From IMG/VR virus record IMGVR_UViG_3300034197_000017, positions 1 to 64,000 of that record: a DNA stretch of 64,000 nucleotides, one strand, 5' to 3'. The notes beneath the pieces are model-generated. The model saw only the letters and a program-made list of their open reading frames with translations, was not told the origin of the DNA and made no database searches. The stretch is from a virus. Its lineage: Duplodnaviria; Caudoviricetes. Positions 1 through 64,000 of this stretch are shown piece after piece. The position numbers and the translations under genes are program-made. Within the stretch, counting starts at the first letter, position 1, and each line of letters begins with the position of its first letter.

Positions 1-185
1 TCTGCATCTAGAGAATGGGTTTGTATTATTAGTCTACAAGAGGCTATGACATCAGCTATTTCCTCCTCTAAGTTCTCCGATAATATTTCTACTTTGTTGC
101 AACTCTCGATAAGTTTAGATGACACCTGAATTAGTTCGGATAATTCTTCAATTACCTTATTCCGACCATTAGAAAAGACAGCCAT
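1..185 (-). CDS. MazG-like nucleotide pyrophosphohydrolase (partial, runs off window start)
   Basis: Not in the ORF track. My translation from ATG at 185: MAVFSNGRNKVIEELSELIQVSSKL...LEEEIADVIAS, which carries the EExxE...EExxD acidic motifs of the MazG/all-alpha NTP-PPase fold. Confidence 0.75.
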   Translation of the reverse strand, partial: MAVFSNGRNKVIEELSELIQVSSKLIESCNKVEILSENLEEEIADVIASCRLIIQTHSLDA

Positions 186-244
186 GCTGAAAGTCAAATA
201 ACGATGTATTAAAACTAACAGACTTAAAGGCTAATGTCACCTAT

Positions 245-538
245 TTAATCTTCATCCTCTAGGAGATTTTCTGTAGTTATCTCACTATTCCACCTATGAA
301 ATGTCTCCAGTTTTGATATATGTCTTTCAGATATAGTCCTTAAATCTAGATTAAGCATAAAAACTACAAAGTCAATAGCAGCTAATACATCACCAATCTG
401 CTCTTGTAGTCTATTCTTTATAGAACTCCCATCAGGATGTGTATCTACGTCGAAATAGGCTTGCTTTATTGCGGATACTTGTATTAGCTCCCCACATTTC
501 TGAATTAACTTAGTTAGGCCATAGTAATGCATACCCAT
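245..538 (-). CDS. MazG-like protein with degenerate acidic motifs
   Basis: GLTKLIQKCGELIQV...LQEQIGDVLAAI aligns with the neighbouring MazG-like ORF, but EE is replaced by QK and EEE by QEQ. Confidence 0.65.
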   Translation of the reverse strand: MGMHYYGLTKLIQKCGELIQVSAIKQAYFDVDTHPDGSSIKNRLQEQIGDVLAAIDFVVFMLNLDLRTISERHISKLETFHRWNSEITTENLLEDED

Positions 539-550
539 AAGTAGTTCTCC

Positions 551-874
551 TTATATATCAAATCGGAATTTGGACTTCAAAATTGGGTAAATTTCTAACA
601 GTTTAATTACCTCTTTATAGTCAGGTATGCTAGGACAATTATCGCAACTGATATGTACTAGGGAATAACTAAAGAAGTCTAACTGATTGAAGAGAAACTC
701 TATGTACCGCAAATCTCCTCTAGGTTTAACCCATCCAAAGACATAGTTAGCCTCAGTAGATTCTCTAATAACCTCTAGTTCATAGGCAACCTGCCATATG
801 ATACTATCTGTAAAAGCTCTGTCTGCTTTAGTGAATTCTATGGGAGAGATGTACCAATAGATAGAAAATGACAT
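551..874 (-). CDS. hypothetical protein
   Basis: 107-aa ORF, tightly packed in the minus-strand operon. Confidence 0.7.
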   Translation of the reverse strand: MSFSIYWYISPIEFTKADRAFTDSIIWQVAYELEVIRESTEANYVFGWVKPRGDLRYIEFLFNQLDFFSYSLVHISCDNCPSIPDYKEVIKLLEIYPILKSKFRFDI

Positions 875-878
875 TAGC

Positions 879-1061
879 TTAACCTTTTTGTAGTTCTAGA
901 GATACCCAACAATTATCAATGTTACTGCCATTTATGTAAGGACATATGGAGTAAGTAGTCCCATCAGTGAAGATAAGAGTTAAATACTTATCTCCAACAT
1001 CATTTTCCTGGTATAATACATCTGCAATTGTCTTACCTTTTAATTCTAAGAAATGTTCCAT
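879..1061 (-). CDS. hypothetical protein
   Basis: 60-aa ORF with GGAG-like RBS, 1 nt after the upstream stop. Confidence 0.65.
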   Translation of the reverse strand: MEHFLELKGKTIADVLYQENDVGDKYLTLIFTDGTTYSICPYINGSNIDNCWVSLELQKG

Positions 1062-1062
1062 T

Positions 1063-1797
1063 CTACTTAGTTCTCCCTTTTAGGTCAGCTACTACCTTAT
1101 CCAGTAAATACCAATCCCAAGGTACAGAGTCATTGGTAGTAGGAATAGCGTATAAACTTGCCATATTATTTACTGTATCCATCATTCTTTCAGACTCTGA
1201 TTTAGGGTTGATGATAGTAGTATCAACTAGTCTGAACGTTACCTTACCATTCAATAGTCTATATTGAGCGATAGGCTCTTTGATAAGAGTTCCAGATTCA
1301 TCTTCAAATCCATTACGCTCTGAAATGAATTGAAATGTGCAATCTAAAAATGGAAATGCTGTAGCTATAGTCTTACATTCAATCCATAAAGACCTTAAAT
1401 CAGGGTATTTACCTACAGAAATATCATTGGAATGGTAATATCCACTCCAATCAATCCATCCATGTCTTCCTCCAATATAAGAGGTATAAAATTGGTGGTT
1501 AAGTAGATACTCTATAGATGGTTCAATAGAGCCAATAGACGTATAGAAGTCCTGTAGTACAACCCAGTCATCAATACGACCGTGACAGTCAATCTCAGGT
1601 AATCCTAGACTTTTCAATACGTTATTAGATTTCATATAACTACCAGGATTATTATCTAGATAGTTAAAATTAGTAGTCCGTAGGATTATCTCATAGGCTT
1701 GTTCTAGAGTTACTGATTTTCCGCTAGCTAGAAACATAGGCCATTTACCTAGATTACATTCTGGAAGTTTAGGCACTCGGAATTTAGTAACCGTCAT
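1063..1797 (-). CDS. hypothetical phage protein
   Basis: 244-aa ORF with GAGAG RBS; no function recognised. Confidence 0.75.
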   Translation of the reverse strand: MTVTKFRVPKLPECNLGKWPMFLASGKSVTLEQAYEIILRTTNFNYLDNNPGSYMKSNNVLKSLGLPEIDCHGRIDDWVVLQDFYTSIGSIEPSIEYLLNHQFYTSYIGGRHGWIDWSGYYHSNDISVGKYPDLRSLWIECKTIATAFPFLDCTFQFISERNGFEDESGTLIKEPIAQYRLLNGKVTFRLVDTTIINPKSESERMMDTVNNMASLYAIPTTNDSVPWDWYLLDKVVADLKGRTK

Positions 1798-1832
1798 CGA
1801 ACTCTCTCCTTAATGTGTAGTTTTGTAAAGTT

Positions 1833-2333
1833 TTAGGTCAATTCTTTATTTTGATTATCGAATATACGTAACTTTCCGGTTTTAGTTACATATACTTGCC
1901 AGATACCTTTAGCTGTAGTCAAGGTTAATACTACTTGACCTTTATCTAAAGAAAATACTCTAGCTACTTCAACTGCTCCAAAAATAAATCCAAATGTAGT
2001 ATCCTCCATCCTAATTTTATCTTTAGGTAGATTTGGGGGGTTTAGATATGTCTCTAAGGTTATTCCTTCCTTAGCATAGGGAGATTGACGATAATTAAGT
2101 TCTCGTCTTATCCAGAAATCAGCAGATACATCAAAAAGAGTACTAAGTTTTTCTGCTAAGTCTTCATCAATTATTAACTCTCCCTCTACTAAAGCATTAA
2201 TTACAGGTAGAGGTAAGTTAAGAGCAGATGCTAGCCAGTCTATAGTATCTCCTCCAGTTTCCTCTAGTAAATCCATAATGGTTTCACCAGGAGGAGATGC
2301 ATAGTCAGGAGTGAATTGATTACGAATTACCAT
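1833..2333 (-). CDS. HigA-like XRE HTH domain fused to a small phage beta domain
   Basis: The N-terminus FTPDYASPPGETIMDLLEE...AEKLSTLFDVSADFWIRRELNYR matches the HigA antidote pattern. The C-terminal VEVARV...QVYVTKTGKLRI is a separate domain. Confidence 0.7.
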   Translation of the reverse strand: MVIRNQFTPDYASPPGETIMDLLEETGGDTIDWLASALNLPLPVINALVEGELIIDEDLAEKLSTLFDVSADFWIRRELNYRQSPYAKEGITLETYLNPPNLPKDKIRMEDTTFGFIFGAVEVARVFSLDKGQVVLTLTTAKGIWQVYVTKTGKLRIFDNQNKELT

Positions 2334-2334
2334 G

Positions 2335-2628
2335 TTACAACCTATAACTATCTAAAATTGCAAGATGTAAATCTATATATTCAAATTCAGAAGGTTCTAC
2401 AATTAATTGAAAATCATCTTCCAAGTTAGAAAATATAAATACTAATTTAGTTAAATCTTCTAAGGAATCTAAATCAATAACAAATACATTAGTTGTAAAT
2501 TCTTCAAAAGGAGCTTTACGCTTTAGAGATTCCAATCTTACATTAAATGGAGGAGATTTTAGTAATTCATAAAAAGCTTCATTGAACTGTACAAGACTAT
2601 AGTGTTGATTATCGATACTTACTTTCAT
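2335..2628 (-). CDS. hypothetical protein
   Basis: 97-aa ORF, first gene downstream of the promoter at 2654-2682. Confidence 0.7.
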   Translation of the reverse strand: MKVSIDNQHYSLVQFNEAFYELLKSPPFNVRLESLKRKAPFEEFTTNVFVIDLDSLEDLTKLVFIFSNLEDDFQLIVEPSEFEYIDLHLAILDSYRL

Positions 2629-2653
2629 AGCGATTTCCGTTACCTGTCCTTCC

Positions 2654-2682
2654 TTTATATAAGATTAGAGATTTAATGTCAA
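2654..2682 (-). promoter_or_regulatory. sigma70-type promoter
   Basis: Minus strand TTGACA (2682-2677), 17-nt spacer, TATAAA (2659-2654). Confidence 0.75.
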
Positions 2683-2707
2683 GTATTAATCTAAATTTAT
2701 TTTTAGA

Positions 2708-3154
2708 TTACACTGGGAATGGTTGGGAGTATCCTAATTGCTGTTCAGCTTTTCTACGTCTAGTCAATCCTGGTATAGATTCTCCACCAGCTTTATCCCA
2801 TCGTAAAAGTTGATTTAAGGAATCTGAATAGTTTCTCTTATTCAATAGTCTTAGCAACGTACTATCTGCTAAAGCTCCTTCCCCCACATTGAAGGTAAAG
2901 CTACATAGAGCGTCATAAATACCTTGAGTGATAGGAACAGTTACCAAGCCATTAATAGCAGTTTCAAAGCGATTTAAGTCCTTCCTCAGTAACTCATCAG
3001 CTTGTTCCTGAGTAATAGTCATTCCTTCATGAATAGTGTCATCAACATGACCTACACCGATAGTCCAAATACCGACAACATCTTGATAGGCTGTGAGTTC
3101 ACATCCTTCAAATTCTTTAATTAGCTGTAGACCTTTAGCTGAGATTTTATACAT
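2708..3154 (-). CDS. phage lysozyme/endolysin, GH24 family
   Basis: Catalytic triad E-x8-D-x5-T in KEFEGCELTAYQDVVGIWTIG, plus FTFNVG and GLTRRRKAE motifs. Confidence 0.95.
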   Translation of the reverse strand: MYKISAKGLQLIKEFEGCELTAYQDVVGIWTIGVGHVDDTIHEGMTITQEQADELLRKDLNRFETAINGLVTVPITQGIYDALCSFTFNVGEGALADSTLLRLLNKRNYSDSLNQLLRWDKAGGESIPGLTRRRKAEQQLGYSQPFPV

Positions 3155-3160
3155 ATATTT

Positions 3161-3607
3161 TTAGGAAATTAGTTCTTTATTTTCATTATATGCTGACCAA
3201 CATTCAGGAAGAATAATGTTATCTGCTAATTCACTTTGTTCCCATAATTTACCAATAACTTCAGTTGTAAACATAGCTAATCCAGTACCGAACGGAGTTA
3301 CTAAGAATTCTAGTTCTGGACATTCGTATTTAGCACAATAATTTAGCTCATTTATTTGAGTTTCGATATGGTCTAAAGTTACGGGGAATTTATCTCGTCT
3401 TAGTTCTTTAGTGATGACTGCATAGCTATAACCCTCACATCCTTTCATTAGACCTTTAGATGTTCCATAGATAGCCCACTTACCTACTGTCCCATTAATA
3501 GGGGGATAGTTTCCATAGGCTTGTTTAGCAGCTCCTTTTCCGTGTCTTCCTTGGGTATTTGAGCCGAATACAAAGACCTGATTTTCCTGCAAATTTGTTA
3601 TTAGCAT
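3161..3607 (-). CDS. macro-domain-like phage protein (A1S_2505-type)
   Basis: Signature VFVFGSNTQGRHGKGAA, then YAVIT and FLVTPFGTGLA, typical of this phage macro-like family. Confidence 0.75.
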   Translation of the reverse strand: MLITNLQENQVFVFGSNTQGRHGKGAAKQAYGNYPPINGTVGKWAIYGTSKGLMKGCEGYSYAVITKELRRDKFPVTLDHIETQINELNYCAKYECPELEFLVTPFGTGLAMFTTEVIGKLWEQSELADNIILPECWSAYNENKELIS

Positions 3608-3756
3608 TTTATCTAAATTAATGTGTAGTTAACATTTTCTAACGTGGTCAATATTCCGGTGAATTTTGGAGATATTGAGGTAAATCAACGATTTAGAATT
3701 TTAGCCAGGTCATTTTCGAGAATGTTATGTATAGTGTATTAGGGAATAGGTTTTTG

Positions 3757-3798
3757 ACATTTTGAGTGTGGTGCGTCTACCAATTCCGCCATCCGCCC
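3757..3798 (-). mobile_element. putative attP core: 5' half of tRNA-Leu(CAA)
   Basis: Minus strand GGGCGGA TG GCGGAATTGGTAGACGC A CCACA CTCAAAA TGT gives the acceptor 5' strand, D arm and CAA anticodon loop; similarity ends 3 nt after the loop. It lies about 260 nt from the integrase start, with phage-like genes on both sides. Confidence 0.8.
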
Positions 3799-4060
3799 AA
3801 AAGTAAAACTTATATCCCCTTCAATCCTCCTTTTCCCAAAACCACCCTTAAACTGTAGCACCAAAACACCTAACAGTTCAAGTCTCTTCCCTTCTATATA
3901 AGGTATTCAAATAGAAAATTACCTGATTGTCCTTACATAACTTCATAAACTTACCCAAGTTTTAGCTCGACAATCGCTGTTTGTAGAAAATCTGTAGAAA
4001 TTTAGACGGATAACTACTACTCGTACCGACTTCACTTTAACTAGACATAGAGGAATACCT

Positions 4061-5209
4061 ATGAAGTTCACCTTATCCATAGATAAAAATGCATATAGAG
4101 TTAGCTTTGTCTTGGAAGGTAAACGTAAAGTTATGTATCTTGGCACTAGTGATGAAGAGGTAGCTAGACAGATACAATCCCGAATGACTAACGATTGGGA
4201 AAGAGGAGAATTTGATATCAGTCTTGCTTCCTATAAAGTGGGTTTCAAATTGCTCGATAAGGCAATCCAGTACCAAGAGATTCGGAAAATTTCTCTGCTA
4301 GAAAAATTAACCGATATTAAACTGCTCTATGTCTGGGATAAATGGGTAGAGGAACTTGATTTACCCGATGCCACTAGGAATAATCACTATCACTGCATCA
4401 GGCAGATGATAAAGAAGGTTAATCCTATCTGGAATGAGGTGGATTGGTACAAAGAGTCTACTCTCTCTGCTTCTACTTGGAATATTAGGAGAAGGGCAAT
4501 CAATTCCTGTATTAAGTGGGGATTAGAGGAAGACTTAATAAAGGGTAAAAATCCTTGGAGTAAATTACGCGCTAGAAAAACAGATAGGGCTAATGTTAAT
4601 CCTCTAAATAGAGAGGAAATTAAACTGGTAATCACTGCTTTTAGTGAAAACACTTACTGTTCAGAATTCTCTCCAGTTAAACATAGCTACTATGCCCCAT
4701 TCCTTAAGTTCCTTTTTCTAACTGCTGTTAGACCGGGGGAAGCTACGGCTTTACAGTGGAAGCATATTGATTTTCAAAATAATGTAATTGAAATATCTCA
4801 AGCTAGTTCTCGTAACTTAGCTAAATCCCCAACAACTACTAAACGAATTATTAAAGATACTAAAACTGGGGATATCAGATATCTACCCATGAATAAAACT
4901 CTCAGAGGGGTATTAGAGGCTCATAGACCTTTGAATTATAGTAAGGATGACTTAGTATTCAAAGGGGCTAGAGGTGGCTCTGTGTTGGATTACAGAGCCT
5001 TTAGAGAGGTATGGGAGAAGGTCTTAGCTGGATTGGGTTTAGAGTATCGGAATCCTTATCAGACCAGACATAGCGCATTAAGTCAGATAGCGATGGAGCA
5101 CGGTTTAATTGCTGCTAGTAAGATAGCTGGACATAAATCTACTGAAATGGTGAGTAGACATTATGTGAAATTTGTAGGTGAACTAGGTCAAGTCATGCCA
5201 GATTTTTAG
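4061..5209 (+). CDS. int: tyrosine recombinase / phage integrase
   Basis: Catalytic motifs LTAVRPGEA (R), KDTKTG (K), PYQTRHS, GHKS..VSRHY (H, Y), with an N-terminal arm-binding-like region. Confidence 0.95.
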   Translation: MKFTLSIDKNAYRVSFVLEGKRKVMYLGTSDEEVARQIQSRMTNDWERGEFDISLASYKVGFKLLDKAIQYQEIRKISLLEKLTDIKLLYVWDKWVEELDLPDATRNNHYHCIRQMIKKVNPIWNEVDWYKESTLSASTWNIRRRAINSCIKWGLEEDLIKGKNPWSKLRARKTDRANVNPLNREEIKLVITAFSENTYCSEFSPVKHSYYAPFLKFLFLTAVRPGEATALQWKHIDFQNNVIEISQASSRNLAKSPTTTKRIIKDTKTGDIRYLPMNKTLRGVLEAHRPLNYSKDDLVFKGARGGSVLDYRAFREVWEKVLAGLGLEYRNPYQTRHSALSQIAMEHGLIAASKIAGHKSTEMVSRHYVKFVGELGQVMPDF

Positions 5210-5303
5210 GTTAAAGATAAGACTCTCGAAAATATAATATAATTTGAATAAGAAATAAGTATATTAAACTAAATTTTCTAGCTAGAAAAATAACATACGA
5301 ATT

Positions 5304-6107
5304 ATGTATCAAAGAACAAGACAATCGAGATTTAATTCACGTCAACAAAGTGCAACCTTTATGCTTGACCCTACTCAACTCATGCATGGGTTGAATGGGG
5401 TTGATTGGGAAGCTATGAGGCAAGCTGGTGGTACTACCCTTAGTGCATTGAGAGATAATGGAGCTGGCTATCTGAATCAGGGTATGGATGCTGCTAGACA
5501 TCTGGCAAGTCAGGCTCCTGATTTATCGGGTTTGGGTGGAGCTATTTCGGGTAGAGCTGCTGATTTGCAACAGCATCTTGCTCCTTATGCTCAACAAGCT
5601 GGTGATGCTATGTCTGGTTTGGGTGGAGCTATTTCAGGCAAGGTTGCTGGACTTCAACAACAACTGAGTCCTTATGCTCAACAGGCTACCGAACAATTGG
5701 GTAGAGTGGGTAGTCAAGTAGGTGATGCAGCTCAAGCCTTTCGGGGTATGCCTACTGCTGCTCAAGTTACTGTAGGTGCAGCGGGTGCTGGTGCTGGTAC
5801 TGCTGGTGTAGGTGTAGCTAGACGTTTGAGAGCTAGTAAAATGGCTAGAGATGCTGCTGCTGCTGCTCAAGCTGCTCCTGAAATGGCTCAAGCTGCTCAA
5901 CCTGGTAGATTACAGCAAGCTATGGGTTATGCGAGACGTAATCCTCTAGTAGCTGGTGGTGCTGCTTTAGGTGCTGTGGGTCTAGGTGTTGGTGGTGCTG
6001 CTTTGGCTAATAGACAATCTACTGACTATGCTCATAGAGTTCATTCCATTGCCTCATTTACATCTAACCCCGAAAACCTCTCACTATTTAATCAATATCG
6101 TAGATAA
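5304..6107 (+). CDS. Gly/Ala/Gln-rich glycine-zipper protein, putative head-internal/ejection protein
   Basis: GAAGAGAGTAGVG and AGGAALGAVGLGVGGAAL segments; SATF near the N-terminus and IASF near the C-terminus. Confidence 0.6.
   Translation: MYQRTRQSRFNSRQQSATFMLDPTQLMHGLNGVDWEAMRQAGGTTLSALRDNGAGYLNQGMDAARHLASQAPDLSGLGGAISGRAADLQQHLAPYAQQAGDAMSGLGGAISGKVAGLQQQLSPYAQQATEQLGRVGSQVGDAAQAFRGMPTAAQVTVGAAGAGAGTAGVGVARRLRASKMARDAAAAAQAAPEMAQAAQPGRLQQAMGYARRNPLVAGGAALGAVGLGVGGAALANRQSTDYAHRVHSIASFTSNPENLSLFNQYRR
5529..5692 (+). repeat. 87-bp tandem duplication (2 copies) within a CDS
   Basis: GGTTTGGGTGGAGCTATTTC starts at 5529 and again at 5616; it encodes two SGLGGAISG..A.LQQ.L.PYAQQA units. 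Confidence 0.85.
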
Positions 6108-6502
6108 TGAAACTTCTCTCTATTCCTGACCCTAATAAAGTAGTATCTTCGGTTGTACAATCTCAATTAAAGAAACATGCATTACCGTTAGCTCTTACTG
6201 GTTTAGGGTTAGGTGTAGGGGGAGCTGCTTTAGGTGCTGGAATTGGATACAATTCTGGCAGAGCTTCTGTTTACGATAGACTCTATAAAGATAATAAACT
6301 AGCAGTAAATATGTCTAAATTCTCATATATGGCTGAATTTGGATTCATGCCACCAAAAATAGGTAGATTAAAAAAAGGTATTCAGGCAGGTAAATCCGCT
6401 TTAGCTGCTAGTGGTGATTTAGTTAACTCCAGTTCTGCTGTTAGAAAAAAGGCTACTAGTAAGCTGAATAAGCTCTCCCAACTCGCTAGAGAATATACCT
6501 GA
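6107..6502 (+). CDS. glycine-zipper protein
   Basis: LTGLGLGVGGAALGAGIGY followed by an internal KFSYMAEFG motif; start overlaps the upstream stop. Confidence 0.6.
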   Translation: MKLLSIPDPNKVVSSVVQSQLKKHALPLALTGLGLGVGGAALGAGIGYNSGRASVYDRLYKDNKLAVNMSKFSYMAEFGFMPPKIGRLKKGIQAGKSALAASGDLVNSSSAVRKKATSKLNKLSQLAREYT

Positions 6503-6540
6503 TATACTGATACCCATTTAGCTAACACATAGTTATCTCT

Positions 6541-7647
6541 ATGTGTTTTTTGTATAATCTAATAATGCTACTTAAACATTCAAACGATTTACCTTCTACT
6601 TCAGATACTTTTTCTATAGGGGAACTAGCTGCTACTTTGCCTGCTGGTATGCTCTTTACTAAAAATATTAATGGTCAATTAATTAGAATTAATCCAGGTA
6701 TCTTTAACTTAATTGACACACCTGAATTTAGTGTAGATACTTTATATCAAAACTCAATTCTAAAATTACAATCTAAAGATAGTCAGGTAACTCTAACGAC
6801 TATCTTACCTATCTTTTCCTTAGCTGGACTTGGAGGAGTTGAACTAGATTCAAACTTAACGATAGAAAATTATTTAGGGGTTGATGGTAGTGGACATATC
6901 ATCAATAAACCGAAACCTGAATTTAATTTAATGGGTTTATCTGATGTTCTCACAGTTCCCCTAACATCAGACCTAGATAACTACTCACTCACATTTGTTT
7001 ATAGTCCCTTTCCTATACAGGATACTGATAAAGATTTCTATGCTACTCCTACTTATGGTAATTGGAGATTATTGCCAGAAGCTACCAAAATTACTACCTT
7101 CTCTGATGTATATACCATATTACCTAACTACATCATTAACTATCCTGAGTTTGTTTACTTAGTACTGAAAGTAGTATCTGACCCTCCACCATCTAATCTT
7201 CAGGGATATAAAGTTCAACTCTATGGGCTAGAGATAGAAATAGATAAAAATCCCACTCTTTCCTCTAACTTGGATTCCAATCAAAACTCTATTTATAATT
7301 TAGGGTATAAGGAACATATCCTTTCCCTAACTCATACGATTGAATCGGTATCTCTAGATATCTCTACTGCCTCTTGTTTTATCCTGAATTGTTCAGATGA
7401 TGTTATTGAACTTAATTTAGATATTTCCCATAACATTGAATTAAACACAATAAAATATATTCAAGTATCTTTAATAAACTTAAAGGGATATCTTAAATTA
7501 AATTCCAATATAAGGTTTGAAAATGGACAACCTCCTATACTGACAGGAGTTAATACAATGTTAAGCTTTATGTTATATAGTGATATAGATGGAGTCAAGA
7601 TTACTTGCCTTCAAAAATCTAATAATTTATTGAAAATAGAGGAATAA
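6541..7647 (+). CDS. putative tail fibre-associated structural protein
   Basis: 368-aa ORF (start may be at 6565). The C-terminal beta domain resembles the C-terminus of 50932..52536, and it precedes a fibre chaperone gene. Confidence 0.5.
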   Translation: MCFLYNLIMLLKHSNDLPSTSDTFSIGELAATLPAGMLFTKNINGQLIRINPGIFNLIDTPEFSVDTLYQNSILKLQSKDSQVTLTTILPIFSLAGLGGVELDSNLTIENYLGVDGSGHIINKPKPEFNLMGLSDVLTVPLTSDLDNYSLTFVYSPFPIQDTDKDFYATPTYGNWRLLPEATKITTFSDVYTILPNYIINYPEFVYLVLKVVSDPPPSNLQGYKVQLYGLEIEIDKNPTLSSNLDSNQNSIYNLGYKEHILSLTHTIESVSLDISTASCFILNCSDDVIELNLDISHNIELNTIKYIQVSLINLKGYLKLNSNIRFENGQPPILTGVNTMLSFMLYSDIDGVKITCLQKSNNLLKIEE

Positions 7648-8309
7648 TGGAATTGGAATTTTATGTATTTATAGATAGTCTTGAAAAGATTGTACTATTA
7701 AAATCTGAAATAAAATCTCATATTAGACGTAATAATCCAAATATCATTTTCCCTGAAAGTTTTCCAGATGCAGTATTAGCAGGATTTAATTATTTTCCTG
7801 TAGAGGTAAATAAACAGTATTTAGATTGTGAAGGGAGTCTAAAACCTTATTGTAGTTGGAGAAATGATTCTGTATATGAGCAATCAGGTAAATGGTATGT
7901 TGATGCCATAGAGTATTTAGATGAATCTAAGATTAATTTAGGATGGGAAGAGGTAAGAGCTAATAGAAATAAACTGTTAGAAAATACTGACTGGATTACT
8001 TCCTCCGATATGCCTACTGATATTAAACATAAGTATGTCCTATATAGACAATTATTGAGAGATTGTACTAATATTAGTAGATATCCATCTGAGGTTAGAT
8101 TTCCAACAGCACCTGAACTTACTCCATCTACTTTCGTATCTGATACGTTATCTGGAGATGAAGTAACTAAGATAAGAAATTTTAGAAATAAAACTCCTCA
8201 GTGGAATAAATTTTTAGTGGAGTGGGAAGCTACCAACTTTACATATAATAAGTCATATGTAAATAATCTACTATTACTTTACACAGGACTAACTGTTAAT
8301 CAAATTTAA
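7647..8309 (+). CDS. tail fibre assembly chaperone-like protein
   Basis: WEEVRANRNKLLENTDW...YVLYRQLLRD...P.EV.FP is the pattern of phage tail fibre assembly chaperones. Confidence 0.75.
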   Translation: MELEFYVFIDSLEKIVLLKSEIKSHIRRNNPNIIFPESFPDAVLAGFNYFPVEVNKQYLDCEGSLKPYCSWRNDSVYEQSGKWYVDAIEYLDESKINLGWEEVRANRNKLLENTDWITSSDMPTDIKHKYVLYRQLLRDCTNISRYPSEVRFPTAPELTPSTFVSDTLSGDEVTKIRNFRNKTPQWNKFLVEWEATNFTYNKSYVNNLLLLYTGLTVNQI

Positions 8310-11300
8310 TGAAACTATTAGCTTCCTATAACCATACATTTTCTACCGGGAAATCAATTACTTCTCAAGTTTGGAAAGTTATAGAAAATAAGGATAAGTT
8401 AACTGGACTATGGCTTGCTAGTCCAGACTATATAGAAACCTCCCTAATAGGTACATCACTCACCAATAGTAAGGTGGTGACATGGGTGAATACCTTGGAA
8501 GACGGTAATTATCTATATAGTTCTCAAAATAATGAGCCAACACTAACCATTAATGATAGTCAATTTAACTATCAACCCTCTATAGATTTTTCTGATGACT
8601 CGTTTAATCAACTAAAACTTAAATTTCCTATTCAAGCTAAGACTATAATTATTGTTTACTTAACTAGAGTTTCAGGTAGTTACCTTATCTATGCTCCTAG
8701 ACAAACTCAGAATTCTAGTGAAAGTGAAACTAGATATTATGATGCTTTTCCACCAGGAACTAATGGCACTCTTTGGGGTAATGAAGCATTAGATAATAAT
8801 AGAACCTATAACTCTAGGTCTAGAATTAATGGTAGAGACGTATCATCAAATACCTATGTTCCCCTAAATAGAGCTAGAGTGCTGACAATAACTGATTTTG
8901 GTGGAAATGGACAGATACAGACTATTTCTGGATTCGGAGGACAACAGGGGATAATTGGAGGACTAAATCCTAGATATTTACAAAACTCAGTTAAAGGTAA
9001 AATAGCCGCTATATTAACCTTTTCAGATATCCTCCCTGATGATGAGTTAAAGGCCATAGAGACAGCATTAGGTACTACCTATGTAAACTATACAGGAGCA
9101 GTACTAACATCCACTCCTAAGCTTAAAACTATACTTGGTAACTACTTTTCGTTTGACCTGAGTACTGTTGTCCTAGATGAATGGTTTGACATTACTGAAT
9201 ACTCTTTAATTTCCCCTATAGATGTTAATCTCTCAATTACAGGGTCAGTTTTATCTGGACTTGTTACAGTTCCCTATAACGGTAAGCTTACGTTCAAGGT
9301 AATAAATTCTGCTGGATTAGAAAAAGTATTTGAATTAGATTTGGAATTATGTCGTAATGATGACATTGTAGACTCCTTTCCTAAATCTTCTAGTATATCT
9401 CTGGCCTTAAGTACCTACCAAAATAGCTCAGATGCTGAATTTACAGGTATATATGTTGATAGCCAGAATATTATCTCCTATTGGGAAGACTGTAGACGAG
9501 TAAGTAACTCCTCTGTAACTAATAACTCAGTTCCTTTATTGACTTCTACCCCATCAGTGGAACCAACCTTAGTTAGAAATGACTCATTAGTAAATAACTC
9601 TAATTCAGTTAGATTTACTGGAAATTCCTCTATACTTAGTAGTAGCTATATTACAGGTAAGTCTTTTCTTTGGGTCTATATTCAAGAGAACTTTGGTGTT
9701 AGACCTATGTTAAATACATTCCCTGATATCAAGGGTAATGGAGAACTATGGACTATCTCTAATACCAATCAAATTCATGGTCAAACAGATATTACTAAGC
9801 TTATAACTACTGTACAGACCGTATCAGTAAATACCTTAAGCTACAAAAATAAATTAAATACTTTAGTTTTTATAACTGCAACTCAACCTGAAAATGTACC
9901 TATAGTATTTAATGGATTTACTGGTCTTAGAGGTAAACTATTATTTTTCTGTAGCTGGAATGAGCAGTTAACTTCAACTGAGTTTAAGTCTGTTATTACT
10001 TCACTATCTCCTAGATACTTAAGTACTCTAAACCCTGTCATTGTAAACGCTGATACTGAATATAGAACTCAAGCTAATGTTACTGTAGACCTTAAAACTA
10101 AAATAGTAGATTTACAAAACTTATCTTTAAGTTATCTAATTACAGAGAATAATTACTCTGCTACTATATCTAGTGGTATTCTTTCATTCACAGCAGTAAG
10201 AGATGAAGTAGTATCCTTTACCATAGAAGTATCGAATACTATCCCATTGACTACCACAATACAGTTTAATGTGGATATAACTCTAAAAACTAATACTTTA
10301 TATAGAACCTTAAAGGATGTTATTGGTACATCTAATATTAAGTTATTCTTAATAGCCGAACTAGATTCAATTACTTTAGATGACCAGAACATTAGTGAAT
10401 GGGATGACTATAGAGAATCTGGTAATTTTCTAACGGGTACTAATGTCTTAATAGATAGCTTGTATCAATTAGATGGAAACTATACTGCCGATTTTGATGT
10501 AGATGGAAGCTCCTATCTCACGTTAGAAAATCCTGTATCAGGTAAGTCTTTTGTTATTGCCTATATCAAAAAAGACTTAGGTAGTGGAAAATCATTCTTA
10601 CTGGGTCAAAGTAGTAGTGCTGATTTCTCTTCTGGAGAGTCAGGTAGGTTATTTGATGCTGACCTTACTGCAAGTGAAATTCTAAATTCCTCTACGTATG
10701 TAAACTCTAAGGAAAGGGAACCATCATATACATTCACCCCATTCATTCTAAATACTATAGTCATCAATAGCACTGCTGAGTTAACCGTAGATACTATAGC
10801 CAAAGATAGAGTATTCACAGATAGTGGTGTAAAGGGATACATTCCTCTAGCTGTAGTGGTAGATAGAAATATAACCGAACTTGAAGCAGTTCAAATTAAC
10901 ACTCTTATACGAGACTATTACGATAGCCCAAAATTCATATTACTTCTGCACTGTAATACTATCTCAGACTCATCTCTTAGAAATAAAGCATTAATTACAA
11001 CTGGAAATGTAAACTCTTCAATAAAGAAATTCGGTAGTTCATCTTATCCCTTAGTATCTAATAGCCTAGTAGTTCCTATCTTGGTAGAAAATGATACAGA
11101 TTTTGCTTTTATTACAGAAGATTTTACTGTATCCTTCTGGATTAACTTAAATAAAACAATAACTGAACAGCTAATTATTTATAATCAGCCAGATTTAATT
11201 ATATATATTGAGGGAGATAAGCTTTATGTAGGAAGGAATACATTTTCTAGCTTATCTTTAGTTTCCTATACCCTTATAAATACCTTTTATGGGTCATTTA

Positions 11301-11542
11301 ATCATATCCAAGTAAATAAAAAAGATGGTACTTTATATTTATTTGTTAATGGTATGTTAACTGGTTCTATAGTTGATGAGTGGGAATATGTAGATTATAG
11401 TACTCCAGTAAGGATAGGTCAGACTTTGAACTTACTTACTACTGGAGTTGATTGTTATTTAGATGAGTTTATTGTATATAGAAGACTAGGATTTAATTCA
11501 AGTAATTTTACTGTTCCAACTGTGGAGTATGCAAATCCTTGA
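8309..11542 (+). CDS. tail fibre / receptor-binding protein with repeated lectin-like (LamG/ConA) domains
   Basis: Three internal repeats (W.D.R...S..F...KS....Y...G.LW/F) and a C-terminal DFTVSFWI...HIQVNKKDGTLYLFVNG...YLDEFIVY LamG-type domain. Confidence 0.65.
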   Translation: MKLLASYNHTFSTGKSITSQVWKVIENKDKLTGLWLASPDYIETSLIGTSLTNSKVVTWVNTLEDGNYLYSSQNNEPTLTINDSQFNYQPSIDFSDDSFNQLKLKFPIQAKTIIIVYLTRVSGSYLIYAPRQTQNSSESETRYYDAFPPGTNGTLWGNEALDNNRTYNSRSRINGRDVSSNTYVPLNRARVLTITDFGGNGQIQTISGFGGQQGIIGGLNPRYLQNSVKGKIAAILTFSDILPDDELKAIETALGTTYVNYTGAVLTSTPKLKTILGNYFSFDLSTVVLDEWFDITEYSLISPIDVNLSITGSVLSGLVTVPYNGKLTFKVINSAGLEKVFELDLELCRNDDIVDSFPKSSSISLALSTYQNSSDAEFTGIYVDSQNIISYWEDCRRVSNSSVTNNSVPLLTSTPSVEPTLVRNDSLVNNSNSVRFTGNSSILSSSYITGKSFLWVYIQENFGVRPMLNTFPDIKGNGELWTISNTNQIHGQTDITKLITTVQTVSVNTLSYKNKLNTLVFITATQPENVPIVFNGFTGLRGKLLFFCSWNEQLTSTEFKSVITSLSPRYLSTLNPVIVNADTEYRTQANVTVDLKTKIVDLQNLSLSYLITENNYSATISSGILSFTAVRDEVVSFTIEVSNTIPLTTTIQFNVDITLKTNTLYRTLKDVIGTSNIKLFLIAELDSITLDDQNISEWDDYRESGNFLTGTNVLIDSLYQLDGNYTADFDVDGSSYLTLENPVSGKSFVIAYIKKDLGSGKSFLLGQSSSADFSSGESGRLFDADLTASEILNSSTYVNSKEREPSYTFTPFILNTIVINSTAELTVDTIAKDRVFTDSGVKGYIPLAVVVDRNITELEAVQINTLIRDYYDSPKFILLLHCNTISDSSLRNKALITTGNVNSSIKKFGSSSYPLVSNSLVVPILVENDTDFAFITEDFTVSFWINLNKTITEQLIIYNQPDLIIYIEGDKLYVGRNTFSSLSLVSYTLINTFYGSFNHIQVNKKDGTLYLFVNGMLTGSIVDEWEYVDYSTPVRIGQTLNLLTTGVDCYLDEFIVYRRLGFNSSNFTVPTVEYANP

Positions 11543-11963
11543 AAATATCATCTAAACTGGTAACTTCTTTACCTCTATTTTCTAACGTATATTTTCTTCT
11601 GTTCTCCCATACTTTCCTCATAAATTCTTTTTTCTTTTTCACCTGCTCTACTTCTGATGGAGTTAGAGTTCCCTTATAATCCCTAACTCTTAATACAAAA
11701 TGTGGACTAAATTTGAATTTTGGGTAGTATTGTGTAGTGCCGTGTCTATTACCTTTAATATTAACGCTGAACTTACCTATTCCAAAGACACTTACATCTT
11801 TATCTTCTTTTAATTGAGCTTCTACATATGCCCAAAAGTAGCGTAAGACAGTACTGACTTGAAATTCTGTAGGTAAGGAATCTGGGTATTCCTCATTAAT
11901 TAGGTGCATTATTGCTACTACATAGTCTGGAGTTCCATATCTCCCTAACGCTTTTGTACGCAT
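11508..11963 (-). CDS. HU/IHF-like DNA-binding protein
   Basis: VSTVLRYFWAYVEAQLKEDKDVSVFGIGKFSV...PKFKFSPHFV follows the HU/IHF helix, beta-arm and PKF.FS pattern. Confidence 0.7.
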   Translation of the reverse strand: MRTKALGRYGTPDYVVAIMHLINEEYPDSLPTEFQVSTVLRYFWAYVEAQLKEDKDVSVFGIGKFSVNIKGNRHGTTQYYPKFKFSPHFVLRVRDYKGTLTPSEVEQVKKKKEFMRKVWENRRKYTLENRGKEVTSLDDIFKDLHTPQLEQ

Positions 11964-12021
11964 ATTTATATGATTTTAGGTTAAAATAATCTTAATATAT
12001 TATACACACTAATCAGATTCT

Positions 12022-13746
12022 ATGTCTAAGCAGAAAAGTAGGCATTCTAAGGAATACAGTCTATATAAAAATCAGGAATACCTGAAAGACATAGCCATAG
12101 CAACTAAATATCTATCGAATACTAACCTAGATAATCAAATATATCAAATCATAGCTTCAAAACTAGTCCAGTTCATTAAAGAACTAGATGATACTGGATT
12201 CTCTCAATTACCTTTGATGCCTAAATCAATCCTGTTAGAAAAATTAAAGGTCATTACAAGTGATGTCAGGGTATTAATTACAAATAGAATCAATAGAGCG
12301 CTTACCCAGCTATGGGAAAATAGCTTTAGATTAGGAATTAAACATCAAATTTTAGATTTGCTCTATGATTCTGGGCTATTTGAAGAGGAATTTAAGTCCT
12401 TAAGTAGAAAACATTTAGCGTACTCTTCTTTATTCGGTGCTTCTATATCTAACTATGTGCTAGGTGATAGTGATATAGCTTCCTTTGCTCCTGGTGAGGA
12501 TGATAAGAGTATTTCTCAGGCTAAACGTAGGGATACGGTATTAAGGTCTAATCTAGCTAAATTAAAGGCTTCTGGGGTATTTAAGGATAAACAACTTGAC
12601 CCAAGCTATATACCAGGAAGATTAAATATCGAAGAGAGAATTACATTCTTTGAAACGGCTGAAGATATAGCCAATTATAGAAGGAAGGCTGAGGTATTAC
12701 AGAAGGATTTTATTGGGGGTAATTATATTTCCAATAGAATTAGAGTCTTAAGTTCGGAGTATGCTGACAAGTATGATGAGGGAGTTAAGGGACATATTTA
12801 TAACTACCTAACTACCAATGTAGAAGGTACAAAGCAGATAAAGGAAAGTTTTTCTAACGCTGAGCTGGCTGCTGCTAGGATTAAACGGGTATTACAAGAA
12901 GAAAATGTTCAGGAATTAAGTACTGACCAGTTAAAGTCTAAGAGTAAAACTATTCTAAGAACAGAATTAAATATTGCCTATAATTTTGGTAAGTTAGCTG
13001 GATATTCTAGCAGAGAGGACTTAGGTAGAAAATTCAGAGTAAATGCTGATTGGGAATTACAGGGCAGTGTTCCAGGATATGAGGTATGTAAATTCTGTTC
13101 TGCTGTTGATGGGACAATAATGACTGTAAGGGAGTTATTATTTCTTGGTATTCAGGCAGATAGAGGAGTATTGACTTATTTGGGTAGTAATAGGACTAGA
13201 ACATCATTTAAGAATCCTAGTCTACTTGTAATACCTTTCCATCCTAACTGTAACTGCTTCTATACAGTAGAGCCAGAGACTAAACAGGAACGGGAAGATA
13301 GATTAAATGCCTTACAGACAGTTCCTATTAAAGCTGGTGATGCATATAGTCAAGAGGAACTCACTAACCTCTTCCAGGAGCTAAGCTTTGATGATACTGA
13401 AAGTACTATCTCTAGTGGTTTACTAGCTACAGCAGGAGTTGGGTTAGTGGTAGGAGCTGGGTATCTATTATCCAGAAGTAATGTCTATAAAGAATTTCTA
13501 AAAACTATAGTTACTACTATCCCCAAAGAGGAAGATACCTTAACTAAAGTTGGAACTACGTTAGATGATTTTCTTAGACAGAGACAACCACAACCAAAAC
13601 CCTCACCAAGTCCAATTAGAAAACCCTCTATTGTAGATGATGTAGTTTCATCTAGGGAGTATATCAAAAAAGAAATACCTCCTGAAATAGGAGATATTTT
13701 TGAGAATATATTAACTGATGTTTTAAGTAGTAGTGATATTACTTGA
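12022..13746 (+). CDS. head morphogenesis / minor head protein (Mu gpF / SPP1 gp7-like)
   Basis: ILRTELNIAYNFG, VCKFCSAVDG and PFHPNCNC motifs. Confidence 0.8.
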   Translation: MSKQKSRHSKEYSLYKNQEYLKDIAIATKYLSNTNLDNQIYQIIASKLVQFIKELDDTGFSQLPLMPKSILLEKLKVITSDVRVLITNRINRALTQLWENSFRLGIKHQILDLLYDSGLFEEEFKSLSRKHLAYSSLFGASISNYVLGDSDIASFAPGEDDKSISQAKRRDTVLRSNLAKLKASGVFKDKQLDPSYIPGRLNIEERITFFETAEDIANYRRKAEVLQKDFIGGNYISNRIRVLSSEYADKYDEGVKGHIYNYLTTNVEGTKQIKESFSNAELAAARIKRVLQEENVQELSTDQLKSKSKTILRTELNIAYNFGKLAGYSSREDLGRKFRVNADWELQGSVPGYEVCKFCSAVDGTIMTVRELLFLGIQADRGVLTYLGSNRTRTSFKNPSLLVIPFHPNCNCFYTVEPETKQEREDRLNALQTVPIKAGDAYSQEELTNLFQELSFDDTESTISSGLLATAGVGLVVGAGYLLSRSNVYKEFLKTIVTTIPKEEDTLTKVGTTLDDFLRQRQPQPKPSPSPIRKPSIVDDVVSSREYIKKEIPPEIGDIFENILTDVLSSSDIT

Positions 13747-13984
13747 GTCTCTCTGACATAAAGAAAAATGTGACTGGTTTGGAATATAGTTTGGAGAACT
13801 CTAATAGACGATAAGAGTCTACACTATATTCCCCTCTTTCATATTTGGAAATAGTATCTTGGGATAGCCCAAATTGGAAAGCTACTTCTTTTTGAGTGAG
13901 TTTTGCTGATTTTCTAGCATTACGTAAAAGAAGTCCTTGGTTACGTTTGAAAGTTTCTTGATGGGTATCCCTATTTAATAACAT
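13739..13984 (-). CDS. XRE-family HTH transcriptional regulator
   Basis: LRNARKSAKLTQKEVAFQFGLSQDTISKYERGE is a canonical HTH_3/XRE motif. Confidence 0.9.
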   Translation of the reverse strand: MLLNRDTHQETFKRNQGLLLRNARKSAKLTQKEVAFQFGLSQDTISKYERGEYSVDSYRLLEFSKLYSKPVTFFFMSERLK

Positions 13985-14062
13985 TAGGAAATGTTAAACT
14001 TAATGTATAAAAGAATTTTTATGTATATCTCAATTCTAATACATTATATCTCCCTATAAGCT

Positions 14063-15034
14063 ATGGCTGCTACAAAAACTAAAAACTTCCCCAAATATAC
14101 TGAATTTAATGACGCTACAGGATATTTCAATTCTGCTAATTTTCAAGATGGTATTGATGGTAGTGAGGCATTAATTAAAACTGCCTTAGTCGCTCATGAA
14201 GGTACATTCAGAGATAGTCTAGATGTTTCTCATACCTTTGACTCTGATAGATTAGTTACTATAGCTGACTATACAAATAAAGCTTTAGATGCTGGTACTA
14301 CAATTCCTGTCTGTACTGACCATAAGAAGGATGTGGCACATACAGTAGGTAGCCTGGGTATTGATGCTAGAGCATATACTAAACCGATTGAAATTACTGA
14401 CCTTCCTAATCCTAAAGCTACACATCTTCTAGGTAAATTAGGATTATTCGTGGATAATGTAACTATTAAAGCTGCTGAGGCTATCGATAAAGTTAGAAAT
14501 GGCATTGTAACTTCTGTCTCTATGGGTCTTAATCTTGACCCTAAAGACCATAGATTGATTGAGCTATCTTTAGTCCCTATTCCCGCTATTCCTAATATGG
14601 GGTTATTTAAGATGGGTATTCCAGATGACTCTAATGCCTTTACTTGGGAAGAATTAGAATCTGACGAACAAAGTCTGGATGAATTGAAAGATGACTATGA
14701 TGAGTTAACCAGCAATTTATGGGTACTTCTAAATAACATTTATAATTCTGAAAGTATCGATATTTCAGATATGATTACCCTTCAACAATACGTCTATACC
14801 ACACTAAATGGTTTCAGTGTAAGAGTTCTAGACTTACTTGGTCTAGCTAACTTACCTACAGACCAAACTGGTTTAGGTAGTAATACATTAACTGCTGACG
14901 GTGCTCAACAAATGCAGCAAACTCAAATTCAAGGGGTTGATGCTCAAGCTCAACAGCCTGCTATATATAGAAGAGGTAATTCTAATGTAGCTTCATTTGG
15001 ATGTGCTAAGAAATATATTAGGACTCGTAAATAA
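14063..15034 (+). CDS. prohead protease (Mu gpI-like) with C-terminal extension
   Basis: VCTDH (His), KVRNGIVTSVSMG (Ser), LIELSLVPIPAIPNM; it lies between the F-like gene and the capsid genes. Confidence 0.75.
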   Translation: MAATKTKNFPKYTEFNDATGYFNSANFQDGIDGSEALIKTALVAHEGTFRDSLDVSHTFDSDRLVTIADYTNKALDAGTTIPVCTDHKKDVAHTVGSLGIDARAYTKPIEITDLPNPKATHLLGKLGLFVDNVTIKAAEAIDKVRNGIVTSVSMGLNLDPKDHRLIELSLVPIPAIPNMGLFKMGIPDDSNAFTWEELESDEQSLDELKDDYDELTSNLWVLLNNIYNSESIDISDMITLQQYVYTTLNGFSVRVLDLLGLANLPTDQTGLGSNTLTADGAQQMQQTQIQGVDAQAQQPAIYRRGNSNVASFGCAKKYIRTRK

Positions 15035-15037
15035 ACT

Positions 15038-16588
15038 ATGAAACTAACAAAAAGTACTACATATGTTACCTTTTCTTATTTGAATGGGTTAACTGCTAAT
15101 TTTGTTAGAGTTCCTAGAGAGGATGAAGAACGGGTAGGTAAACTTGTAAATCAATCTAAAGACTTAAAGACTCAATATACTGATGGAGATGTAACTTATA
15201 CTCCAAAAGAAGTATTAAGAGCGGGTAGAAAATCAAGAGGAAGGAAACTGGCTCTTAGATTAAATGAACCTGGAAATAACTTAGATGAGTCTATACGAAC
15301 CTTAAAAGATAATAGATTGACTCTCAATCAAATAAGAGCTGTTGATAGATATGAACAGCAACGTAGAGGAGGACATAGTAACTTACCTAAAGTAAGTGAT
15401 ACAAAATATAAGACTGCCTTACGTTCCTTGCAGGGAGGTGAGGGAATAGCATCGGCTCAAAAAGTCAGGGATGCTATGTCTTCTATAGACTCTATGAGAA
15501 GAGGTGCTAATCCCCAAACTTATGAGATGAGTAAAACTAGAACTTTACTCAAACAAAATCCACAAGTACAGTCTGCTATTCAACAAGCTACTAATGGAAA
15601 TCCTATAACCGCAAAAATCCCTAGTTACATTGATAGTTCTTCTCTTCCTGATTCATTAACTAATAATACTGGAAGAGGTTTGACTGTCAGCTATAATCCA
15701 GCAATACCCGAATCAGGAGCTAAAACTGGTACATCTAGAGCAGTAGATAGAGTTACTAGGGTATTATCCGATATCGGTGTAGAGCAAAATGCCACAGCTA
15801 GACCTACTACAGCTAGATTAAGAGGTGTACAACTCAAAGAATTTATACGTGAAAGAGCACAAAATGACCCTCAATTAGCGAGAGAAAATCTAGGTAAATT
15901 AAAAACTACAGCAGGTAGATTTCTTGAAAGATTATCTAATCCTAAACCTATATCACCTGAAACTGATTCACCTCCTATCACTGAACCAGATTTACCTACT
16001 CCTACTCCTAAGCCACCATCAGCCCCCAAGCCTCAAACACCTACAGATTCAGGTATTCCTAATTCTCCAGACGAGTTATTTAAGTTACAAACCGATAAAT
16101 ATCCATCTAAAAAGAAAAGAGGTAGAAAACCTAAATCTGAATCTAACCCTACCCCAGAAGTAGTTAGCCAACCCCCGGTAGAAAATGTATCTAAATCTAC
16201 TCCTGTAGTTGATACACCTGCTCCTGCTCCTAGGTTTGAACCTATCAATCCTATAGTTTCTAAACAAGACGAGTTATCTGGATTGTTAAAAGAAGTGAAA
16301 TCTGTTAGACAATCTCCAGTTATCCCTAAAGCTACTCCCCACATACCTACAACAATGGGAGGTAAGGGATTAGTTGGATTAGCTGCTTTAGGTGGGGGAT
16401 TAGGTCTACTTGGAGGAGCTAGTATGTTAGCTAATAATAATAGAGCTAAACAAGAATCTAGACTTAATTCAGCTCAGCAAGGGTATTTGAATTATCCTGG
16501 ATATGCTCCTTATCCTCAATATTCCGCTAGTAATAAACGATTATTAGATTTAGGGGATAATATAAATAATAATAAAAGAATGACTTAA
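15038..16588 (+). CDS. Pro-rich protein with C-terminal glycine zipper, putative head-internal protein
   Basis: N-terminal FSYLNGLTANF, a PTPTPKPPSAPKP linker, and GLVGLAALGGGLGLLGG near the C-terminus. Confidence 0.55.
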   Translation: MKLTKSTTYVTFSYLNGLTANFVRVPREDEERVGKLVNQSKDLKTQYTDGDVTYTPKEVLRAGRKSRGRKLALRLNEPGNNLDESIRTLKDNRLTLNQIRAVDRYEQQRRGGHSNLPKVSDTKYKTALRSLQGGEGIASAQKVRDAMSSIDSMRRGANPQTYEMSKTRTLLKQNPQVQSAIQQATNGNPITAKIPSYIDSSSLPDSLTNNTGRGLTVSYNPAIPESGAKTGTSRAVDRVTRVLSDIGVEQNATARPTTARLRGVQLKEFIRERAQNDPQLARENLGKLKTTAGRFLERLSNPKPISPETDSPPITEPDLPTPTPKPPSAPKPQTPTDSGIPNSPDELFKLQTDKYPSKKKRGRKPKSESNPTPEVVSQPPVENVSKSTPVVDTPAPAPRFEPINPIVSKQDELSGLLKEVKSVRQSPVIPKATPHIPTTMGGKGLVGLAALGGGLGLLGGASMLANNNRAKQESRLNSAQQGYLNYPGYAPYPQYSASNKRLLDLGDNINNNKRMT

Positions 16589-16589
16589 T

Positions 16590-17693
16590 ATGAAATTTAT
16601 CAAAGAGTATAAATCTAGTTTTTCTAACAGTCCAAAATACTCTAATTTCGGTTTAATTAATCCTGCTACAGGTGCTTTAGCTGGTGCTACTCTAGGTGGC
16701 ATTAAGGGTGGTCTAGAGCAAGACCCTTATCAAGAACTAAGCCCTAGTGATAGAGCTTTTAGAGTGTTAGGAAATGCTGCTATAGGAGCTGGAGTTGGGG
16801 GTAGTTTAGGTGCATTACCCTCAGTCTTATCGCATAATCCTACTGCGAATAAAGTAGCTGGAGTAGTTGCTAAGGATACGGGTATTAATGTATTACCTAT
16901 CCCGAATGCAGTAGCTAAGGTAAAAGGTGATGCTGCTACCTTAGAACAGAATGTAGATAATCTTCTACAGAGCCAAAAGGTATTAGATGATAGACGTTAT
17001 ATCAGAAAAACAAATAGAACTGTAAGACGAGAACAAGCAAGATTAAAAAATGAAGCCTTAGTTGAAGATATGACTCAGCGCTTTGTGGAACCTGCTGTAG
17101 AGTTTATAGATAAAGTTAAACCTATGATAGTTCCAACAGTAAAACCTATTCCTGGATTAGTAGTTGGAGCAGCTAAAGGAACTGTTCAAGCTGGTAGAGG
17201 TGCTAGAAAAATATACGATAAAGGAGCTAATGTCTATAGAGCTGCAAGGGATACTATCAAGGAAAATCCCCCTTCATTTTCTAACGGCTCATATATGGCG
17301 GACTTCCAATTCGATGTTAATAGGGGATTAGCTATTGGTGCTTTAGCTGGTACTGGTATTGGTGGATTATATGGTGCTACTAAAGCATTTACTGATAACC
17401 AACATCAAGATGATAGACGGTTACTTAATCTTCAATCTATTCAAGACCCTTATCTCAGAATTAGACAGCAAGAATTATATGATTCTATGCCATCTAAGGT
17501 AGGTAGAGTTGCTGGAGATACTACTAATGGAGTTGGAAATACTGCTCTTAATGCTGGGCTTGGTGCTGCGGTTGGAGGTGCTGCTGTTGGTGGTGCTCTA
17601 CTAGGAGTTAACACATTAACAGCTCCCAAAGGTCTATTGAAAAATAGAGGTGGAAATAGATTCGCACAAGCATTTAATACATTAATACGATAA
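16590..17693 (+). CDS. two-module glycine-zipper protein
   Basis: FSNSPKYSNF precedes GALAGATLGG...; internal FSNGSYMADF precedes a second GALAGTGIGG...GAAVGGAAVGG module. Confidence 0.6.
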   Translation: MKFIKEYKSSFSNSPKYSNFGLINPATGALAGATLGGIKGGLEQDPYQELSPSDRAFRVLGNAAIGAGVGGSLGALPSVLSHNPTANKVAGVVAKDTGINVLPIPNAVAKVKGDAATLEQNVDNLLQSQKVLDDRRYIRKTNRTVRREQARLKNEALVEDMTQRFVEPAVEFIDKVKPMIVPTVKPIPGLVVGAAKGTVQAGRGARKIYDKGANVYRAARDTIKENPPSFSNGSYMADFQFDVNRGLAIGALAGTGIGGLYGATKAFTDNQHQDDRRLLNLQSIQDPYLRIRQQELYDSMPSKVGRVAGDTTNGVGNTALNAGLGAAVGGAAVGGALLGVNTLTAPKGLLKNRGGNRFAQAFNTLIR

Positions 17694-17699
17694 TAGGAT

Positions 17700-18005
17700 A
17701 TGAAATTATTAAAATTTTCTAGCGGGAATTATTCTACCTTAAACAGTAACTATAAATACTCTAATTACAATATCTCATTAGGTACAAAAATAGGTGCTGG
17801 ATTAGGGGCATTAAGAGGAGCTACAGTTCAGGGAGAAGCCTATACTGACCCTACTACAGGTCAAACATTTAGGAAGCAAATTGGATTTCTAGATAGGACA
17901 GGCAAGGTAGTAGGAAGTACAATTGGTGGTTCTTTATTAGGGGCTATTGGTACTGGAATTTATAGGGGTATGCCCTACTATAGACGTTCTACCTCTCCTA
18001 TTTAA
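17700..18005 (+). CDS. small glycine-zipper protein
   Basis: FSSGNY...KYSNY leader, then GAGLGALRG and GSTIGGSLLGAIG. Confidence 0.6.
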   Translation: MKLLKFSSGNYSTLNSNYKYSNYNISLGTKIGAGLGALRGATVQGEAYTDPTTGQTFRKQIGFLDRTGKVVGSTIGGSLLGAIGTGIYRGMPYYRRSTSPI

Positions 18006-18105
18006 TGATTTTTAGTTAAATACAGTTTTTTATCGTATTTTTATATAGTCAAATATTTAGATTCCTTAGTATGTAATTAATACATATTAAGGAATTTTTT
18101 ATTGT

Positions 18106-18576
18106 ATGAAGAAAGGATATAGATTGAGTAGCTTTAATGCTTACTCTAATTATCAAATTTACAAACAAGTTAATCAAGCAAACTTCGGATGGCAGAATAC
18201 CCTAGGGGATGCTGCTAAAGATGCATGGGGCGGAATTAAAAGTACAGCCTCACAAGTAAAACAAGGGGTTGGTGAAGGTGCTGAAGCACTGGGAACTAAG
18301 CTCACTGGTGGAATAGAAAACCATTTGCAGGGTAGAAGTAACGTACTAGGGACTGCTCTAGATAATATGACACCTACAGCAGCTTCTACTCCAGAAGAAC
18401 TTGCTAAATTAGCCAAACTTAAAAAAACTAAATCTAATTTAGGTGCTGCTAATCAGTTCCTGCAAAATAACCGTCAAGGTATTGGTTATGGTGCTATGGG
18501 TCTAGGTGCATTGGGTGTTGGTGGAGCAGGTCTAGTTGCTGCTAACGCTATGGGTCAAAAACCTCAGCAATATTAA
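18106..18576 (+). CDS. glycine-zipper protein
   Basis: Leader ending NQANF; C-terminal GYGAMGLGALGVGGAGLV. Confidence 0.6.
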   Translation: MKKGYRLSSFNAYSNYQIYKQVNQANFGWQNTLGDAAKDAWGGIKSTASQVKQGVGEGAEALGTKLTGGIENHLQGRSNVLGTALDNMTPTAASTPEELAKLAKLKKTKSNLGAANQFLQNNRQGIGYGAMGLGALGVGGAGLVAANAMGQKPQQY

Positions 18577-18591
18577 GGATTAAATAAAATT

Positions 18592-19395
18592 ATGAACGAT
18601 TTAAACCCAACAAATGCATTCGGAGAACTACTCCTAGATTTAATAGAGGAACAGTACGGTGGTGACTATGATGCGGGTATTTCTGCATTGATGGAAACTA
18701 CAGGTCTTTCTGAAGAAGAAGTTGTATCTGTTATTCAAGGAGACACGATTATTGAAGATGAAGGTCTGTTGAGTGGAATCATTGATGCTTTCCCCGATGC
18801 AGATGATGAAGATAAGGAAGTCATCGTGAATGTTGCTAGCGGTGTTGATGAAGCCGATAGAGCAGACCTGATTGACATGATTGATAGTGATGAAGCTCAA
18901 GACCCTGGATATCAAGAGGAACCAGACGAAACTATGGAACAAGAACCTACCGCCCCTGAAGCTGAGTATGCTGCGTATGCAGTTCAACAAGCTCAGTTTG
19001 CTGCCCAACAAGCTCAAGAGATTCAAGCTCGCTGGGCTAACTTTGAAGCAGTAAACTATCTTACCGCTGAATTGCGTCAACTAGATAATATGGCTACTCA
19101 AGCTGTATCGTCTAATTTATTGCCCCCTTCATATAAGGCATTACTCATCGGTAACTTTGCCGCTGACGATAGCTCTAGAATTTCTAGATTCTGCCAAATG
19201 GCTGAAAGTAATGGTGTCGATGTAGGCACGATGTTATTTGCAACTAAATATGCAATGGGTCTATTGACTGATGCTAGCGATTTTGTTGAATTTAACGACT
19301 ACTCTGTGACTGCTGAAGATGTAGCTATTGCTTCATTCAGTGCAGGTTTAGATAGTGCTGTTAAAGCTGACTTAGATGCGATTTTCAATAACTAG
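18592..19395 (+). CDS. putative capsid scaffolding protein
   Basis: Highly acidic and helical; immediately upstream of the decoration and major capsid genes. Confidence 0.55.
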   Translation: MNDLNPTNAFGELLLDLIEEQYGGDYDAGISALMETTGLSEEEVVSVIQGDTIIEDEGLLSGIIDAFPDADDEDKEVIVNVASGVDEADRADLIDMIDSDEAQDPGYQEEPDETMEQEPTAPEAEYAAYAVQQAQFAAQQAQEIQARWANFEAVNYLTAELRQLDNMATQAVSSNLLPPSYKALLIGNFAADDSSRISRFCQMAESNGVDVGTMLFATKYAMGLLTDASDFVEFNDYSVTAEDVAIASFSAGLDSAVKADLDAIFNN

Positions 19396-19407
19396 GAGAA
19401 ACTATAA

Positions 19408-20295
19408 ATGTATTTAAGAGTAAAAGAATTTGTAAACTCTAAGCCTATCCTGTTCGGTCAGAATATGGTACGTACACCCTACGGTGTTACTATCACTGAA
19501 GCTGATATCGTAGCAGATGCTTTGGGTAAAAAGTCTGTTCCAGAAGGTTCATTCATCGTAGGTGTTGGTAGTGCGACTAGATTCCTCCCCAGAGCTAAAT
19601 CTAAGAATGCTGTAGCTACTAACTCACCTACTGTTACCGTTACTGCTCCTTCAATGCACTTCAAAGTCGGTGACGTTTTGTATAACGTTGCTGGTTATGC
19701 TGAAGTTACCTTTGGTGGAACTATTGCTTCAGGTGATGTATTTACCCTAGAAATTGCAGGTGTAAACTACTCATTCACTTCTGGTAGTAATACGGCTGCT
19801 GCTATTGCTGCTGGTCAAGTCACTGATAATGCTGCTGCTCTCTTAGCTGCTGGTGTTACCATCACTCAAAAAGCTAGCACTGGTACTTTGATTATTAGAG
19901 CTAACGATAGCTACACCATCAATACCTACTGTTCTAGTGGTGCTGCAACTGCAACGGTTAATACTACTGAAGCTGGTTACTTGGGCGATATGGTTCTACC
20001 TCTCGGTACGATTCTATCTATCGGTAGTGTCAATGCTGCTGGGGAAAGAGCTATCACTCTAGCTGCTAATGCTGCTTATGCTCTCCCTGCTGGTTCAAAC
20101 ATCGGCGTTAAGGTTAATAAGTATCTTGGTATTTATCCTTATAACTTAGATTTAAGTGAAGAACCAATGGCTCATCTAGCTCCTATTTGTGAAGCTGATG
20201 GTGTCTACGAGCAAAATCTTCCGTACATTGACCTACAACTGAAACGTAGATTCTCTGACCTACGGATTGACAAGCGTTTCTATAGAGCTATTTAG
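19408..20295 (+). CDS. head decoration protein with inserted beta domain
   Basis: GVTI...ADALGKKSVPEGS at the N-terminus and GVYEQNLP near the C-terminus fit decoration proteins; it is directly upstream of the MCP. Confidence 0.65.
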   Translation: MYLRVKEFVNSKPILFGQNMVRTPYGVTITEADIVADALGKKSVPEGSFIVGVGSATRFLPRAKSKNAVATNSPTVTVTAPSMHFKVGDVLYNVAGYAEVTFGGTIASGDVFTLEIAGVNYSFTSGSNTAAAIAAGQVTDNAAALLAAGVTITQKASTGTLIIRANDSYTINTYCSSGAATATVNTTEAGYLGDMVLPLGTILSIGSVNAAGERAITLAANAAYALPAGSNIGVKVNKYLGIYPYNLDLSEEPMAHLAPICEADGVYEQNLPYIDLQLKRRFSDLRIDKRFYRAI

Positions 20296-20324
20296 ATTTA
20301 TATAATAAGGAAAATATTTATACT

Positions 20325-21494
20325 ATGTTTATTGAAAGTTGGTTAAAGGGACAACGTGAGTCCCGTACCGCTGATTTAGTGGTAGATAATACCCTGAAAC
20401 AGTTGAAGGAACGTAGTCGTGTATTGGACAAGTATGTTCCAATGAAGACTAAAGAAGGTAGAGATTGGCTTGCTTATATCACTGAGCAGATTGACCCTAT
20501 TGCTTCTTTGGTAAGCACTGGTCAAGAATATCCTAGCACCACTAAAGGTAAATTCCGCCAAGTTCAAGCTCGCATGTTCAAAGCTGCTCTGAGACATGAG
20601 TGGAATGAAGACCTGCAATGGAGAATGAAGGAAGTTAAGGAATTTGCCCAAGCTAAGGGTGTATCGGTTCAAAATATCTCTGTTGGTGATGGCAAGATTC
20701 AAGTTGGTCAAGATAATAGCTTGGCTGAATTGATTTTTGGTACAATTCAATCGCTGGTTCGAGGTCATGTGAACCTCTTGGACTATCTTGCTTGGCAGGT
20801 CATCCAAACAGGTGCAATGCAATATAGCGATAGTCGGACTGGTCTAAATATTAATTTAGATTGGAAGCCAGCATTGACCAATGTTAAAAACCATTATCCT
20901 GCTGCTCTTACCGATACTAGACGTTGGACTGAGTTTACTACCGCTGACCCTATTCAAGACTTAGTGGATATGCACTCTGTCTATAAGTACAGCAATGGTT
21001 TTGGTGCTGATGCTGTTGCAATGTCTGAGCAGCTACTTCAACTAGTTCTACGTTGTAAGAGTACTAAGGAAGCTGTTGTAAGTTCGATGACGGTCGGTTA
21101 TACCATGACTGGAACTCCCAGCATGGAACAAGTCAATGACCTTCTCAGACGTAGATTCCTTCCACCTATCGAGTTGGTTGATGACCATTTCCAACTAGAC
21201 GGTGATAACACGGGTAATAACATTCCTACCAGATTCCTTGACCCTACTAGAGTCGCTTTCCTAAAGACTGGGATGGGTGAAAGAGTGTTAGGTGGAACGC
21301 TGGAAAATAACGGTAAAGCTGGTATTTATCAACGTACCTACGAAAAGAGCAAAGAACCACCTCTGGATATCTCTGCTACCGCATCCATGTTGATTGTGAC
21401 TGCTCCTACCATCTCTAAATATGGTATGTGTCGTAAGGTCTGTGACCAAATAGACCTGAATTCAGTGACCAATGTGGCTGACTTTGAATTCTAG
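20325..21494 (+). CDS. major capsid protein (HK97 fold, lambda gpE-like)
   Basis: 389 aa; NHYPAALT...W...TADPIQDL...ADAVAMS pattern; followed by a strong terminator. Confidence 0.85.
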   Translation: MFIESWLKGQRESRTADLVVDNTLKQLKERSRVLDKYVPMKTKEGRDWLAYITEQIDPIASLVSTGQEYPSTTKGKFRQVQARMFKAALRHEWNEDLQWRMKEVKEFAQAKGVSVQNISVGDGKIQVGQDNSLAELIFGTIQSLVRGHVNLLDYLAWQVIQTGAMQYSDSRTGLNINLDWKPALTNVKNHYPAALTDTRRWTEFTTADPIQDLVDMHSVYKYSNGFGADAVAMSEQLLQLVLRCKSTKEAVVSSMTVGYTMTGTPSMEQVNDLLRRRFLPPIELVDDHFQLDGDNTGNNIPTRFLDPTRVAFLKTGMGERVLGGTLENNGKAGIYQRTYEKSKEPPLDISATASMLIVTAPTISKYGMCRKVCDQIDLNSVTNVADFEF

Positions 21495-21519
21495 ACCTTA
21501 AAAGTCTAAATTTACATTT

Positions 21520-21551
21520 CCCGTTAGAAAATTTTCTAGCGGGTTTTGTTT
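21520..21551 (+). terminator. intrinsic terminator after the capsid gene
   Basis: CCCGTTAGAAAATTTTCTAGCGGG hairpin followed by TTTTGTTT; its two arms are two copies of the dispersed motif. Confidence 0.85.
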
Positions 21552-21599
21552 TATCAGAGTGGTATTATTGGAATATATAAATAATTAATTAATATCACG

Positions 21600-22655
21600 A
21601 TGACTGCAACAACTACTTTAGAGAATTTTCTAACGACTATTAATGAAAAAATAGCCATTACTACTGCTGAAGAGGCATTGGCTAATTTAGCAGAAATTAG
21701 AGCTGATATATACGATGCTTTAGGGTATAACTCAGGTGTTGGAGGTACATATTCAGGTGCTACAGCTTCTGAAGTTATTGATTCTATAGATGCTTCTGTA
21801 GATATTGAAGCAATTAAAGATTCCCTAGCTAGTATAGATACGTATATTCAAGATTTAGCTGGATATGTAGATACTGTAGAGGCTAAATTAACAGATGTAG
21901 CTGGCTCTACTAATAATCTTGGGGATATACTCACAGCTAATACTTCAAGCCTTGCAACAATTAATGTTACCTTAACTGCTATTAAAGGATATATTGACGG
22001 TGTTGAAGGGTTTACTGATGGATTAGAGACTCTAATTGGAAGTACTAATTCCAAGTTAGATTCTATTATCTCTTTTGTAGATGGTCTAGAAGGATATACT
22101 GACGGAATTGAGACATCAATTGGAACTACTAACTCTAGATTGAGTACCTTAAGTACAAATTTATCTGATGTAGAAACTCTAATTACTGCTGGAAATGTAA
22201 GTTTAGAATTATTGGTATCTACTTTAGAGACTGTAGAAACTAATACAGACCAGTTAGAAAATTTAATCGCTGCTGGCAATACGTTACTGACTGGAATTAA
22301 ATCAGCTATTGATAAATTAGCTCCCACTGTTACTACATATAGATATATGGGTACTAGTGCTGGTGCTAATGTTAAAGTTTCAGCAGGAAAGATTTACTCT
22401 CTATCCTGTAGTAACCTTTCAACTAATCCTAGATATTTTCAGCTATTTAACTCTTCCTCTACTCCCTCAGCAAATCAGACTGCACTTGAATCTTATCCTA
22501 TTACTGGTGGAGGTTCGATAATTTTGGATTGTAATTATTTCGATAAGACTTCAAATGAATTTTCTAGCGGGATTAGTTGGGGATTCTCCACCTCTGCTCT
22601 TACCTATGTTGCTGGAGATTCAACTACGGCTATTGTTGTAATTAGGGCTATCTAA
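21600..22655 (+). CDS. coiled-coil structural protein with C-terminal beta domain (fibre/whisker-like)
   Basis: Heptad-like repeats (IDGVEGFTDGLETLI / VDGLEGYTDGIETSI) and a short beta-rich C-terminus. Confidence 0.55.
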   Translation: MTATTTLENFLTTINEKIAITTAEEALANLAEIRADIYDALGYNSGVGGTYSGATASEVIDSIDASVDIEAIKDSLASIDTYIQDLAGYVDTVEAKLTDVAGSTNNLGDILTANTSSLATINVTLTAIKGYIDGVEGFTDGLETLIGSTNSKLDSIISFVDGLEGYTDGIETSIGTTNSRLSTLSTNLSDVETLITAGNVSLELLVSTLETVETNTDQLENLIAAGNTLLTGIKSAIDKLAPTVTTYRYMGTSAGANVKVSAGKIYSLSCSNLSTNPRYFQLFNSSSTPSANQTALESYPITGGGSIILDCNYFDKTSNEFSSGISWGFSTSALTYVAGDSTTAIVVIRAI

Positions 22656-22656
22656 G

Positions 22657-23085
22657 ATGCCATCTAAATTAACTAAAACCTCACTAGATGAATTCCTTAC
22701 TTCATCAGATATTTTAGATTTTGACTCATCTGTACAGTCAATAATCAGTAATTCAAGCGTTGGGGAAGTTATCTGGAATGTAGTGACTTCAGATACTGAT
22801 TTAGTTCCTGGAAATGGTTATATCTGTGCTTCAGAATCCAGAATCTTATTAACCCTACCTAGTACAGCAAATGTGAATAGTAGGATATCTATTTACACTG
22901 TAGGTATTGGAGGATGGAAAATTCAACAGCAAGAGGGAGGTCAAATTCAAGTAGGACATCTCTTCACTACTTACGGTGCTTTAGGGTATATAGAATCTCT
23001 ATATGTAGGAGACTATTTACCGTTAGTATTTGCTAATAATATGTGGATTGAGATAGGAATGAGAGGGAATATTAACGTAATATAA
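22657..23085 (+). CDS. tail fibre-associated protein
   Basis: W..VT......NGY...LTLPST....I...G.GGW.I.Q domain, shared with the C-terminus of 23114..24196. Confidence 0.55.
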   Translation: MPSKLTKTSLDEFLTSSDILDFDSSVQSIISNSSVGEVIWNVVTSDTDLVPGNGYICASESRILLTLPSTANVNSRISIYTVGIGGWKIQQQEGGQIQVGHLFTTYGALGYIESLYVGDYLPLVFANNMWIEIGMRGNINVI

Positions 23086-23113
23086 TAAAAGTACATAAAT
23101 CTTAATAATTAGT

Positions 23114-24196
23114 ATGGTTTTTCAAAATAGTTTTGGTAATAGATTAGTAGATGGGTTAAGGATAGATTTTAGTAATTCAGCTACTGGAGATATTTACTAT
23201 AGAAATTCTGCTGGTGAACTAACCAGATTAGGAATAGGTAGTGAAGGACAGGTACTAATTTCTGGAGAACTTACTCCTTTTTGGGGAGATAATATTGCTG
23301 GTGGTGATGCTGGTGGTGATTTTACAGGAAGTAGCTTTCCTAATCCAGTTCTAGCTAATGATGTTGTAACTTTTCCAAAAATTCAAAATATTTCTACAGG
23401 GACATTTCTAGGTAGAATTGATGCTGGTTCAGGTAATGTAGAAGCATTAACCGCTAGTCAAGTTAGAACTGGATTACAGTTAGGAACTGCTGCACTAGTA
23501 AATACTGGTAGTAGTGCTGGAGATATACCTTTATTAGGTGTAGGAGGTGTTATTCCTGCCTATATGCTTCCTTCAATTGCTATTACAGAGGTTCAATGGG
23601 TAGCAAATCAAACAGCTAGACTTGCCCTAGATATCAATATTGGCTCTGTAGCTAAACAGACCGATAATGGTATTGCTTACATGCTAGCTAGTCTTCCTGC
23701 TAGTGATAATGCTAACTGGATATCAATTGGAGATACATCTATTGATGCTGGTGAAATTGTTAGCGGTATTATTGACCCTACTAGATTAGGAAGTGGTACG
23801 GCTAATAGTACTACGGTCTTATTTGGTGATGGTACATATAAAACAATAAACTTTATATTTCCTTGGACTAAAGTTACTGGTACATCTCAGACTATATCCG
23901 TAAATAATGGGTATGTCATAAATAATGCCTCTTTATGCACGTTACCGTTACCTAGTACATCTGCAATCGGTGATGTAATTAAGCTAATGGGTGAAGGTAT
24001 TGGGGGATGGAGAATATCTCAGAATACAGGCCAATCTATCAGAGTAGGAAACCTAGTCTCCACTACTGGTACATCTGGTAAGATTGAATCATATACAAGT
24101 ACACCTCAAGCTACAGTAGAACTTGTATGTACTGCAACTAATACTACCTGGCAAGCCCTTAACTATACAGGTATCATAAATGTCGTTAACACATAG
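23114..24196 (+). CDS. tail fibre protein
   Basis: Gly-rich fibre motifs (GDIYYRNSAGELTRLGIG, LQLGTAALVNTG, RLGSGTANSTTVLFGDGT). Confidence 0.7.
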   Translation: MVFQNSFGNRLVDGLRIDFSNSATGDIYYRNSAGELTRLGIGSEGQVLISGELTPFWGDNIAGGDAGGDFTGSSFPNPVLANDVVTFPKIQNISTGTFLGRIDAGSGNVEALTASQVRTGLQLGTAALVNTGSSAGDIPLLGVGGVIPAYMLPSIAITEVQWVANQTARLALDINIGSVAKQTDNGIAYMLASLPASDNANWISIGDTSIDAGEIVSGIIDPTRLGSGTANSTTVLFGDGTYKTINFIFPWTKVTGTSQTISVNNGYVINNASLCTLPLPSTSAIGDVIKLMGEGIGGWRISQNTGQSIRVGNLVSTTGTSGKIESYTSTPQATVELVCTATNTTWQALNYTGIINVVNT

Positions 24197-24205
24197 ATTT
24201 ATTTA

Positions 24206-25804
24206 ATGGCTACTCAAAACTCTATAGGTTCTCAAATTCTCGATGTTTTAGATAATTTACTAAAATTTGGGAATAATACTATTACTGGACTAAGAACTCT
24301 TAGATTAGTTAATAGTGCAGGATTTATTGACATAGCTGGAACTCCAACTAATCCAGATGGAAATGTTATTACAGTTAGACCTATAACAGATACTATGTCA
24401 GTTCTAGGGGATTTTGCTTCTCCCCCTTCAATTGGTAGTACTCTAGCTAATACTGGAAGATTTTCTAGCGTGGTGGTTGCTGGTACTAACATGCAATACA
24501 CTCTATCTCCTTCTGGTGGATATTTAGCTCAAGAGCTAGTTAATACTTCCGGTGGTATTTATAGAGATATGTCAATGGATGGGAATGACTATAACTTCAG
24601 AGAAATCCAAGTAAGTACCACGGAGTTACAGTTTAATGGTAGTGCTAATGCCCATCATCAATATAATCTTCCATTATATTTTAATTCTCCTGTTTACTCC
24701 ACGACTCCTAATGCATTTATACTGCAAAATAGTTCGGTATCTGGGCAGTTAATTAAATGGAGGACTTCAGCAGATGTAGATAGGTGGGCATTTGGTAAAA
24801 CTGGAGAAGATAGAGAAAATCTAGGTTGTTATGCTTTTAATGATGCAGGAGCATTATCTTTTACTGCATTTACAATAAACAGAGATACTGGTATCTTCCA
24901 ACCCTATAGATTTGCTTTGGCTTATGGTGGATATTCAATGGAGTTACAGTTTACATCTGGAACTGCTAATAGAACCGCTATATTTCCTGATAAAACAGGT
25001 ACTGTAGCCTTTACTTCAGATATATCGTCTAATGCTCCATCTGAAATTACCTCTTCTAATGTTTTCGATGATTATTTAAGAGTTTATAGTTCCTCTAATA
25101 CTGCCGATAGAAAAATATTAGGTAGGAATTTAGCTCCGTTTAATCCTGCTACCTTATATTGGGCATATGATGATTTTGTAGGTGGTAATACTTTTATTAC
25201 AGGATTTGGATATTATCCTGTAGGTTCTGGTTCTGGAGTTACATCTGTAAATAATGGCTATAGTGATGCTTTTGGAATAGCGTCTATTACTGCTGGAAAT
25301 ACTTCCTCATCTCTATGTCATATGTACATTACTAACCAAAATATTGTAGTGGGAGGTGGAGGTAGATTTTATATTAAATCTAGAGTAAGAATTCCTGTAT
25401 TGTCAGATGGGACTAATAGATTTATTTGTTTTTCTGGACTTAGGGATAACTGGGATACTGATGGTACAGACGGTATTTTCTTCAAATATAGTGACACCTT
25501 AAATAGTGGTGCTTGGCAGTGTGTAACCAGAAGTAATTCAGTGGCAACAACAGTGAATACTAATGTTACTATAGTTGCGGGTACATGGTATAACTTAGAA
25601 ATTCTTACTGATGCTGCCTTTACTTTTGTATGGTTTTATATTAATGGTACTCAAGTAGCTACTAGTAATTCCAATGTATTGACTGGTTCATCTAGAAATA
25701 CATCAATAAGTCCAGCTTCTATAATGAAAACATTGGGAACAGTGGCTAGAAGTATGGATATTGATTATTTTGTAGTGTTAAAAGAATTCTCTACACCTAG
25801 ATGA
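24206..25804 (+). CDS. tail fibre / receptor-binding protein
   Basis: FPDKTGTVAFTSDI fibre motif and a C-terminal beta-sandwich (WYNLEI...FYINGTQVAT). Confidence 0.65.
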   Translation: MATQNSIGSQILDVLDNLLKFGNNTITGLRTLRLVNSAGFIDIAGTPTNPDGNVITVRPITDTMSVLGDFASPPSIGSTLANTGRFSSVVVAGTNMQYTLSPSGGYLAQELVNTSGGIYRDMSMDGNDYNFREIQVSTTELQFNGSANAHHQYNLPLYFNSPVYSTTPNAFILQNSSVSGQLIKWRTSADVDRWAFGKTGEDRENLGCYAFNDAGALSFTAFTINRDTGIFQPYRFALAYGGYSMELQFTSGTANRTAIFPDKTGTVAFTSDISSNAPSEITSSNVFDDYLRVYSSSNTADRKILGRNLAPFNPATLYWAYDDFVGGNTFITGFGYYPVGSGSGVTSVNNGYSDAFGIASITAGNTSSSLCHMYITNQNIVVGGGGRFYIKSRVRIPVLSDGTNRFICFSGLRDNWDTDGTDGIFFKYSDTLNSGAWQCVTRSNSVATTVNTNVTIVAGTWYNLEILTDAAFTFVWFYINGTQVATSNSNVLTGSSRNTSISPASIMKTLGTVARSMDIDYFVVLKEFSTPR

Positions 25805-25841
25805 TATACTTTAGTTATAAATACTAAATATAAATAAAGTT

Positions 25842-26324
25842 ATGGCGGATTATAAGGTACACATCGCATATATTACCCCTAATGGAGAGATTATTTTACC
25901 GGGAATATATAGCGATACTAAAATAGATTTACATATCGCTAGAAGTAAATCCATCGTTACAGCAGTAGACGCAACTGTAGAAGTTAAAACAACTTCTCTA
26001 ACAGATGAGTCATTGACTATTGTAAACATGGAACAAAGATTTTCTACCGAGGATGTTTTGACTGTCTTTAAGGGTGAATCTATTCAAGAGATAGTACAGA
26101 TTGAAAGAGTACAAATTAATTACGCTACAGCAGAACAGTTAGAAAAACTAAAATATATCGGTAAGGCTACTGCTAATAAGGTTATTCAGTTAAGACCTTT
26201 TACTAGCTATGACCAATTAAATTCTAAAGTCCCATTAAAAAATCGTAGATGGGAAGATGTAGCAGTTATTGATTTCAAAACTGTTTCTGAGATAACAGCA
26301 GAAACAAACGTTATACTTAGTTGA
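25842..26324 (+). CDS. protein with C-terminal helix-hairpin-helix DNA-binding domain
   Basis: INYATAEQLEKLKYIGKATANKVIQLRPFTSYDQL is a ComEA-type HhH motif. Confidence 0.7.
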   Translation: MADYKVHIAYITPNGEIILPGIYSDTKIDLHIARSKSIVTAVDATVEVKTTSLTDESLTIVNMEQRFSTEDVLTVFKGESIQEIVQIERVQINYATAEQLEKLKYIGKATANKVIQLRPFTSYDQLNSKVPLKNRRWEDVAVIDFKTVSEITAETNVILS

Positions 26325-26331
26325 GGTAATT

Positions 26332-26910
26332 ATGACGTATCAGGGGATATTACCTCAAGTAATCAAACAGAATGAACTCATCAGTGAAGGAAAGCGTTTT
26401 TCTAACTCGGTTCCTCAGATTCCCTTTAATGGGATTACCTCACCAAAAATTAAAAGAGCTGGAGTGGCTAAACGCTTATCACCGTCTATGTCTAAAGAAA
26501 AAACATTCGTAAAACACGGTAAGTTTTCCTATATGGAAGATACGGCTGATTTTGCAGGTGAAATGCCTTACTCCTATCCCTACAATCCAGCTCCATTTGA
26601 CCCTAGACAGTCTCCTTATTACACTAGACCTCAACCTAATCAACCATTGCCGTATCCTCAACCATATTCAGGAAATTACCCAGAAGAACAATATCCTAAA
26701 CCCTATATATCTACTCCTGAAGTCTATTCACAGACAGAGGGAAGACGTAAATTTGACTCCAGACGGCAAGCCTATAACTCAGGGGTAAATACCTCTAGAG
26801 AGGCTAGAAGATGGATTACAACAGCAAATACCTCTAATAATGAACTTAGAAGTAACTTAAAATTCTTAGGAATTAATGGTAGACAATTAGTAGGTGGCTC
26901 AAGTGACTAA
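26332..26910 (+). CDS. Pro/Tyr/Gln-rich low-complexity protein
   Basis: Internal KFSYMEDTADFAG motif followed by PYPYNP/PYPQPY repeats. Confidence 0.55.
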   Translation: MTYQGILPQVIKQNELISEGKRFSNSVPQIPFNGITSPKIKRAGVAKRLSPSMSKEKTFVKHGKFSYMEDTADFAGEMPYSYPYNPAPFDPRQSPYYTRPQPNQPLPYPQPYSGNYPEEQYPKPYISTPEVYSQTEGRRKFDSRRQAYNSGVNTSREARRWITTANTSNNELRSNLKFLGINGRQLVGGSSD

Positions 26911-27574
26911 CTTAAAGTATGCCAAGATTGACTCCATAACTCGTAGATTAGCAGGAAGAATTACTGTAGTAGATTTAACTGACTACGGAATTACGGGTAT
27001 TACTGGTACTGAAATAGGTACTGATATTATAGAAATTATTGGTCTAGAAAAAGAGGAGTTCATAGATATGTACTTATCTATGATTTATGTCTTCCCCTTA
27101 ATAAATGAACATCCTTTTCTGCAGGCTATTGTAGAAAAATTAGTTATTAGCGACGTATATTACACTTATTTTCCTACTATGGCTGAAAATAGTGAAAATA
27201 CAGATACTTTCGCTGGTATTATGAGGCAGCAAGCCTTAAATGATTTCCAATCTCTCTTTAATGGTCTAGGTATATTCATTCCTGGTAGTAGTAATCAAGC
27301 TAATTCTATCCAGAATGATGAAAATAAATATCAAATGGCTAATAAAGCCGTAATGCTTATGGGAGAGAAGATTAAACCTTATATCGGATATGATATGGAT
27401 GGAGATGGGACTGCTGATAGTGATTTATATAAATTAAATACTAATGTATCTCCTAGTTTTTATAGTCCGGGGGATATGAGTTTGTTAGGGGAGGGTGAAG
27501 ATATAATAGATGGTATAAGAGTTAGACCTAGATATACGACAGCTAGAAATAAAGCAGATATTAATTTTTGGTAA
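26894..27574 (+). CDS. putative head-tail adaptor (Mu gp36-like)
   Basis: GTG start; YAKIDSITRRL...IDMYLSMIYVFPL...LQAIVEKLVISDVY resembles adaptor proteins; position fits. Confidence 0.55.
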   Translation: MAQVTNLKYAKIDSITRRLAGRITVVDLTDYGITGITGTEIGTDIIEIIGLEKEEFIDMYLSMIYVFPLINEHPFLQAIVEKLVISDVYYTYFPTMAENSENTDTFAGIMRQQALNDFQSLFNGLGIFIPGSSNQANSIQNDENKYQMANKAVMLMGEKIKPYIGYDMDGDGTADSDLYKLNTNVSPSFYSPGDMSLLGEGEDIIDGIRVRPRYTTARNKADINFW

Positions 27575-27738
27575 TGGAATTAGCAGATATCGGAAAAGAG
27601 ATAAGACGGTTAGTTTTGGAAAGTTTGAAAGAGACTGTCCCAGAAGCTACGGCTAATTTCTCTAAACTAAGCAAACTTAAGGATAGTTCAACTAAAGCTT
27701 TAGGATACTCAAAATTAAAAACAAACTATACCCCATAA
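27574..27738 (+). CDS. small hypothetical protein (54 aa), not in ORF track
   Basis: TAATG overlap with the upstream stop; MELADIGKEIRRLVLESLKETVPEATANFSKL...; fills the gap exactly. Confidence 0.6.
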   Translation: MELADIGKEIRRLVLESLKETVPEATANFSKLSKLKDSSTKALGYSKLKTNYTP

Positions 27739-27742
27739 CGTA

Positions 27743-28225
27743 ATGCTAATTGATACTCCAAATTATCCAGAAAAATTTGATTTTGTAGATGCTGACTGTA
27801 AAGCTATTGTGGAGTATTTATATAACACAGTTAACTATACATTTTCTAACACGAAGCAGAAGTTAATTAAGACCTATAGGGCATGGAATGATATAGAGAT
27901 TCCTACAGTAGATTACCCAGTATTAAAGGTATATGCTGAATCTGAAACAGTATTTGAAAATGCACCTTTTCTATCGACTTCTTTTACTATTGCCTATGGT
28001 TTAGCCTATACTACTAAGCCTAAAGTTGGGGATGTTAGTAGGTTTGTTACTAAGGAACTAATTAGAGCCTTAATTAATGCTCCTTTAGAGGAGTTTATGT
28101 TTCAAATAGATTGGAGAAATCAATTTAATGTTCAATATGAAACATTAATTTCTCCTGGTAATGTTATCTATAGATATTCAACAATAAACTGTAATATTTT
28201 CACAAGGATGGATTTACCAGAATAG
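27743..28225 (+). CDS. putative tail completion/terminator protein
   Basis: 160 aa, EIPTVDYPVLKVY pattern; located in the head-to-tail joining region. Confidence 0.45.
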   Translation: MLIDTPNYPEKFDFVDADCKAIVEYLYNTVNYTFSNTKQKLIKTYRAWNDIEIPTVDYPVLKVYAESETVFENAPFLSTSFTIAYGLAYTTKPKVGDVSRFVTKELIRALINAPLEEFMFQIDWRNQFNVQYETLISPGNVIYRYSTINCNIFTRMDLPE

Positions 28226-28277
28226 AACCGTTAGAAAAATTGATATATAATTAAATTAATAAGATATACATATAAAT

Positions 28278-29111
28278 ATGAGTACAGTAACCTTTAAACG
28301 AGCTTTGCAGACATTAACCAGTACCTATACTGCAAGTGTAATTGCTGGAATTATTTCTGAGACTGCTGGTAAAATCTATCTTCCATTAAGTTTTGATTCA
28401 TTTGATGCTCCAGATATTTCTATTGATGGATGTACTTTGACATCTACTCAAACTAAAATTTCTGGTGCTGCTGGTGCATTTGATAATGTTAGAGTCGGTG
28501 ATATTGTCACAAGTACTTCAACAGGTACATTAACGGCTAAGAGTGCTGTAACAATCAATACTTGCTATGTAGCTAAACTTCTCCCCTATATCATCTATCC
28601 TGACACTGCTGATATTTCTGGTATTAAAGCTGGAGATGCAGTTACAGGTACTGGTATCGGTGCTGATTGTCTAGTAGATAAGATAGATACAGTAAGCCGT
28701 ATAATCTATCTCACTGTAGCTAATACTGCTGCTGGAGCAAATAACATCACCTTTACACCTCCTGTTAGAGTGACTGCTGTTAGACCCTCTACTGCACTCT
28801 CTAACGCTAATCAGATTGATATTGATACTACGATTGCTACATCTGGAGCTGCTAGTACTATAGTAATCACTCCTGGTGCTGGTGAGGCTATATTTGCTGT
28901 TCTTAGAGTTGAACCACTATCTAACTCGACTGGTGGAAGATTAAACGTCGCTCTATCTGTCTATTATGGGGATGGTGCTGATGTTAAAGGCTCAACCACT
29001 GGATATAGTGAATTGACATTTTCTACCCTGTCATATAGTTCACTATCTACCTTTGGTATTGATGCTGATACCTTCCTGGTGGATGCTAGATTACCTAGAC
29101 CTACGAGCTAA
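28278..29111 (+). CDS. Thr/Ala-rich structural protein
   Basis: Beta-rich, with the codon bias of a highly expressed gene and an internal repeat (VRVGDIVT / IKAGDAVTG). Confidence 0.5.
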   Translation: MSTVTFKRALQTLTSTYTASVIAGIISETAGKIYLPLSFDSFDAPDISIDGCTLTSTQTKISGAAGAFDNVRVGDIVTSTSTGTLTAKSAVTINTCYVAKLLPYIIYPDTADISGIKAGDAVTGTGIGADCLVDKIDTVSRIIYLTVANTAAGANNITFTPPVRVTAVRPSTALSNANQIDIDTTIATSGAASTIVITPGAGEAIFAVLRVEPLSNSTGGRLNVALSVYYGDGADVKGSTTGYSELTFSTLSYSSLSTFGIDADTFLVDARLPRPTS

Positions 29112-29169
29112 TATTACTTAATATTTTAATATTGATATACTAGGTGATATGTTTACCTAGTATATTTAT

Positions 29170-29493
29170 TTGAGCATAATGGATACACAAAATACTGAAT
29201 ATGACACTATATTAGATTCCCTTAAAAAGATTCATATAGCAGCTAAATCTAGCAGAATAGCGATTAGAAAAGATATTAAAGGGTTACAATCTCTTATGCT
29301 CCTCTGCATTGCAGTAGTTTTACTTGTAACTCAAGCTAATAAAGATGATAGGGAGGGGTTTGTTTCTAAATATGGAGATACCCTTATGACATTAGCTTTA
29401 ACAGGAGCTGCTGGATTTAAAACTTTTACTGCACAGGCTGAATCTGAAAAAGAAGAACCAAATGATGATGATGATGAAGATGCAACTAAATGA
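29170..29493 (+). CDS. membrane protein, holin candidate
   Basis: Two hydrophobic segments (LMLLCIAVVLLV; TLMTLALTGAAGF) and a strongly acidic C-terminal tail. Confidence 0.4.
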   Translation: MSIMDTQNTEYDTILDSLKKIHIAAKSSRIAIRKDIKGLQSLMLLCIAVVLLVTQANKDDREGFVSKYGDTLMTLALTGAAGFKTFTAQAESEKEEPNDDDDEDATK

Positions 29494-30089
29494 ATTTCAA
29501 TCAAATCATTTTAGATATCCTAGATTGGATTAGAAGGAGTTTATGGACTGAGGAAATACATAATAAACCTTATCAGGTATTAGATACTAAAATAGGTACT
29601 ACTGGCATCATTAAACGAGTGCAAAGGGATACTCCTAGAGCCGTAGCTACCTATATCCTAACTCCAGTACATAATTCTGACTCTATTAAGGATTTCACAA
29701 AACAAAAATCAATAAAAGATATTCATATTTGTCTTGACCATTTATGGACAATTGAGCTGACTACACATTACCCACAAAAAACTAAACATTCTATAAAAAG
29801 TAGACGGTTTAGTACTTCCGGGAAATCGCACACGGTAACAATACTTGAGGCTAGTAGATGGTTAAATAGAGAAGGTAATTACTCTAGCAATGTGATATTT
29901 ACAAAAGAATATGATTTCTTAGGCTCAGATTTTAATGCTACTAGAGATAAGTATGCCATACCTATAATTACTGATATGGCTAATTTACTGCTTTATAGGA
30001 ATTTGAAAACTATAAACTGGGAAATTGAAATTGAAATGAGCCAAAAGAGATTTATGGGTAGACATTATAGTTCAAAACATATGCAATGA
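29490..30089 (+). CDS. hypothetical protein, tail region
   Basis: 199-aa ORF overlapping its neighbours by 4 nt. Confidence 0.65.
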   Translation: MNFNQIILDILDWIRRSLWTEEIHNKPYQVLDTKIGTTGIIKRVQRDTPRAVATYILTPVHNSDSIKDFTKQKSIKDIHICLDHLWTIELTTHYPQKTKHSIKSRRFSTSGKSHTVTILEASRWLNREGNYSSNVIFTKEYDFLGSDFNATRDKYAIPIITDMANLLLYRNLKTINWEIEIEMSQKRFMGRHYSSKHMQ

Positions 30090-30502
30090 TTACTATTTTT
30101 GGTAAGAGATATAAAGCAATTAGTAACTTATTTGTAACTAATATAGAGGGAGAAAATCTTGTATTTCCTTCACCTATATCTATACGTGCTATTATCGAAG
30201 ATGAACAGAAGAACCTAGCAAATGAGTTGGAACTTAAGGTCAAATCTTACGAAGACTCGATGTTAATTCTAAATGGAAATTTTAGTTTATTTTTCTACCT
30301 ATTGACTTATACTTTCCAAATAGAATGTTTTTATGTTTCCAATTTGACTAAAGATTCAACTAACCAAGAAGTTGATGGATTTAGAGGGCTATATAAATTT
30401 GTAAATACAAATGTATCTATGAATATAGGTACAGATGAGATTTACGATAATTATATTAAAGTACGAAAACCACTTATAGAATTAGAAGAGATTACAAGAT
30501 GA
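30086..30502 (+). CDS. hypothetical protein, tail region
   Basis: 138-aa ORF with ATGA overlaps at both ends. Confidence 0.65.
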   Translation: MITIFGKRYKAISNLFVTNIEGENLVFPSPISIRAIIEDEQKNLANELELKVKSYEDSMLILNGNFSLFFYLLTYTFQIECFYVSNLTKDSTNQEVDGFRGLYKFVNTNVSMNIGTDEIYDNYIKVRKPLIELEEITR

Positions 30503-30942
30503 CGTTAAAGGGAAAACCTCAATATAAAACACTTCCTGTTACTAAGGATGACGGTACTGTAGTAAATGTAACTAGAGTAGCTCTAAAAGACTTAGAAACT
30601 CTACTTGAACTCCAAGAAAAACTCCTAACTAAATATGTTGAAGCTGATGGTAGTTTTGGTCAGCTAATGTCTGATTCTGACCTAATTGCAGATTTAACAT
30701 CCATCTGTTCTCTACTGCCATTAGTGGAAAAGAGTAAAGGTGAAACTCAATATTTGAATTTTGAAGATATTCAAGATAACTGGGAGCAGCTTATTACCTT
30801 ATTCTTTAATAGTGGTCTAGATGTAGAAACTAGAGAAGCTGGTAACGTACTTCCTAGCTCAGTTAGTCAACTTCATTTTTTTCCGTACATGCAGATAATT
30901 CAAAGATTAGTACAAGAAAAAGCAGCAAGAGAAGAAAGTTAA
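30499..30942 (+). CDS. tail assembly chaperone (G-like)
   Basis: Small acidic ORF placed two ORFs before the tape measure gene; contains a T-TTT-TTT heptamer near its end. Confidence 0.65.
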   Translation: MTLKGKPQYKTLPVTKDDGTVVNVTRVALKDLETLLELQEKLLTKYVEADGSFGQLMSDSDLIADLTSICSLLPLVEKSKGETQYLNFEDIQDNWEQLITLFFNSGLDVETREAGNVLPSSVSQLHFFPYMQIIQRLVQEKAAREES

Positions 30943-31256
30943 CTGCTCTTAGATATTTCAGGATAAAAGAGCCAGAATACGAAAATACCTCTATATTATT
31001 GAATTGTTTACTTAGTAGTTATCCTGAAAATGGGTTAAAACTATATAACTCTCTAGATTACTGGCAATGTAGAGAGTTATTGGATATTTCTAGCAATGGT
31101 AGAATTAATCCAGAAGGGAAATTACAACTATTAGAAAATGAAGTATTTAATACTTTTCTAGATAAATATTCCCTCTCTAAATTTAATTGGTTGACCTTAG
31201 ATGAACCAATTAACCTATGGAATATTAAAAATAGGACAGAAGAGATAATTGGCTAA
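30867..31256 (+). CDS. tail assembly chaperone GT extension (-1 frame; ORF track 30999..31256)
   Basis: Has only a weak TTG start of its own, is open upstream into the G gene, and ends overlapping the tape measure start. Confidence 0.55.
   Translation, partial: STSFFSVHADNSKISTRKSSKRRKLTALRYFRIKEPEYENTSILLNCLLSSYPENGLKLYNSLDYWQCRELLDISSNGRINPEGKLQLLENEVFNTFLDKYSLSKFNWLTLDEPINLWNIKNRTEEIIG
30876..30882 (+). promoter_or_regulatory. putative -1 programmed ribosomal frameshift site
   Basis: caT TTT TTT ccg in the G frame; the -1 frame is open from 30867 to the stop at 31256. Confidence 0.6.
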
Positions 31257-34200
31257 TAGTTTTTTGAGTTTAGAAAAGAATTTACAGGTATTAGATAAGG
31301 CTAGCTTAGACTTATCTGGTAGCTTACGTATGTTTACCTCTGGTAGTAAAGATGCATCTAATGCTATAGGGTCATTAAATGTAAATTTAGGTAAACAGTT
31401 AAAAACTACAGAACAGAGCATTAAGAATTTCCATTTATTAGGTGTAGCTGTAGGTGGTACAGTTAAAGCCTTATTTGGGTTGACTACTGCTGTATTAACT
31501 GTTCAATCCCTGGTAGCTCTAGGTCAAGAGGGATATAAGGCGTTTAAGCAGTTCAATTCTGTCTCTAAAACCTTAACATTCTCTGAAGCTATTACAGGAA
31601 GTAGTAAATTAGCGGATAACTTATCGTTTTTAGAGAAAACAAGCGATAGTTTAGGTAATAAATTAGCTCAAGGTTTATCTGTCTTCACAGATAATGATTC
31701 TTTTAATAAATTTGCTAGTACTGCTGTTACTGCATTTAGTGATGTAGAGGAAGCTGCCTATAGATTATCTACTGTTACAGTATCAGGTAATGAGAGAAGT
31801 ATTTCTGCCCTAGGTAAAAATATAGAGGGTATGAAAAAGCTCCAAAAGGAGACTAAATATGCTCTAGATTCAGTTACCTTGCTAAATGCTCAATATGATG
31901 TAGCATCAGCAGGCTTTACATCCTCTAGTGATACTCAAAAGGTAGGTAAATCTAGTGTTAACTTAGCTCAAGCAGGTTTTGGTAATCTGGGCGGCTCTAC
32001 TAACGCTATAGTCCGGGTGTTAAGCTCATTAGGAGAGACTGCTGATAGTTCAGAGAAACGAGCTGCACAGCTCTTTGAAACAACTAAGGTAGGTCTACTT
32101 ACACTTGACCAATTATCTGCTAATATCGGCTCTCTATCCTCACAGGGTAAACAGTTAGGGGTTAGTTTTGAAGAAATAAATGCTGCCTTAGCTGTACTCA
32201 CTACTCAGGGTGTTTCAGCCGATGAAGCCAGTACTAAATTATCTAGTTTCTTAGGTGATGTAGTCAATGTATCCCCAGAAGCTGCTAGAGCCTTAGCCCA
32301 ATTTAGAGATGAGGCAGGTAAACCTATTCAGCTAAACTCAACTACCTTAAAAGAAAAAGGTATTGAGGGAATCATTAAGGACTTAAAGATAGCTACTAAT
32401 GGTGAATTAGCCAAAATTCAACAGGTTTTTGCTAACCAAGAATCACAAGAATTAGCTACTCTGTTAATTGGTGCTGGAGAAAAGAAATTCTCTGGTGCTA
32501 AAACTAGAATTAAAAATGCTGATAGTAAAGGGTTAGAGGAAGAGGCAGCAAATAGAACTAAAACCTTAAAAGGAGGATTTGCTTCTGCCTTTAACCAGTC
32601 CCAAGCTCAAGTAGAAGATTTTGGGCAATCCTTCTCAGTATCAGTACTAAAACAACTGGAAGAGTCTAATACTCTACTTGCGGCATTCGCTAGTAACTCC
32701 TCTGCTGCAATAGGGGGATTCTTAGGTACATTAAATGGGATTCAATCTAAACTTCAAGGGGTAGGTACATTTGTATCTAGCGTATTTTCTACTATCGCAC
32801 CGTTAGCCTTATTTACGGTATTAGGAAAAGGATTTTCTTTTGTTTTTAATAAACTGCAAGCTACTAAAAAAGAAGGTGAAACCCTATTCCAAGCCCTAAA
32901 ACGACAAGCTTTTGATTTTGCTCAAAGTATTGAAGATAGAATTATTAATGCAATAATCTCTATTCAAAAGAAAATAGCTGGAATCAAGTCTGAAATAGCT
33001 ACGATAGAGGCTCAGTCAGCTAATCCTACTATATCCACTACTGCTCCCATACCAGGAGTAAACTCCTTAGTTCCAAAACAAAAAGGCTCTGTAACTGGAT
33101 TTCTAAAAGATGAACTTTCTCTCCTAAGTTCTGGTGGACTTAAGAATGCCTTTACAGGAATTAAGACAGGTGCTGCAACTGCTGGTAGTGCCCTTAAATT
33201 AGCTTTTACAGGGGCTAGTGAAGTCATTGGTGCTACCGTATCACAATTTGCAGCTTTAGCTACTGGTGGGGCATTAATCGGTGGTATGTTTGCCGTTATT
33301 GGTGGAGCTGCCGATACATTAGGTAAGTTACTAAACAGAAGTACTATTCCAGAAATAGTTACTCTTAAAGATACACTTAGTTCTATAGAAGGTGTACCAG
33401 GATTAAAAGAATCTTTACGAGAGTTTGATGAATTTACCGATTCTGTAAATAGAGGTAATTTTGCTCTATCTGTTTATGGTGAATCCTTAGATAGACTTAA
33501 GGGCTTATTCAATAAAGTTACAGGTAAGACTCTAGTAAACGATAATATCCAGCAAGAAATAACAGATAGACAAAATATACTTGCTAGTTCGGTATCTAAA
33601 AGTCTAGCTGCTGGAAAGAATGGTAGATTAGTCGGAAATACTGTAGAAGAAAAGACAGTAAATAAAAAACTAGATTTAGGTTTACAGTTAAATCCAGATG
33701 ACCTTAAAACAGTTACAGATTCTCTTGATAATCAGATTAAAGCTAATAAAACATTAGTTACCTTACAAGAGCAAAAACTATCTGCTGAAAAAGCTAATGG
33801 TGGTGGAAATCCTGAAGTTATAGAGAATTTACAAAAAGAACTCAAACTACTAAAGGAAAAAACAGAGTCTGAATCTGCTGCATTAGAAAAACAAAAGCAA
33901 TTCCTACTTTATTCCAGCAAAATCAAGGAATTCAGTAATATTAAGACTGATATTCCGATTAACATCCAAATTTCATCTAACTCATTCATTGCTATTGAGA
34001 GTCAAATAGATTCTGTATCTAGAGATTTCAATGAAGCCTTTAGTGGAAAAGATATTGACCCTCAAGCATTAGCAACTAAGTTAGATAGTATTATTCCAAG
34101 AATTAGTCAGTCTCTGGATGCCATTCAAACACAAATAGAGATTGACCCTAGCTCTGCTACTAAGCTTAGAGAACAGTTAGAAAATAAGCTTGGGGTAAAC

Positions 34201-37026
34201 CTGACTAAATATCTGGCTACAGACCCTGCTTTACGTAAAAAATATAACGAAACATTACAGCTAGAGACTACTGGTAGAGTAAATAAGGCCGAATCTAGGG
34301 AAACCGGAAGAGTTACAGCATTTTCTACCGCTCAACAACAGGGGTTAGATAATGCAGTTCTATCAGCAGTTAAATTTAGGGCTGAAACCGAGTCCATTAA
34401 TGCTCAAGTAACCGCATTAACGGATGAATTGAGTAAACCTACAGTTCCACTACAGAGACAATTGGAACTACAGGGTCAAATTGAGCAACTAGAAGCTAAA
34501 AGAGTCGCATTAGCTACAGAAAATCAAATTAAACAGGAATTATCGGCTAAAAAGGATATTCAAAATATCGATACAGCCTTACTTTCCATAGAACAGGCTA
34601 AAATTGCCCTATATAGCCAACAAAATAAATTTGACCTATTTTCTATCTCGTTAGCTAGAGCTAAATATGCTGAATCTACAAAACAGTTACAAATCAGTAA
34701 ACAGCAAACTGAATTAACGAATAGAGAGAATTTAATTAAAAAAGAACAGGCTGTTAAGGGATTAGAAGGCAAACTAGGTAGGGATTCAGGAGCATTAAGT
34801 AAATTAGGTGCATTAACTCCATCTTCTACTATTAAACCAACTGCTACTCCTATAGGTACATCATCTCCTACAGTAGACATTCAAAAAACTTTAAGTGTAT
34901 TAGAAACTAATAGGAAAAATCAGTTAGCTGGAACCGCAACTGCTAAATATAGCGATGATGAACAAAATAAAATCAGTAATGTTGTAAATAATATTACCGA
35001 TGAATTCGTGTCTGGGTTTGCGGGTAAAACCAAAAGGTTATTAGGTGTCAATACTGGAGAAACTAAAGGCAAACTATTTAATTCTGATGGTGAGCTAGCT
35101 ATCAGTGTAGATAGACTTCAGAAAATATTAGATAGTGGAATTACTAGTACAAATGGAGGCAGTAAGTTATCTACGCTTAATCGGGTAGATGCTGTAGAAG
35201 CAAAATCTTTAGTTAAGTTTAAGCCTGTAGAACAGGATACAGCTAGAAAAGAGATTAATAGTACTACTGCATCTGCTATTAAATCTGCTGTTGATAGTGC
35301 AACAACTAAAGCGGTTGATTCTACTAACTTAGAAAAAGATAAGAAGTCCAGAGAGTCTGCTGCTAGAAAAGATAGTGGTCAGAGTAAGACTGCTTTAGAT
35401 TCAGCTAAAAAAGAACTCCTTTTTGCTCAAGTATTAGCGGATGTATCCAGTAGATTTTCTAACCTGTCTGCTACTATTCAGAGAAATATACAGGGAGTTG
35501 AACTAGAATTCTCTGTAAGAGAGAAATTTGCTAAGAAAAATGAAGCTTTAGGTTCAGCTCTAGAGGGTATTGGTAGTACCTTAAGCTCCATTAGTAGTAT
35601 TCCATTCCTATCTACTATTGGAAGTCAATTATCTACTATTGGAGTAGAGCGTAGTGGTGGTGTAGATAGAGCTACGTTAGATAGAGATAAGGCATTAAGA
35701 AGTATAGATGTAACGGTTCAAACTGCCCAATCTTTAGTAGATGATACTACTAAGGCTTTATCTCTAGCTAAGGCCAATGGTGCAAGTAAGCCAGTTATTG
35801 ATAGACTACAACAAACCAGAGATAGTGCAGTTTCCAATCTAGATACCTTAAAGCAGGAATCTGTTATTGATAGAGCTAGGGTAAATGAGGAAACTAATCT
35901 TTCAATTATCAATGAAAGGTTAAAAGTATTTGCCGCTAAAGTTGGAAATGTAAATGAAGCCTTTAATGCCCTAAAGGAAAAAGTATCTAAACAGGCTGAA
36001 TTGTTTAGTAGTATATTAGACCTAAATCAAAGACAAAAGGATAATGCTGCTGAAAATAATAAGGCTATAGGTACGTTACAGACCAATATTCTAGGATTTA
36101 TAGGTAAAAATAATCCTGCTGCATCTGCTTTATCTCAAAGAATTCAGGTCAGACAGATTGGTGATGAAACTAAGCAGCAAAAAGCCCAAACAGTAACTGA
36201 AGCTAAGAAGGAAGTATTAGATTTAACAGTTCAAAAGAATCAGCTAGAGTTAGATAGCAGAATGTTTGATAACGCTCTAACTCAAACTCAAATCTTAGCT
36301 GATATTCTCAATGTCTCTCAGGGTGGTGAGGCTACTAATAGTAACACCTCTGAAGCCTTAGCTAGAATCCAGCAAATCCCTGATGCTATTAGAGCTAACC
36401 AACAATTTTCTAACGCTCAAAAAGGACTCATTGACCAAAAATTAGCCTTCATTCCTAAAGAATTGAATGGTAAACTGGCAAGACTTGAGTTAGATGCTTC
36501 CGGTAAGCAATTAAACGCTCTTGGAGGCTCTATAAACCCCTCTAACGTAGATTTGGTAGCTAAGAGTATATCGCGTGCTAGAGAGGCAGGAAAGGGGCTT
36601 AGAAGAGAGGATTACTCTATAGGAAGTCTTCAAGATGGTAATTTTACATCCATGTTGCAGACGATAAATTCTGTTTCAAATGGAGGTAAGATAAATACCA
36701 ATGTTGGGCAATATCTAGAGACTCCAAAGAGTAATACATTGAATAGAGAATTACTCAGAACAAGTAGGGACTTACAGAATAATAATAGACAGGATACTAT
36801 AGCCTTACAACGTAATTTAACGAATAATGCAGTTTCAAGTAGGTCTAGTAGTTCCCCATCTTCTATAAACTCTAACTTATACTTTAATTTCCAAATTACC
36901 AGTCAGGAAGCTAGTAGTAGAGGAGCTGACTGGGAGAAACAAATGAGGAGTATTGTTACTAGTGCTGTAAGTGATGGAAATAGAGCTTTATCTAACCAAG
37001 TATTACAATATGCAAAAAGCTTTTAA
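31249..37026 (+). CDS. tail tape measure protein
   Basis: 1925 aa, Ala/Ser/Gln-rich helical; TP901-type core YDVASAGF...FETTKVGLLTLDQLSANIG...VSFEEINAALAVLTTQG. Confidence 0.95.
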   Translation: MANSFLSLEKNLQVLDKASLDLSGSLRMFTSGSKDASNAIGSLNVNLGKQLKTTEQSIKNFHLLGVAVGGTVKALFGLTTAVLTVQSLVALGQEGYKAFKQFNSVSKTLTFSEAITGSSKLADNLSFLEKTSDSLGNKLAQGLSVFTDNDSFNKFASTAVTAFSDVEEAAYRLSTVTVSGNERSISALGKNIEGMKKLQKETKYALDSVTLLNAQYDVASAGFTSSSDTQKVGKSSVNLAQAGFGNLGGSTNAIVRVLSSLGETADSSEKRAAQLFETTKVGLLTLDQLSANIGSLSSQGKQLGVSFEEINAALAVLTTQGVSADEASTKLSSFLGDVVNVSPEAARALAQFRDEAGKPIQLNSTTLKEKGIEGIIKDLKIATNGELAKIQQVFANQESQELATLLIGAGEKKFSGAKTRIKNADSKGLEEEAANRTKTLKGGFASAFNQSQAQVEDFGQSFSVSVLKQLEESNTLLAAFASNSSAAIGGFLGTLNGIQSKLQGVGTFVSSVFSTIAPLALFTVLGKGFSFVFNKLQATKKEGETLFQALKRQAFDFAQSIEDRIINAIISIQKKIAGIKSEIATIEAQSANPTISTTAPIPGVNSLVPKQKGSVTGFLKDELSLLSSGGLKNAFTGIKTGAATAGSALKLAFTGASEVIGATVSQFAALATGGALIGGMFAVIGGAADTLGKLLNRSTIPEIVTLKDTLSSIEGVPGLKESLREFDEFTDSVNRGNFALSVYGESLDRLKGLFNKVTGKTLVNDNIQQEITDRQNILASSVSKSLAAGKNGRLVGNTVEEKTVNKKLDLGLQLNPDDLKTVTDSLDNQIKANKTLVTLQEQKLSAEKANGGGNPEVIENLQKELKLLKEKTESESAALEKQKQFLLYSSKIKEFSNIKTDIPINIQISSNSFIAIESQIDSVSRDFNEAFSGKDIDPQALATKLDSIIPRISQSLDAIQTQIEIDPSSATKLREQLENKLGVNLTKYLATDPALRKKYNETLQLETTGRVNKAESRETGRVTAFSTAQQQGLDNAVLSAVKFRAETESINAQVTALTDELSKPTVPLQRQLELQGQIEQLEAKRVALATENQIKQELSAKKDIQNIDTALLSIEQAKIALYSQQNKFDLFSISLARAKYAESTKQLQISKQQTELTNRENLIKKEQAVKGLEGKLGRDSGALSKLGALTPSSTIKPTATPIGTSSPTVDIQKTLSVLETNRKNQLAGTATAKYSDDEQNKISNVVNNITDEFVSGFAGKTKRLLGVNTGETKGKLFNSDGELAISVDRLQKILDSGITSTNGGSKLSTLNRVDAVEAKSLVKFKPVEQDTARKEINSTTASAIKSAVDSATTKAVDSTNLEKDKKSRESAARKDSGQSKTALDSAKKELLFAQVLADVSSRFSNLSATIQRNIQGVELEFSVREKFAKKNEALGSALEGIGSTLSSISSIPFLSTIGSQLSTIGVERSGGVDRATLDRDKALRSIDVTVQTAQSLVDDTTKALSLAKANGASKPVIDRLQQTRDSAVSNLDTLKQESVIDRARVNEETNLSIINERLKVFAAKVGNVNEAFNALKEKVSKQAELFSSILDLNQRQKDNAAENNKAIGTLQTNILGFIGKNNPAASALSQRIQVRQIGDETKQQKAQTVTEAKKEVLDLTVQKNQLELDSRMFDNALTQTQILADILNVSQGGEATNSNTSEALARIQQIPDAIRANQQFSNAQKGLIDQKLAFIPKELNGKLARLELDASGKQLNALGGSINPSNVDLVAKSISRAREAGKGLRREDYSIGSLQDGNFTSMLQTINSVSNGGKINTNVGQYLETPKSNTLNRELLRTSRDLQNNNRQDTIALQRNLTNNAVSSRSSSSPSSINSNLYFNFQITSQEASSRGADWEKQMRSIVTSAVSDGNRALSNQVLQYAKSF

Positions 37027-37060
37027 TACCCGTTAGAAAATAGTAAAATAGTATATATTA

Positions 37061-37834
37061 TTGGATAAAAATATGAATATAATAGTAAAATTTTTAGTAA
37101 ATAGTTCATTAAAGCAAGGTACAGGTCAAAAGAGTTCACTTTCACCTGATAATTATTTCGATGTAGCTAAGGAGGGGGAAATAGTAGCTACTGAAGTGCT
37201 GATTGCTGAAAATAATCATTATAAGATTAAAGTCAGTCCTACCATTAATTCAAAAACTACTTGGTATGTATTTCAAGACCATGTGAGATTATTGGATATG
37301 AATGGAAAGGTATTCGACGTAGATAAATACGATATTCCTAACTTAGATACCACTTCTCCCCAGTCTGGAGTAACTACAGTTCCAGATATAGCTCCTACAG
37401 TTAGTAATGATACTGTTTTTATCCTTGGAGTAGGTCAAGTTAGTTTATCTAGCCCTATAACGTCAAAGGGCAATTTTACATGGTCTGAAGCTACTCATGG
37501 GGGAACTAGATTACCTCAATATAAGGAGCATACCGATAATATTATTAAGGTAGCTACGTTACTTCAACCCTATAGAACCAGATTAAATAGAGAATTTAAT
37601 ATTACTAGCTGGTACAGACCAGAGCCGTTTAATAGTGCTGCTGGTGGTGCTACTAATAGTACTCACTTATATGGTCAAGCCGTAGATTTCTGGGTAGATG
37701 GGTTTACTAGGGAGCAGCTATACGATTATTTTGACCCTACTTGGACTGGTGGGTTAGGTCTATATCCAAATCTACAAATAATCCACGTAGATTGTAGGTC
37801 TTATGTGGCTAGATGGTTCGGTATGGGTACATGA
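37061..37834 (+). CDS. peptidase M15A (Zn D-Ala-D-Ala peptidase / endolysin-like) with N-terminal putative cell-wall binding domain
   Basis: ITSWYRP..N...GGATNSTHLYGQAVD and IHVD zinc-ligand motifs; the N-terminal LKQ...SSL...HYKI...TWYVFQDHV domain is of a type I associate with cyanobacterial wall hydrolases. Confidence 0.85.
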   Translation: MDKNMNIIVKFLVNSSLKQGTGQKSSLSPDNYFDVAKEGEIVATEVLIAENNHYKIKVSPTINSKTTWYVFQDHVRLLDMNGKVFDVDKYDIPNLDTTSPQSGVTTVPDIAPTVSNDTVFILGVGQVSLSSPITSKGNFTWSEATHGGTRLPQYKEHTDNIIKVATLLQPYRTRLNREFNITSWYRPEPFNSAAGGATNSTHLYGQAVDFWVDGFTREQLYDYFDPTWTGGLGLYPNLQIIHVDCRSYVARWFGMGT

Positions 37835-38348
37835 TTTACTATATAAATTAATTAATATTATGGCTTTTCTAACAAAAATATTAAAACCCTTAGCCCAGAT
37901 AGATGTTAAGGCTAAGGTAAAGGGGATAGTAGCTAAGCAGATATCTAAATATATGACTGAGCTTAAAGACCCTGCTACTTACCGTAGAGGAGGTGTTTTA
38001 GGTGTACTTCATAGAGTTAATCCAGAACAAAATGATAGGGTTAATAGAGCTATCCTAGACTTAGATGATTTAGCAAATAATGGAACAAATATTATCTCTA
38101 GAAGAGAATTTCTAGATAAGGCAGGTAATAGATTATTTCAAAGGCAGAAACCATTCATGAATACGATGGAACACACCCCATTTGAGAAGTTGAATGATGC
38201 TTTGGATAAAACTAAAAAAGTATTAAATGACCCAGTTACAGGGGAGTTAAATGAAATAATCGATGTAACTAAAACTACTAAACCTAATGCACCTCAAAAG
38301 AAAACCTCTAACTTATCTAGAGGTTTTATGTATTTCACTGAAATATAA
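37803..38348 (+). CDS. hypothetical protein (start probably 37860)
   Basis: Basic ORF; the in-frame MAFLTK start avoids the overlap with the upstream gene. Confidence 0.65.
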   Translation: MWLDGSVWVHDLLYKLINIMAFLTKILKPLAQIDVKAKVKGIVAKQISKYMTELKDPATYRRGGVLGVLHRVNPEQNDRVNRAILDLDDLANNGTNIISRREFLDKAGNRLFQRQKPFMNTMEHTPFEKLNDALDKTKKVLNDPVTGELNEIIDVTKTTKPNAPQKKTSNLSRGFMYFTEI

Positions 38349-38364
38349 ATTAATACTTGGTGAT

Positions 38365-39408
38365 TTAAGGTTTAAGCTGTCTAATTACTTCTTTCAGTGC
38401 TGTCTGAAGAATCTCATCTCTCAGGTAGAAACTATCCTGATAAATGGTCTTAGACTCACCCATAGATGCAATAGCTTTCAGTCTATCTAATAGAGTGAGT
38501 TTGGGGTAATTAGAGGGCAAAGCTTCACCAGGAAAGCAAACATCTGGTCTATAGCGGTAATAGACTAGATATTCATGGTAACTAGCTTCTATCTCATTGG
38601 AATGGAAGTCAAGGTTTAGCTTTGCTTCCTCTAAAGTCATTGGAGGTCTAACCTGACATGGATATCCATCTCTATTGGTTAAAACTGTTTCTCCAATTAA
38701 ATACTCTACTAATAAAGCTACAGTTTCTTCCCCTATTTCTCGTTGACTTTTATTTTCAGCCAATTTATCTCTGAATATAGGCATAAGGATAGTACCGAAC
38801 ATTGCATGAACATTCAAAGGTTTATCCTTAAATAATCTATCAGTCAGAGTAGAGGTATCGAAATAGTTAGGTTGTCCTTTAACTACATCAGCAAGATAGT
38901 GACTTAAACAATCATGGTAATTACACATAGCACTCTCTAAGTTAAGAATTTCATAGATTGTGCTATTATGCATATCCTTATTTTGTTCCCAATAAGGTGT
39001 TAAGAAATAGTGAGATGCTCCTCTAGCATATAAGGCATTCAGAATACCGAATTTAATACTTTCCTGTATCTCTTTCTTATTCTCTGAGATGTAAGAATTT
39101 ATAAACTCTTGGTTTTGTACAATATACGGCTCTAGTTTTTCTAACGCCTCTACTGCATCTACAGAAGTGAATAGCAACCCTTTATTAAATATAGCCGTAC
39201 CAATAATTAACTGATATAGAAAATCATTGATAAAACTCTTCTTATCCTTACCTTTATTGATATACCCTGTGGCAAGTCTCAATACTTCTCTTTTGAATAT
39301 AGTAGCCTCTTCATAGAATCTACTCTTATCAAAATGCCGTCCAGAGTAAGGCATTAACTCTGTCCAATATCGATTATTTATTAAAAAAAGTTCCTGAGCT
39401 TGAGTCAT
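38365..39408 (-). CDS. hypothetical protein
   Basis: 347-aa helical ORF whose start overlaps the nblA end. Confidence 0.75.
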   Translation of the reverse strand: MTQAQELFLINNRYWTELMPYSGRHFDKSRFYEEATIFKREVLRLATGYINKGKDKKSFINDFLYQLIIGTAIFNKGLLFTSVDAVEALEKLEPYIVQNQEFINSYISENKKEIQESIKFGILNALYARGASHYFLTPYWEQNKDMHNSTIYEILNLESAMCNYHDCLSHYLADVVKGQPNYFDTSTLTDRLFKDKPLNVHAMFGTILMPIFRDKLAENKSQREIGEETVALLVEYLIGETVLTNRDGYPCQVRPPMTLEEAKLNLDFHSNEIEASYHEYLVYYRYRPDVCFPGEALPSNYPKLTLLDRLKAIASMGESKTIYQDSFYLRDEILQTALKEVIRQLKP

Positions 39409-39604
39409 AATGTAATAATTTTTTAGTCAATTCTTTGCAAATGTTTTCTTTTAAACAGTAAGCATCGAATAAATCCATCAACATCTTATCTTTTTCTTCA
39501 GGAGGAATCCTATCTAGTGATAGCTCAAGATTTCTTCTATTTAGCTTTTGATTTGTAGTCAATTGGAAGGATTCAGGAGAGAAATCTAACGCTGGAGGAA
39601 TCAT
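39374..39604 (-). CDS. nblA: phycobilisome degradation protein NblA
   Basis: PESFQLTTNQKLNRRNLELSLDRIPPEEKDKMLMDLFDAYCLKENICKELTKK matches the NblA pattern as I recall it (PESFxLxxxQ...S/PxEE...LxxL...KxN...L.K). Confidence 0.8.
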   Translation of the reverse strand: MIPPALDFSPESFQLTTNQKLNRRNLELSLDRIPPEEKDKMLMDLFDAYCLKENICKELTKKLLHYDSSSGTFFNK

Positions 39605-39655
39605 TATTTTAATCTAAAATATTAGACGTGAAATTAACTGAAACTTAAACTTAAA

Positions 39656-39904
39656 TCAAAAGTCTATACTATTTCTATTATACTGGTCATCTTGCCCCCC
39701 TTCTGGGTTTAGGCATGGGCTAATTGGCGTAACTTTTCCAGTAGATATAGCGTATTTACAAATCTTGGTATATACAGCATCTGGGGGAGCTACCCTACTA
39801 TCAGGACTAGCGTTAGACCAATAAAATATTCCATCTGTGCGCTTAATCTTACAGAACTTACAGTAAACCGTTGTTTCATTTGTGGGGGTATTAGGTTCAG
39901 GCAT
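39656..39904 (-). CDS. small Cys-rich protein of a cyanobacteria/cyanophage type
   Basis: CxxC...YWS...IC...CLNP..G pattern; first gene behind the promoter at 39932-39960. Confidence 0.6.
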   Translation of the reverse strand: MPEPNTPTNETTVYCKFCKIKRTDGIFYWSNASPDSRVAPPDAVYTKICKYAISTGKVTPISPCLNPEGGQDDQYNRNSIDF

Positions 39905-39931
39905 TGATTACATTAACTACAGTATTGCCAT

Positions 39932-39960
39932 AGTATAAATAATCTTAATTAAGATGTCAA
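39932..39960 (-). promoter_or_regulatory. sigma70-type promoter for the nblA operon
   Basis: TTGACA (39960-39955), 17 nt, TATACT (39937-39932); the spacer overlaps the palindrome ATCTTAATTAAGAT. Confidence 0.8.
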
Positions 39961-39963
39961 GGA

Positions 39964-40332
39964 TTATCCTATTCTGCTATTCCAATAATCTCTACCCGTA
40001 GTCTCTAAAACAGGGTCATCAAACATTCTAGTGCTATGAGGAGGAGTAGAATTACCAGGTCTAGCTAGAAAACCTCCCATTGCAGACTGGTTTTGTTTTC
40101 CTCTAGATACAGACTTCAAATCCATAATCCCTAATTGCTGTTGTCTATTCTTATAGCCATTAGTTATAGACTTTAGTAATCCCTGTTTAGGAATTTCACC
40201 TCTAACAGCATTTGCCAATCCCTGAGCTACTATTCCAGTGTCATTTGCTACTCTATTCCAGAGCCAACTAGCTCCAGACTGATTAGGTAATGGAGCTGCA
40301 AAATCAGCATATTTTTGTTTGTTAATGAGCAT
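39964..40332 (-). CDS. basic Gly-rich protein with KYADF leader
   Basis: MLINKQKYADFAAP; directly downstream of the portal gene. Confidence 0.55.
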   Translation of the reverse strand: MLINKQKYADFAAPLPNQSGASWLWNRVANDTGIVAQGLANAVRGEIPKQGLLKSITNGYKNRQQQLGIMDLKSVSRGKQNQSAMGGFLARPGNSTPPHSTRMFDDPVLETTGRDYWNSRIG

Positions 40333-40371
40333 ATAAATTTAATATGTTTTTATATTTATATTCTCGCATAA

Positions 40372-41946
40372 TTAAGCATTAGCTGGGTAATCCTCTGTTT
40401 GTTGTTGTTGCATAGCCTGTTGTTGCATAGCTGGGTCAGTTAACATCTGTGCCTGCTGTTGTACCTGAATATCTGATAATTGGGTTTGTTTTATCTGATT
40501 TTGAATCTGGAGTAGCTCTAATTGAGATTGAACTTCCTTCTGTATTCTCTTATTAATCTCATCATTCTGCTTATCATTCTTATCTGTCTCAGTAAGAGCT
40601 GGTAAGCCTAGATTCTTACGAATTAGACCTAATACCTCAACGTCATTCATATCCAGAATCCCACTGGCAATTAGTGAGCTAATGGTGGATAGACGACTAT
40701 TGATGATATTTTGGTCTTCCTCTACATCAAAAATAAATTCTCCATAGTTATTCTTAAACCATTCAAAGGGGAAGTTGAAGTATAGTAACTTCTTAATTAC
40801 TTTTTTAGTTAATTCTTCCTTTAATAGCGTAGTAAGAGCAAAAATAGTACTATCAAATACAGATTTATAGTTCTGTGATAGTCCTACATTCTGCATTCCA
40901 TTCATTCCAGAGTCAAATATCCCCACAGGGACTCCGAAACTCATTTGAATGGCTCTATCCAGATAGTTCAGTACGTATTCCCAGAATCTCTCATCGTTCT
41001 GGACTTGAATTCTATTAATCTCAACATCAATATCTGTAACTACAAAATCCTTCTTATATAAGTCCTGTAGCTGGTAGTGAAGGGCTAACTGTTTGGTTAC
41101 TTCAATAGGTTTACCAGTATTGTCCTTCAGCGGTTGCATCTTGCTATCTACTAGCAACGTCCTACCACTATTGGGGGTTTTAGCGTGGATAATACCTGTG
41201 GAATTGTTCTTAGTGGCTAATGCTAGCTGAGTCAGGACAACTCTCTTGAGTTTATAGTAGTTATTTGCCGCAATTCCGTCACCTACACCAAATAATTCTT
41301 TTTCGTTAAATGTAATACCTGAATTATTAATTAAATGTAGACATTTCTTATATGGAATCTTAATTATATTTCCATTTCCATTGTCATATTCTATATAGTC
41401 TACTTTTCCACCTTTTCCACAAAAGGAATTTATCTTAGATGGGTCAAGGACATTAAATCTAGCTAATCTCCACTGTCCTCGATATCCTCTAATTTTAGAG
41501 GAGAATGTAACCTCTATAACACAGAATCCATAGAGGATGGTGTTAGATATAATCTTAAATAATGTTTGCTTAAAGGATTTTGATAAGGTTTCAATATTTG
41601 AGTTAACGAAGCTCTCAATTTCCTTCTTAGGGTGAGTATACTTACCAAAACTGGATACAGCTCTCAGTGCTTTCAATGCAACACATTTGGAGGCTACTGG
41701 GTCACGTTCAACCATATCTGTCAATTCCTTGATAGATGGTCTAGATTCCCCTGAAGGATAGGCTAGCTGAGTAATTGTAGTGCTAGTAAGAGCATTTATT
41801 TCTGTAGAGTACATCCCCTGTGCAAACACATTTAATGGTTGGGGGGTATTTTCAAATATCAACCTATCATTAGGTATTTTTGAACCATTCTTACTGTTCA
41901 AGTAAGAGTCGCTTAGTAAGTCTAATAAATCTGTATAATTAGCCAC
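40372..41946 (-). CDS. portal protein (Mu gp29/DUF935-like)
   Basis: 524 aa; ERDPVASKCV, ILYGFCVIE, clip region and LRKNLGLP-type tail; Gln-rich C-terminal coil. Confidence 0.8.
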   Translation of the reverse strand: MANYTDLLDLLSDSYLNSKNGSKIPNDRLIFENTPQPLNVFAQGMYSTEINALTSTTITQLAYPSGESRPSIKELTDMVERDPVASKCVALKALRAVSSFGKYTHPKKEIESFVNSNIETLSKSFKQTLFKIISNTILYGFCVIEVTFSSKIRGYRGQWRLARFNVLDPSKINSFCGKGGKVDYIEYDNGNGNIIKIPYKKCLHLINNSGITFNEKELFGVGDGIAANNYYKLKRVVLTQLALATKNNSTGIIHAKTPNSGRTLLVDSKMQPLKDNTGKPIEVTKQLALHYQLQDLYKKDFVVTDIDVEINRIQVQNDERFWEYVLNYLDRAIQMSFGVPVGIFDSGMNGMQNVGLSQNYKSVFDSTIFALTTLLKEELTKKVIKKLLYFNFPFEWFKNNYGEFIFDVEEDQNIINSRLSTISSLIASGILDMNDVEVLGLIRKNLGLPALTETDKNDKQNDEINKRIQKEVQSQLELLQIQNQIKQTQLSDIQVQQQAQMLTDPAMQQQAMQQQQTEDYPANA

Positions 41947-41996
41947 TGAAAATATCTATATACTTTAATTAATGCCTATATTATAACCTGCCTACA

Positions 41997-42773
41997 ATGA
42001 CTACTGAGAGCACTATTTTTAGATTGGATACTTATATCTATGCTTCACCTAGATATCATGCTTTTTCTAACCTAGAAACCTACATTCTTCCAAATAATTA
42101 CTCAAATTATGACAATACAAATAGAACCTACGATAAATACTTCCCTTGCTATGTACTTACTAGCTCTGATATCCCTACAATTCAGATTACAGACCAAGAA
42201 AATAAAATATCTGAGTTAAAGGGGGATATTGTCTTACAGCAAAAGACCCATAAGAAGAATGGTAAAAGAATAGGTAAAAAGACTAACCCAGATAGGCCAT
42301 TTAATTATGGATTAGAGGATAGGACAGTTTATTACTCGGAATTCAGCTCACCTAAACTCCATCCTGGATGGTCTATACTTCAAACAGCAGTAAAGACAGT
42401 AGATGATGTCACTACCTATACCCCTTATCTACTCATCAGAGCATTAGGAAATAATACCTCGTTAGAAAATTATTTTAGTACCGATGTGAAGGATTCAGAT
42501 ACCTCTATAGAGGATTATTCTATTGGGACTATTATAAAAAATAAGAAAAAATACTGGAAATGTATTGGGACTACCAAATCACTTCCTACTGGAACTACTG
42601 ACTCTAATTGGGAGCAAATTAATTTACCTACTAACGTATTTAATGCTGATGTCTATGGGGTAATGGGAAATAACATTAAATATATGAAACAGGTCACTAG
42701 TAAGAGAAAATTCAATCCTATTGGTGATACAACTCTAATTACTTGGAATGTTTCTTACTTTGAAAGTAGATAA
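41997..42773 (+). CDS. hypothetical protein
   Basis: 258-aa ORF, divergent from the portal gene. Confidence 0.7.
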   Translation: MTTESTIFRLDTYIYASPRYHAFSNLETYILPNNYSNYDNTNRTYDKYFPCYVLTSSDIPTIQITDQENKISELKGDIVLQQKTHKKNGKRIGKKTNPDRPFNYGLEDRTVYYSEFSSPKLHPGWSILQTAVKTVDDVTTYTPYLLIRALGNNTSLENYFSTDVKDSDTSIEDYSIGTIIKNKKKYWKCIGTTKSLPTGTTDSNWEQINLPTNVFNADVYGVMGNNIKYMKQVTSKRKFNPIGDTTLITWNVSYFESR

Positions 42774-42787
42774 ACACAGTAAAACCA

Positions 42788-42810
42788 GAGTTAGTAATTA
42801 ACTCTTTTCT
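42788..42810 (+). terminator. probable terminator between convergent genes
   Basis: GAGTTA-GTAAT-TAACTC hairpin plus TTTTCT; the U-tract is the start of a TTTTCTAACGGG motif copy. Confidence 0.5.
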
Positions 42811-42834
42811 AACGGGAAGAATATTGTATTTATT

Positions 42835-43740
42835 CTATGCTTGGGAGACTGAAAGATTATTTAGTTCACTTCTTCTTCTTCTCATAGAAGTAAGAGTATG
42901 TAGAGGTTCGTAGATATAGGTATGGAGTTTATATAGTAATCCATCTTTGATAAAGAATTTACCTAAGTCAGTACTATATTCTTCTCTCATCAATTCTCTA
43001 TCAATGAAGTTATCTTTGCTAGTGATTGCCAATCTAACCTTTTTAATAGAGCTTTTTCTTAATCTATTTTTAATAGTACTAGGATGTCTACCCAACTTGG
43101 CAGCAATCCCAGACTGAGAACATCCATATTTAAGAAATGAATAATCAGTCAGCATAGTAATCACTGAACCTAGCTTTTTAGTAATTTGAATAAACCCATT
43201 TACCCCTGTGCATAGTTCAGAGGGTGTATTATCTAAATTAATATCAGTCTTAGATTCAATATAAGAGTCTACCATAGCAAAAATCTTCTCTGGACTCTTA
43301 AGCTTCTTAAAGAAGTTCTTATATCCAGAGTTAATATATTTCTGTTTGGCGGCATTAATAGAACTAGCTTGTAGAGCTTGTGCTGTAATCTCAGTGGCTT
43401 GTAACTTAAGTGTTTTTAAGTCAGATACTAAAATCTCAGCAGTACTTCCCCAATTACTAATCCCGTAGTTAATACAGACATGGAGTAGACTTTGTAAATA
43501 TACAGTAACTCTATCTTTTTCTCTAATATAAGCTCTAAATAAGCCACCTTTTTTACCCTGATATAACCATTTTCTAACGGTTCTCTCAGAGACTTCTAAA
43601 GTGTTACTAATATCAGAGATAGAAAAGGTAGCCTTACCATTATCTGATAAAGCTCTACATACATACCAAAGTTTGCTGATAGAGCCAACCCTATCAGCAA
43701 TAATGCTATGTAATCTTACTCCTCTATCCCCTAATAACAC
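42835..43740 (-). CDS. DNA-binding protein with two HTH motifs (regulator or Rep-like)
   Basis: FSISDISNTLEVSERTVRKWL and SQSGIAAKLGRHPSTIKNRL. Confidence 0.65.
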   Translation of the reverse strand: MLLGDRGVRLHSIIADRVGSISKLWYVCRALSDNGKATFSISDISNTLEVSERTVRKWLYQGKKGGLFRAYIREKDRVTVYLQSLLHVCINYGISNWGSTAEILVSDLKTLKLQATEITAQALQASSINAAKQKYINSGYKNFFKKLKSPEKIFAMVDSYIESKTDINLDNTPSELCTGVNGFIQITKKLGSVITMLTDYSFLKYGCSQSGIAAKLGRHPSTIKNRLRKSSIKKVRLAITSKDNFIDRELMREEYSTDLGKFFIKDGLLYKLHTYIYEPLHTLTSMRRRRSELNNLSVSQA

Positions 43741-43758
43741 TTAATTTTAATTTATATT

Positions 43759-43968
43759 TTAGATATTACTGTACCTGCTATATAATACGATATCTTCTAG
43801 GGGAATGTCAAGAGTCCACTCTTCCCTACCTCTATGTGCCTGCTGAGCTTCAAAAAATAGATTTCTAGTTGTACTATCATAGATTTTTTTGATAAATTGC
43901 ATTTTTTCTTGGAAGTCTAGATAGTAATACTCCTCTTGTGGACTTTTAAGAATATTTAGAATTTCCAT
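43759..43968 (-). CDS. hypothetical protein
   Basis: 69-aa ORF overlapping the upstream stop. Confidence 0.55.
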   Translation of the reverse strand: MEILNILKSPQEEYYYLDFQEKMQFIKKIYDSTTRNLFFEAQQAHRGREEWTLDIPLEDIVLYSRYSNI

Positions 43969-45926
43969 GTTTTTACTATAGTTCCCTCTTCATCGTAAGA
44001 TGTGGCTAGACATTCGTTGTTAGTAGATATTGTAACATCTAGTAAGTCAGCATCCCAGAATCCATTAGGAAATAAATGAGGAGTATTAACTAAGTCTGCC
44101 TTCATATTGGGTGTAGGTTCTCTAACTATCACAGATTCTCCATCATTTACCCCTATATTTACCATCCCAATATTGATAGACTGTAATGCCCCTCCTCCAA
44201 GAGCACCAATCATTTCTGAATATAGTAACTGGTTGGATTGCTGTCTACTTAATTCATCATTACCTAACCCACCACCAGTAATAGACCCTCCTGTGTAGCC
44301 CGCTAGCTCCATTGCTGAGTCAGAGCCAAAACTCCTATCATAATAAGCTCCTGAAGCTCCTACATTGAATGGATTTAGCTCATAGTAATACACCCCATCA
44401 TGACCCATTAGAGGGGGATTTAGATATTGAATTAAAAACTGTAATCTACCTGAAACTATATTGAAAAATCCAGTTTGGGGGTTGGGTAAGGAATCCCAAG
44501 TAGTTACTACTTTATTCCTATCCTGATAGATTTGCCCTAAATCTAACATTTCCCCTATTTGAGCCTTAATTCCAGTACTTTTAGCGAGGCTATACCGTTT
44601 AGTGTCTCCATAAGGAGTAATGCTGAGCACTTTTCCGTAAGAAAACCAGAATTTATAGTAGTCAGAATAGTCATATCCCCTACTTCCTGCTGATGTCTGT
44701 ATCTCAAATGGATGGTTTATCTCACCCAGAGCTGAACCTAGCTCAATAGAGATGTAATTGGAGCTATTGAAGCTACTACAGAGGATAGGTATAGGTATTC
44801 CAGTAGCTTTAGCAGGTCTAATTACGTTAGTATCCATAGAAATGCTGGAGATGGATAGTCTAGCAGCATCTGTACCATAGTCAGGGGATTGGAAGGGGCT
44901 ATTTACCTTATAGTTAGTGTTTCCTACATAAGTAGCAGACCCTTTACTATATTCCTGTCTATTAACCTCTTGAATATCACCATTTTCTACCCTATAGGTC
45001 AAATCCAGTTGATAGGAGTGTGTTCTAGTAGTCTTTATCACTCCAGATGATAAAAACTCATTTAGGTCTGTTTTTTGATTAAACTCTCTAACTCTTTCAT
45101 TTAGTTTCAAACTACCTCTATTCCAAGTAAAGGAGGAGCTAGGGGTGATTGAGTAAGCTACTATACAAGAGTTTCCTGTCCCTTGAAACTCATTCCCAGC
45201 TACAATATATTCACTTTGTAAATAAGGTTTGACGTTAGAGAATACAGGAATCCTATCTAATGGATTTATATGAGATGCAGACCAAGTTCCCCCACCTAAA
45301 TATTTTAAGTTGGAAATATCAAAATTAAATTCAAAATAGCTACTCAAAGCACTGCTATCTAGGACGTAATCCAGTCTAGTAGCAGTATCTGGAGTTGAAT
45401 TATCAATATGATAGATTCTCCATTGTTGGGTAAATGAGCCATCAGGAGTAGTCTTTTTGCTAACGCTATGGCAACCAGTAATTATCCAATCATCCTTACC
45501 CTCTCCTGTAGCGATAACATACCATTGACATAAGGTAGATGGAGATTTGTAGATATAGACTGGTTTTTGAATTCCATACAAATCCTCATCTATAAAAACA
45601 CCGTATGTTTGATTTAAGTCATTTTCAGACAGTACTATAGGAGATGGGAAACTTACAGAGAATCCACTCCTAATTGCTGCTGCATTAACTCTAGTTTTTT
45701 GAGCTTCAATTTGAGCCTGAACTTCCTCGATAGAAAAGTTAGTAAGTTTTCTAACTGTTACTAACTTAAAGTCATGGTTTTTACTATCTTTTCTAGGGTT
45801 ACGTTTAGTGGTAATATCACTTCTGGTTAACGCTCTAGGATTCAGTAAAAATTCTTTATTGTCCTTGTCTCTCATATAGACAGAACCTGTATTGTCCTGT
45901 CTTAAGGTAGGTCTAATATCAGTCAT
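43956..45926 (-). CDS. putative tail structural protein
   Basis: 656 aa, beta-rich, co-oriented and tightly packed with the fibre genes. Confidence 0.5.
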   Translation of the reverse strand: MTDIRPTLRQDNTGSVYMRDKDNKEFLLNPRALTRSDITTKRNPRKDSKNHDFKLVTVRKLTNFSIEEVQAQIEAQKTRVNAAAIRSGFSVSFPSPIVLSENDLNQTYGVFIDEDLYGIQKPVYIYKSPSTLCQWYVIATGEGKDDWIITGCHSVSKKTTPDGSFTQQWRIYHIDNSTPDTATRLDYVLDSSALSSYFEFNFDISNLKYLGGGTWSASHINPLDRIPVFSNVKPYLQSEYIVAGNEFQGTGNSCIVAYSITPSSSFTWNRGSLKLNERVREFNQKTDLNEFLSSGVIKTTRTHSYQLDLTYRVENGDIQEVNRQEYSKGSATYVGNTNYKVNSPFQSPDYGTDAARLSISSISMDTNVIRPAKATGIPIPILCSSFNSSNYISIELGSALGEINHPFEIQTSAGSRGYDYSDYYKFWFSYGKVLSITPYGDTKRYSLAKSTGIKAQIGEMLDLGQIYQDRNKVVTTWDSLPNPQTGFFNIVSGRLQFLIQYLNPPLMGHDGVYYYELNPFNVGASGAYYDRSFGSDSAMELAGYTGGSITGGGLGNDELSRQQSNQLLYSEMIGALGGGALQSINIGMVNIGVNDGESVIVREPTPNMKADLVNTPHLFPNGFWDADLLDVTISTNNECLATSYDEEGTIVKTWKF

Positions 45927-45928
45927 AT

Positions 45929-48900
45929 TTAGCTAATAGGTAAAGGTAGGGTAGGTACATTAAAATCAGAAGTATATCTACAAACTCCCTTAGTTATTCT
46001 TAAACTCTGTAAATATCCTGTAAATCTACCAATACTATACCCTAAATCAAAATCGGTACTAAATCCCACATTCCTAATCTTATCTTCCTGCTTGCCATCT
46101 ATATATAAATAGGTATATTTAGTGGTATTACAAATTGCTATATGTATCCAGCTAAATGCATCTATATCTTCAGCTATAGCAGGCATAGAGTAAGCGTCAT
46201 TCTTATATAATCTAATCGAACTCTCATCTAATACATAATACAATTTAGGATTATTGGCATTGGTCAGTAACCCAGTCATTAATGTACCTGTTCCACCAGT
46301 AATAGAGTTATCTACTACACCATCCCCTCCACCACTAGGAGGAATTACTTTTTCTAACTGGTCTATATTTCCTACCTCTAAGTATTTCAACTCTACAACC
46401 CTATCTGTATAGGAATATAGTGGTTTAGTAAATTCTTCATCTAGAGCTACATCTAAGCTATAAACTAAGGCAGGATAATTATATTCCCATTCAGGAATAA
46501 ATCCTTTACTTCCAACTAGCTCAGTTTCTTTTAATTTTGGTGAATTTAGAGTAATACCACTGGATATGTCCAAAGTAGTTAGACTTCCATCAACTATCTT
46601 ATTCTTATATCCTGGAACATAGTTAGAAAAATTAGATAATGTCGAAATATCCAATAGATAGTTATCTGCCTCTGATACCTCACTCCAATTTATAGAGAAA
46701 CTATCAGTAGTGATATTACTTGCGGGTAAAGCAGTAGGATTATTTAACTTTAATATGCTTGATTTATTAATATATAGATAAAATTCTATGGTGTAGTCAA
46801 TGTTGTTAGGTAAATTTTGATTTAATGAGAAATTTATACTACTATTAACCCCATTGAAATATAAAGACTTAGCCAATCCAGATGGACTAGTTACAGTGCT
46901 TATCTCTACATTATTGACTGTAAGACCTATTCCATAATCAGATAAATCTACAATCGAATTGGAAGTAGGTTGAATCAGTAATAAAACATTATCCCAGCTA
47001 ACATCTGGACTATAGCTAGGTATGATTACATCTCTAGTAAGGGTATTACTGACTAGATTTGAATTACCAGCTAAATCCTCTATCTGACCAGCATCTATTT
47101 TTACCGATATCTCCCCATTGCTACTGCCTATAAGCTCTAAACTGTAGGAAATATCTGAGTACTTAATTAAATTACTAACGAATCCATTAGTAACAGTGAA
47201 ATTATCCACTGTAATACCTCTACAAGGCTCTGTAAGCCCTACTATTACTTCTATGTGAGGATTAGTATTGTTAGGTTCTAGTGTCGTTATAGAGACTTCT
47301 AGAGGGCTATTATCAACAAATACCTGACTATTATTTGTAGTCTGAGTAAATGTTGCATTAGGTATACCAGGTTGGTTAGAGATAGCGATGGAGAATGGTA
47401 TTTCTTGGTCTAAATCAGATTCTAATACTGTATAGGTAGCGGTATAGGAGTTATACTCCCCTACTGTAACTCCCACAGTAGAACCTAAAATATGAACTAC
47501 TGGAGTTTGAGCCAATGGCAGAATAGAAGTGAACTTAAGAGTTATAGTATCTCCAGTAATAGCTACAGAGGAAGTAGAGTTACTACTATAGATAGAGATA
47601 TAGCTTAATAATTCAGTCTCTTCTATAATATTCGGCATTACAGAATAAGGTAAAGAGGGAATATTAACTTGATAGGCAGTATATAGAGCCTTACCGTAAG
47701 TCAATCTAACGTTAGATAGGTAGTAGGCATTATCGTTAACTCTATTTGGATAATATCCTACATATAAATCCCCTTTAGTGATATCAATAGGGGTATCAGA
47801 TTGAATAATCTCCTGCCTTATCCCATTCCTATAGAATCTATAGGTATTTCCCTTCTTAGAGATAGCGAAATGAGGGTATTTTTGAATTTGACTATATGCA
47901 TTATTTGTCCACTCTACAAAAGTAGGTGTATCTATATCTTTAATGGTTATAGAGGAGAATATATTAGTAGAGTTACTTATAGTTCTCTGTACTCTTAGAT
48001 TTCCATCGTTAGCCACAATACAGAAGCCAGTAGATGCATTTTCTACCGAGAGTATATGTGATACTTTATTGTTTATTTTGCTATTAATTCTGAGATAGAA
48101 TTCAATAGTCCAGTCAGTTGATAGTTCTTCGGTAATTAGTGAACCGATAGAATCTAAATTATCGTACTTTAATCCTCCCTGCTCCAGTAAGGGGTTGACA
48201 TCTAAACTAGAGCTAGTACCTAGAGGATAGACCACGTTAGAAAACTGAGTGGTATTGGGTACTATTTCCTCTAACTCAAGTCTATTTGGACTGAAATCTC
48301 CATATAAGACACTAGTATTTAGAGGTAGCTGTAATATATCAAAGGATTCGCTGTAGATTCTTACTAACCTATTACTTTTTACTGACAATGTTCCAGTAGC
48401 TGTAATACCAGTACCTTCTAGAGCCTGTATTGTAATTACACCATCTTTAATCGGCTCTATAGTTACTTGGTATATATAATTACTTTCATCTATTATTCTG
48501 CTATCAACTAGGAATCCATTCGATATGCCAATATTTTCAGGATTAAACTCACTTATAGCCCCAATAAAACTAATAGTAACTATAAAGCTATTCCTAACAT
48601 AAGGATTACTTCCTGAAGTTAATACTGGTATAGGTGCTGCTTTATTAATTAAGTAAGTATCACCTTCAAAATTAAGTTCCCCTGATTGATTAGATATAAA
48701 GTTATTAGTACCTTTGTATTTAACAGTTTTTCTATCTAGGAAATTTAAGGTCAACGAACCGTTACCTATACCCGAATCTGCTACAACTCTATATTCGTAG
48801 TCAGATAGTTCAGTAATAGATGTCAAGGTAGCTCCACTGATACCATCCAATTGTACTAAGGTAAAGTCAGCTAAGACCAAGGAATCTACTGGGTTATTGA

Positions 48901-50935
48901 TGTAGACAATCCAAGACACAGACTGAGATGCTGTTGATACATTCAGGTCTGTCTTAGCGATATCAATCACCCTGACTCTAGCAGGAGCTAATTTATCTAC
49001 CTCTAAGGCTAATGGCTGTAGTGAGGCATCATAACTAAAAGTATTAGCTAAAATAGTTGAGTATCTAGCAATATTCGTTACCCTCACCCCTTTAATACCA
49101 AAACCCAGTCTAGCTAGAGATTCACTACCTCTCTTCCCAAAAATAGTTTCGTGGATACCCCCTAGAGTAAGTTCTAGATTATTGGAACTTTGATAAATAG
49201 TATCAGTGAAGGATATAGAGCTAATTACTGAACCATTTCTCAAGAAATATAGTACATTATTATATTTTTGAATTGCAATATGTAGGTTAGGTTCACTATA
49301 AGCAAAATTTACAGGTATAGTCTGATTTTCTAACGAGGGTATTTCATATCCAAATTTCTTATCGTATTGAGGATAGAATTTAATTTCTGTATCCGGTAAG
49401 ACCTTAGCGGGAATTGATGTTCCTGAATTCCAGTTGATATTTGCTTGTGAAACATAAGTATTCCAGCTATCTCCATCACTAGATATTTTTACAAAGAAAT
49501 ATAGTCCTGATATATACCAATCAACATTAAATTCATGGATTATTTTACATCCAATCTCTATCCCCTTTTTATTGGAAGAATTTAACTTTAATAATGTTAT
49601 TTCTCTTTCAAATTGACCATTAATTCCATCAATATTATAGGTTTCAAAGAATAATTGAATTAAGGATTGTTTGCTGGCATCATCGGATAGATAATAAGGG
49701 GATGAATTAACATATGGAGCTAAGAAAAACTCTAAAGTGAATTCATCTGAGTTAAATGTTACAGGAATATTCTTAGTGGTTAGTGTATTAATACCATCAA
49801 TATAGAGAAATCCGGTAGAAAATGGTACTGATTGTCTCAGTAGAGATTGATTCGTAAAATGAGCTAGATTCTGGGAGTAATCATACCTATCGTAATTTAG
49901 TGGAATATTAAATAAAGTCTCATCGTAATAATCATCAATCTTATTTTGATTTGAGCTATTTAGGAAAGGTAATTTTATTGAGTAAAAGGATTGAGGATAT
50001 CTTGCTGCTTTAGTCAGTCTCAGATTGGAAATCCCACCAGAAAATGAGGTATCAATAGATTGTGCAGAACTAAAGTAAGCTGCCGTCCCATCTCTAGGTC
50101 TTAATGCTAGATGACTACCTATTCTCAGTCTATTTTCATAGGTATTCTCATTATTCGCTAATTCCAATGTTAAATCATGGTTGAAGCTATAGGTATTAGT
50201 TAGCTGATTATTTACAAAACAACGTAACTCATTACCGATTCTCTGTAATGCAACATGATACCAAGTTTTTCTAACTATATTGACTGTATTGATTTTATAG
50301 GAAGTACCGTGAGTTATGAATACTAAATCATTTCTATCAAGAAATACTCCATATCCCTTAGCAGACCCTGAATTAGGGGTATATGGGGTATATACAGTAG
50401 CTATATTATCAACATTTAACTGTACTTGAACATACTGTAAGCAACTTCCAACATGGAATATTGTTTGATAGCTCCAAGGCAAACTCACCTCATCTGCAAA
50501 AAAGCTAAATTCTATACTCCACTCACTATTACCTAGAGAATGATAGTCATTACCATTCTGTAATATCTCTAAATAGCTAGGTGTTATTGTAGCTGAGGCT
50601 ATATTTGAGTTAATTTCAGCAATTCTAGAGATATGGTTAGTTCTATTATTGATATAACCATAACTCTCTACTGAGATATCAGAGGTACTAGGAAATGTAG
50701 GATAATTTGCTGTGTTATAGTCAAATATTCTAAAATTTGATTCTATGTTAGTCCCTATTAGCTCTCTGACTTGATATTGATACTTACTATAGTCTCTATA
50801 GAATGGTAAACCTTTAGTATTAGTTTCTTTGTCAAACTTACATAAAAGTATTACTTCATTCCAATAAGGGTCAGATGTTATAGTCTCAATAGTTGAACTA
50901 GTGAGTAAGAACTGTACTAACTGATTTATATTCAT
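45929..50935 (-). CDS. large tail fibre/adhesin with LamG, Ig-like and FN3-like domains
   Basis: Repeated D..W..V.LL / TIEF(Y/F) / NLR(L/I)T.G..RY LamG units; Ig-like PVLTS...FIVTISF units; TALPASNITTDSFSINWSEV...YLLDIS FN3 unit. Confidence 0.8.
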   Translation of the reverse strand: MNINQLVQFLLTSSTIETITSDPYWNEVILLCKFDKETNTKGLPFYRDYSKYQYQVRELIGTNIESNFRIFDYNTANYPTFPSTSDISVESYGYINNRTNHISRIAEINSNIASATITPSYLEILQNGNDYHSLGNSEWSIEFSFFADEVSLPWSYQTIFHVGSCLQYVQVQLNVDNIATVYTPYTPNSGSAKGYGVFLDRNDLVFITHGTSYKINTVNIVRKTWYHVALQRIGNELRCFVNNQLTNTYSFNHDLTLELANNENTYENRLRIGSHLALRPRDGTAAYFSSAQSIDTSFSGGISNLRLTKAARYPQSFYSIKLPFLNSSNQNKIDDYYDETLFNIPLNYDRYDYSQNLAHFTNQSLLRQSVPFSTGFLYIDGINTLTTKNIPVTFNSDEFTLEFFLAPYVNSSPYYLSDDASKQSLIQLFFETYNIDGINGQFEREITLLKLNSSNKKGIEIGCKIIHEFNVDWYISGLYFFVKISSDGDSWNTYVSQANINWNSGTSIPAKVLPDTEIKFYPQYDKKFGYEIPSLENQTIPVNFAYSEPNLHIAIQKYNNVLYFLRNGSVISSISFTDTIYQSSNNLELTLGGIHETIFGKRGSESLARLGFGIKGVRVTNIARYSTILANTFSYDASLQPLALEVDKLAPARVRVIDIAKTDLNVSTASQSVSWIVYINNPVDSLVLADFTLVQLDGISGATLTSITELSDYEYRVVADSGIGNGSLTLNFLDRKTVKYKGTNNFISNQSGELNFEGDTYLINKAAPIPVLTSGSNPYVRNSFIVTISFIGAISEFNPENIGISNGFLVDSRIIDESNYIYQVTIEPIKDGVITIQALEGTGITATGTLSVKSNRLVRIYSESFDILQLPLNTSVLYGDFSPNRLELEEIVPNTTQFSNVVYPLGTSSSLDVNPLLEQGGLKYDNLDSIGSLITEELSTDWTIEFYLRINSKINNKVSHILSVENASTGFCIVANDGNLRVQRTISNSTNIFSSITIKDIDTPTFVEWTNNAYSQIQKYPHFAISKKGNTYRFYRNGIRQEIIQSDTPIDITKGDLYVGYYPNRVNDNAYYLSNVRLTYGKALYTAYQVNIPSLPYSVMPNIIEETELLSYISIYSSNSTSSVAITGDTITLKFTSILPLAQTPVVHILGSTVGVTVGEYNSYTATYTVLESDLDQEIPFSIAISNQPGIPNATFTQTTNNSQVFVDNSPLEVSITTLEPNNTNPHIEVIVGLTEPCRGITVDNFTVTNGFVSNLIKYSDISYSLELIGSSNGEISVKIDAGQIEDLAGNSNLVSNTLTRDVIIPSYSPDVSWDNVLLLIQPTSNSIVDLSDYGIGLTVNNVEISTVTSPSGLAKSLYFNGVNSSINFSLNQNLPNNIDYTIEFYLYINKSSILKLNNPTALPASNITTDSFSINWSEVSEADNYLLDISTLSNFSNYVPGYKNKIVDGSLTTLDISSGITLNSPKLKETELVGSKGFIPEWEYNYPALVYSLDVALDEEFTKPLYSYTDRVVELKYLEVGNIDQLEKVIPPSGGGDGVVDNSITGGTGTLMTGLLTNANNPKLYYVLDESSIRLYKNDAYSMPAIAEDIDAFSWIHIAICNTTKYTYLYIDGKQEDKIRNVGFSTDFDLGYSIGRFTGYLQSLRITKGVCRYTSDFNVPTLPLPIS

Positions 50936-52536
50936 CCAATGTCTCTGTTACTCAATACTATTCTTTTCTTAATTGTACTGGTATTATCTCTAGTTAATAC
51001 AACAACGAATAAATCTATTTTTCCATTACCGCTAAATCCTGGAATAGCTCCACCAGGAAAGAGAAGTGAATTATGAAATTCTACTATACCTGTTCTCTGT
51101 CTTAGCTCAATCACAATAGATTTAGTAGTATTTTGACCTATTGAGGCAGTTACATTGATTGTAGTAGAATCTCCATCTTCATTAGGTGTGGTGATAATGA
51201 AATAATCATAATCTTGACTATCTAAGTCCAATGTATAGGTAGTACTAGTATTGATGGTAATAGTAGTAGTCTTAATTGAATTATCCAGTAACGCCAATGT
51301 ATCGTTACTTAGCTTATCCGGGGTTACAGAGGCATCAGCTAGTACCGAGGATAGAACTAACCATCTACCGATTGTAGGGGCATTATTGGGGATTAAAACG
51401 GTATCCCCATCATCATCTAGGTCAGAAGAGGAGTCAAACGCATAAATATTCTTCTTACTTTGAACATAACGTGCCTGTCTATTTCTATATACTGTACTGG
51501 GTAAGGCTTTCAGTTCAGATAAATCAGCTACTGGAGAGGAGAAATAAACTACCTCATCAACAAAGGTATAGTCATTCAGTTTAGGATAGACAGATATAAA
51601 ACTACCGTCTAGTAATGTAGTATCTACATCTAAGTCTGGGGTGACTTCTATCACTAACGCTGAATTAACAGGTAAGTTTTTACTAATATCAATTACGGTA
51701 GCTGGGTAATTTACTACAGTCCCTACATATAAAATATCAGTGGTATCTAACGTATAATTACTTAAATTTAGATATCCAATTACTTTTACATTGAAGTTTA
51801 GAGATATAGACTTATCTGAACAATATGAATTTAAGTCCAACTCTCCAGATTCTAAGGAATTTGACCCATTATTTACTATGTAATATTTTATAGACGGGAA
51901 GATTAAACCATCTTGAATTGTAGACGATATTAAGTTATCCTCATCTACTGCATATAGCTCTAAATTAGATGTAAAATCTGTTTCCACTAAAGTATTAGAT
52001 TTTACTAAAATCCATCTTCCAGTGTCAGCATCGATAACTGTAATATTATCTACTTCCTCCTCACTTCCCTCTATATACTCATATACTTTATTAACTGAGG
52101 ATATCTTTACCCTCATACCGTTACTTAAATTATCTATAGGTAAATCTGTAGTTACTATTCCAGTTCCAGTAAGTATAAAGGAATTATTAAATTCAAAATT
52201 AGATAGGGATAGTGCAGTTATCTGGTCTGATTGATATATTTCCTGCTTATAGATAACTTTCCCGTTAGAAAAAGTATTAGTTGTTGAGGATATGATGATA
52301 AATTCTCTCCAATCCTCATAGGAAAACTGACTAAATATAGAAGCATGGATAATTAATTTTGAATCGTCAGGGATTACTAAACTCGTCATGGAGGATATAT
52401 CGTTATATCCCGCTCTATTTTTTGCTTTTACCCAGAAGTAATAAGTCTCACCATTTCCTTGAATATCCCCACCAGTTTGAACCGTAATTTCAGGAGATGG
52501 TAATACCTCTCTACCTGATGCATAGCGAGTTAACAT
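50932..52536 (-). CDS. putative tail fibre / tail-tip protein
   Basis: TYYFWVKAKNRAG FN3-like strand; DDGDTVLIP...GRW motif; C-terminal F.GG..P.FSG.GKIDLF domain. Confidence 0.6.
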   Translation of the reverse strand: MLTRYASGREVLPSPEITVQTGGDIQGNGETYYFWVKAKNRAGYNDISSMTSLVIPDDSKLIIHASIFSQFSYEDWREFIIISSTTNTFSNGKVIYKQEIYQSDQITALSLSNFEFNNSFILTGTGIVTTDLPIDNLSNGMRVKISSVNKVYEYIEGSEEEVDNITVIDADTGRWILVKSNTLVETDFTSNLELYAVDEDNLISSTIQDGLIFPSIKYYIVNNGSNSLESGELDLNSYCSDKSISLNFNVKVIGYLNLSNYTLDTTDILYVGTVVNYPATVIDISKNLPVNSALVIEVTPDLDVDTTLLDGSFISVYPKLNDYTFVDEVVYFSSPVADLSELKALPSTVYRNRQARYVQSKKNIYAFDSSSDLDDDGDTVLIPNNAPTIGRWLVLSSVLADASVTPDKLSNDTLALLDNSIKTTTITINTSTTYTLDLDSQDYDYFIITTPNEDGDSTTINVTASIGQNTTKSIVIELRQRTGIVEFHNSLLFPGGAIPGFSGNGKIDLFVVVLTRDNTSTIKKRIVLSNRDIG

Positions 52537-52712
52537 TATTTTGTAAATCCTTTACTTGAATTTCCTACTATAGTTAGAGGAATTTGATATTTACTGGACT
52601 TAAATTTAATATTCAGGTTATTTCCTTGATAATACAATTTAGGTCTTAGGGCTAAAAATGATTTCTTGAAATTATCTAATGTAGTAGTGTCAGTACCTAT
52701 TGTTATCCTCAT
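52536..52712 (-). CDS. small hypothetical protein (58 aa), not in ORF track
   Basis: MRITIGTDTTTLDNFKKSFLALRPKLYYQG...; its stop overlaps the next ATG (TAATG). Confidence 0.6.
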   Translation of the reverse strand: MRITIGTDTTTLDNFKKSFLALRPKLYYQGNNLNIKFKSSKYQIPLTIVGNSSKGFTK

Positions 52713-52730
52713 GTTTATAGTATTACTATT

Positions 52731-55352
52731 TTAATTTATATCTACCCATCTAGCAAAATTAGAGTTAATCTTATCTTTGGATACACCGAAATTCTGAGAT
52801 GTATTCCCCTCAATCTCAATCTTAACTGATTTATTACTACCTGAAGTACTGACATTAGGGACTGTTTTATCTCTTAAATCAATAGTAGATAGTATTCCAG
52901 CATCAAACCCTATCTGTTGAGCAAATGGAATTGAATTAGAGTAATGTACGGATAAGGATACTCTCTTAGTAACCCAGCTTTCCCTACTTCCCGGAATTGC
53001 TATCTTAGCGTTAACGAGTGAAGGTAGGGATAATGTCTTGAATAAGGTAAAATTCAATATCCCAGATGCCGATGCCCCAGAGCTAAATATACTCTTTACT
53101 AACGAGTTCTTTGCACCTATAATAGCCTGCTGTTTTGTCTTAGCTCCATCTACATTTATAGAAGGAACTACTTTTGAATTAACAGTAGAGCTACTACAGG
53201 ATATCAATGTGGTAGTATCAGCATAAACACTCCCATCCCCCTTAACTTCCTCATATAAAGCTTTTCTAACGGTTGCAGATGGAGGTCTGCCTTGACTTAT
53301 TGAGTAAGTAGAGTTAGTTACAAAACTCTTATAACTATTATCTTGGGCATTTCTAAATGAGGACTGACTCAGATACATATCCTCCCTTCTAGATAGGGTA
53401 GTGGGATATATATTACTGAATTCCCCCATAGATATAGTTTCAGGATTGACTCCTATGAGTCCATAATCATTAACCGTCATGTACTCGTGAGGCTTATAGT
53501 AAGTCCCACCTATACCTTGAGAGCTATTTACAGAGTTAATTACATCACTAACATTTGTATACTCTTGATAGTAATTTCCAATTGTATATTTTGTATTCTT
53601 AGATGGAAGTACAGTATATTTAGTAAATTCGTACTCCTCGGAACCTGTAGTAATAGATATTGGGTTGGAACCAAAATAATTTCTGGCTAGGGGATTATAT
53701 GCGGGATTTCCTGATACCCCTACAGAAGATTTATATCTACTTTCAGATATCAACATCAATTCAGGCATCCAGTCTACATCTGGGAATAGTACCGGAATTA
53801 CCTCCCCACTTCCACCACCTAAACTAGTGCCCGATTTTGGAATATACTCTATATCCCAATTAACATCATCCCCATCTTTATAAAATCTGGAGAATGGTTT
53901 TATAGCATAATCTGTCCTTTCAAAAATGGGTATTTTTCTATATAAATACTGTTCTAGACCTACTTTTGCTTGATATAGTGACAAATTATATAGCTGTGTA
54001 GATTCCTTATCTCCCTGAGCTAATGTATCCTTTAAGTCAATTAAACCTTTTAACTGTAACCAAGCATTAATGCTCCCATCAGTCCAATTACTAGAATCTT
54101 CTTGAGCAAACCGTTTAATTTCCCATCCAACAGTCTCTTTGGCTACCAAAACCTCTATATTAGAGCTAATTACTTTTCTATATTCACTATCAATCTCAAT
54201 AGGTTCTAACGTACCATTTTGATTTCTGATATAAGGAGTAATACTAGGAGAAAATGACTCATAAATATAAGTAGTTTTCTTCAGCTCAAGACATCTCCAA
54301 ACCATACCGTTAGAAAAATTAGCATCATCGGGATATCCATACTTCTGAGCCTTAATACTGGAAAGTAATTCTTGATATGCATTTCCTGTAGTCAATACAT
54401 CCTCTGCAATACCCTCTAAAACAGTAGAAGATTGAGCATTGGGCTGTTCTGGGTCAGCTACCAACTCTAATGCAGCATGAGCAAATCCAAATACACCGCT
54501 TAATTCTGCATTAGGCTGTCCATGCTCATATAGAGTTATCTTGAATTGTTTCGTAGTACCAGAATTATCTATCATTACACTCAAATCCCTAGGAAATTTA
54601 GAGTTATCTGATGTTTCTGGAGGTGCAATATGAGGATTAAAATCTCCCTCATATAAGCAATATTTAGCAGTCCTTAATTTTATAACCTTCCTAGCTGAAT
54701 TAGTCTTACTATCCTCTGCTTTAGTCCAAGTAAGTACCGTATCCTTATATGTATCCTGTATGTTCTTTGTAATTGTTACATTTGATGTAGACTTCCAAGG
54801 AACTAGACCAGATATACCTAAATATCCAAAAGAAATACTTTCCCTACCAAATATATAGGCTAATTTACCGTTTACAACTCCCATAGGGTCACATAACTGC
54901 TTTAAAGTTACAGTTTCCTCCCTAGATGGTTGCTTTGAAAACTCTACATCAAAGTCATCTACAATTACCGTACCTTTAGCAAAACTGATTAACTGACCAA
55001 TAGAAAATATATAACTATCCTCAGTCTTACTTTTAGCGGTATTTTTCTTAGCTTCTACAAAATCTAAAACTGATATAGAGTCTTCATATGTCTTCTTAGA
55101 GATATGAACATACGTTCTAGTTACAGTAGTAAGTAAATCCCCTTCCATCATGGTAGGAATGTCATTAGATATGGATTCTAGGTAGAAAATCATACCTAAT
55201 AAAGTCAGTCTTTCCCCTATCTGATATTTCTTCTTATTACCATACTCAGCGATAGTTATTTTAGGGTAATCCTCACTGGTCAACTCAATATTAACTATAC
55301 CGTTTGATATGGATAACCCTATATTGCCTATTCCGTAATTACTTAATACCAT
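52731..55352 (-). CDS. putative tail-tip/hub protein
   Basis: 873 aa in the distal tail gene block; no specific motif recognised. Confidence 0.45.
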   Translation of the reverse strand: MVLSNYGIGNIGLSISNGIVNIELTSEDYPKITIAEYGNKKKYQIGERLTLLGMIFYLESISNDIPTMMEGDLLTTVTRTYVHISKKTYEDSISVLDFVEAKKNTAKSKTEDSYIFSIGQLISFAKGTVIVDDFDVEFSKQPSREETVTLKQLCDPMGVVNGKLAYIFGRESISFGYLGISGLVPWKSTSNVTITKNIQDTYKDTVLTWTKAEDSKTNSARKVIKLRTAKYCLYEGDFNPHIAPPETSDNSKFPRDLSVMIDNSGTTKQFKITLYEHGQPNAELSGVFGFAHAALELVADPEQPNAQSSTVLEGIAEDVLTTGNAYQELLSSIKAQKYGYPDDANFSNGMVWRCLELKKTTYIYESFSPSITPYIRNQNGTLEPIEIDSEYRKVISSNIEVLVAKETVGWEIKRFAQEDSSNWTDGSINAWLQLKGLIDLKDTLAQGDKESTQLYNLSLYQAKVGLEQYLYRKIPIFERTDYAIKPFSRFYKDGDDVNWDIEYIPKSGTSLGGGSGEVIPVLFPDVDWMPELMLISESRYKSSVGVSGNPAYNPLARNYFGSNPISITTGSEEYEFTKYTVLPSKNTKYTIGNYYQEYTNVSDVINSVNSSQGIGGTYYKPHEYMTVNDYGLIGVNPETISMGEFSNIYPTTLSRREDMYLSQSSFRNAQDNSYKSFVTNSTYSISQGRPPSATVRKALYEEVKGDGSVYADTTTLISCSSSTVNSKVVPSINVDGAKTKQQAIIGAKNSLVKSIFSSGASASGILNFTLFKTLSLPSLVNAKIAIPGSRESWVTKRVSLSVHYSNSIPFAQQIGFDAGILSTIDLRDKTVPNVSTSGSNKSVKIEIEGNTSQNFGVSKDKINSNFARWVDIN

Positions 55353-56195
55353 TTACTTATTTATTAGATATATAAAGTCAGCATTCTCTAGATACCCATC
55401 TCTGTAAAAATTTAGATAAAAATACAACTGCCCATAGCTATAAATAGAGTTATATATACTAGAATAGTAGGCCACTTCTGTATATTCTATATCACTTACA
55501 GGCTTTTCAAGTACGGTGACATTCTTTACTATGGGTATAGCTCTATTCATCGCTACCTTACTAGACTTAGCACCTATAGTATATAAGCTATGTCTCTGCT
55601 CTATTGTTAATGCCATATCCTCAGTAAAAGTCAAAGTTCTGAGATAATCGGCAGTGACTTCCTGACTAATAAACTGTCCTGTAGTTAACTTAAAACTAGT
55701 ACAGGTAGGATTTATAAAAATATTTATATCCTCAATAGTATCTATATTGGATATAGTAAATCTCAATGTACAGTATATATCCTCATCAGTTTCGTTAAAG
55801 AGGACTATATCCTCTAATTCAGACCCTATAACCTCACTTTTTATAATATAAGTTCTAGTTGCAGAGAAGTCTGTAATACTGGTTTCAGTGTAAGCTATAT
55901 CATCTTCTGTATATATAGATACTAGTTGCTGATAAAACTCTAAGTCATCTCCTGACTTCTTTTTTAGGAGTACGGGTAGATAGGTACTATTAAACTGTAA
56001 ATAAATTAAACATCCATGTAAGTAAGCTGATGGTTGTAAAACATATGCAGTATTTAGTTTTTTAACTAAAAACTGTTTTGAAGGAGTTTTATCTAGCTTA
56101 AAAGAATTCCCTGATTGCCTTACAGTTTTCGATGCTATCCACATCACCCTATACTTACCCTCCCAGATGTAAAACTTACTGCTGTCAGACTCCAA
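55353..56195 (-). CDS. hypothetical protein, tail block
   Basis: 280-aa ORF abutting the next start. Confidence 0.65.
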   Translation of the reverse strand: MESDSSKFYIWEGKYRVMWIASKTVRQSGNSFKLDKTPSKQFLVKKLNTAYVLQPSAYLHGCLIYLQFNSTYLPVLLKKKSGDDLEFYQQLVSIYTEDDIAYTETSITDFSATRTYIIKSEVIGSELEDIVLFNETDEDIYCTLRFTISNIDTIEDINIFINPTCTSFKLTTGQFISQEVTADYLRTLTFTEDMALTIEQRHSLYTIGAKSSKVAMNRAIPIVKNVTVLEKPVSDIEYTEVAYYSSIYNSIYSYGQLYFYLNFYRDGYLENADFIYLINK

Positions 56196-56500
56196 GATGA
56201 GAACTTAGCTATTCCAGCTATTCTAAACTTAGCACCCTCCGTTACGTCTATTACTGTCCAACTTTTTCCCCTAAAGGTGAATGTTGCTCCAAAACCAGTC
56301 TTACCAGGAGCAGGTGTAGGAGCTGTAGTAATACCCTTAAATGTGATAGTTACGGAAGGTAAACTATAATTTCCTGAAATTACAATACCACCATGTTCCA
56401 CTAAAGCCGTTATACCTTGGGCAGATATTTTTCCGAAACTTACACTATCTTCAGGAATAGGGATATCAAATAATTTCTCATTTTCATAATGGATAGACAT
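56144..56500 (-). CDS. small tail protein, paralogue of 57750..58208
   Basis: KLFDIPIPEDSVSFG...TFKGI versus KVFNVPVSPDAISQG...DLKGI. Confidence 0.55.
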   Translation of the reverse strand: MSIHYENEKLFDIPIPEDSVSFGKISAQGITALVEHGGIVISGNYSLPSVTITFKGITTAPTPAPGKTGFGATFTFRGKSWTVIDVTEGAKFRIAGIAKFSSWSLTAVSFTSGRVSIG

Positions 56501-56644
56501 TCTAGTTAGAAAATTACTTACTCTATTTATATCTTAATACTTTTATGTTAATTAAGATTCAGAGGTACTCGTTTCACTGCGTCTCTGTTCGATTTCTTCC
56601 AATAGTGTACCATAGGACAAAAATAGGTAAAAATACCTAATATA

Positions 56645-56675
56645 TTGACAAAATCTAAATTTAGGTGATTAAATT
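56645..56675 (+). promoter_or_regulatory. probable sigma70-type promoter of the inserted cassette
   Basis: TTGACA at 56645 with a weak -10 (TAAATT, 19-nt spacer); AAATCTAAAT in the spacer. Confidence 0.5.
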
Positions 56676-56678
56676 AGA

Positions 56679-57011
56679 TTGGAGTATATAAGAGTGTATA
56701 TGGATTTAAGGTTAGAGGAAAATTGGGTAGATAGTGAAGGTAATCCAGATGGAGCTATTTCATGTGGAATTGGATATACTATAGCTTGGCAAAGAGGCTC
56801 ACTAGAACATGGAAGAACAGGTGCTTTTCTAATTGAGGTGTTAACGTCTTGTTTTAAACAATTAGAGCGTTATCAAGACGGTAAATTCGCTTGTAATGAG
56901 AATGAGTTGGCATTATTTCACATAAATCAAGCATTAATTCTTCTAAATCAAAGACTAGACCGTAGAAAAGAACAAGGAACTCTAGGAACACATAAAACAG
57001 ATGCTAAATGA
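56679..57011 (+). CDS. tad1: Tad1-like anti-defence sponge protein (start may be ATG 56700)
   Basis: WQRG...GAFLIEVL...LERYQDGKFACNENELALFHINQALILLNQRLDRRKEQGTLGT parallels Tad1 as I recall it (FQKG...GV...L...FQ.GPF..REN..AL.H.EEAL...N.R...R....VLGT). Confidence 0.8.
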   Translation: MEYIRVYMDLRLEENWVDSEGNPDGAISCGIGYTIAWQRGSLEHGRTGAFLIEVLTSCFKQLERYQDGKFACNENELALFHINQALILLNQRLDRRKEQGTLGTHKTDAK

Positions 57012-57216
57012 TACTTACTATGTACCAGAAGGAATAATCACTGATACCTCTGAGGAACTTACAGTACATATTTCACCTGATAATGTAAATAAACTTCAAA
57101 TTTTAGCCTTAATTCAAGACTGTAATATAGATGAAGTCTTATCGATGGCTATAGACACCGAGTTCACTATCAAACAAGATGTTTATCCTACCGGACTTGA
57201 CACTTTAATCCACTGA
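57001..57216 (+). CDS. hypothetical protein (possible ribbon-helix-helix)
   Basis: LTVHISPDNVNKLQILALIQDCNIDEVLSMAI resembles an RHH strand-helix-helix. Confidence 0.5.
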   Translation: MLNDTYYVPEGIITDTSEELTVHISPDNVNKLQILALIQDCNIDEVLSMAIDTEFTIKQDVYPTGLDTLIH

Positions 57217-57233
57217 ACTAAATCTAAATTAAA

Positions 57234-57452
57234 ATGAATAGTAGTATTTATTACAAGACATTTAGATGCCCGGAATGTGGCTCTACTGAACCATCTAGTT
57301 TGTTTATTAAAGAGTCACCTCTATGTAATGCATGTCTAGCTAATTTTCTATCGGCTCATGTTCCAACAATGGAGATTACCTCTAATAAGTATAGAAATCA
57401 GCATCAATTGGATATCTTGAAACAAGGTAGTAATGAAGAGGAGTCTGAATAA
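57234..57452 (+). CDS. small zinc-finger-like protein
   Basis: CPECG...CNAC. Confidence 0.55.
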   Translation: MNSSIYYKTFRCPECGSTEPSSLFIKESPLCNACLANFLSAHVPTMEITSNKYRNQHQLDILKQGSNEEESE

Positions 57453-57682
57453 TGAGTTATCCCTATTTTATTTTTGCTGGAAGTAATTTTTATGCTAAAG
57501 GTGGATGGAAAGACTATATTGATAGGTTTTATAGTCTTGATGATGCCCGTAGAGCTATTGTTGAAACTGACTCTGCCTTTATTATTGGTGGTGTAGAGTA
57601 TGAATGGTATCAAATTGTAGAAATTGGAGATGGGACTATTGGCTCATCTATCATTGAATCTAAAGGTGAAGCTTGTACATAA
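57452..57682 (+). CDS. hypothetical phage protein
   Basis: YFIFAG..FYAKGGWKDY motif, common in small phage ORFs. Confidence 0.6.
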   Translation: MSYPYFIFAGSNFYAKGGWKDYIDRFYSLDDARRAIVETDSAFIIGGVEYEWYQIVEIGDGTIGSSIIESKGEACT

Positions 57683-57695
57683 ACTTTAGATAGGT

Positions 57696-57726
57696 AAAAA
57701 TCCCCTACTTTTTCTAGCAGGGGATT
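57696..57726 (-). terminator. intrinsic terminator between convergent genes
   Basis: ATCCCCT/AGGGGAT stem with a T5 tract on the minus strand; the loop contains GCTAGAAAA. Confidence 0.75.
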
Positions 57727-57749
57727 AATATTTTAATCTAAATTTAAGA

Positions 57750-58208
57750 TTAGACTGAAGCAACAACCAAGTCTGTTAGACAGGTAACTTGGAAAGAGCT
57801 ATAGTTGGCACTGCTACTACCAATCTGGATAGTACCACCATCCTGATATGAGAAGGGAATACATTGAACCGTTCTGTAGGTGAACATGCCAGCGCCAGCA
57901 GGGTTATTTAGGTCAATCTCACCCAAAGCCAGAGACTCAGCATTAGCATTGCATATTTCAATGATTTCATCGGCCTTAGTGGTATTAATACCCTTTAAAT
58001 CAAACGTATAGGTACGTAGTTGAATGTTAACTGTAGTAACAAAATTACCCATGATAACAGAGGGGCTTGCTAACGATACAGTACCCTGTGAAATAGCATC
58101 AGGTGAGACTGGTACGTTAAATACTTTTGTATACTGAATGTTTAAGTTGGATGCCATATGGATATAAATATAAATTATTTTCTTATATATCCATAATATC
58201 ATTTCCAA
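57750..58208 (-). CDS. small tail protein (start probably MASNLN), paralogue of 56144..56500
   Basis: Shared N-terminal motif; structural-gene codon bias. Confidence 0.55.
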   Translation of the reverse strand: MEMILWIYKKIIYIYIHMASNLNIQYTKVFNVPVSPDAISQGTVSLASPSVIMGNFVTTVNIQLRTYTFDLKGINTTKADEIIEICNANAESLALGEIDLNNPAGAGMFTYRTVQCIPFSYQDGGTIQIGSSSANYSSFQVTCLTDLVVASV

Positions 58209-58244
58209 ATATGCCCTAAATTAAAATTATTTTTCTAACTGGGG

Positions 58245-58273
58245 TTGACAAATAAATCTAAATAACGTAATCT
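58245..58273 (+). promoter_or_regulatory. sigma70-type early promoter
   Basis: TTGACA (58245), 17 nt, TAATCT (58268). Confidence 0.75.
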
Positions 58274-58303
58274 ATAAAAAGTCACCTGTTATCGGAGAAT
58301 ATA

Positions 58304-58699
58304 ATGTCTAATACATATGATGTGGATTCCCCTCCTTTCTATACACATCCTTCATATATTGGATGTGCTAATGAGTTGCTTCCTTCTGATGAAAGGCTAG
58401 ATAAATACGATGCTCAATATAGTCAATATGGTTTTGATGATACCTGTACTTGGAATTTAGACCTAAGTATCGTCAAGTTCATTCTTCCTAGATTGAAGAG
58501 ATTTAGAGAAGTATCTAATGGGTATCCAGCAAGACTTAACTCAATGGCTGAATATCACGAAGTACTAGATAAAATCATAAAGTCATTTACTATTATGGAT
58601 AAACAAAACCAATATCTAGTAGCTGAGGAAGAATCAGATAAAGAAGTAAAAGAAGGTCTACACTTATTTGTAGAATATTTAAGTGATTTGTGGTGGTAA
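58304..58699 (+). CDS. conserved hypothetical phage protein
   Basis: TWNLD..IVKFILPRLKRFR..SNGYP...LDKII..F...LWW pattern; GGAG RBS. Confidence 0.7.
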   Translation: MSNTYDVDSPPFYTHPSYIGCANELLPSDERLDKYDAQYSQYGFDDTCTWNLDLSIVKFILPRLKRFREVSNGYPARLNSMAEYHEVLDKIIKSFTIMDKQNQYLVAEEESDKEVKEGLHLFVEYLSDLWW

Positions 58700-58702
58700 G
58701 GT

Positions 58703-58963
58703 ATGCAAGCCTCATTCAAAATAGAAAATACTAAAACAGAGGAAGGTAAATTTAGGTCAACCTATTGGGTCATAGATAGAATAAGTCAATTTTCCCCTGA
58801 ATTACCTGAACATCTATATAGAGGATGGTTATTTTATGAGGAATTTATCTTTATCTCAGATGTAATAACTCCAGAAAACATCACTATCAATGAACAAGCT
58901 CCTATAGCTGATGTAAAGTTCCTACTAGATTACTTTCAGATTAACTATGGACAATCAATCTAA
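58703..58963 (+). CDS. hypothetical protein
   Basis: 86-aa ORF in the operon. Confidence 0.65.
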   Translation: MQASFKIENTKTEEGKFRSTYWVIDRISQFSPELPEHLYRGWLFYEEFIFISDVITPENITINEQAPIADVKFLLDYFQINYGQSI

Positions 58964-59420
58964 TTTCAGATTAGGATATAGCTCTGCATTATCTAAGGTA
59001 GACTCTATCCTAGGTTCTTACAATTTTGAGGAACCTTATTATGCTACAGAAGCTGATTATGTTTCAGCTAGAGATAGACAAGCATTAATTAACGAATTAA
59101 GGCAAGAAATGACTCTATTAAATTTCACAACTCCTAGTTTGTATGACCAGTTAAGTAAATACCTTACTGATTTGGGATATGCAGCAACAGTAAATACAAG
59201 AGAATGGAGGATTGAAAGAAGTACACATCTAAATTTCACTATCGGTCTATTTACTAGATTCGTTAGTAATACTGAAGAGATAAATCTAGAATTTAACTTT
59301 GATGATATCTATAGCAATAAAAAACGTATCACCTACCCAGTGAAATGTTTTTCTGTTCTAGAAGCAGAGGGTTATATCAGGGTAATGCATGTTCTCAATG
59401 TCCAATTTGATTCTAATTAA
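58947..59420 (+). CDS. hypothetical protein
   Basis: 157-aa ORF in the operon. Confidence 0.65.
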   Translation: MDNQSNFRLGYSSALSKVDSILGSYNFEEPYYATEADYVSARDRQALINELRQEMTLLNFTTPSLYDQLSKYLTDLGYAATVNTREWRIERSTHLNFTIGLFTRFVSNTEEINLEFNFDDIYSNKKRITYPVKCFSVLEAEGYIRVMHVLNVQFDSN

Positions 59421-59438
59421 AATCTAACAGAGGAAAAT

Positions 59439-60434
59439 ATGTACCAACTATTTGTTTACGGTAAAGACTCAGCATCACCTAGCCCGATGTTCTATGGAAA
59501 TACAGTAGAAGGTTCTCCAACAGTGGAGAAAATTACTAAACTCCATGACCTAAATTCCTGGATGGCAGAGAAAATCCCTAACTTCAATGAACAAACTGTT
59601 CAAGTAAAGGATAGTTACCATATTAGACGTACTAATGAACTTCCTGAAACTCAATATCACGGAATTATCTTACATCCCTATGTCAATACTAGCTATAAGG
59701 TAATGCAATACTCTGATGCAGTTAAATGGCTAGACCCATTCCTACAAGAACAGATGCTTACGGTAGATTCATCCTTGATGCTAGATAAAGGGGCAAAGTT
59801 CTCTGTTCTCTGTGACATCAATGTAGAAGCTAAAATTGCAGAGGGAGATACGGTAAACCGCTATCTTCTACTAGCTCTATCTCATGATAAGTCTATGCGA
59901 GGTCTATTCTACTGTGATACTAGACCTATATGTGCTAATACTCTAGCGATGGCTAAGATGGAAGGCTTACGTAGTCCAGAAAAGAATCTAGTATTAGATG
60001 ATGCCAATCCAGAGAAGAGTCTAAAACTCGCTAGAAAATTGATTGACCTGACTACTCAAAAATTCCATGATTCTACGGTTCTAGAATACAAATCTTTTGC
60101 TAAATTGGAACTGCAACCTCAGCAAGTAGATTATATCTTCCGTACTATTCTGAATATGCCACTAGGAACGATTGAAGTGGGGGATGTTAGTGATTCTATC
60201 TGGACAAGTTATACCGAGCTTGGTGAGGCATATAAAGCCAGTCCTGGCATGGAATTGATTAATGGCGATACTGGTTGGAGAGTATTTAATGCAGTAACCT
60301 ACTTTAATCAAAATCTGGGTAAAACTGAATCTCAAAGCTACCAAAAGAATTTGTTTGGTGCAGGTTCTAGATACCGCAAACAGACAACTGAATTGTTAAC
60401 TCAACTTCTACCCTCATCCGCTATCCCAGTGTAA
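59439..60434 (+). CDS. DUF932 / TIGR03299-type phage-plasmid protein
   Basis: YKVMQYSDA..W, RYLLLALSHD, TRPICANT, GDTGWRVFNAVTYF motifs. Confidence 0.8.
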   Translation: MYQLFVYGKDSASPSPMFYGNTVEGSPTVEKITKLHDLNSWMAEKIPNFNEQTVQVKDSYHIRRTNELPETQYHGIILHPYVNTSYKVMQYSDAVKWLDPFLQEQMLTVDSSLMLDKGAKFSVLCDINVEAKIAEGDTVNRYLLLALSHDKSMRGLFYCDTRPICANTLAMAKMEGLRSPEKNLVLDDANPEKSLKLARKLIDLTTQKFHDSTVLEYKSFAKLELQPQQVDYIFRTILNMPLGTIEVGDVSDSIWTSYTELGEAYKASPGMELINGDTGWRVFNAVTYFNQNLGKTESQSYQKNLFGAGSRYRKQTTELLTQLLPSSAIPV

Positions 60435-60439
60435 TTAAA

Positions 60440-60685
60440 ATGACTACTTTTCTAACTGTATATTTTTCTATCGGACTGTCCTTATCTCTATGGATACTAT
60501 TTAGAGATGTAGTAGTCAAAGATAAAAAATATTGGAAATTAGTTTCGGAATGCCAGAGAGAGTTTGACCTAGATATAGAGTATATAGAAAAAGCAATTAA
60601 AATTGTAACCTTATTTTTTGCATTATTTCTATGGCCTATTCTCCTTCTTAACGGTTCATTTAACCCACGCTCTAACTCTAAGTAA
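60440..60685 (+). CDS. small membrane protein
   Basis: Two hydrophobic segments; LFLWPILL motif. Confidence 0.6.
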   Translation: MTTFLTVYFSIGLSLSLWILFRDVVVKDKKYWKLVSECQREFDLDIEYIEKAIKIVTLFFALFLWPILLLNGSFNPRSNSK

Positions 60686-60703
60686 AAAACAAAGGATAAA
60701 ACT

Positions 60704-60904
60704 ATGAAAGTGTATAAAGTACTTATTGCAGGAACATTGACAGCAGTAATTCTTATTGGAGGACTTCTTTATACCATTCCTACCTATAAAGTGTGGGCTG
60801 CTGAGCAAGACGGAAAAGCTATTTTGGCTAGAGCTGAATCAACTAAAAAAGCTCAAATTCTAGATGCTTCTCCCAAACAATTCACTGTCAATACTGCTAA
60901 ATAA
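60704..60904 (+). pseudogene. probably truncated phage membrane protein (PxYxVW...GxAxLAxAE family)
   Basis: A transmembrane helix, then PTYKVWAAEQDGKAILARAESTKKAQI; the coiled-coil that normally continues is missing and the ORF ends after 66 aa. Confidence 0.45.
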
Positions 60905-60933
60905 CCTATAACCTAGCTACCCTCAGTCAAGTA

Positions 60934-61191
60934 TTGGGGGTAGTAAACCTACAATTCATGGAAATTAACTATCCCTATATCCAGTTATCTAAGCATCCTG
61001 ACTATGCTGGATTCTATGTTGTATCTGAAACTGGAGAACCACTAAAGATAAATTCTATTACCCTGATAGGAGCAGTAAAAGATGCTCTAAAGTTGGGATA
61101 TGATATTAATCTAAAACAATGGGTAGATGAAAAAGGGTCAATTTCACCAATTCTTTTTACAGTAGATAAGGATAAGTATGAACGAAAATAA
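60934..61191 (+). CDS. hypothetical protein
   Basis: 85-aa ORF; the true start may be the internal ATG (MEINY). Confidence 0.55.
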   Translation: MGVVNLQFMEINYPYIQLSKHPDYAGFYVVSETGEPLKINSITLIGAVKDALKLGYDINLKQWVDEKGSISPILFTVDKDKYERK

Positions 61192-61696
61192 AGATAAGAT
61201 GGTACGGCTACTTGAACTTCTAGATAATGGAGTTCAACCTATCATTCGATGGGTAAAAAATGATTACTATTCTATTGAGGAGTGTGATGCTTACTCTGTC
61301 TCAATGCTTTGTAAAGTTACTCGATATTCTACTTTACCTCCTATATTCGATGGAGATATCCTATATAGAGTCTATACTGATTTTTCAGAGTTTGAGTCAT
61401 ATAATATAGCCATTTCTAACCAATTCTATACTGGAGAGTATCCACAATGGCATGAAACATCTACTTATCCTGAAGATAAGAAATACACTGTCTATATGCA
61501 GGTATCAGGAGAAGAATCCCCTGATGAATCATCTGGATGTATGTTTGAGTTTGTAGAAACAGAATCATTAACCACATTTGATGAGTATAAGAAATCCAAC
61601 TCATCCGAATCTTATATTTCGTGGTTAGAAGGTATGACTATTCAACATCTTAATTTAGTTAGAGGTTTAATTGACGTTATCACTTCTGAGATTTAA
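61178..61696 (+). CDS. hypothetical protein, tandem paralogue 1
   Basis: PIIRW...E..Y.V.M.C...TDFSEFE.YN...WHE...YP.D...SSGCMFEFV...YI.WLE. Confidence 0.75.
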   Translation: MNENKDKMVRLLELLDNGVQPIIRWVKNDYYSIEECDAYSVSMLCKVTRYSTLPPIFDGDILYRVYTDFSEFESYNIAISNQFYTGEYPQWHETSTYPEDKKYTVYMQVSGEESPDESSGCMFEFVETESLTTFDEYKKSNSSESYISWLEGMTIQHLNLVRGLIDVITSEI

Positions 61697-61702
61697 TTTA
61701 TC

Positions 61703-62209
61703 ATGAACGATAATTATACTAAAATGTCTGCTCTAATTGAGTATCTAAAGACAGGATGTTCTCCTATAATTAGATGGATTGACCCTTTTATTGAAGAGTT
61801 TGAATCCTATGATGTAGGTATGATATGTAGAGCTATAGGAATCAAAGAAACTGATTTTGCTCTCAAATCTTCAGGTATAGTTATTTACGGAATAACTACA
61901 GATTTTAGTGAGTTTGAAGAATACAATAAATCTATAGCTAAAGAAACTTGGAATTACTCATCTGATGATTCAAGCAAACAATTTGTTAAATGGCATGAAT
62001 CTTCTTTTTATCCTAAAGATAGAAGAGAGGTTATATATTTACAGTTAGCAGAAGAATTTTCAGGGGAGAAATCATCTGGATGTATGTTTGAATTTGTGAA
62101 TACATCTTCTCTAAGTGTGTTTGAGAAATATAAAGAATCAAAGACAGAATTACCTTATGTCGCATGGTTAGAAAAAGCAGTCTTTGATTCAGATATTTAT
62201 TTTAACTAA
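61703..62209 (+). CDS. hypothetical protein, tandem paralogue 2
   Basis: Same motif order as 61178..61696. Confidence 0.75.
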   Translation: MNDNYTKMSALIEYLKTGCSPIIRWIDPFIEEFESYDVGMICRAIGIKETDFALKSSGIVIYGITTDFSEFEEYNKSIAKETWNYSSDDSSKQFVKWHESSFYPKDRREVIYLQLAEEFSGEKSSGCMFEFVNTSSLSVFEKYKESKTELPYVAWLEKAVFDSDIYFN

Positions 62210-62226
62210 TCTTTATACTTTTGTAG

Positions 62227-62255
62227 TTGACATTTAGATTTAGTTTAGATAGACT
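62227..62255 (+). promoter_or_regulatory. sigma70-type promoter of the RNA cluster
   Basis: TTGACA (62227), 17 nt, TAGACT (62250). Confidence 0.75.
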
Positions 62256-62386
62256 GATAAAGTAAACCTCGTTGAAGGGTTAATCAAAACTAGGGAAAAA
62301 CATCTATTATCGTTGAAAGCCAAAATTGTTATATAGCTAGTTAGAAAATATAGATTTATATAATTTAGCTAGCTTTTCTACACCTA

Positions 62387-62474
62387 GCGGGTAAGAACCA
62401 GCGTTCAGAGGAGCCTTATAAACTCTTTGCTCCAGATTAGAGCCTTTGGGATGGGGCAGCACCATCTACCCGTA
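62387..62474 (+). tRNA. non-canonical tRNA-like RNA, anticodon UAU (Ile?), long variable arm
   Basis: Acceptor GCGGGTA/TACCCGT; mini D arm AAC-CAGC-GTT; anticodon loop CTTATAA; V arm GCTC-CAGATTA-GAGC; T arm GATGG-GGCAGCA-CCATC. Confidence 0.6.
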
Positions 62475-62481
62475 TAGCACT

Positions 62482-62529
62482 AGACGGTACTGGCTTAGTA
62501 AGATAGAGTTCGCCTACTATCACCGTTTA
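62482..62529 (+). ncRNA. minihelix-like RNA (acceptor stem plus T-arm-like hairpin)
   Basis: AGACGGT/ACCGTTT 7-bp stem enclosing ACT-GGCTT-AGT and GATAG-AGTTCGCCTA-CTATC. Confidence 0.35.
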
Positions 62530-62539
62530 CTGCTAATTA

Positions 62540-62707
62540 ACTTGGTTGAGGGCTTAGGCTAAAACTCTTCCAAGTAAAGTGAGAGTCTTTAATGACTCAA
62601 CCCTCTTACAGGGGATATAAACTATAGGTGTAAGTAACTATAGATGTTATGGAAAGCTACCTACCAGACTTAGGTGATACGTAGAGTATCAATAATGAGA
62701 CTTTCCA
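62540..62707 (+). ncRNA. structured non-coding segment
   Basis: Consecutive stems ACTTGG/CCAAGT, GAGTC/GACTC, CCCT/AGGG, CTATAG/CTATAG, and a TGGAAAG/CTTTCCA junction with two inner hairpins; no ORF. Confidence 0.4.
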
Positions 62708-62750
62708 CTAAACCCGCTCTAGTAGCTCAGATGGATAGAGCAATTGCCTT

Positions 62751-63403
62751 CAATTGGAGCTTTTATAGCGAAACAAAAGCTATAAAATGCACAGCGCTAT
62801 ATCGGTGAAACCTTAACAGTTAGGCTGATGGTAATACCGAGGAAACTGACCAACAAATTACCCGTATGTTAGTGTTGTATAATAAAACTATATTTATAGT
62901 TTCTTTTATGCATCATTTTACAAAAAACAAAGGGGATTTAGGTGTATTAAAGGTAAAGGCAGATTTAGTATCTAAAGGCTATACTGTAGGCTCTTTGGAT
63001 ACCGAACATAGTCCTTTTGATGTGGTGACGTATAGAAACCAAGAATTCAAACGAATTCAAGTTAAATACCGTTCACTAAGGAAAGGGAAGTTAGAGATAC
63101 GTTTTTCTTCTAGCTGGGCTGATAAACACGGTTCCCATGTTCGGTTTGTAGATAAATCAGAAATTGACGTATATGCAGTATACTGTCCCGAAACAGATTG
63201 CTGCTATTATTTTAATCCTTCTGACTACAAAAAAAGTTTGACTTTGAGAGTAAATGCATCTCTAAATAATCAGCAGCAAAATATACACAACGCTGATGAT
63301 TTTAGACAGGTTCCGTAGAGACTACACGCGTTGCACCTGTAATGGTGAAGATATAGTCCAGACCACAAACGTTTATGACGGTAACTAAAGTTATAGTGGT
63401 ACG
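62751..63403 (+). mobile_element. group I self-splicing intron (653 nt)
   Basis: P1 CUU|C-AAUU-GGAG with U.G at the splice site; P2 TTTTATAGC/GCTATAAAA; core elements ATATCGGTGAAA, AATACCGAG, AGAGACTACACG, AAGATATAGTCC; terminal G at 63403; P10 TTGG/CTAA. Confidence 0.92.
62866..63318 (+). CDS. intron-encoded PD-(D/E)XK homing endonuclease (I-Ssp6803I-like); start may be ATG 62908
   Basis: KGDLG...YTV...SPFDVV...RIQVKYR...DVYAVY...CYYF pattern; located in the P6 loop, with its TAG overlapping the P6/P7 junction. Confidence 0.88.
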   Translation: MLVLYNKTIFIVSFMHHFTKNKGDLGVLKVKADLVSKGYTVGSLDTEHSPFDVVTYRNQEFKRIQVKYRSLRKGKLEIRFSSSWADKHGSHVRFVDKSEIDVYAVYCPETDCCYYFNPSDYKKSLTLRVNASLNNQQQNIHNADDFRQVP

Positions 63404-63441
63404 CTAAGCAATCGGTCACAGGTTCAAGTCCTGTCTAGAGC

Positions 63442-63533
63442 GCTGTACCTAGACGTAGGTGCAAAACCATTTAGTAAAAGTAGAAGTGGTTTCAGGCACA
63501 TTGCCTATGAGGTTCGACTCCTCACTACCAGCG
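63442..63533 (+). ncRNA. degenerate tRNA-like element
   Basis: T arm TGAGG-TTCGACT-CCTCA; V arm AGGCA/TGCCT; 9-bp AAACCATTT/AAGTGGTTT stem with 11-nt loop; mini D hairpin CCTA/TAGG; imperfect acceptor. Confidence 0.45.
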
Positions 63534-63587
63534 TATTACCGGAAACGCTACTAAGTGATAGTGAGTACATTGCTGAAGCTAGACTAG

Positions 63588-63845
63588 GTGATGTATTCAC
63601 TGCCAACCTTAATATCCATAGGAGATGACTACATGACTGTATATGATGCGCTAGAAAACCTATCTGCCTTAGCTCAAAAAGGATATGGAAATATGGAGTT
63701 AGTTAATGTAGATTTAATCTTTGGGTACTCTACTCCAGTAGCTATTTATCAGGATATCTCTACAGCAAATCCTAAAACAGACTCTGGCTATTTACGTACT
63801 GTTGGAGAAGGTCAAGTATTCGTTCCTGTACAGTTTGAATATTAA
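63588..63845 (+). CDS. hypothetical protein (start probably internal MTVYD)
   Basis: GGAG RBS before the internal ATG. Confidence 0.6.
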   Translation: MMYSLPTLISIGDDYMTVYDALENLSALAQKGYGNMELVNVDLIFGYSTPVAIYQDISTANPKTDSGYLRTVGEGQVFVPVQFEY

Positions 63846-63854
63846 ATTAACTTT

Positions 63855-64000
63855 ATGAGCATTAAAAGAGTTTCCCTTCCTATAATTATATTAGTAAAGC
63901 AGCAAGATATTCCTATTGAACGTCTTAATCCTGACAACGTAACTGTAGAATATGACTATACATTTGACCGTCATATTATTGAAGCAATTCATAGAGTAGC
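63855..64000 (+). CDS. hypothetical protein (partial, runs off window end)
   Basis: ATG at 63855, open to the end: MSIKRVSLPIIILVKQQDIPIERL... Confidence 0.55.
   Translation, partial: MSIKRVSLPIIILVKQQDIPIERLNPDNVTVEYDYTFDRHIIEAIHRV

What the first reader, a model, noticed from the sequence alone, without database searches (positions are those of the whole stretch)
3635..63658. Genome-wide, non-palindromic DNA motif (C)(C)CGYTAGAAAA maintained inside and between genes
Seen: 20 exact copies of CGTTAGAAAA and 7 of CGCTAGAAAA (16 in one orientation, 11 in the other). Eight extend to CCCGYTAGAAAA (10426, 17715, 21520, 21532, 22560, 37029, 42805, 52261). A rough zero-order estimate at about one third GC gives under 1 copy of each 10-mer per 64 kb on both strands. 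Inside genes the motif occurs in several frames and both orientations (T-L-E-N, F-L-T, F-S-N-G, T-V-R-K, A-L-E-K, S-L-E-N), and often requires NCG codons that look rare here. It is also built into terminators (21520, 42805, near-copy 57710) and lies upstream of starts (3635, 28229, 37031; palindromic half-site pair 5274-5289). Inference: selection acts on the DNA sequence, as a binding site for a phage-encoded genome-organising protein (parS/matS-like, segregation, packaging or protection). It is not HIP1, and the lack of strong strand bias argues against a Chi/KOPS-like polar signal. Candidate binders in the window: the HU-like protein (11508), the double-HTH protein (42835), the XRE protein (13739) and the HhH protein (25842).
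Basis: partly seen in the sequence, partly recalled or inferred. Interest (0 to 1): 0.85.

Follow-up and report, generated by a model that had tools for sequence, protein, structure and literature searches.

The report
Phage-wide DNA word, probable primase start-sites
A nine-letter DNA word (GNTAGAAAA) is kept by selection about every 800 bases throughout this large cyanophage and, in a second spelling, in its cultured relatives; it most likely marks where the phage's own primase starts new DNA strands, though this has not been tested at the bench.

Summary
All 27 CGYTAGAAAA copies are present (0.2 expected). The true word is GNTAGAAAA: 84 copies in the window and 107 in the 83.7-kb record, against about 8-11 expected. 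It lies 54:53 on the two strands and 46:47 relative to gene direction. It fills every reading frame that avoids a stop codon.

- Codon-preserving shuffles give 23-30 copies.
- One-letter variants are not enriched, so recognition is all-or-none.
- 400 sampled cyanobacterial genomes lack it.
- Three relatives of this ~145-kb siphophage family share it. A sister clade of seven records, including the cultured Pseudanabaena phage Pam2, carries CAGAAARRR instead.
- Between close relatives, sites survive far better than control 9-mers (69-85% versus 29-55%). Between distant relatives they turn over.
- In one relative the word is strongly polar (31:7), so orientation matters.
- The word type tracks the clade of a zinc-finger/TOPRIM primase. 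The only motif-free relative lacks the primase-helicase-polymerase module at its syntenic place.
- The complements contain CTA and CTG, the classic DnaG start trinucleotides, which implies a pppAGAAAA primer.

Best reading: primase recognition sites (confidence about 0.42). This scan has made similar readings on other phages.

The parts
860..63658 (.). Field of 84 GNTAGAAAA copies in the window (107 in the whole record), about one per 780 bp, on both strands, inside and between genes
   Evidence: Genic copies are 46 sense and 47 antisense. Fourteen copies are intergenic, about twice the non-coding share. One-letter variants are not enriched (153 observed, 163 expected).
21520..21543 (+). Two copies in inverted orientation that form the stem of the terminator hairpin behind the major capsid gene
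   Evidence: -19.4 kcal/mol, z -3.84, followed by a U-run. Capsid gene at 20325-21494.
57700..57730 (-). One copy (57710-57718) inside a bidirectional hairpin between convergent genes
   Evidence: z -3.2 on the plus strand and -4.9 on the minus strand.
5274..5289 (.). Two overlapping copies forming the palindrome TTTTCTAGCTAGAAAA between the integrase gene and the next gene
   Evidence: The fold is weak (z about 0).
11508..11963 (-). HU/IHF-fold protein with a C-terminal helical extension; the only first-reader candidate binder that survives comparison
   Evidence: Weak Pfam hit to Bac_DNA_binding. Homologues in G002, G404, G405 and G406. The model's top PDB matches are all HU/IHF (pLDDT 63, E about 0.02).
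13739..13984 (-). XRE-type HTH protein; candidate binder made unlikely
   Evidence: Pfam HTH_3. No room for it at the syntenic site of motif-rich G404.
25842..26324 (+). Helix-hairpin-helix protein; candidate binder made unlikely
   Evidence: Pfam HHH_3. A homologue is present in the motif-free G403.
42835..43740 (-). Double-HTH protein; candidate binder rejected
   Evidence: HTH hits. No homologue in G002, G404, G403, G405 or G406.
3745..3815 (-). attP-like 5' half of tRNA-Leu(CAA), used here to place the host among cyanobacteria
   Evidence: 42 nt are 100% identical in five cyanobacterial genomes. None of the five is enriched for the word.

Best explanation
GNTAGAAAA is most likely the recognition and start site of the phage's own DNA primase. 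The primase is a 300-aa zinc-finger plus TOPRIM enzyme of the DnaG / T7 gp4 type. It lies just outside the window at G000:76230-77132 (= L011:12230-13132), between an exonuclease gene and the replicative helicase gene.

The proposed mechanism, read on the single-stranded template, is as follows. The complement 5'-TTTTCTANC-3' contains 5'-CTA-3'. The 3' A would be the unread 'cryptic' base. The primer would start opposite T and C and run over the T-tract, giving pppAGAAAA. An 8-letter word is far too rare by chance, so selection writes it into genes through codon and residue choice. This gives about one site per 1.5 kb on each strand, which is the length of an Okazaki fragment. The sister clade re-spells the word as CAGAAARRR (template 5'-YYYTTTCTG-3'). 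That changes the cryptic base to G and implies an all-purine primer.

Shown here: the word, its selection, its phage specificity, its dialects, its orientation-dependence in one relative, and the presence and fold of the primase.
For: (1) Selection on a strict word: 107 copies against 8.3 expected from a motif-masked background, with one-letter variants at 0.94 of expectation. Codon shuffles give 23-30.
(2) Phage-intrinsic: none of 400 cyanobacterial genomes exceeds about 1.8x its control for type I. For type II the highest density is 0.038/kb, against 0.28/kb in the phage. The five genomes with a perfect attP tRNA match have ratios of 0.9-1.7.
(3) Two dialects in one phage family. Type I is found in G000, G404, G002 and C155. 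Type II is found in G405, G406, G407, G410, G411, G412 and cultured Pam2.
(4) The primase splits into the same two clades: 33-48% identity within type I, 78-85% within type II, 30-34% between them, with different zinc-finger segments.
(5) The protein has the motifs CPxC...C...CH, EGEKCA and DNDxxG. Its model's best PDB matches are DnaG primases and Twinkle. Pam2's homologue is annotated as DNA primase.
(6) G403, the only motif-free relative (5 copies against 4.4 expected), lacks the about 12-kb exonuclease-primase-helicase-PolA block at its syntenic place.
(7) Orientation matters. In C155 the word is 31:7 on one strand regardless of gene direction (p = 1.2e-4; composition-matched control words 488:503) and is evenly spaced (CV 0.69, p = 0.011).
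(8) In the six strand-symmetric genomes, the per-strand gap CV is below the label-shuffle mean in 6 of 6, and strand switches are above the mean in 6 of 6.
(9) Sites are under purifying selection: 69-85% stay a motif between type II relatives, against 29-55% identical control 9-mers.
(10) Published knowledge: DnaG primases start on 5'-CTA/TTA or 5'-CTG, the specificity is set by the zinc-binding domain, and Okazaki fragments are 1-2 kb (PMC2978363). An 8-nt primase site exists for NrS-1 (PMC8718748).
(11) T7's known primase pentamers also lie about equally on both strands, so strand symmetry does not contradict the reading.
Against: No biochemical or in-vivo evidence links the primase to the word. 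The match between primase clade and word type is confounded by phylogeny, because every conserved gene of the family splits the same way. Known zinc-finger/TOPRIM primases need only 3-5 template bases, so a strict 8-9-base requirement would be unprecedented for this class. The CTA/CTG reading is post hoc; a random 9-mer contains one of these trinucleotides on some strand roughly 40% of the time. G403 is a 35%-complete fragment, and its primase could lie elsewhere. No origin-centred strand switch is seen in any symmetric genome. The per-strand regularity is weak in each single genome (p 0.03-0.30). A later check in this scan overturned a comparable 'own replicase reads it' reading in another phage (e1-4039141).
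Confidence: 0.42

Rival explanations
1. The word is the duplex binding site of a phage-encoded DNA-binding protein that organises, condenses or protects the genome. The HU/IHF-fold protein at 11508-11963, or an unidentified protein, would be the reader.
For: The HU-like gene is conserved in all motif-bearing genomes examined and folds like HU/IHF. The word carries an A-tract, as many IHF-type sites do (general knowledge). The density of about 1 per kb and the presence in every part of the genome fit a coating or organising role.
Against: A duplex organiser has no obvious need for orientation, yet C155 is 31:7 polar, and spacing is more regular per strand than after label shuffling. G403 shares the capsid, portal and tail genes at 38-77% identity but lacks the word. 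All-or-none recognition of 8 bases is unusual for HU/IHF-type proteins. Three of the four proposed binders fail conservation tests. Whether G403 has the HU-like gene is unknown, because it would lie off the contig.
Confidence: 0.2
2. The word is a Chi-like signal read on single-stranded DNA by a helicase-nuclease. The reader would be a host AddAB/RecBCD-type enzyme or the phage's own exonuclease-ERF system. The signal would stop degradation of linear phage DNA and promote recombination-dependent replication.
For: It is a non-palindromic, purine-rich 8-9-mer whose orientation matters in C155. The phage encodes an exonuclease, an ERF annealing protein and SSB next to the primase. Dialects could follow host lineages, as Chi does (general knowledge).
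Against: Chi words are over-represented in their host chromosomes, but none of the 400 sampled cyanobacterial genomes is comparably enriched. RecC was not found in the five host-like genomes. Large-genome cyanobacteria commonly lack recBCD (PMC5101192). AddAB was not examined.
Confidence: 0.12
3. The word is the target of a sequence-specific DNA modification or nicking enzyme of the phage, comparable to the nick-associated words of T5-like or tf-like phages or to site-specific hypermodification.
For: Strict all-or-none recognition is enzyme-like. The genome encodes a thymidylate-synthase homologue with an insertion, DHFR, a dNMP kinase, HNH nucleases and a CcrM-like methylase.
Against: A modification target alone gives no reason for 10-fold enrichment. 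The methylase and the GmrSD_N protein have no homologues in the motif-bearing relatives. Known nick words lie on one strand, whereas here the strands are equal in most genomes.
Confidence: 0.08
4. The word is a by-product: either a host-wide word taken over by the phage (like HIP1 or uptake sequences), or the outcome of a biased mutation or repair process without selection for a function.
For: Relative C155 has clearly taken over its host's CGATCG/HIP1 words, so such transfer of host words does happen in this family.
Against: No sampled host genome carries the word. C155 keeps the word alongside HIP1. Sites are retained far above control 9-mers. Total one-letter neighbours are not depleted, as a conversion drive would predict (0.94).
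Confidence: 0.05

Closest known systems
Primase recognition sites of phage T7 gp4, 5'-(G/T)(G/T)GTC-3', and DnaG initiation trinucleotides (CTA/TTA in Firmicutes, CTG in E. coli; PMC2978363)
   Same: The genome encodes a primase with a zinc-binding domain and a TOPRIM core. The complement of the word contains CTA (type I) or CTG (type II) followed by a fixed templating stretch. Sites lie on both strands, as T7's do. Per-strand spacing is about Okazaki length.
   Different: Known sites have 3-5 bases and need no enrichment; T7's pentamers occur at about chance level. Here 8-9 bases are strict and are kept at 6-13 times expectation by selection inside genes. No biochemistry exists for this enzyme.
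8-nt template recognition sequence 5'-TTTGGTTA-3' of the NrS-1 primase-polymerase (PMC8718748)
   Same: It is a precedent for a phage primase that reads a long, specific word.
   Different: That enzyme is an AEP prim-pol that reads through a helix-bundle domain and uses dNTPs. The same paper reports that a short GTG site works better. No genome-wide enrichment is described there.
Chi sites
   Same: Non-palindromic 5-8-mers read in one orientation on one strand, with lineage-specific spellings. The polarity in C155 resembles this.
   Different: Chi is a host-chromosome word read by RecBCD/AddAB. Here the sampled host genomes lack the word, and RecC is absent from the host-like genomes.
DNA uptake sequences (Neisseria DUS, Pasteurellaceae USS) and cyanobacterial HIP1
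   Same: About 1 per kb, on both strands, inside genes in several frames, with inverted pairs serving as terminators.
   Different: Those words saturate the host genome, and HIP1 is a palindrome. This word is confined to the phage and is asymmetric.
Stoperators of Cluster A mycobacteriophages
   Same: Many asymmetric sites spread through a temperate phage genome, with lineage-specific spellings.
   Different: As I recall, stoperators point with transcription and serve a lysogenic repressor. Here orientation relative to genes is 46:47. The type II clade shows no homologue of this integrase, and its cultured member PA-SR01 is described as lytic (PMC10286775); that clade still has its word.

Membership tests
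Primase recognition sites of zinc-finger/TOPRIM (DnaG / T7 gp4-type) primases | A primase of this type is encoded by the same genome | tested here: met
   L011:12230-13132 has CPxC...C...CH, EGEKCA and DNDxxG motifs. Its model matches DnaG primases 5vaz, 2au3, 5guj and 1dd9, and Twinkle. Pam2's homologue is annotated as DNA primase.
Primase recognition sites of zinc-finger/TOPRIM (DnaG / T7 gp4-type) primases | The site holds an initiation trinucleotide with an uncopied 3' base, followed 5' by the primer-templating bases | tested here: inconclusive
   The complements 5'-TTTTCTA-3' and 5'-YYYTTTCTG-3' fit CTA and CTG (PMC2978363). This is a post hoc reading of the sequence.
Primase recognition sites of zinc-finger/TOPRIM (DnaG / T7 gp4-type) primases | The primase makes primers at the site and not at mutated sites | not testable with these tools
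   This needs purified enzyme and oligonucleotide templates.
Primase recognition sites of zinc-finger/TOPRIM (DnaG / T7 gp4-type) primases | The word co-varies with the primase and is lost where the primase is lost | tested here: inconclusive
   Primase clades equal word types. G403 lacks both the word and the module at the syntenic place. However, phylogeny confounds the first point, and G403 is a fragment.
Chi sites | The word is over-represented in the host chromosome and a host RecBCD/AddAB enzyme is present | tested here: not met
   No enrichment in the 400 sampled cyanobacterial genomes. RecC is absent from the five host-like genomes. AddAB was not tested and the true host is unknown.
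DNA uptake sequences / HIP1-type host words | The host genome is saturated with the same word at about 1 per kb | tested here: not met
   The highest ratio to control is about 1.8 (type I). The highest density is 0.038/kb (type II), against 0.28-1.28/kb in the phages.
Stoperators (Cluster A mycobacteriophages) | Sites are oriented with the direction of transcription | tested here: not met
   46 sense against 47 antisense. Type II genomes give a similar result.
parS / matS-like organising sites | Palindromic or dimer-type sites, few per genome, read by a conserved dedicated binder | tested here: not met
   The word is asymmetric, has 107 copies, and is polar in C155. No ParB or MatP homologue was seen in the proteins scanned.

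The most novel reading that the evidence does not exclude
A family of ~145-kb cyanophages carries a selection-maintained 'priming grid'. Their DnaG/T7-type primase would demand an 8-9-base word, far longer than any known for this enzyme class, and would make a fixed purine primer (pppAGAAAA...). The whole genome, coding sequence included, is spelt to supply that word every 1.5-4 kb per strand. Lineages re-spell it together with the primase zinc finger. One lineage keeps it on one strand only, which would reveal one-way replication.
Probability: 0.4. Interest if true: 0.8.

Novelty: new variant of a known kind. Interest (0 to 1): 0.7.

Why it matters
If the reading holds, it shows a constraint on phage genome evolution that is not in the papers I could search. 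Under it, a replication enzyme's template preference is written through hundreds of codons. That would affect codon usage, protein sequence, terminator design and the uptake of foreign genes. It would also allow the direction of replication to be read from sequence alone; C155 would be an example. It would extend the known specificity range of zinc-finger/TOPRIM primases. It is directly testable, because a cultured member (Pseudanabaena phage Pam2, host P. mucicola Chao 1806) carries the type II word (129 copies against 15 in the control).

Tried and rejected
- **MITE or dispersed repeat:** rejected. There is no flank similarity.
- **Peptide or codon artefact:** rejected. Four coding contexts are used (xRK, x[LV]E[NK], FSx, xFLx), and the codon shuffles fall far short.
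- **Promoter or stoperator:** rejected. There is no orientation relative to genes.
- **Host-wide word:** not found in 400 cyanobacterial genomes for either dialect.
- **Replication-origin strand switch:** none was found in the symmetric genomes.
- **Positional conservation at long range:** only 1 of 46 sites is shared between G000 and G002. At short range the sites are conserved.
- **Literature search by the word itself:** returned only chance hits. The searches for genome-wide primase words and the Pam2/PA-SR01 genome papers describe no such word.
- **Megablast of 18 kb and tblastn of one ORF against cultured phages:** nothing found. The capsid and primase queries did find Pam2 and PA-SR01.
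- **Metagenome contig scan with the capsid alignment:** gave only one 3-kb contig.
- **G408,** which has a distant fused primase, has unrelated words only.

Full report
**What is there**

The flanks share nothing further, so this is a word and not a repeat element. The window is the first 64 kb of an 83,685-bp virus record with 34.8% G+C. CheckV rates the record 58% complete.

The sharp core is GNTAGAAAA.
- 107 of the 146 TAGAAAA copies have G two bases upstream.
- The record holds 107 copies, 54 plus and 53 minus. The window holds 84, against 5.3 +/- 2.5 expected.
- Every single-base change drops the count to 0-19.
- Against a motif-masked order-3 background, the word is at 12.8 times expectation while all one-letter neighbours together are at 0.94. 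Recognition is therefore all-or-none.

**Relation to genes**

The record is a tailed phage. It has a tyrosine integrase, a major head protein, a 1,925-aa tape measure protein and a portal protein.
- Of the 107 copies, 93 lie inside ORFs, 46 sense and 47 antisense. All frames that do not create a stop codon are used. The encoded peptides are xRK, x[LV]E[NK], FSx and xFLx.
- Fourteen copies are intergenic, about twice the non-coding share.
- Synonymous-codon shuffles give 29.9 +/- 3.5 copies and codon-order shuffles give 22.9 +/- 2.6. Both figures include the 14 untouched intergenic copies.

One inverted pair forms the terminator hairpin behind the capsid gene (z -3.8), and another copy sits in a bidirectional hairpin at 57710. 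The claims for 42805 and 5274-5289 are weaker.

**Not a host word**

It is 100% identical over 42 nt to five cyanobacterial genomes.
- For type I, none of those five (ratios 0.9-1.7) and none of the 400 sampled cyanobacterial genomes (maximum about 1.8) is enriched over the reversed-word control.
- For the type II word, the densest genome has 0.038 copies per kb, against 0.28 per kb in the phages.
- RecC was not found in the five host-like genomes. Large-genome cyanobacteria often lack recBCD (PMC5101192).

**A family trait with two dialects**

Capsid, primase and HU-like protein searches recovered relatives.

| Record | Word type | Observed | Expected or control | Note |
|---|---|---|---|---|
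| G000 (this record) | I | 107 | 10.8 | |
| G404 | I | 72 | 6.2 | 27% G+C |
| G002 | I | 83 | 14.3 | complete, 146 kb |
| C155 | I | 38 | 10.7 | phage contig in a Chroococcidiopsis MAG, also saturated with CGATCG/HIP1 |
| G405 | II | 136 | 20.8 | |
| G406 | II | 122 | 20.5 | |
| G407 | II | 108 | 17.8 | |
| G411 | II | 104 | 21 (control) | complete, direct terminal repeats |
| G410 | II | 27 | 2 (control) | |
| G412 | II | 40 | 7 (control) | |
| Pam2 | II | 129 | 15 (control) | cultured Pseudanabaena phage |

Type I is GNTAGAAAA. Type II is CAGAAARRR. "Expected" is from an order-3 Markov model. "Control" is the word read backwards.

The type II word also lies in both orientations relative to genes. 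The clade with the type II word has about 55% capsid identity to this record. One relative, G403, has neither word and no other outstanding word; it is a 50-kb fragment with 77% capsid identity.

**Site conservation**

Between G000 and G002 (about 45% protein identity) only 1 of 46 aligned sites is shared. Between close type II relatives the sites are strongly retained:

| Pair | Nucleotide identity | Sites that remain a motif | Purine/pyrimidine-rich control 9-mers unchanged |
|---|---|---|---|
| G405 vs G406 | 89% | 85% | 55% |
| G405 vs G407 | 81% | 75% | 29% |
| G406 vs G407 | 80% | 69% | 29% |

Individual sites are thus under purifying selection but turn over in the long run.

**Orientation**

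In six genomes the strands are balanced and no origin-like switch appears. In all six, however, the per-strand spacing is more regular than after shuffling the strand labels, and strand switches exceed the shuffle mean. Each single test is weak (p 0.03-0.30).

In C155 the word is polar. There are 31 copies on one strand and 7 on the other, regardless of gene direction (p = 1.2e-4). Composition-matched control words split 488:503. The spacing is evenly distributed (CV 0.69, p = 0.011).

**Who reads it**

- The double-HTH protein has no homologue in any relative.
- The XRE gene is absent at the syntenic site of G404.
- The HhH protein is present in the motif-free G403.
- The HU-like protein is conserved in all motif-bearing genomes and folds like HU/IHF. 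It stays as a rival.

Just outside the window lies a replication block: exonuclease, a 300-aa protein, helicase, and PolA. The 300-aa protein has a CPxC...C...CH zinc finger and the TOPRIM motifs EGEKCA and DNDxxG. Its model (pLDDT 68) finds DnaG primases and Twinkle first. Pam2's homologue is annotated as DNA primase.

This primase splits into the same two clades as the word, with different zinc-finger segments. In G403 the SLOG gene that precedes this block in G002 sits directly beside the homologue of a gene that lies 12 kb further along in G002. The whole block is therefore missing at that place, and no primase is found in the fragment. The CcrM-like methylase and the GmrSD_N protein of this record are not conserved in the relatives, so they are not the readers.

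**Mechanistic reading**

Bacterial DnaG primases start on 5'-CTA/TTA (Firmicutes) or 5'-CTG (E. coli). The zinc-binding domain sets that choice, and Okazaki fragments are 1-2 kb (PMC2978363).
- The complement of type I is 5'-TTTTCTANC-3'.
- The complement of type II is 5'-YYYTTTCTG(C)-3'.
- The shared part would template a primer pppAGAAA(A). The letter that differs between the dialects is the uncopied 3' base.
- The RRR tail of type II would mean an all-purine primer, much as T7 primase builds its primers from A and C only (my own knowledge).
- Per-strand spacing is 1.56 kb in this record.
- T7's known primase pentamers also lie about equally on both strands and at chance frequency. An 8-base word would need enrichment. 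An 8-nt primase site is known for the unrelated NrS-1 prim-pol (PMC8718748).

This fits the data best, but it is inference. The clade match is confounded by descent, the CTA/CTG match is post hoc, and G403 is a fragment.

**Earlier scan notes and print**

Earlier notes of this scan reached similar 'primase word' readings in other phages (e1-145467, e1-3296627, e1-5842327). One such reading fell on a later check (e1-4039141). These notes are not independent support. I found no paper describing this word, any genome-wide primase word, or any such word in the Pam2/PA-SR01 genome papers.

**Verdict**

The word is real, strongly selected, orientation-sensitive and phage-intrinsic, with lineage dialects. 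It is most likely a set of primase start sites (about 0.42). An HU/IHF-type duplex binder (0.20), a Chi-like signal (0.12) and a modification or nick target (0.08) remain as rivals. A cultured member of the family makes the question directly testable.

Noticed in passing
L089-L095 (G001 contig 155, 126.5 kb): A phage of the same family, binned with a Chroococcidiopsis MAG, is saturated with the host-type CGATCG/HIP1 word (GCGATCGC counted 90 times over both strands, CGATCGC 308 times). It still keeps TAGAAAA at z = 10. A phage genome therefore carries a host word and its own word side by side.
   Followed up: partly
L015-L017 (G403) 47100-50000: In the motif-free relative, the SLOG gene abuts the homologue of G002:12960-13493. 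The about 12-kb exonuclease-primase-helicase-PolA block is therefore missing at the syntenic place. Whether this phage replicates with host enzymes or keeps a module elsewhere is unknown.
   Followed up: partly
L011:8726-10582 and 2682-3260 (G000 72.7-74.6 kb and 66.7-67.3 kb): A thymidylate-synthase homologue of 377 aa carries a roughly 100-aa insertion relative to the Pfam model. DHFR and a T4-gp1-like dNMP kinase are also present. This gene set can accompany modified pyrimidines, but that was not examined further.
   Followed up: no
L011:15191-16775 (G000 79.2-80.8 kb): A short GmrSD_N (DUF262) protein sits directly upstream of a CcrM-like N6-adenine methylase, between the helicase and PolA genes. 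Neither has a homologue in the relatives.
   Followed up: no
L104-L106 (G408, 48 kb): A phage fragment with a distant fused primase carries the palindrome ATTCTAGAAT (8 sites) and the word AGATGTCAATA (about 10 copies). Both are far above expectation and neither is explained.
   Followed up: no
G054 (cyanobacterial genome, 6.3 Mb): CAGAAAAGA occurs 237 times against 69 for the reversed control. This is the only sampled genome with a more than 3-fold ratio. The density is still 7 times below that of the phages. It could reflect prophages or a related host.
   Followed up: no
L073:1490-2338 (G405 primase): In my ORF extraction the G405 primase begins after the zinc-finger segment (226 aa against about 310 in its close relatives). 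This could be a frameshift, an assembly error or a split gene.
   Followed up: no
window 1-64000: ARAGORN reports no tRNA in the window, although earlier readers describe intron-split tRNAs at 62.2-64 kb. Only an uninterrupted tRNA-Met is called, at L011:1785-1859.
   Followed up: no
window 11508-11963 and 13739-13984: Two small genes, for the HU-like protein and an XRE repressor-like protein, are transcribed against the direction of the surrounding head-morphogenesis genes. The arrangement is conserved in G002, G405 and G406.
   Followed up: partly

Follow-up and report, generated by a model that had tools for sequence, protein, structure and literature searches.

An A-x-F motif in head proteins and glycine-zipper proteins of an uncultured siphovirus, a candidate cleavage signal of its prohead protease

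Background

The window studied here, that is, the whole stretch of 64,000 nucleotides of viral DNA that was analysed, contains a set of otherwise dissimilar ORFs that share a short motif ending in Phe. The initial annotation wrote this motif as [AS]xF and took it for the code of a maturation protease acting on glycine-zipper proteins; the strings that it quoted were found in place in all 13 of the ORFs that it named. The question raised by this locus is whether the motif is a signal and, if so, what reads it. As argued below, the A-x-F signal on the head proteins and their putative cargo is, on balance, probably the cleavage signal of the prohead protease, in a 'load and clip' cargo system like those of T4 and phiKZ.

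Judged by its sequence, the window comes from an uncultured, cyanophage-like siphovirus akin to Pam2 (ON014754) and PA-SR01 (MT234670), two phages of Pseudanabaena; the size of the virus is about 140 kb. The order of the head module is identical in the three viruses, and the window's major capsid protein (MCP) and protease share 54% and 47% identity, respectively, with those of the two phages. In Pam2 and PA-SR01, the hypothetical proteins from the interval between protease and scaffold contain many copies of the same A-x-F-type motif, but these ORFs cannot be aligned with those of the window apart from short zipper stretches, and the junction consensus is ...R-K-S-A-[NSE]-F in the two phages and ...[FY]-S-...-Y-x-[AS]-[DNE]-F in the window. 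The available text of the Pam2 and PA-SR01 papers, the latter of which includes SDS-PAGE of virion proteins, makes no mention of the motif.

Results

Motif frequency in the window

Motif counts were compared with 2000 shuffles in a head block chosen by position (9 plus-strand ORFs, 12022-21494). As first written, the motif is weak: plain AxF occurred 11 times against a shuffled mean of 8.4, a count reached by 406 of the 2000 shuffles, and it ranked 87th and 95th among 400 gapped pairs in the window's two head sets. With a polar middle residue, A-[NDEQST]-F, 10 occurrences were observed and 3.0 expected, which was reached by 2 of the 2000 shuffles. The nine claimed ORFs contained 9 against 1.5 expected, a count biased by their having been selected for the motif, and the contig's other 93 ORFs contained 19 against 20.7. 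In the head block, an excess was thus found for the polar form and not for the plain one.

The motif in the protease and other head proteins

ORF 14063..15034 (+) encodes the predicted serine protease of the prohead (head maturation protease), whose C-terminal part is scaffold-like. All 10 family members examined matched phrog_976 (best E 1.3e-7; window protease E 3.2e-3), His87 and Ser153 were invariant in 34 sequences, and Atlas neighbours pointed, as leads, to S77/S80/S78 prohead proteases. The identity of the protein is based on these modest PHROG matches and leads together with an HHpred match reported in the publication on PA-SR01, which supports the same identity for the PA-SR01 protease. 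The Pfam profiles PF10123 and PF04586 gave no match to the contig, hhalign against Mu gpI gave a probability of 0.2%, and a search by sequence gave no relative in the PDB. Two candidate self-sites lie near the ends of the protease: A-N-F at residues 25-27 (nt 14135-14143, +), with F27 in 17/26 aligned rows, and A-S-F, in the string VASF, at residues 310-312 (nt 14990-14998, +), with F312 in 25/26 rows and a basic tail of 11 residues after it.

The acidic product of 18592..19395 (+; pI 4.1) had no match in a PHROG search and is a putative scaffold protein by its position and acidity only. It contains three candidate sites, all on the plus strand: A-Q-F (residues 134-136, nt 18991-18999), S-R-F (residues 198-200, nt 19183-19191) and A-S-F in IASF (residues 247-249, nt 19330-19338), whose Phe residues F136, F200 and F249 are kept in 25/26, 26/26 and 23/26 rows, respectively. 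In the F-like (SPP1 gp7 / Mu F-like) minor head protein (12022..13746, +), assigned by weak PHROG matches to minor head and head morphogenesis families, a candidate A-S-F ends the string IASF at residues 153-155 (nt 12478-12486, +); A/S-x-F stands in this column in 7/8 aligned homologues, and the C-terminus of the protein is an uncharged Gly-rich segment. The MCP (20325..21494, +; phrog_29, E 2e-23) does contain the VADF string that had been proposed as a site (A-D-F, residues 385-387, nt 21477-21485, +, two residues from the C-terminus). It is a weak candidate: F387 is kept in 21/33 aligned rows and is absent where the C-terminal extension is absent.

Candidate cargo ORFs

Four of the nine claimed ORFs lie, as had been noted, between the protease and the putative scaffold genes, all on the plus strand. 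The first (15038..16588) encodes a basic 516-aa protein of no Pfam or PHROG family, with a 22-residue leader ending in A-N-F (nt 15095-15103) and a C-terminal glycine-zipper segment. The second (16590..17693) encodes a basic 367-aa two-module protein whose leader ends in S-N-F at residue 20 (nt 16641-16649), and an internal A-D-F (residues 237-239, nt 17298-17306) stands between its two glycine-zipper modules; the counterpart in the related locus L004 retains an internal ...TANF|G at the corresponding spot. The third (17700..18005) encodes a basic 101-aa glycine-zipper protein whose leader ends at residue 23 in S-N-Y (nt 17760-17768), with Tyr replacing Phe; it weakly resembles the module with which Pam2-type polyproteins end and has an under-cut-off match to Pfam Gly-zipper_Omp (E 0.023). 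The fourth (18106..18576) encodes a basic 156-aa protein with a 27-residue leader ending in A-N-F (nt 18178-18186) and a long C-terminal uncharged Gly/Ala run lacking a strict GxxxGxxxG; the leaders of its counterparts in L004 and L035 likewise end in ANF or AKF. The quoted strings that end at these sites are TANF in the first protein, YSNF and YMADF in the second, KYSNY in the third and QANF in the fourth.

Upstream, a basic 267-aa Ala/Gly-rich protein (5304..6107, +) has a glycine zipper, a 19-residue leader ending in A-T-F (nt 5352-5360; SATF at residues 16-19) and an A-S-F near its C-terminus (residues 250-252, nt 6051-6059, +; IASF at 249-252). It had no direct match in 5 related records; by eye, a 142-aa ORF of locus L062 has a similar end, ...VASF|S. 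In the adjacent basic 131-aa protein (6107..6502, +), a glycine-zipper module is followed by ...YMAEF and a basic tail (KFSYMAEF at 71-78; A-E-F, residues 76-78, nt 6332-6340, +), and in a homologous stretch in record G001 (E 8.4e-5) the corresponding position is taken by an x-N-F|GF junction. Downstream of the MCP, a basic 192-aa Pro/Tyr-rich protein (26332..26910, +) has A-D-F, in the string TADF, after its basic N-terminal part (residues 72-74, nt 26545-26553, +), and A-[NS]-F stands at the equivalent position in L004 and in 18/19 Pam2_22-type homologues. On the minus strand, just downstream of the portal gene (40372-41946; phrog_113, E 1.5e-8), 39964..40332 encodes a basic 122-aa protein with an 11-residue leader ending in A-D-F (nt 40300-40308; KYADF at residues 7-11); its G001 homologue has a different leader, also ending in ...YMADF, and then the same conserved mature start. 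The ninth ORF, of 56 aa (27568..27738, +; listed initially as 27574), is a doubtful member. Its TANF is missing from the homologues in L004 and L005 and is probably due to chance, which would place the ORF outside the system.

All nine claimed ORFs are basic (pI 9.4-10.6). A strict GxxxGxxxG was found in 5 of them, against 7 of the 92 ORFs that belong to neither the claimed nor the head set, so the statement that most modules contain such zippers was generous; 18106 has the Gly/Ala run only, and neither a strict zipper nor a long uncharged Gly/Ala run was found in 26332, 27568 or 39964. Six of the nine have an [AS][NDEQST][FY] within the first 30 aa, against 14 of the 93 other ORFs. The reading of these products as membrane-active effector peptides is a weak one, drawn from glycine-zipper-like segments and weak Pfam and Atlas leads.

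The motif in related loci and protease representatives

Because the loci and the protease representatives are mutually related, the following counts are not independent events. In the protease-scaffold interval of 12 related loci, whose ORFs cannot be aligned with those of the window, 108 of 430 Phe residues lay in the motif, against an expectation of about 16, and 89 different contexts were counted. Among them were repeated junctions of the form ...RKSA[NSE]F inside ORFs and leaders such as M-x-x-K-S-A-N-F; some leaders had just 4-8 residues, e.g. M-A-N-F. Fourteen more distant loci, used as a hold-out, gave 103/1227 against 37.5 expected, compared with 37/1272 against 29.0 in their upstream ORFs (Fisher 1.2e-9). 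An unbiased Phe-anchored profile singled out Ala at -2 (z 5.6) and Ser at +1 (z 6.9) in the head sets only, and scans of all 20 residues placed Phe top at P1 and Ala top at P3 in 4/4 head-related sets and 0/2 control scans. Conservation ended at the Phe, and P1' was variable, often Ala, Ser or Gly.

Among 124 full-length protease representatives (at most 50% identity; 500 shuffles), the motif occurred 28 times in the N-terminal 40 residues (7.3 expected) and 89 times after residue 250 (20.2 expected), neither count being reached by any of the 500 shuffles. A Gly-rich uncharged run, i.e. a glycine-zipper segment, followed residue 250 in 37/124 representatives, and in 33 of these 37 an A-[NDEQST]-F stood between residue 230 and the run; zipper modules are therefore physically tied to the protease. 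When the protease family is clustered at 50% identity, the motif accompanies it in at least 190 clusters. Leader Phe contexts had Ala at P3 in 50/190 cases in loci whose protease ends in A-x-F and in 8/69 in the others (p 0.012). The A-x-F rule is not uniform, since the clade L046-L050 uses I/V/L/Y at P3 and has little or no excess of A-polar-F (observed against expected, from L046 to L050: 2 and 3.4, 3 and 2.2, 2 and 1.7, 3 and 2.1, 5 and 2.7).

The initial interpretation is thus partly supported, in that the motif behaves like a functional signal of the prohead-protease family: it brackets the protease and stands at conserved scaffold positions, at leader ends and at module boundaries in the relatives' polyprotein-like ORFs. 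Most likely, the sequence small residue (mostly Ala)-polar-Phe is the cut signal of the protease, with cutting after Phe and P3-P2-P1 = A-x-F.

Discussion

Alternative explanations

The strongest competitor, which we consider unlikely all the same, is that A-x-F is a docking or capsid-targeting motif that binds to the inner capsid surface, the scaffold or the protease without being cut, the cargo being full length or cut elsewhere. Conservation and enrichment show a functional signal, not its chemistry; the N-terminal leader of the 80alpha scaffold is needed for assembly while its cleavage is dispensable (PMC5744158), and the targeting and processing determinants of the T4 leader are separable (PMC9026906). 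What speaks against docking is that the motif stands at module boundaries, several times per ORF, at the junction of protease and fused zipper and at both protease ends; leaders such as M-A-N-F are short for a docking element, and a variable P1' after the conserved Phe is what a scissile bond would predict.

It is less probable still that a host protease cuts these sites. There is a precedent for P1 = Phe with a host enzyme, because in 80alpha the host cysteine protease Prp, which also serves ribosomal protein L27, cuts between Phe and Ala in the short N-terminal leaders of capsid and scaffold proteins (PMC5744158), and the frequent Ala, Ser or Gly at P1' here would fit it. Against this, the motif travels with the phage protease family and brackets the protease itself, the P3 preference shifts along with the protease's own C-terminal site, and the motif is lacking in Mu gpI and gpT, two proteins of a system with a different protease PHROG.

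That the motif simply follows from composition or from repeats of common descent, in Ala- and Asn-rich proteins with duplicated modules, is disfavoured and very improbable. Plain AxF at chance level, the Ala/Gly richness of the claimed ORFs and the many relatives' sites within homologous modules would all agree with it, but composition-corrected expectations were exceeded 3- to 7-fold, Phe and Ala were singled out among 20 residues, and the motif is present in the protease, the scaffold, the F-like protein and the cargo, all unrelated to one another, and persists where the flanks are too diverged to align. Some membrane-active peptides, too, have short basic leaders and glycine-zipper segments, but the initial alternative, in which the products are leader-peptide toxins (or secreted peptides like bacteriocins) with no relation to the virion, can hardly be upheld, given that the genes lie inside the head module, that protease and scaffold are marked by the same motif, that zipper modules are fused to the protease and that no export, immunity or modification genes were found next to the claimed ORFs.

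Comparison with known prohead proteases

Among the systems compared, 80alpha resembles the window in the cut after Phe in short head-protein leaders (here candidate sites), but its protease belongs to the host, the available text describes cutting of capsid and scaffold leaders only and no cargo family, and the motif of the window type co-varies with a phage-encoded protease. In T4, the capsid targeting sequence on IPI-III and Alt is removed by gp21, and Glu is the last residue of the cleavage logo, as in L-I-E at the N-terminus of gp21 (PMC9026906). T4 and the window have in common that basic internal proteins (putative in the window) with no other relationship share a short leader at the N-terminus, that this leader ends in the motif of the protease (in the window, its candidate motif) and that the cargo gene set varies among relatives; the window's leaders differ in being 11-27 residues long, rich in aromatic residues and Ser, and in mostly ending in Phe. 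Internal sites and polyproteins are, to our knowledge, not a feature of T4.

SPN3US gp245 cleaves at A-X-E, cleaves itself and removes propeptides of 20-24 residues (PMC10052503), and phiKZ gp175 cleaves at S/A-X-E (PMC9026906). The parallels with the window are these: the code spans three residues, of which P1 is fixed, P3 is Ala (or Ser) and P2 may be any residue (any polar one in the window); the protease cuts its own C-terminus (here a candidate self-site); propeptides (here predicted) are either short or long with several sites; and many cargo proteins are processed (here putatively), with the motif kept in homologues. The differences are that P1 is Phe in the window and Glu in theirs, their sites being measured and the window's known from sequence; that the window protease has no detectable sequence relation to theirs (different PHROG, no Pfam match); that theirs are jumbo myoviruses; and that putative cargo of the window type consists of basic glycine-zipper modules, some in polyproteins or fused to the protease.

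Proposed 'load and clip' system

By analogy with the internal proteins of T4 and the inner-body proteins of phiKZ and SPN3US, we propose that the protease would cut at the signal near each of its two ends and at the single signal of the F-like protein. The three conserved signals of the scaffold suggest that it could be cut up and so exit the prohead. The putative cargo proteins, which are basic and mostly have glycine zippers, form a set that changes among relatives; their genes lie in the protease-scaffold interval and elsewhere among the structural genes, and the signal stands either where an N-terminal leader ends or at a module boundary. The leader would load the protein into the prohead and then be clipped off, and ORFs with several modules would be cut into individual basic peptides, which would remain with the DNA and may later be ejected. 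Membrane channel formation and DNA condensation or protection are possible later roles of these peptides.

Gene organization of the head module

The IMG/VR record is 83,685 bases in length with an estimated completeness of 58%, and the window, with a GC content of about 35%, comprises its first 64 kb. ORF calling on the contig by a crude longest-ORF rule gave 106 ORFs, which are referred to here by their start coordinates. The major capsid protein (MCP) encoded at 20325-21494 shares 54% identity with the MCPs of the Pseudanabaena siphophages Pam2 and PA-SR01, the sole cultured relatives in the phage collection searched, and the gene order of the window agrees with that of both phages; in Pam2, the F-like protein, the protease and the scaffold are Pam2_10, Pam2_14 and Pam2_18. 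The head genes begin with an F-like minor head protein gene (12022-13746, + strand), followed by a small regulator gene on the - strand and the protease gene (14063-15034, + strand). Directly after the protease gene lie four basic ORFs (15038, 16590, 17700 and 18106), and then come the genes for an acidic putative scaffold (18592), a 295-aa protein (19408) and the MCP, all on the + strand; connector, tail tube and tape-measure genes follow. The portal gene (phrog_113 match) is located at 40372-41946 on the - strand, and ORF 39964 lies immediately downstream of it. This order bears out the initial annotation, which had placed the four basic ORFs between the protease and the scaffold.

Two other genes of the window were also identified. 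A tyrosine integrase gene (4061-5209; phrog_1, E 4.7e-46) lies immediately upstream of ORF 5304, amid otherwise structural genes. The first ORF past the 1925-aa tape-measure gene (37061-37834) matches endolysin/peptidase PHROGs (phrog_894, E 7.7e-21), and its product may be a tail-associated cell-wall peptidase.

A polar form of the A-x-F motif is enriched in the head proteins

The initial annotation had claimed that nine otherwise dissimilar ORFs (5304, 6107, 15038, 16590, 17700, 18106, 26332, 27568/27574 and 39964) and the head proteins share the short motif A-x-F, a candidate site for cleavage after Phe (P1, with Ala at P3), and that most of the modules behind it contain glycine zippers. 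Every string quoted in its support was located at its position when the ORF translations were checked. The enrichment of the motif in the head ORFs did not hold for plain A-x-F: in a run of nine adjacent + strand ORFs (12022-21494) it was observed 11 times against 8.4 in shuffled sequences, a count reached in 406 of 2,000 shuffles, and among 400 gapped residue pairs it ranked only 87th and 95th in two window head sets. With a polar residue at P2 (A-[NDEQST]-F) the claim held, as 10 occurrences were observed in the same block against 3.0, reached in 2 of 2,000 shuffles. The narrowed motif also exceeded expectation in the nine claimed ORFs (9 against 1.5 expected) and in four head proteins (7 against 1.7), and did not do so in the other 93 ORFs (19 against 20.7); since the claimed ORFs had been picked for the motif, only the test on the 12022-21494 block is free of selection.

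All nine claimed ORFs encode basic proteins (pI 9.4-10.6). The zipper part of the claim stood for five of them, which contain a strict GxxxGxxxG. In 18106 an uncharged Gly/Ala run spans 22 residues, and the remaining three ORFs show neither feature. The nine ORFs had no match in PHROGs, and Pfam gave no match above the cut-off for them or for the protease. The same was true of the glycine-zipper families PF13488, PF13441 and PF05433, for which the sole sub-threshold match was that of 17700 to PF13488 (E 0.023, 15.1 bits, cut-off 25). The Atlas structure neighbours of 16590 include glycine-zipper Pfam families, at low TM.

The motif in related loci

After the motif had been narrowed to a polar P2, it was tested on loci outside its definition and on protease representatives. 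An MCP alignment retrieved 28 IMG/VR loci. In 12 related loci the ORFs between protease and scaffold can be aligned with those of the window only over short zipper stretches, and the motif holds 108 of their 430 Phe residues, where about 16 were expected; in the ORFs downstream of the MCP it holds 57 of 1,284 (about 37.5 expected). The 12 loci contain 89 distinct motif contexts, and some leaders have just 4-13 residues. In relatives' ORFs of 340-696 residues, ...R-K-S-A-[NSE]-F recurs at internal junctions, so that these ORFs look like polyproteins.

Because Pam2 had already been seen when the motif was fixed, a locus set based on the protease was then used. A protease profile search gave 85 homologues, and two alignments yielded 14 more distant loci. 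There the motif holds 103 of 1,227 Phe in the protease and downstream ORFs (37.5 expected) and 37 of 1,272 in the upstream ORFs (29.0 expected; Fisher test against the head side, 1.2e-9). In a profile anchored on Phe and built without the motif, the head sets favoured Ala at -2 (z 5.6), Leu at -3 and, just after Phe, Ser at +1 (z 6.9); the upstream ORFs showed none of these preferences. A scan of all 20 residues gave Phe first place at P1 and Ala first place at P3 in each of four sets, namely the window block, the protease tails, and the 12 related and 14 distant loci. In the rest of the contig, other residues led at both positions. We concluded that the motif is real once narrowed and that it reaches far past the window, and a chance origin was rejected.

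One clade of distant loci (L046-L050) is an exception to the A-polar-F rule. The excess is small or absent in all five loci, with 2 against 3.4 expected, 3 against 2.2, 2 against 1.7, 3 against 2.1 and 5 against 2.7, respectively. Their leaders end in Y-E-F, I-N-F or L-N-F, and their protease ends in V/I-G/T-F.

Two observations were made in passing. Downstream of the MCP gene in L046, a distant relative, at least four small, extremely basic paralogues are encoded (16643-19211), with the N-terminus M-(S-Y)-Y-E-F followed by A-R-K-[RK]-G-S-R-D-K and mostly then by an Ala/Gly-rich uncharged segment. In the structural region of Pam2, the product of Pam2_03 (L002:1221-3062) is named 'botulinum neurotoxin type B' in GenBank; the name looks carried over from a binding-domain fold match rather than given as a toxin call.

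Conservation of individual sites

In the scaffold, Phe is kept at F136 in 25 of 26 aligned rows, at F200 in 26 of 26 and at F249 in 23 of 26, with Ala (or Ser) two residues ahead of each, and F151, F231 and F265 are clade-specific. Of the two protease sites, F312 is conserved as Phe in 25 of 26 rows and F27 in 17. The sites of the F-like protein and of the MCP C-terminus are kept in 7/8 and 21/33 rows, respectively, and that of ORF 26332 is shared by 18 of 19 Pam2_22-type homologues and by the related locus L004. In G001, a complete relative of 146 kb, the homologue of 39964 has a different leader that likewise ends in ...YMADF, and behind it the start of the predicted mature part is conserved. 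A 383-aa ORF of G001 aligns with a stretch of 6107 and contains, at the corresponding position, an x-N-F|GF junction. The TANF of 27568/27574 is not kept in homologues, and this ORF, which the initial annotation had counted in, was rejected as a member of the system. No homologues of 5304 were found in five related records. Past the motif, the leaders of the window and its relatives have no single conserved sequence in common.

The motif in the protease family

Clustering at 50% identity of the matches from an exhaustive protease profile search gave 234 clusters at E up to 0.001 and 190 at E up to 1e-10. Motif counts in 124 full-length new representatives were compared with 500 shuffles, none of which reached the observed number in any region. 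The first 40 residues held 28 motifs where 7.3 were expected, residues 41-250 held 48 (30.3 expected), and the part past residue 250 held 89 (20.2 expected). Past residue 250, a Gly-rich uncharged run was present in 37 of the 124 representatives. In 33 of these 37, A-[NDEQST]-F lies between residue 230 and the run; typically it reads ...A-E-F, with G, A or R next and then a basic stretch. A zipper module can thus be joined to the protease in one polypeptide, the motif marking where the two meet. In the window protease, F312 at this place has just 11 basic residues after it, and the zipper proteins have genes and leaders of their own.

The fused proteins among representatives P0086-P0227 (for example P0095, P0116 and P0123) have 350-550 residues and end in a basic stretch and a glycine-zipper-like run. 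A concrete case is the 448-aa protease ORF at 9875-11221 of the distant locus L051, whose C-terminus carries ...R-A-E-F, then a basic stretch and a glycine-zipper run. The linker that joins the protease part to the scaffold-like part holds a further site, T-A-N-F|S-G-I-P-D, in Pam2-type proteases but not in the window protein.

Ala occupied P3 in 50 of 190 leader Phe contexts where the protease ends in A-x-F and in 8 of 69 elsewhere (p 0.012), a co-variation that is suggestive only, because the loci are related.

Assignment of the protease

The window protease matches phrog_976, 'head maturation protease' (E 3.2e-3), as do all 10 aligned homologues (best 1.3e-7) and three distant members. Across 34 sequences His87 and Ser153 never vary, and the distant clade has an equally invariant His and Ser in the corresponding places; the two are candidates for the His-then-Ser catalytic pair of the assemblin-fold prohead serine proteases (S21/S77/S78/S80 clan). 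The nearest named Atlas clusters by features, taken as leads only, are all prohead serine proteases (S77, S80, S78), with a feature score of 0.92 and 133-144 shared features, fewer than the 170 typical within one family. Among the structural neighbours, likewise taken as leads, are clusters of Mu-like_Pro, S78 and GPO (TM 0.39-0.47), with PF10123 clusters at 0.40-0.41 and the PF04586 neighbour at only 0.47. PF10123 (Mu-like prophage I protease) matched neither the contig, with E allowed up to 10, nor 10 homologues, and PF04586 (HK97-type prohead protease, S78) did not match the contig. The hhalign probability for the 34 protease sequences against Mu gpI was 0.2%, and PHROG membership differs, Mu gpI belonging to phrog_328. 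The PA-SR01 authors reported an HHpred match of ORF24 to PF10123 (E 4.5e-18). We therefore call the enzyme a prohead serine protease of uncertain family. A-[NDEQST]-F is absent from Mu gpI and gpT, a small control of two proteins. A PDB sequence search with the protease and MCP profiles gave no match, so there is no solved capsid from which mature termini could be read.

Comparison with known maturation systems

In SPN3US, gp245 cuts after A-X-E, also at its own C-terminus, and the propeptides it takes off are 20 to 254 residues long, several sites being used for some of them (PMC10052503). The phiKZ motif is S/A-X-E; in T4, gp21 clips a capsid targeting sequence of 10 residues from the internal proteins and is itself processed at both of its ends (PMC9026906). 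In 80alpha, the host protease Prp cuts F|A in the capsid and scaffold leaders, and the scaffold leader is required for assembly, cut or uncut (PMC5744158). The virion proteins of Pam2 have been determined by mass spectrometry and are listed in supplements (PMC9382816).

The window resembles the "load and clip" arrangement of T4 and phiKZ in that a phage-encoded prohead protease gene adjoins predicted cargo genes in the head module, with four such ORFs directly after it, and in that one short motif is common to the protease, the scaffold and the leaders of unrelated basic proteins. It differs in P1, which is Glu in T4 (whose logo ends in Glu) and phiKZ but is predicted to be Phe in the window; we therefore place it as a variant rather than a member of the T4/phiKZ type, that is, the same sort of system in altered form and not a separate kind. 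A literature search, outside which most subscription journals lie, found no published report of a phage-encoded prohead protease with P1 = Phe or of N-terminal or semi-specific proteomics of Pam2/PA-SR01-type phages, nor, in the portions of sources available to it, any mention of an A-x-F motif in Pam2 or PA-SR01. The JBD30 paper has nothing on protease specificity, and PMC9837993 deals with different phages.

Interpretation and significance

The initial annotation had offered leader-peptide toxins as another reading of these ORFs, which was rejected. Most likely, the proteins are cut after Phe by the phage's own prohead protease, and the leaders also load the cargo; we infer this cleavage and packaging, and any membrane activity of the predicted peptides, from sequence. 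A broader proposal, possible but doubtful, is that in a large siphovirus clade of at least 190 protease clusters at 50% identity, almost wholly uncultured, the Phe-specific prohead protease would serve a general addressing-and-release system. A short leader ending in A-x-F would make any ORF capsid cargo, and basic glycine-zipper modules would be swapped freely among stand-alone genes, A-x-F-punctuated polyproteins and protease fusions. The released modules would form a DNA-associated, membrane-inserting ejection apparatus undescribed in long-tailed phages.

To our knowledge, no member of this protease family has been characterized experimentally. Should cleavage after Phe prove real, it would add a third specificity class of capsid maturation proteases beside Glu (T4/phiKZ) and Ala (herpesviruses). 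It would also provide a simple sequence rule for recognizing, among the hypothetical proteins of Pam2-like cyanophages, those packed in the head, and for placing their mature ends. The claim is directly testable on the two cultured phages, Pam2 and PA-SR01. Just as the T4 leader has been used as a packaging tag, a short leader with A-x-F could act likewise in cyanophage engineering. As far as we know, little is known of internal ejection proteins in siphoviruses; the present results suggest that one such virus carries a modular cargo made up of basic glycine-zipper peptides.

Follow-up and report, generated by a model that had tools for sequence, protein, structure and literature searches.

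A group I intron with a PD-(D/E)XK nuclease gene within the anticodon of a phage tRNA-Arg(UCU)

The split tRNA gene and its ribozyme

The window, by which we mean the whole stretch of 64,000 nucleotides that was analysed, is part of an 83.7-kb IMG/VR record (IMGVR_UViG_3300034197_000017) from a peat metagenome assembly. On its plus strand, a tRNA-Arg(UCU) gene is divided within the anticodon, between nucleotides 34 and 35 (U34/C35), by a group I intron. The gene has three parts.

62716..62750, + strand: 5′ exon of tRNA-Arg(UCU), 35 nt; acceptor, D arm, 5′ anticodon stem, C32, U33 and U34; ends in CUU
62751..63403, + strand: group I intron, IC3-like, 653 nt; last base ωG63403; recognized by RF00028, model R1 and covariation
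63404..63442, + strand: 3′ exon of tRNA-Arg(UCU), 39 nt; starts with CUAA; C35, U36, A37 and A38

The 3′ exon also supplies the 3′ anticodon stem, a 5-nt variable loop, the T arm, the acceptor and the discriminator G, and does not encode CCA. When we joined the exons by script, ARAGORN returned a tRNA-Arg(tct) cloverleaf in which all stems are Watson–Crick. The perfect exon reconstruction claimed in a preliminary description of this DNA is confirmed by that call, and the gene occupies exactly positions 62716-63442, as proposed there. The 5′ exon end, ..GCCUU, is common to 60 or more homologous split genes. With default settings, ARAGORN reported zero tRNAs in the whole window.

We traced the ribozyme from P1 to P9 with the help of 63 distinct homologous sequences, in which 64 pairs were proposed. 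Its elements are listed here with both window positions and intron numbering, in which nucleotide n is window position 62750 + n.

62754..62759, + strand: internal guide; UUG (P10 partner of 3′-exon CUA), then GAG (P1 partner of exon CUU)
62761..62787, + strand: P2 hairpin of 9 bp (intron 11-19/29-37), loop GAAAC...; compensatory changes at 9 of 9 pairs
62792..62797, + strand: P3 5′ strand, CAGCGC; pairs with 63328-63333, GCGUUG (intron 42-47/578-583); 5 of 6 pairs covary
62802..62840, + strand: P4-P5-P5a domain; pairs kept in 54-63 of the 63 sequences
62802-62805/62837-62840, + strand: P4 (intron 52-55/87-90)
62811-62812/62830-62831, + strand: P5 (intron 61-62/80-81)
62817-62819/62825-62827, + strand: P5a (intron 67-69/75-77)
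62841..62850, + strand: P6 5′ strand; pairs with 63305-63314 (intron 91-100/555-564), 8 of 10 pairs formed here; ORF in the loop
63320..63358, + strand: catalytic core; P7 5′ strand 63320-63324, P3′ 63328-63333, P8 63334-63347, J8/7 AAGAUA, P7 3′ strand 63354-63358
63362..63400, + strand: P9 domain; P9 63362-63366/63396-63400 (intron 612-616/646-650) around P9a and P9b
63370-63372/63378-63380, + strand: P9a; covaries
63381-63385/63390-63394, + strand: P9b, loop UAAA; covaries

Nearly all 64 proposed pairs are kept across the 63 sequences, and 35 of them show compensatory double changes. P1 forms between C62748-U62750 of the exon and G62757-G62759 (intron 7-9), with U62750·G62757 at the 5′ splice site. 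The U·G and the C-G pair are kept in 63 of 63 distinct family members, and the middle pair is U-A in 61 and U·G in 2. Covariation extends into the core: the A-U of P7 (intron 570-574/604-608) is replaced by U-A, G-C and C-G in relatives, and in a permissive Rfam scan the core, including P8 (intron 584-587/594-597), matches the RF00028 consensus AGACUA...GAAGAUAUAGUC. Within P6, A95×G560 (intron numbering) is a non-pair that is conserved across the family. Relative to the bacterial consensus, the window copy carries compensatory differences in P2, P3, P9a and P9b; in P3, where the consensus reads CGACAC/GUGUCG, they amount to two double changes. The intron ends in ωG, G63403 (intron 653), directly before exon CUAAGC. 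P1 with its splice-site U·G, the conserved core and the terminal G had all been claimed in the preliminary description, and all are present. The P10 it claimed is also present and is weaker than was implied: intron UUG (62754-62756, intron 4-6) makes two of three pairs with exon CUA around a central U·U mismatch, whereas most relatives have UAG/CUA.

A covariance model, R1, built from 20 ORF-less family members with the window sequence left out, matches the two halves of the intron at 62743-62962 (84.8 bits, E 8e-26) and 63197-63411 (103.8 bits, E 6e-32) and has zero other matches in the window. The intron belongs to the R1 family, since both its matches are significant and its junction, CUU|...G|CUAA, is that of all members. 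The general Rfam model is less sensitive. A scan of the whole window at the gathering threshold returned nothing; an Infernal comparison with Rfam group I models, which the preliminary description had suggested as a check, does find the intron when run permissively: the RF00028 score is 21.7 bits (E 0.008), and the gathering threshold is 50 bits. The shortest ORF-less relative reaches 37.9 bits on RF00028, likewise below that threshold, so low scores are typical of the whole family and reflect how far the model reaches, not decay of the window copy.

Several features recall subgroup IC3, namely a compact P4-P5-P5a, a P2 loop that starts with GAAA and a location within a tRNA anticodon loop. 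In L9, the loop sequence is UAAA in this copy and in one relative (contig L258) but GAAA in most others. The intron may therefore be called IC3-like, a label given by resemblance. A UAAA loop instead of a GAAA tetraloop could weaken a tertiary contact, and L258 shares it.

The nuclease reading frame in the P6 loop

Between the two strands of P6 lies an ORF, preceded by a short promoter-like motif.

62876..62883, + strand: extended −10-like motif TGTATAAT, read from the sequence, 25 nt upstream of the ORF start
62908..63318, + strand: homing endonuclease ORF, 136 aa; PD-(D/E)XK, I-Ssp6803I family; motif D38 ... Q51-V-K53

The product matches Pfam PF11645 (PDDEXK_5) over residues 5-134 of 136 with 111.4 bits against a cut-off of 26.1 (E 4.4e-32); no NCBIfam family matched it. 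It has 414 homologues at E≤1e-5, some of which NCBI names "group I intron-associated PD-(D/E)XK endonuclease". The protein is 51-66% identical to 19 aligned relatives and keeps every residue that is invariant in the resulting 20-sequence alignment. FD38 and Q51-V-K53 are invariant in the family and align with the YD and QVK of I-Ssp6803I (PDB 2OST). This structure is reached by a profile of 20 homologues (E 3.7e-4), a single-protein phmmer search of the PDB having given no match. An AF2 model of the nuclease (pLDDT 86) points to the same fold, with 2ost_B as its best Foldseek match (TM 0.76, E 2e-9). The PD-(D/E)XK ORF that the preliminary description placed in the P6 loop is thus borne out by PF11645, by the 2OST fold and by its position between the P6 strands.

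The true start of the ORF is ATG 62908, which aligns with the family N-terminus M..HHTKNKGD; an upstream start at 62866 was rejected on the same alignment. At the other end, the stop codon TAG (63316-63318) lies in J6/7, and the last codons overlap P6′ and J6/7 (CCGUAG). The invariant C-terminal Pro and the stop therefore double as ribozyme core. The motif TGTATAAT may possibly serve as an internal promoter for the nuclease; a promoter scan that requires a −35 hexamer did not list it. No Shine–Dalgarno sequence is evident before the ORF.

We hold with good confidence that the insert between U34 and C35 of this phage tRNA-Arg(UCU) is a true mobile group I intron, IC3-like and of the kind seen in bacterial tRNA genes. 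Four observations count against this reading: the central U·U mismatch of P10, the RF00028 score below gathering, the non-GNRA L9 loop and the lack of an evident Shine–Dalgarno sequence. The first three would also fit an intron that is a decaying, splicing-defective relic in a tRNA pseudogene, with the phage relying on a host tRNA-Arg(UCU), as would the existence of degenerate relatives elsewhere, with decayed remnants or broken ORFs in L086, L222 and L194. We consider such decay unlikely. All core helices are intact and the differences from the consensus are compensatory (P2, P3, P9a and P9b), the exons are perfect, the full-length ORF has every family-invariant residue, and AGA is the main Arg codon of this phage.

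Distribution of the family and setting in the phage genome

We searched for relatives with two exact words. At least 117 viral contigs contain a 16-mer from J8/7-P7, and at least 120 species genomes a 17-mer over P9, ωG and the 3′ exon. After filtering, 81 loci among the matches listed are tRNA-Arg(UCU) genes split at the identical position. Among the matches listed, about 80 bacterial species genomes have this intron at the identical site, CUU|...G|CUAA; they belong to Bacillota (including the Bacillus cereus group), Bacteroidota, Chloroflexota and Gammaproteobacteria. Carriers include many Bacillaceae, Lysinibacillus, Exiguobacterium, Paenibacillus and relatives of Thermoactinomycetes, together with Chitinophagales, Cytophagales, Caldilineales, Marinomonas and Piscirickettsiaceae-like metagenome-assembled genomes. 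In the genus of the B. cereus group, 19 of 71 species representatives have the intron; by contrast, a 2008 survey of 29 genomes of the B. cereus group recorded zero tRNA introns (PMC2504315).

A survey of phage databases for homologous introns, also recommended in the preliminary description, yielded at least 10 viral contigs with the same intron, several with the same nuclease in P6. The full combination of tRNA-Arg(UCU), intron and P6 nuclease occurs in the phage-like contigs L242, L254 and L255, in contig L258, and in the bacterial contigs L146, L189, L224, L256 and L257. Viral copies L024, L103 and L104 have the same ribozyme and an HNH gene that starts in the P1-P2 region. Three other searches gave little or nothing: a peptide-pattern search of viral contigs for the nuclease returned no loci; blastn of the locus against cultured phages gave only a 73-nt core match, LR756508.1; and blastn against 401 sampled cyanobacterial genomes found no tRNA-Arg(UCU) intron, only fMet introns and intact tRNA-Arg(tct) genes, a result that at this sample size and sensitivity does not prove absence.

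This distribution bears on a second alternative, that the intron splices and is inherited only vertically, its nuclease either no longer mobilizing it or acting mainly as a maturase. Among bacterial group I introns, endonuclease genes are often lost or inactive (PMC2504315), and most bacterial members of the present family are ORF-less, at 213-290 nt. The ORF of the window copy is nonetheless intact, at the identities to its 19 aligned relatives given above. The six closest nuclease homologues whose contigs were examined all sit in tRNA-Arg(UCU) introns, and three of them are on phage-like contigs with tRNA clusters or cyanophage marker genes. The sporadic spread of the intron, seen in the 19 of 71 species and in its absence from the nearest cultured phages, fits mobility. 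We judge loss of mobility to be about as improbable as decay.

The nearest cultured relatives of this phage are the Pseudanabaena phages Pam2 and PA-SR01, to which the major capsid protein encoded at 20 kb is 54% identical and the DNA polymerase encoded at 81 kb is 44% identical; neither phage has a match to the locus. These genes flank the tRNA island, one on either side, and GC content is uniform at about 35%, which places the island within a cyanophage-like genome. The presence of an integrase on the contig, and the frequent use of tRNA genes as attachment sites, could suggest instead that the island came from a host, as the flank of a prophage or through a chimeric assembly; the flanking Pam2 and PA-SR01 homologues, the even GC and a single Logan contig that spans all 2.5 kb of 61500-64000 with zero differences make this highly improbable. 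Contigs of two peat-metagenome DNA runs contained no joints and no intron-less form. Equally far-fetched is a tRNA-Ser(GCU) with the intron one base earlier, which is what ARAGORN calls when introns are allowed (it finds the split gene with the junction 1 nt early and names it Ser(gct)); we rejected this call because the intron would then end in C and lose its terminal G, because the 5-nt variable loop is unlike the long variable arm of bacterial tRNA-Ser, and because the same program calls the homologues Arg(tct).

Since core, exons and ORF are all intact, these four alternatives are much less likely than a genuine mobile intron. The same genome also has a tRNA-Met and, 5 kb downstream, a tRNA-Leu(UAA) whose group I intron, 756 nt long and with an HNH ORF, shares with the Arg intron a core stretch of 25 nt at 96% identity. 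AGA accounts for 66% of Arg codons and UUA for 43% of Leu codons, so both split tRNAs read favourite codons of the phage.

The preliminary description, which had noted the abundance of AGA, was right on that point as it was on the split Arg(UCU) gene, the group I intron and the nuclease in P6. Its argument that a phage Arg(UCU) intron at position 34/35 with this nuclease is a new combination fails, as the same intron is widespread in bacteria and viral contigs. Nor is the isoacceptor new as a site for an intron, according to Flood et al. The Arg(UCU) locus belongs to an extensive and poorly annotated family whose members occur in many bacteria and phages.

Mechanism, significance and known systems

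We infer splicing, the activity and target of the nuclease, and homing from the established group I pathway, from which the following scheme is drawn; among public sequencing runs, no RNA run was listed as containing this stretch. The gene would be transcribed as a 727-nt precursor, in which the intron would fold into P1-P9 while the tRNA anticodon stem would keep the exons together. An external guanosine would attack after U62750, in the U·G pair of P1, and the freed 5′ exon would attack after ωG63403. The product would be a 74-nt tRNA that, after CCA addition, would read AGA and AGG, the main Arg codons of the phage. The I-Ssp6803I-type nuclease most likely cuts intron-less tRNA-Arg(UCU) genes across the DNA of the anticodon stem-loop; if the break were then repaired from a copy that has the intron, the intron and the phage markers next to it would spread. 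Homing into co-infecting phages or the host, with a part in phage–phage interference, is plausible.

As context for homing, intron-less tRNA-Arg(UCU) alleles match in 1424 phage records, the nearest at 95% identity in T4-like cyanophages, and intact alleles also occur in cyanobacteria. The nearest relatives of the nuclease among cultured phages are free-standing and follow an intact tRNA-Arg(tct) at a distance of 22-68 bp. They are found in Synechococcus phage Sf-FR1, where the protein is 50% identical, and in Acinetobacter phage Herod, where it is 39% identical. Phages and viral contigs thus show three arrangements, namely the intron with the PD-(D/E)XK gene, the same ribozyme with an HNH gene, and the free-standing nuclease behind an intact tRNA-Arg(UCU). 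We offer tentatively, at odds clearly below even, the idea that phage tRNA-Arg(UCU) is a contested homing site at which the intron protects its carrier, with phages as its vehicle across bacterial phyla. If so, the three arrangements would be rivals for a single stretch of 20-30 bp in the DNA of the anticodon stem-loop, and the intron would shield the tRNA gene of its carrier from cleavage and convert the tRNA island of co-infecting cyanophages. Phages would have carried this intron family across bacterial phyla, and the 2014 statement that phage group I introns lie in protein-coding genes only would be overturned.

Taken alone, the locus is an ordinary, well-preserved mobile tRNA intron. Its wider interest lies in the family. 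According to Hausner et al. in 2014, every phage intron seen by then lay in a protein-coding gene, even though phages have many tRNA genes (PMC3984707), and our literature search, which included the years after 2014, turned up no publication in which a phage tRNA gene has a group I intron. Among metagenomic viral contigs, phage tRNA genes with group I introns are common. The family escapes the Rfam gathering cut-off and default ARAGORN, and also tRNAscan-SE, whose authors state for version 2.0 that group I introns are not detected. As a class, group I introns in phage tRNA genes thus appear to be under-described and missed by standard tools; in consequence, phage and bacterial tRNA sets can seem to lack tRNA-Arg(UCU) when the gene is present. 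A nuclease clade that occurs both within the intron and free-standing beside the same tRNA offers a natural system for the assembly of introns with endonucleases and for their competition. It may also show whether such nucleases shape the inheritance of phage tRNA islands, which have been linked to escape from tRNA-cleaving defences (PMC13096335).

Among known systems, one close analog is the tRNA-fMet group I intron of Synechocystis PCC 6803 with I-Ssp6803I (2OST), likewise of bacterial type and set in the anticodon loop of a tRNA. I-Ssp6803I is a PD-(D/E)XK nuclease of roughly 140-150 aa (PF11645) whose D...QVK aligns with that of the phage protein and whose structure resembles the phage model at the TM of 0.76 noted above, and the ribozymes of cyanobacterial fMet introns are about 75% identical in the P8-P9 region. 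The two systems differ in the tRNA (fMet as opposed to Arg(UCU)), in the protein sequence (only about 16% identical) and in location, a cyanobacterial chromosome as opposed to a phage. The cyanobacterial and plastid IC3 intron of tRNA-Leu(UAA), a kind that this phage has 5 kb downstream, also inserts after U34, with a 5′ exon end CUU and a 3-bp P1; it resides in another tRNA, and its classical form lacks an ORF.

In the Arg(UCU) introns of the about 80 listed bacterial species and of viral contigs, the insertion site is identical, the ribozyme is homologous by R1 and several have the same P6 nuclease, although most bacterial copies have no ORF and L024, L103 and L104 carry the HNH gene instead. 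Beggiatoa (BOGUAY) and Thiomargarita nelsonii are reported to have a tRNA-Arg-TCT with a putative group I intron (PMC4853749, citing MacGregor 2013). The isoacceptor is the same and, according to that paper, an interrupted tRNA-Leu-TAA is found in the same genome, a pair that this phage has as well; those genes are on bacterial chromosomes, and the likeness is one drawn from the published description. Phage T4 provides a functional parallel in SegB, a free-standing GIY-YIG homing endonuclease in a tRNA gene cluster (PMC2330249, PMC13096335). SegB belongs to another nuclease family and has no intron; it causes a phage tRNA region to be inherited preferentially, and the relatives in Sf-FR1 and Herod are likewise free-standing beside a tRNA gene.

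Split and intact tRNA genes of the phage genome

The split tRNA-Arg(UCU) gene is one of two interrupted tRNA genes in this cyanophage-like genome, and an uninterrupted tRNA-Met gene lies between them. The elements concerned are:

Genome 67710-68547 (770-1607 of L002, a stretch of the same genome beyond the window): tRNA-Leu(UAA), split after U34 by a group I intron
Genome 65785-65859, outside the window: tRNA-Met(cat), uninterrupted
Window 62227-62255: promoter-like site, TTGACA, 17 nt, TAGACT, the best-scoring of its region

The tRNA-Leu(UAA) intron is 756 nt long and encodes a 195-aa HNH_3 ORF. It has a 25-nt core stretch in common with the Arg intron (96% identical) and scores 46 bits with R1, the covariance model built from 20 ORF-less tRNA-Arg(UCU) introns, the window copy being left out. 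A T-arm-like element, GAGGTTCGACTCCTC, lies 3′ of the Arg gene at window 63455-63556. This interval gives a weak tRNA-Sec match (16 bits) and contains no complete tRNA by ARAGORN; the element may represent a tRNA fragment or a tRNA of non-canonical form. The promoter-like site falls just past an ORF ending at 62209, upstream of the RNA-rich stretch; promoter-like sites overall are no more numerous than in shuffled sequence.

Bacterial carriers and detection of the intron family

Group I introns of 284 to 288 nt split tRNA-Arg(UCU) in genomes of Bacillus cereus-group species (L131, L145, L165, and L190). Their occurrence in the genus that holds this group is sporadic (19 of 71 genomes). A 2008 survey of 29 genomes stated that tRNA introns are absent from the B. 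cereus group (PMC2504315). The shortest ORF-less member (L207, 5865-6067) scores 37.9 bits with RF00028, the Rfam group I intron model, below the gathering score of 50 bits; routine Rfam annotation therefore misses the family. On one Bacillota contig (L256, 2332-4286), a phage-type integrase gene directly follows the intron-bearing tRNA-Arg(UCU), and the split gene may double as an integration site.

Possible other split tRNAs in viral contigs

ARAGORN, with introns allowed, was applied to viral contigs whose tRNA call encloses the core 16-mer, the exact J8/7-P7 sequence of the Arg intron. Examples of calls for other isoacceptors among the matches listed are:

Phe: L005, L066, and L110 (examples)
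Ile: L050, L079, and L114 (examples)
Lys: L071
Gln: L105
SeC: L023, L064, L082, and L115 (examples)
Stop: L103

In some of these calls the anticodon is probably shifted by a single nucleotide; at least two, Lys in L071 and Stop in L103, are wrong, the junctions showing tRNA-Arg(UCU). Even so, split phage tRNAs may span a wider range than Arg and Leu.

Endonucleases associated with tRNA-Arg(UCU)

Homologues of the intron-encoded nuclease occur as free-standing genes in two cultured phages, each directly 3′ of an intact tRNA-Arg(tct):

L240, 1351-1926: Synechococcus phage Sf-FR1, 50% identity
L241, 1106-1641: Acinetobacter phage Herod, 39% identity

This layout looks like an intron-less homing arrangement with the same target gene, tRNA-Arg(UCU). 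Within the Arg(UCU) ribozyme family, viral contigs L024, L103, and L104 carry an HNH endonuclease gene that begins in the P1-P2 region, and in L026 it is reduced to a remnant (MWKISEIVSK...). Because the HNH gene starts in the P1-P2 region in these copies, whereas the Arg intron of the window holds a PD-(D/E)XK gene in P6, the comparison points to one ribozyme invaded independently by different endonucleases.
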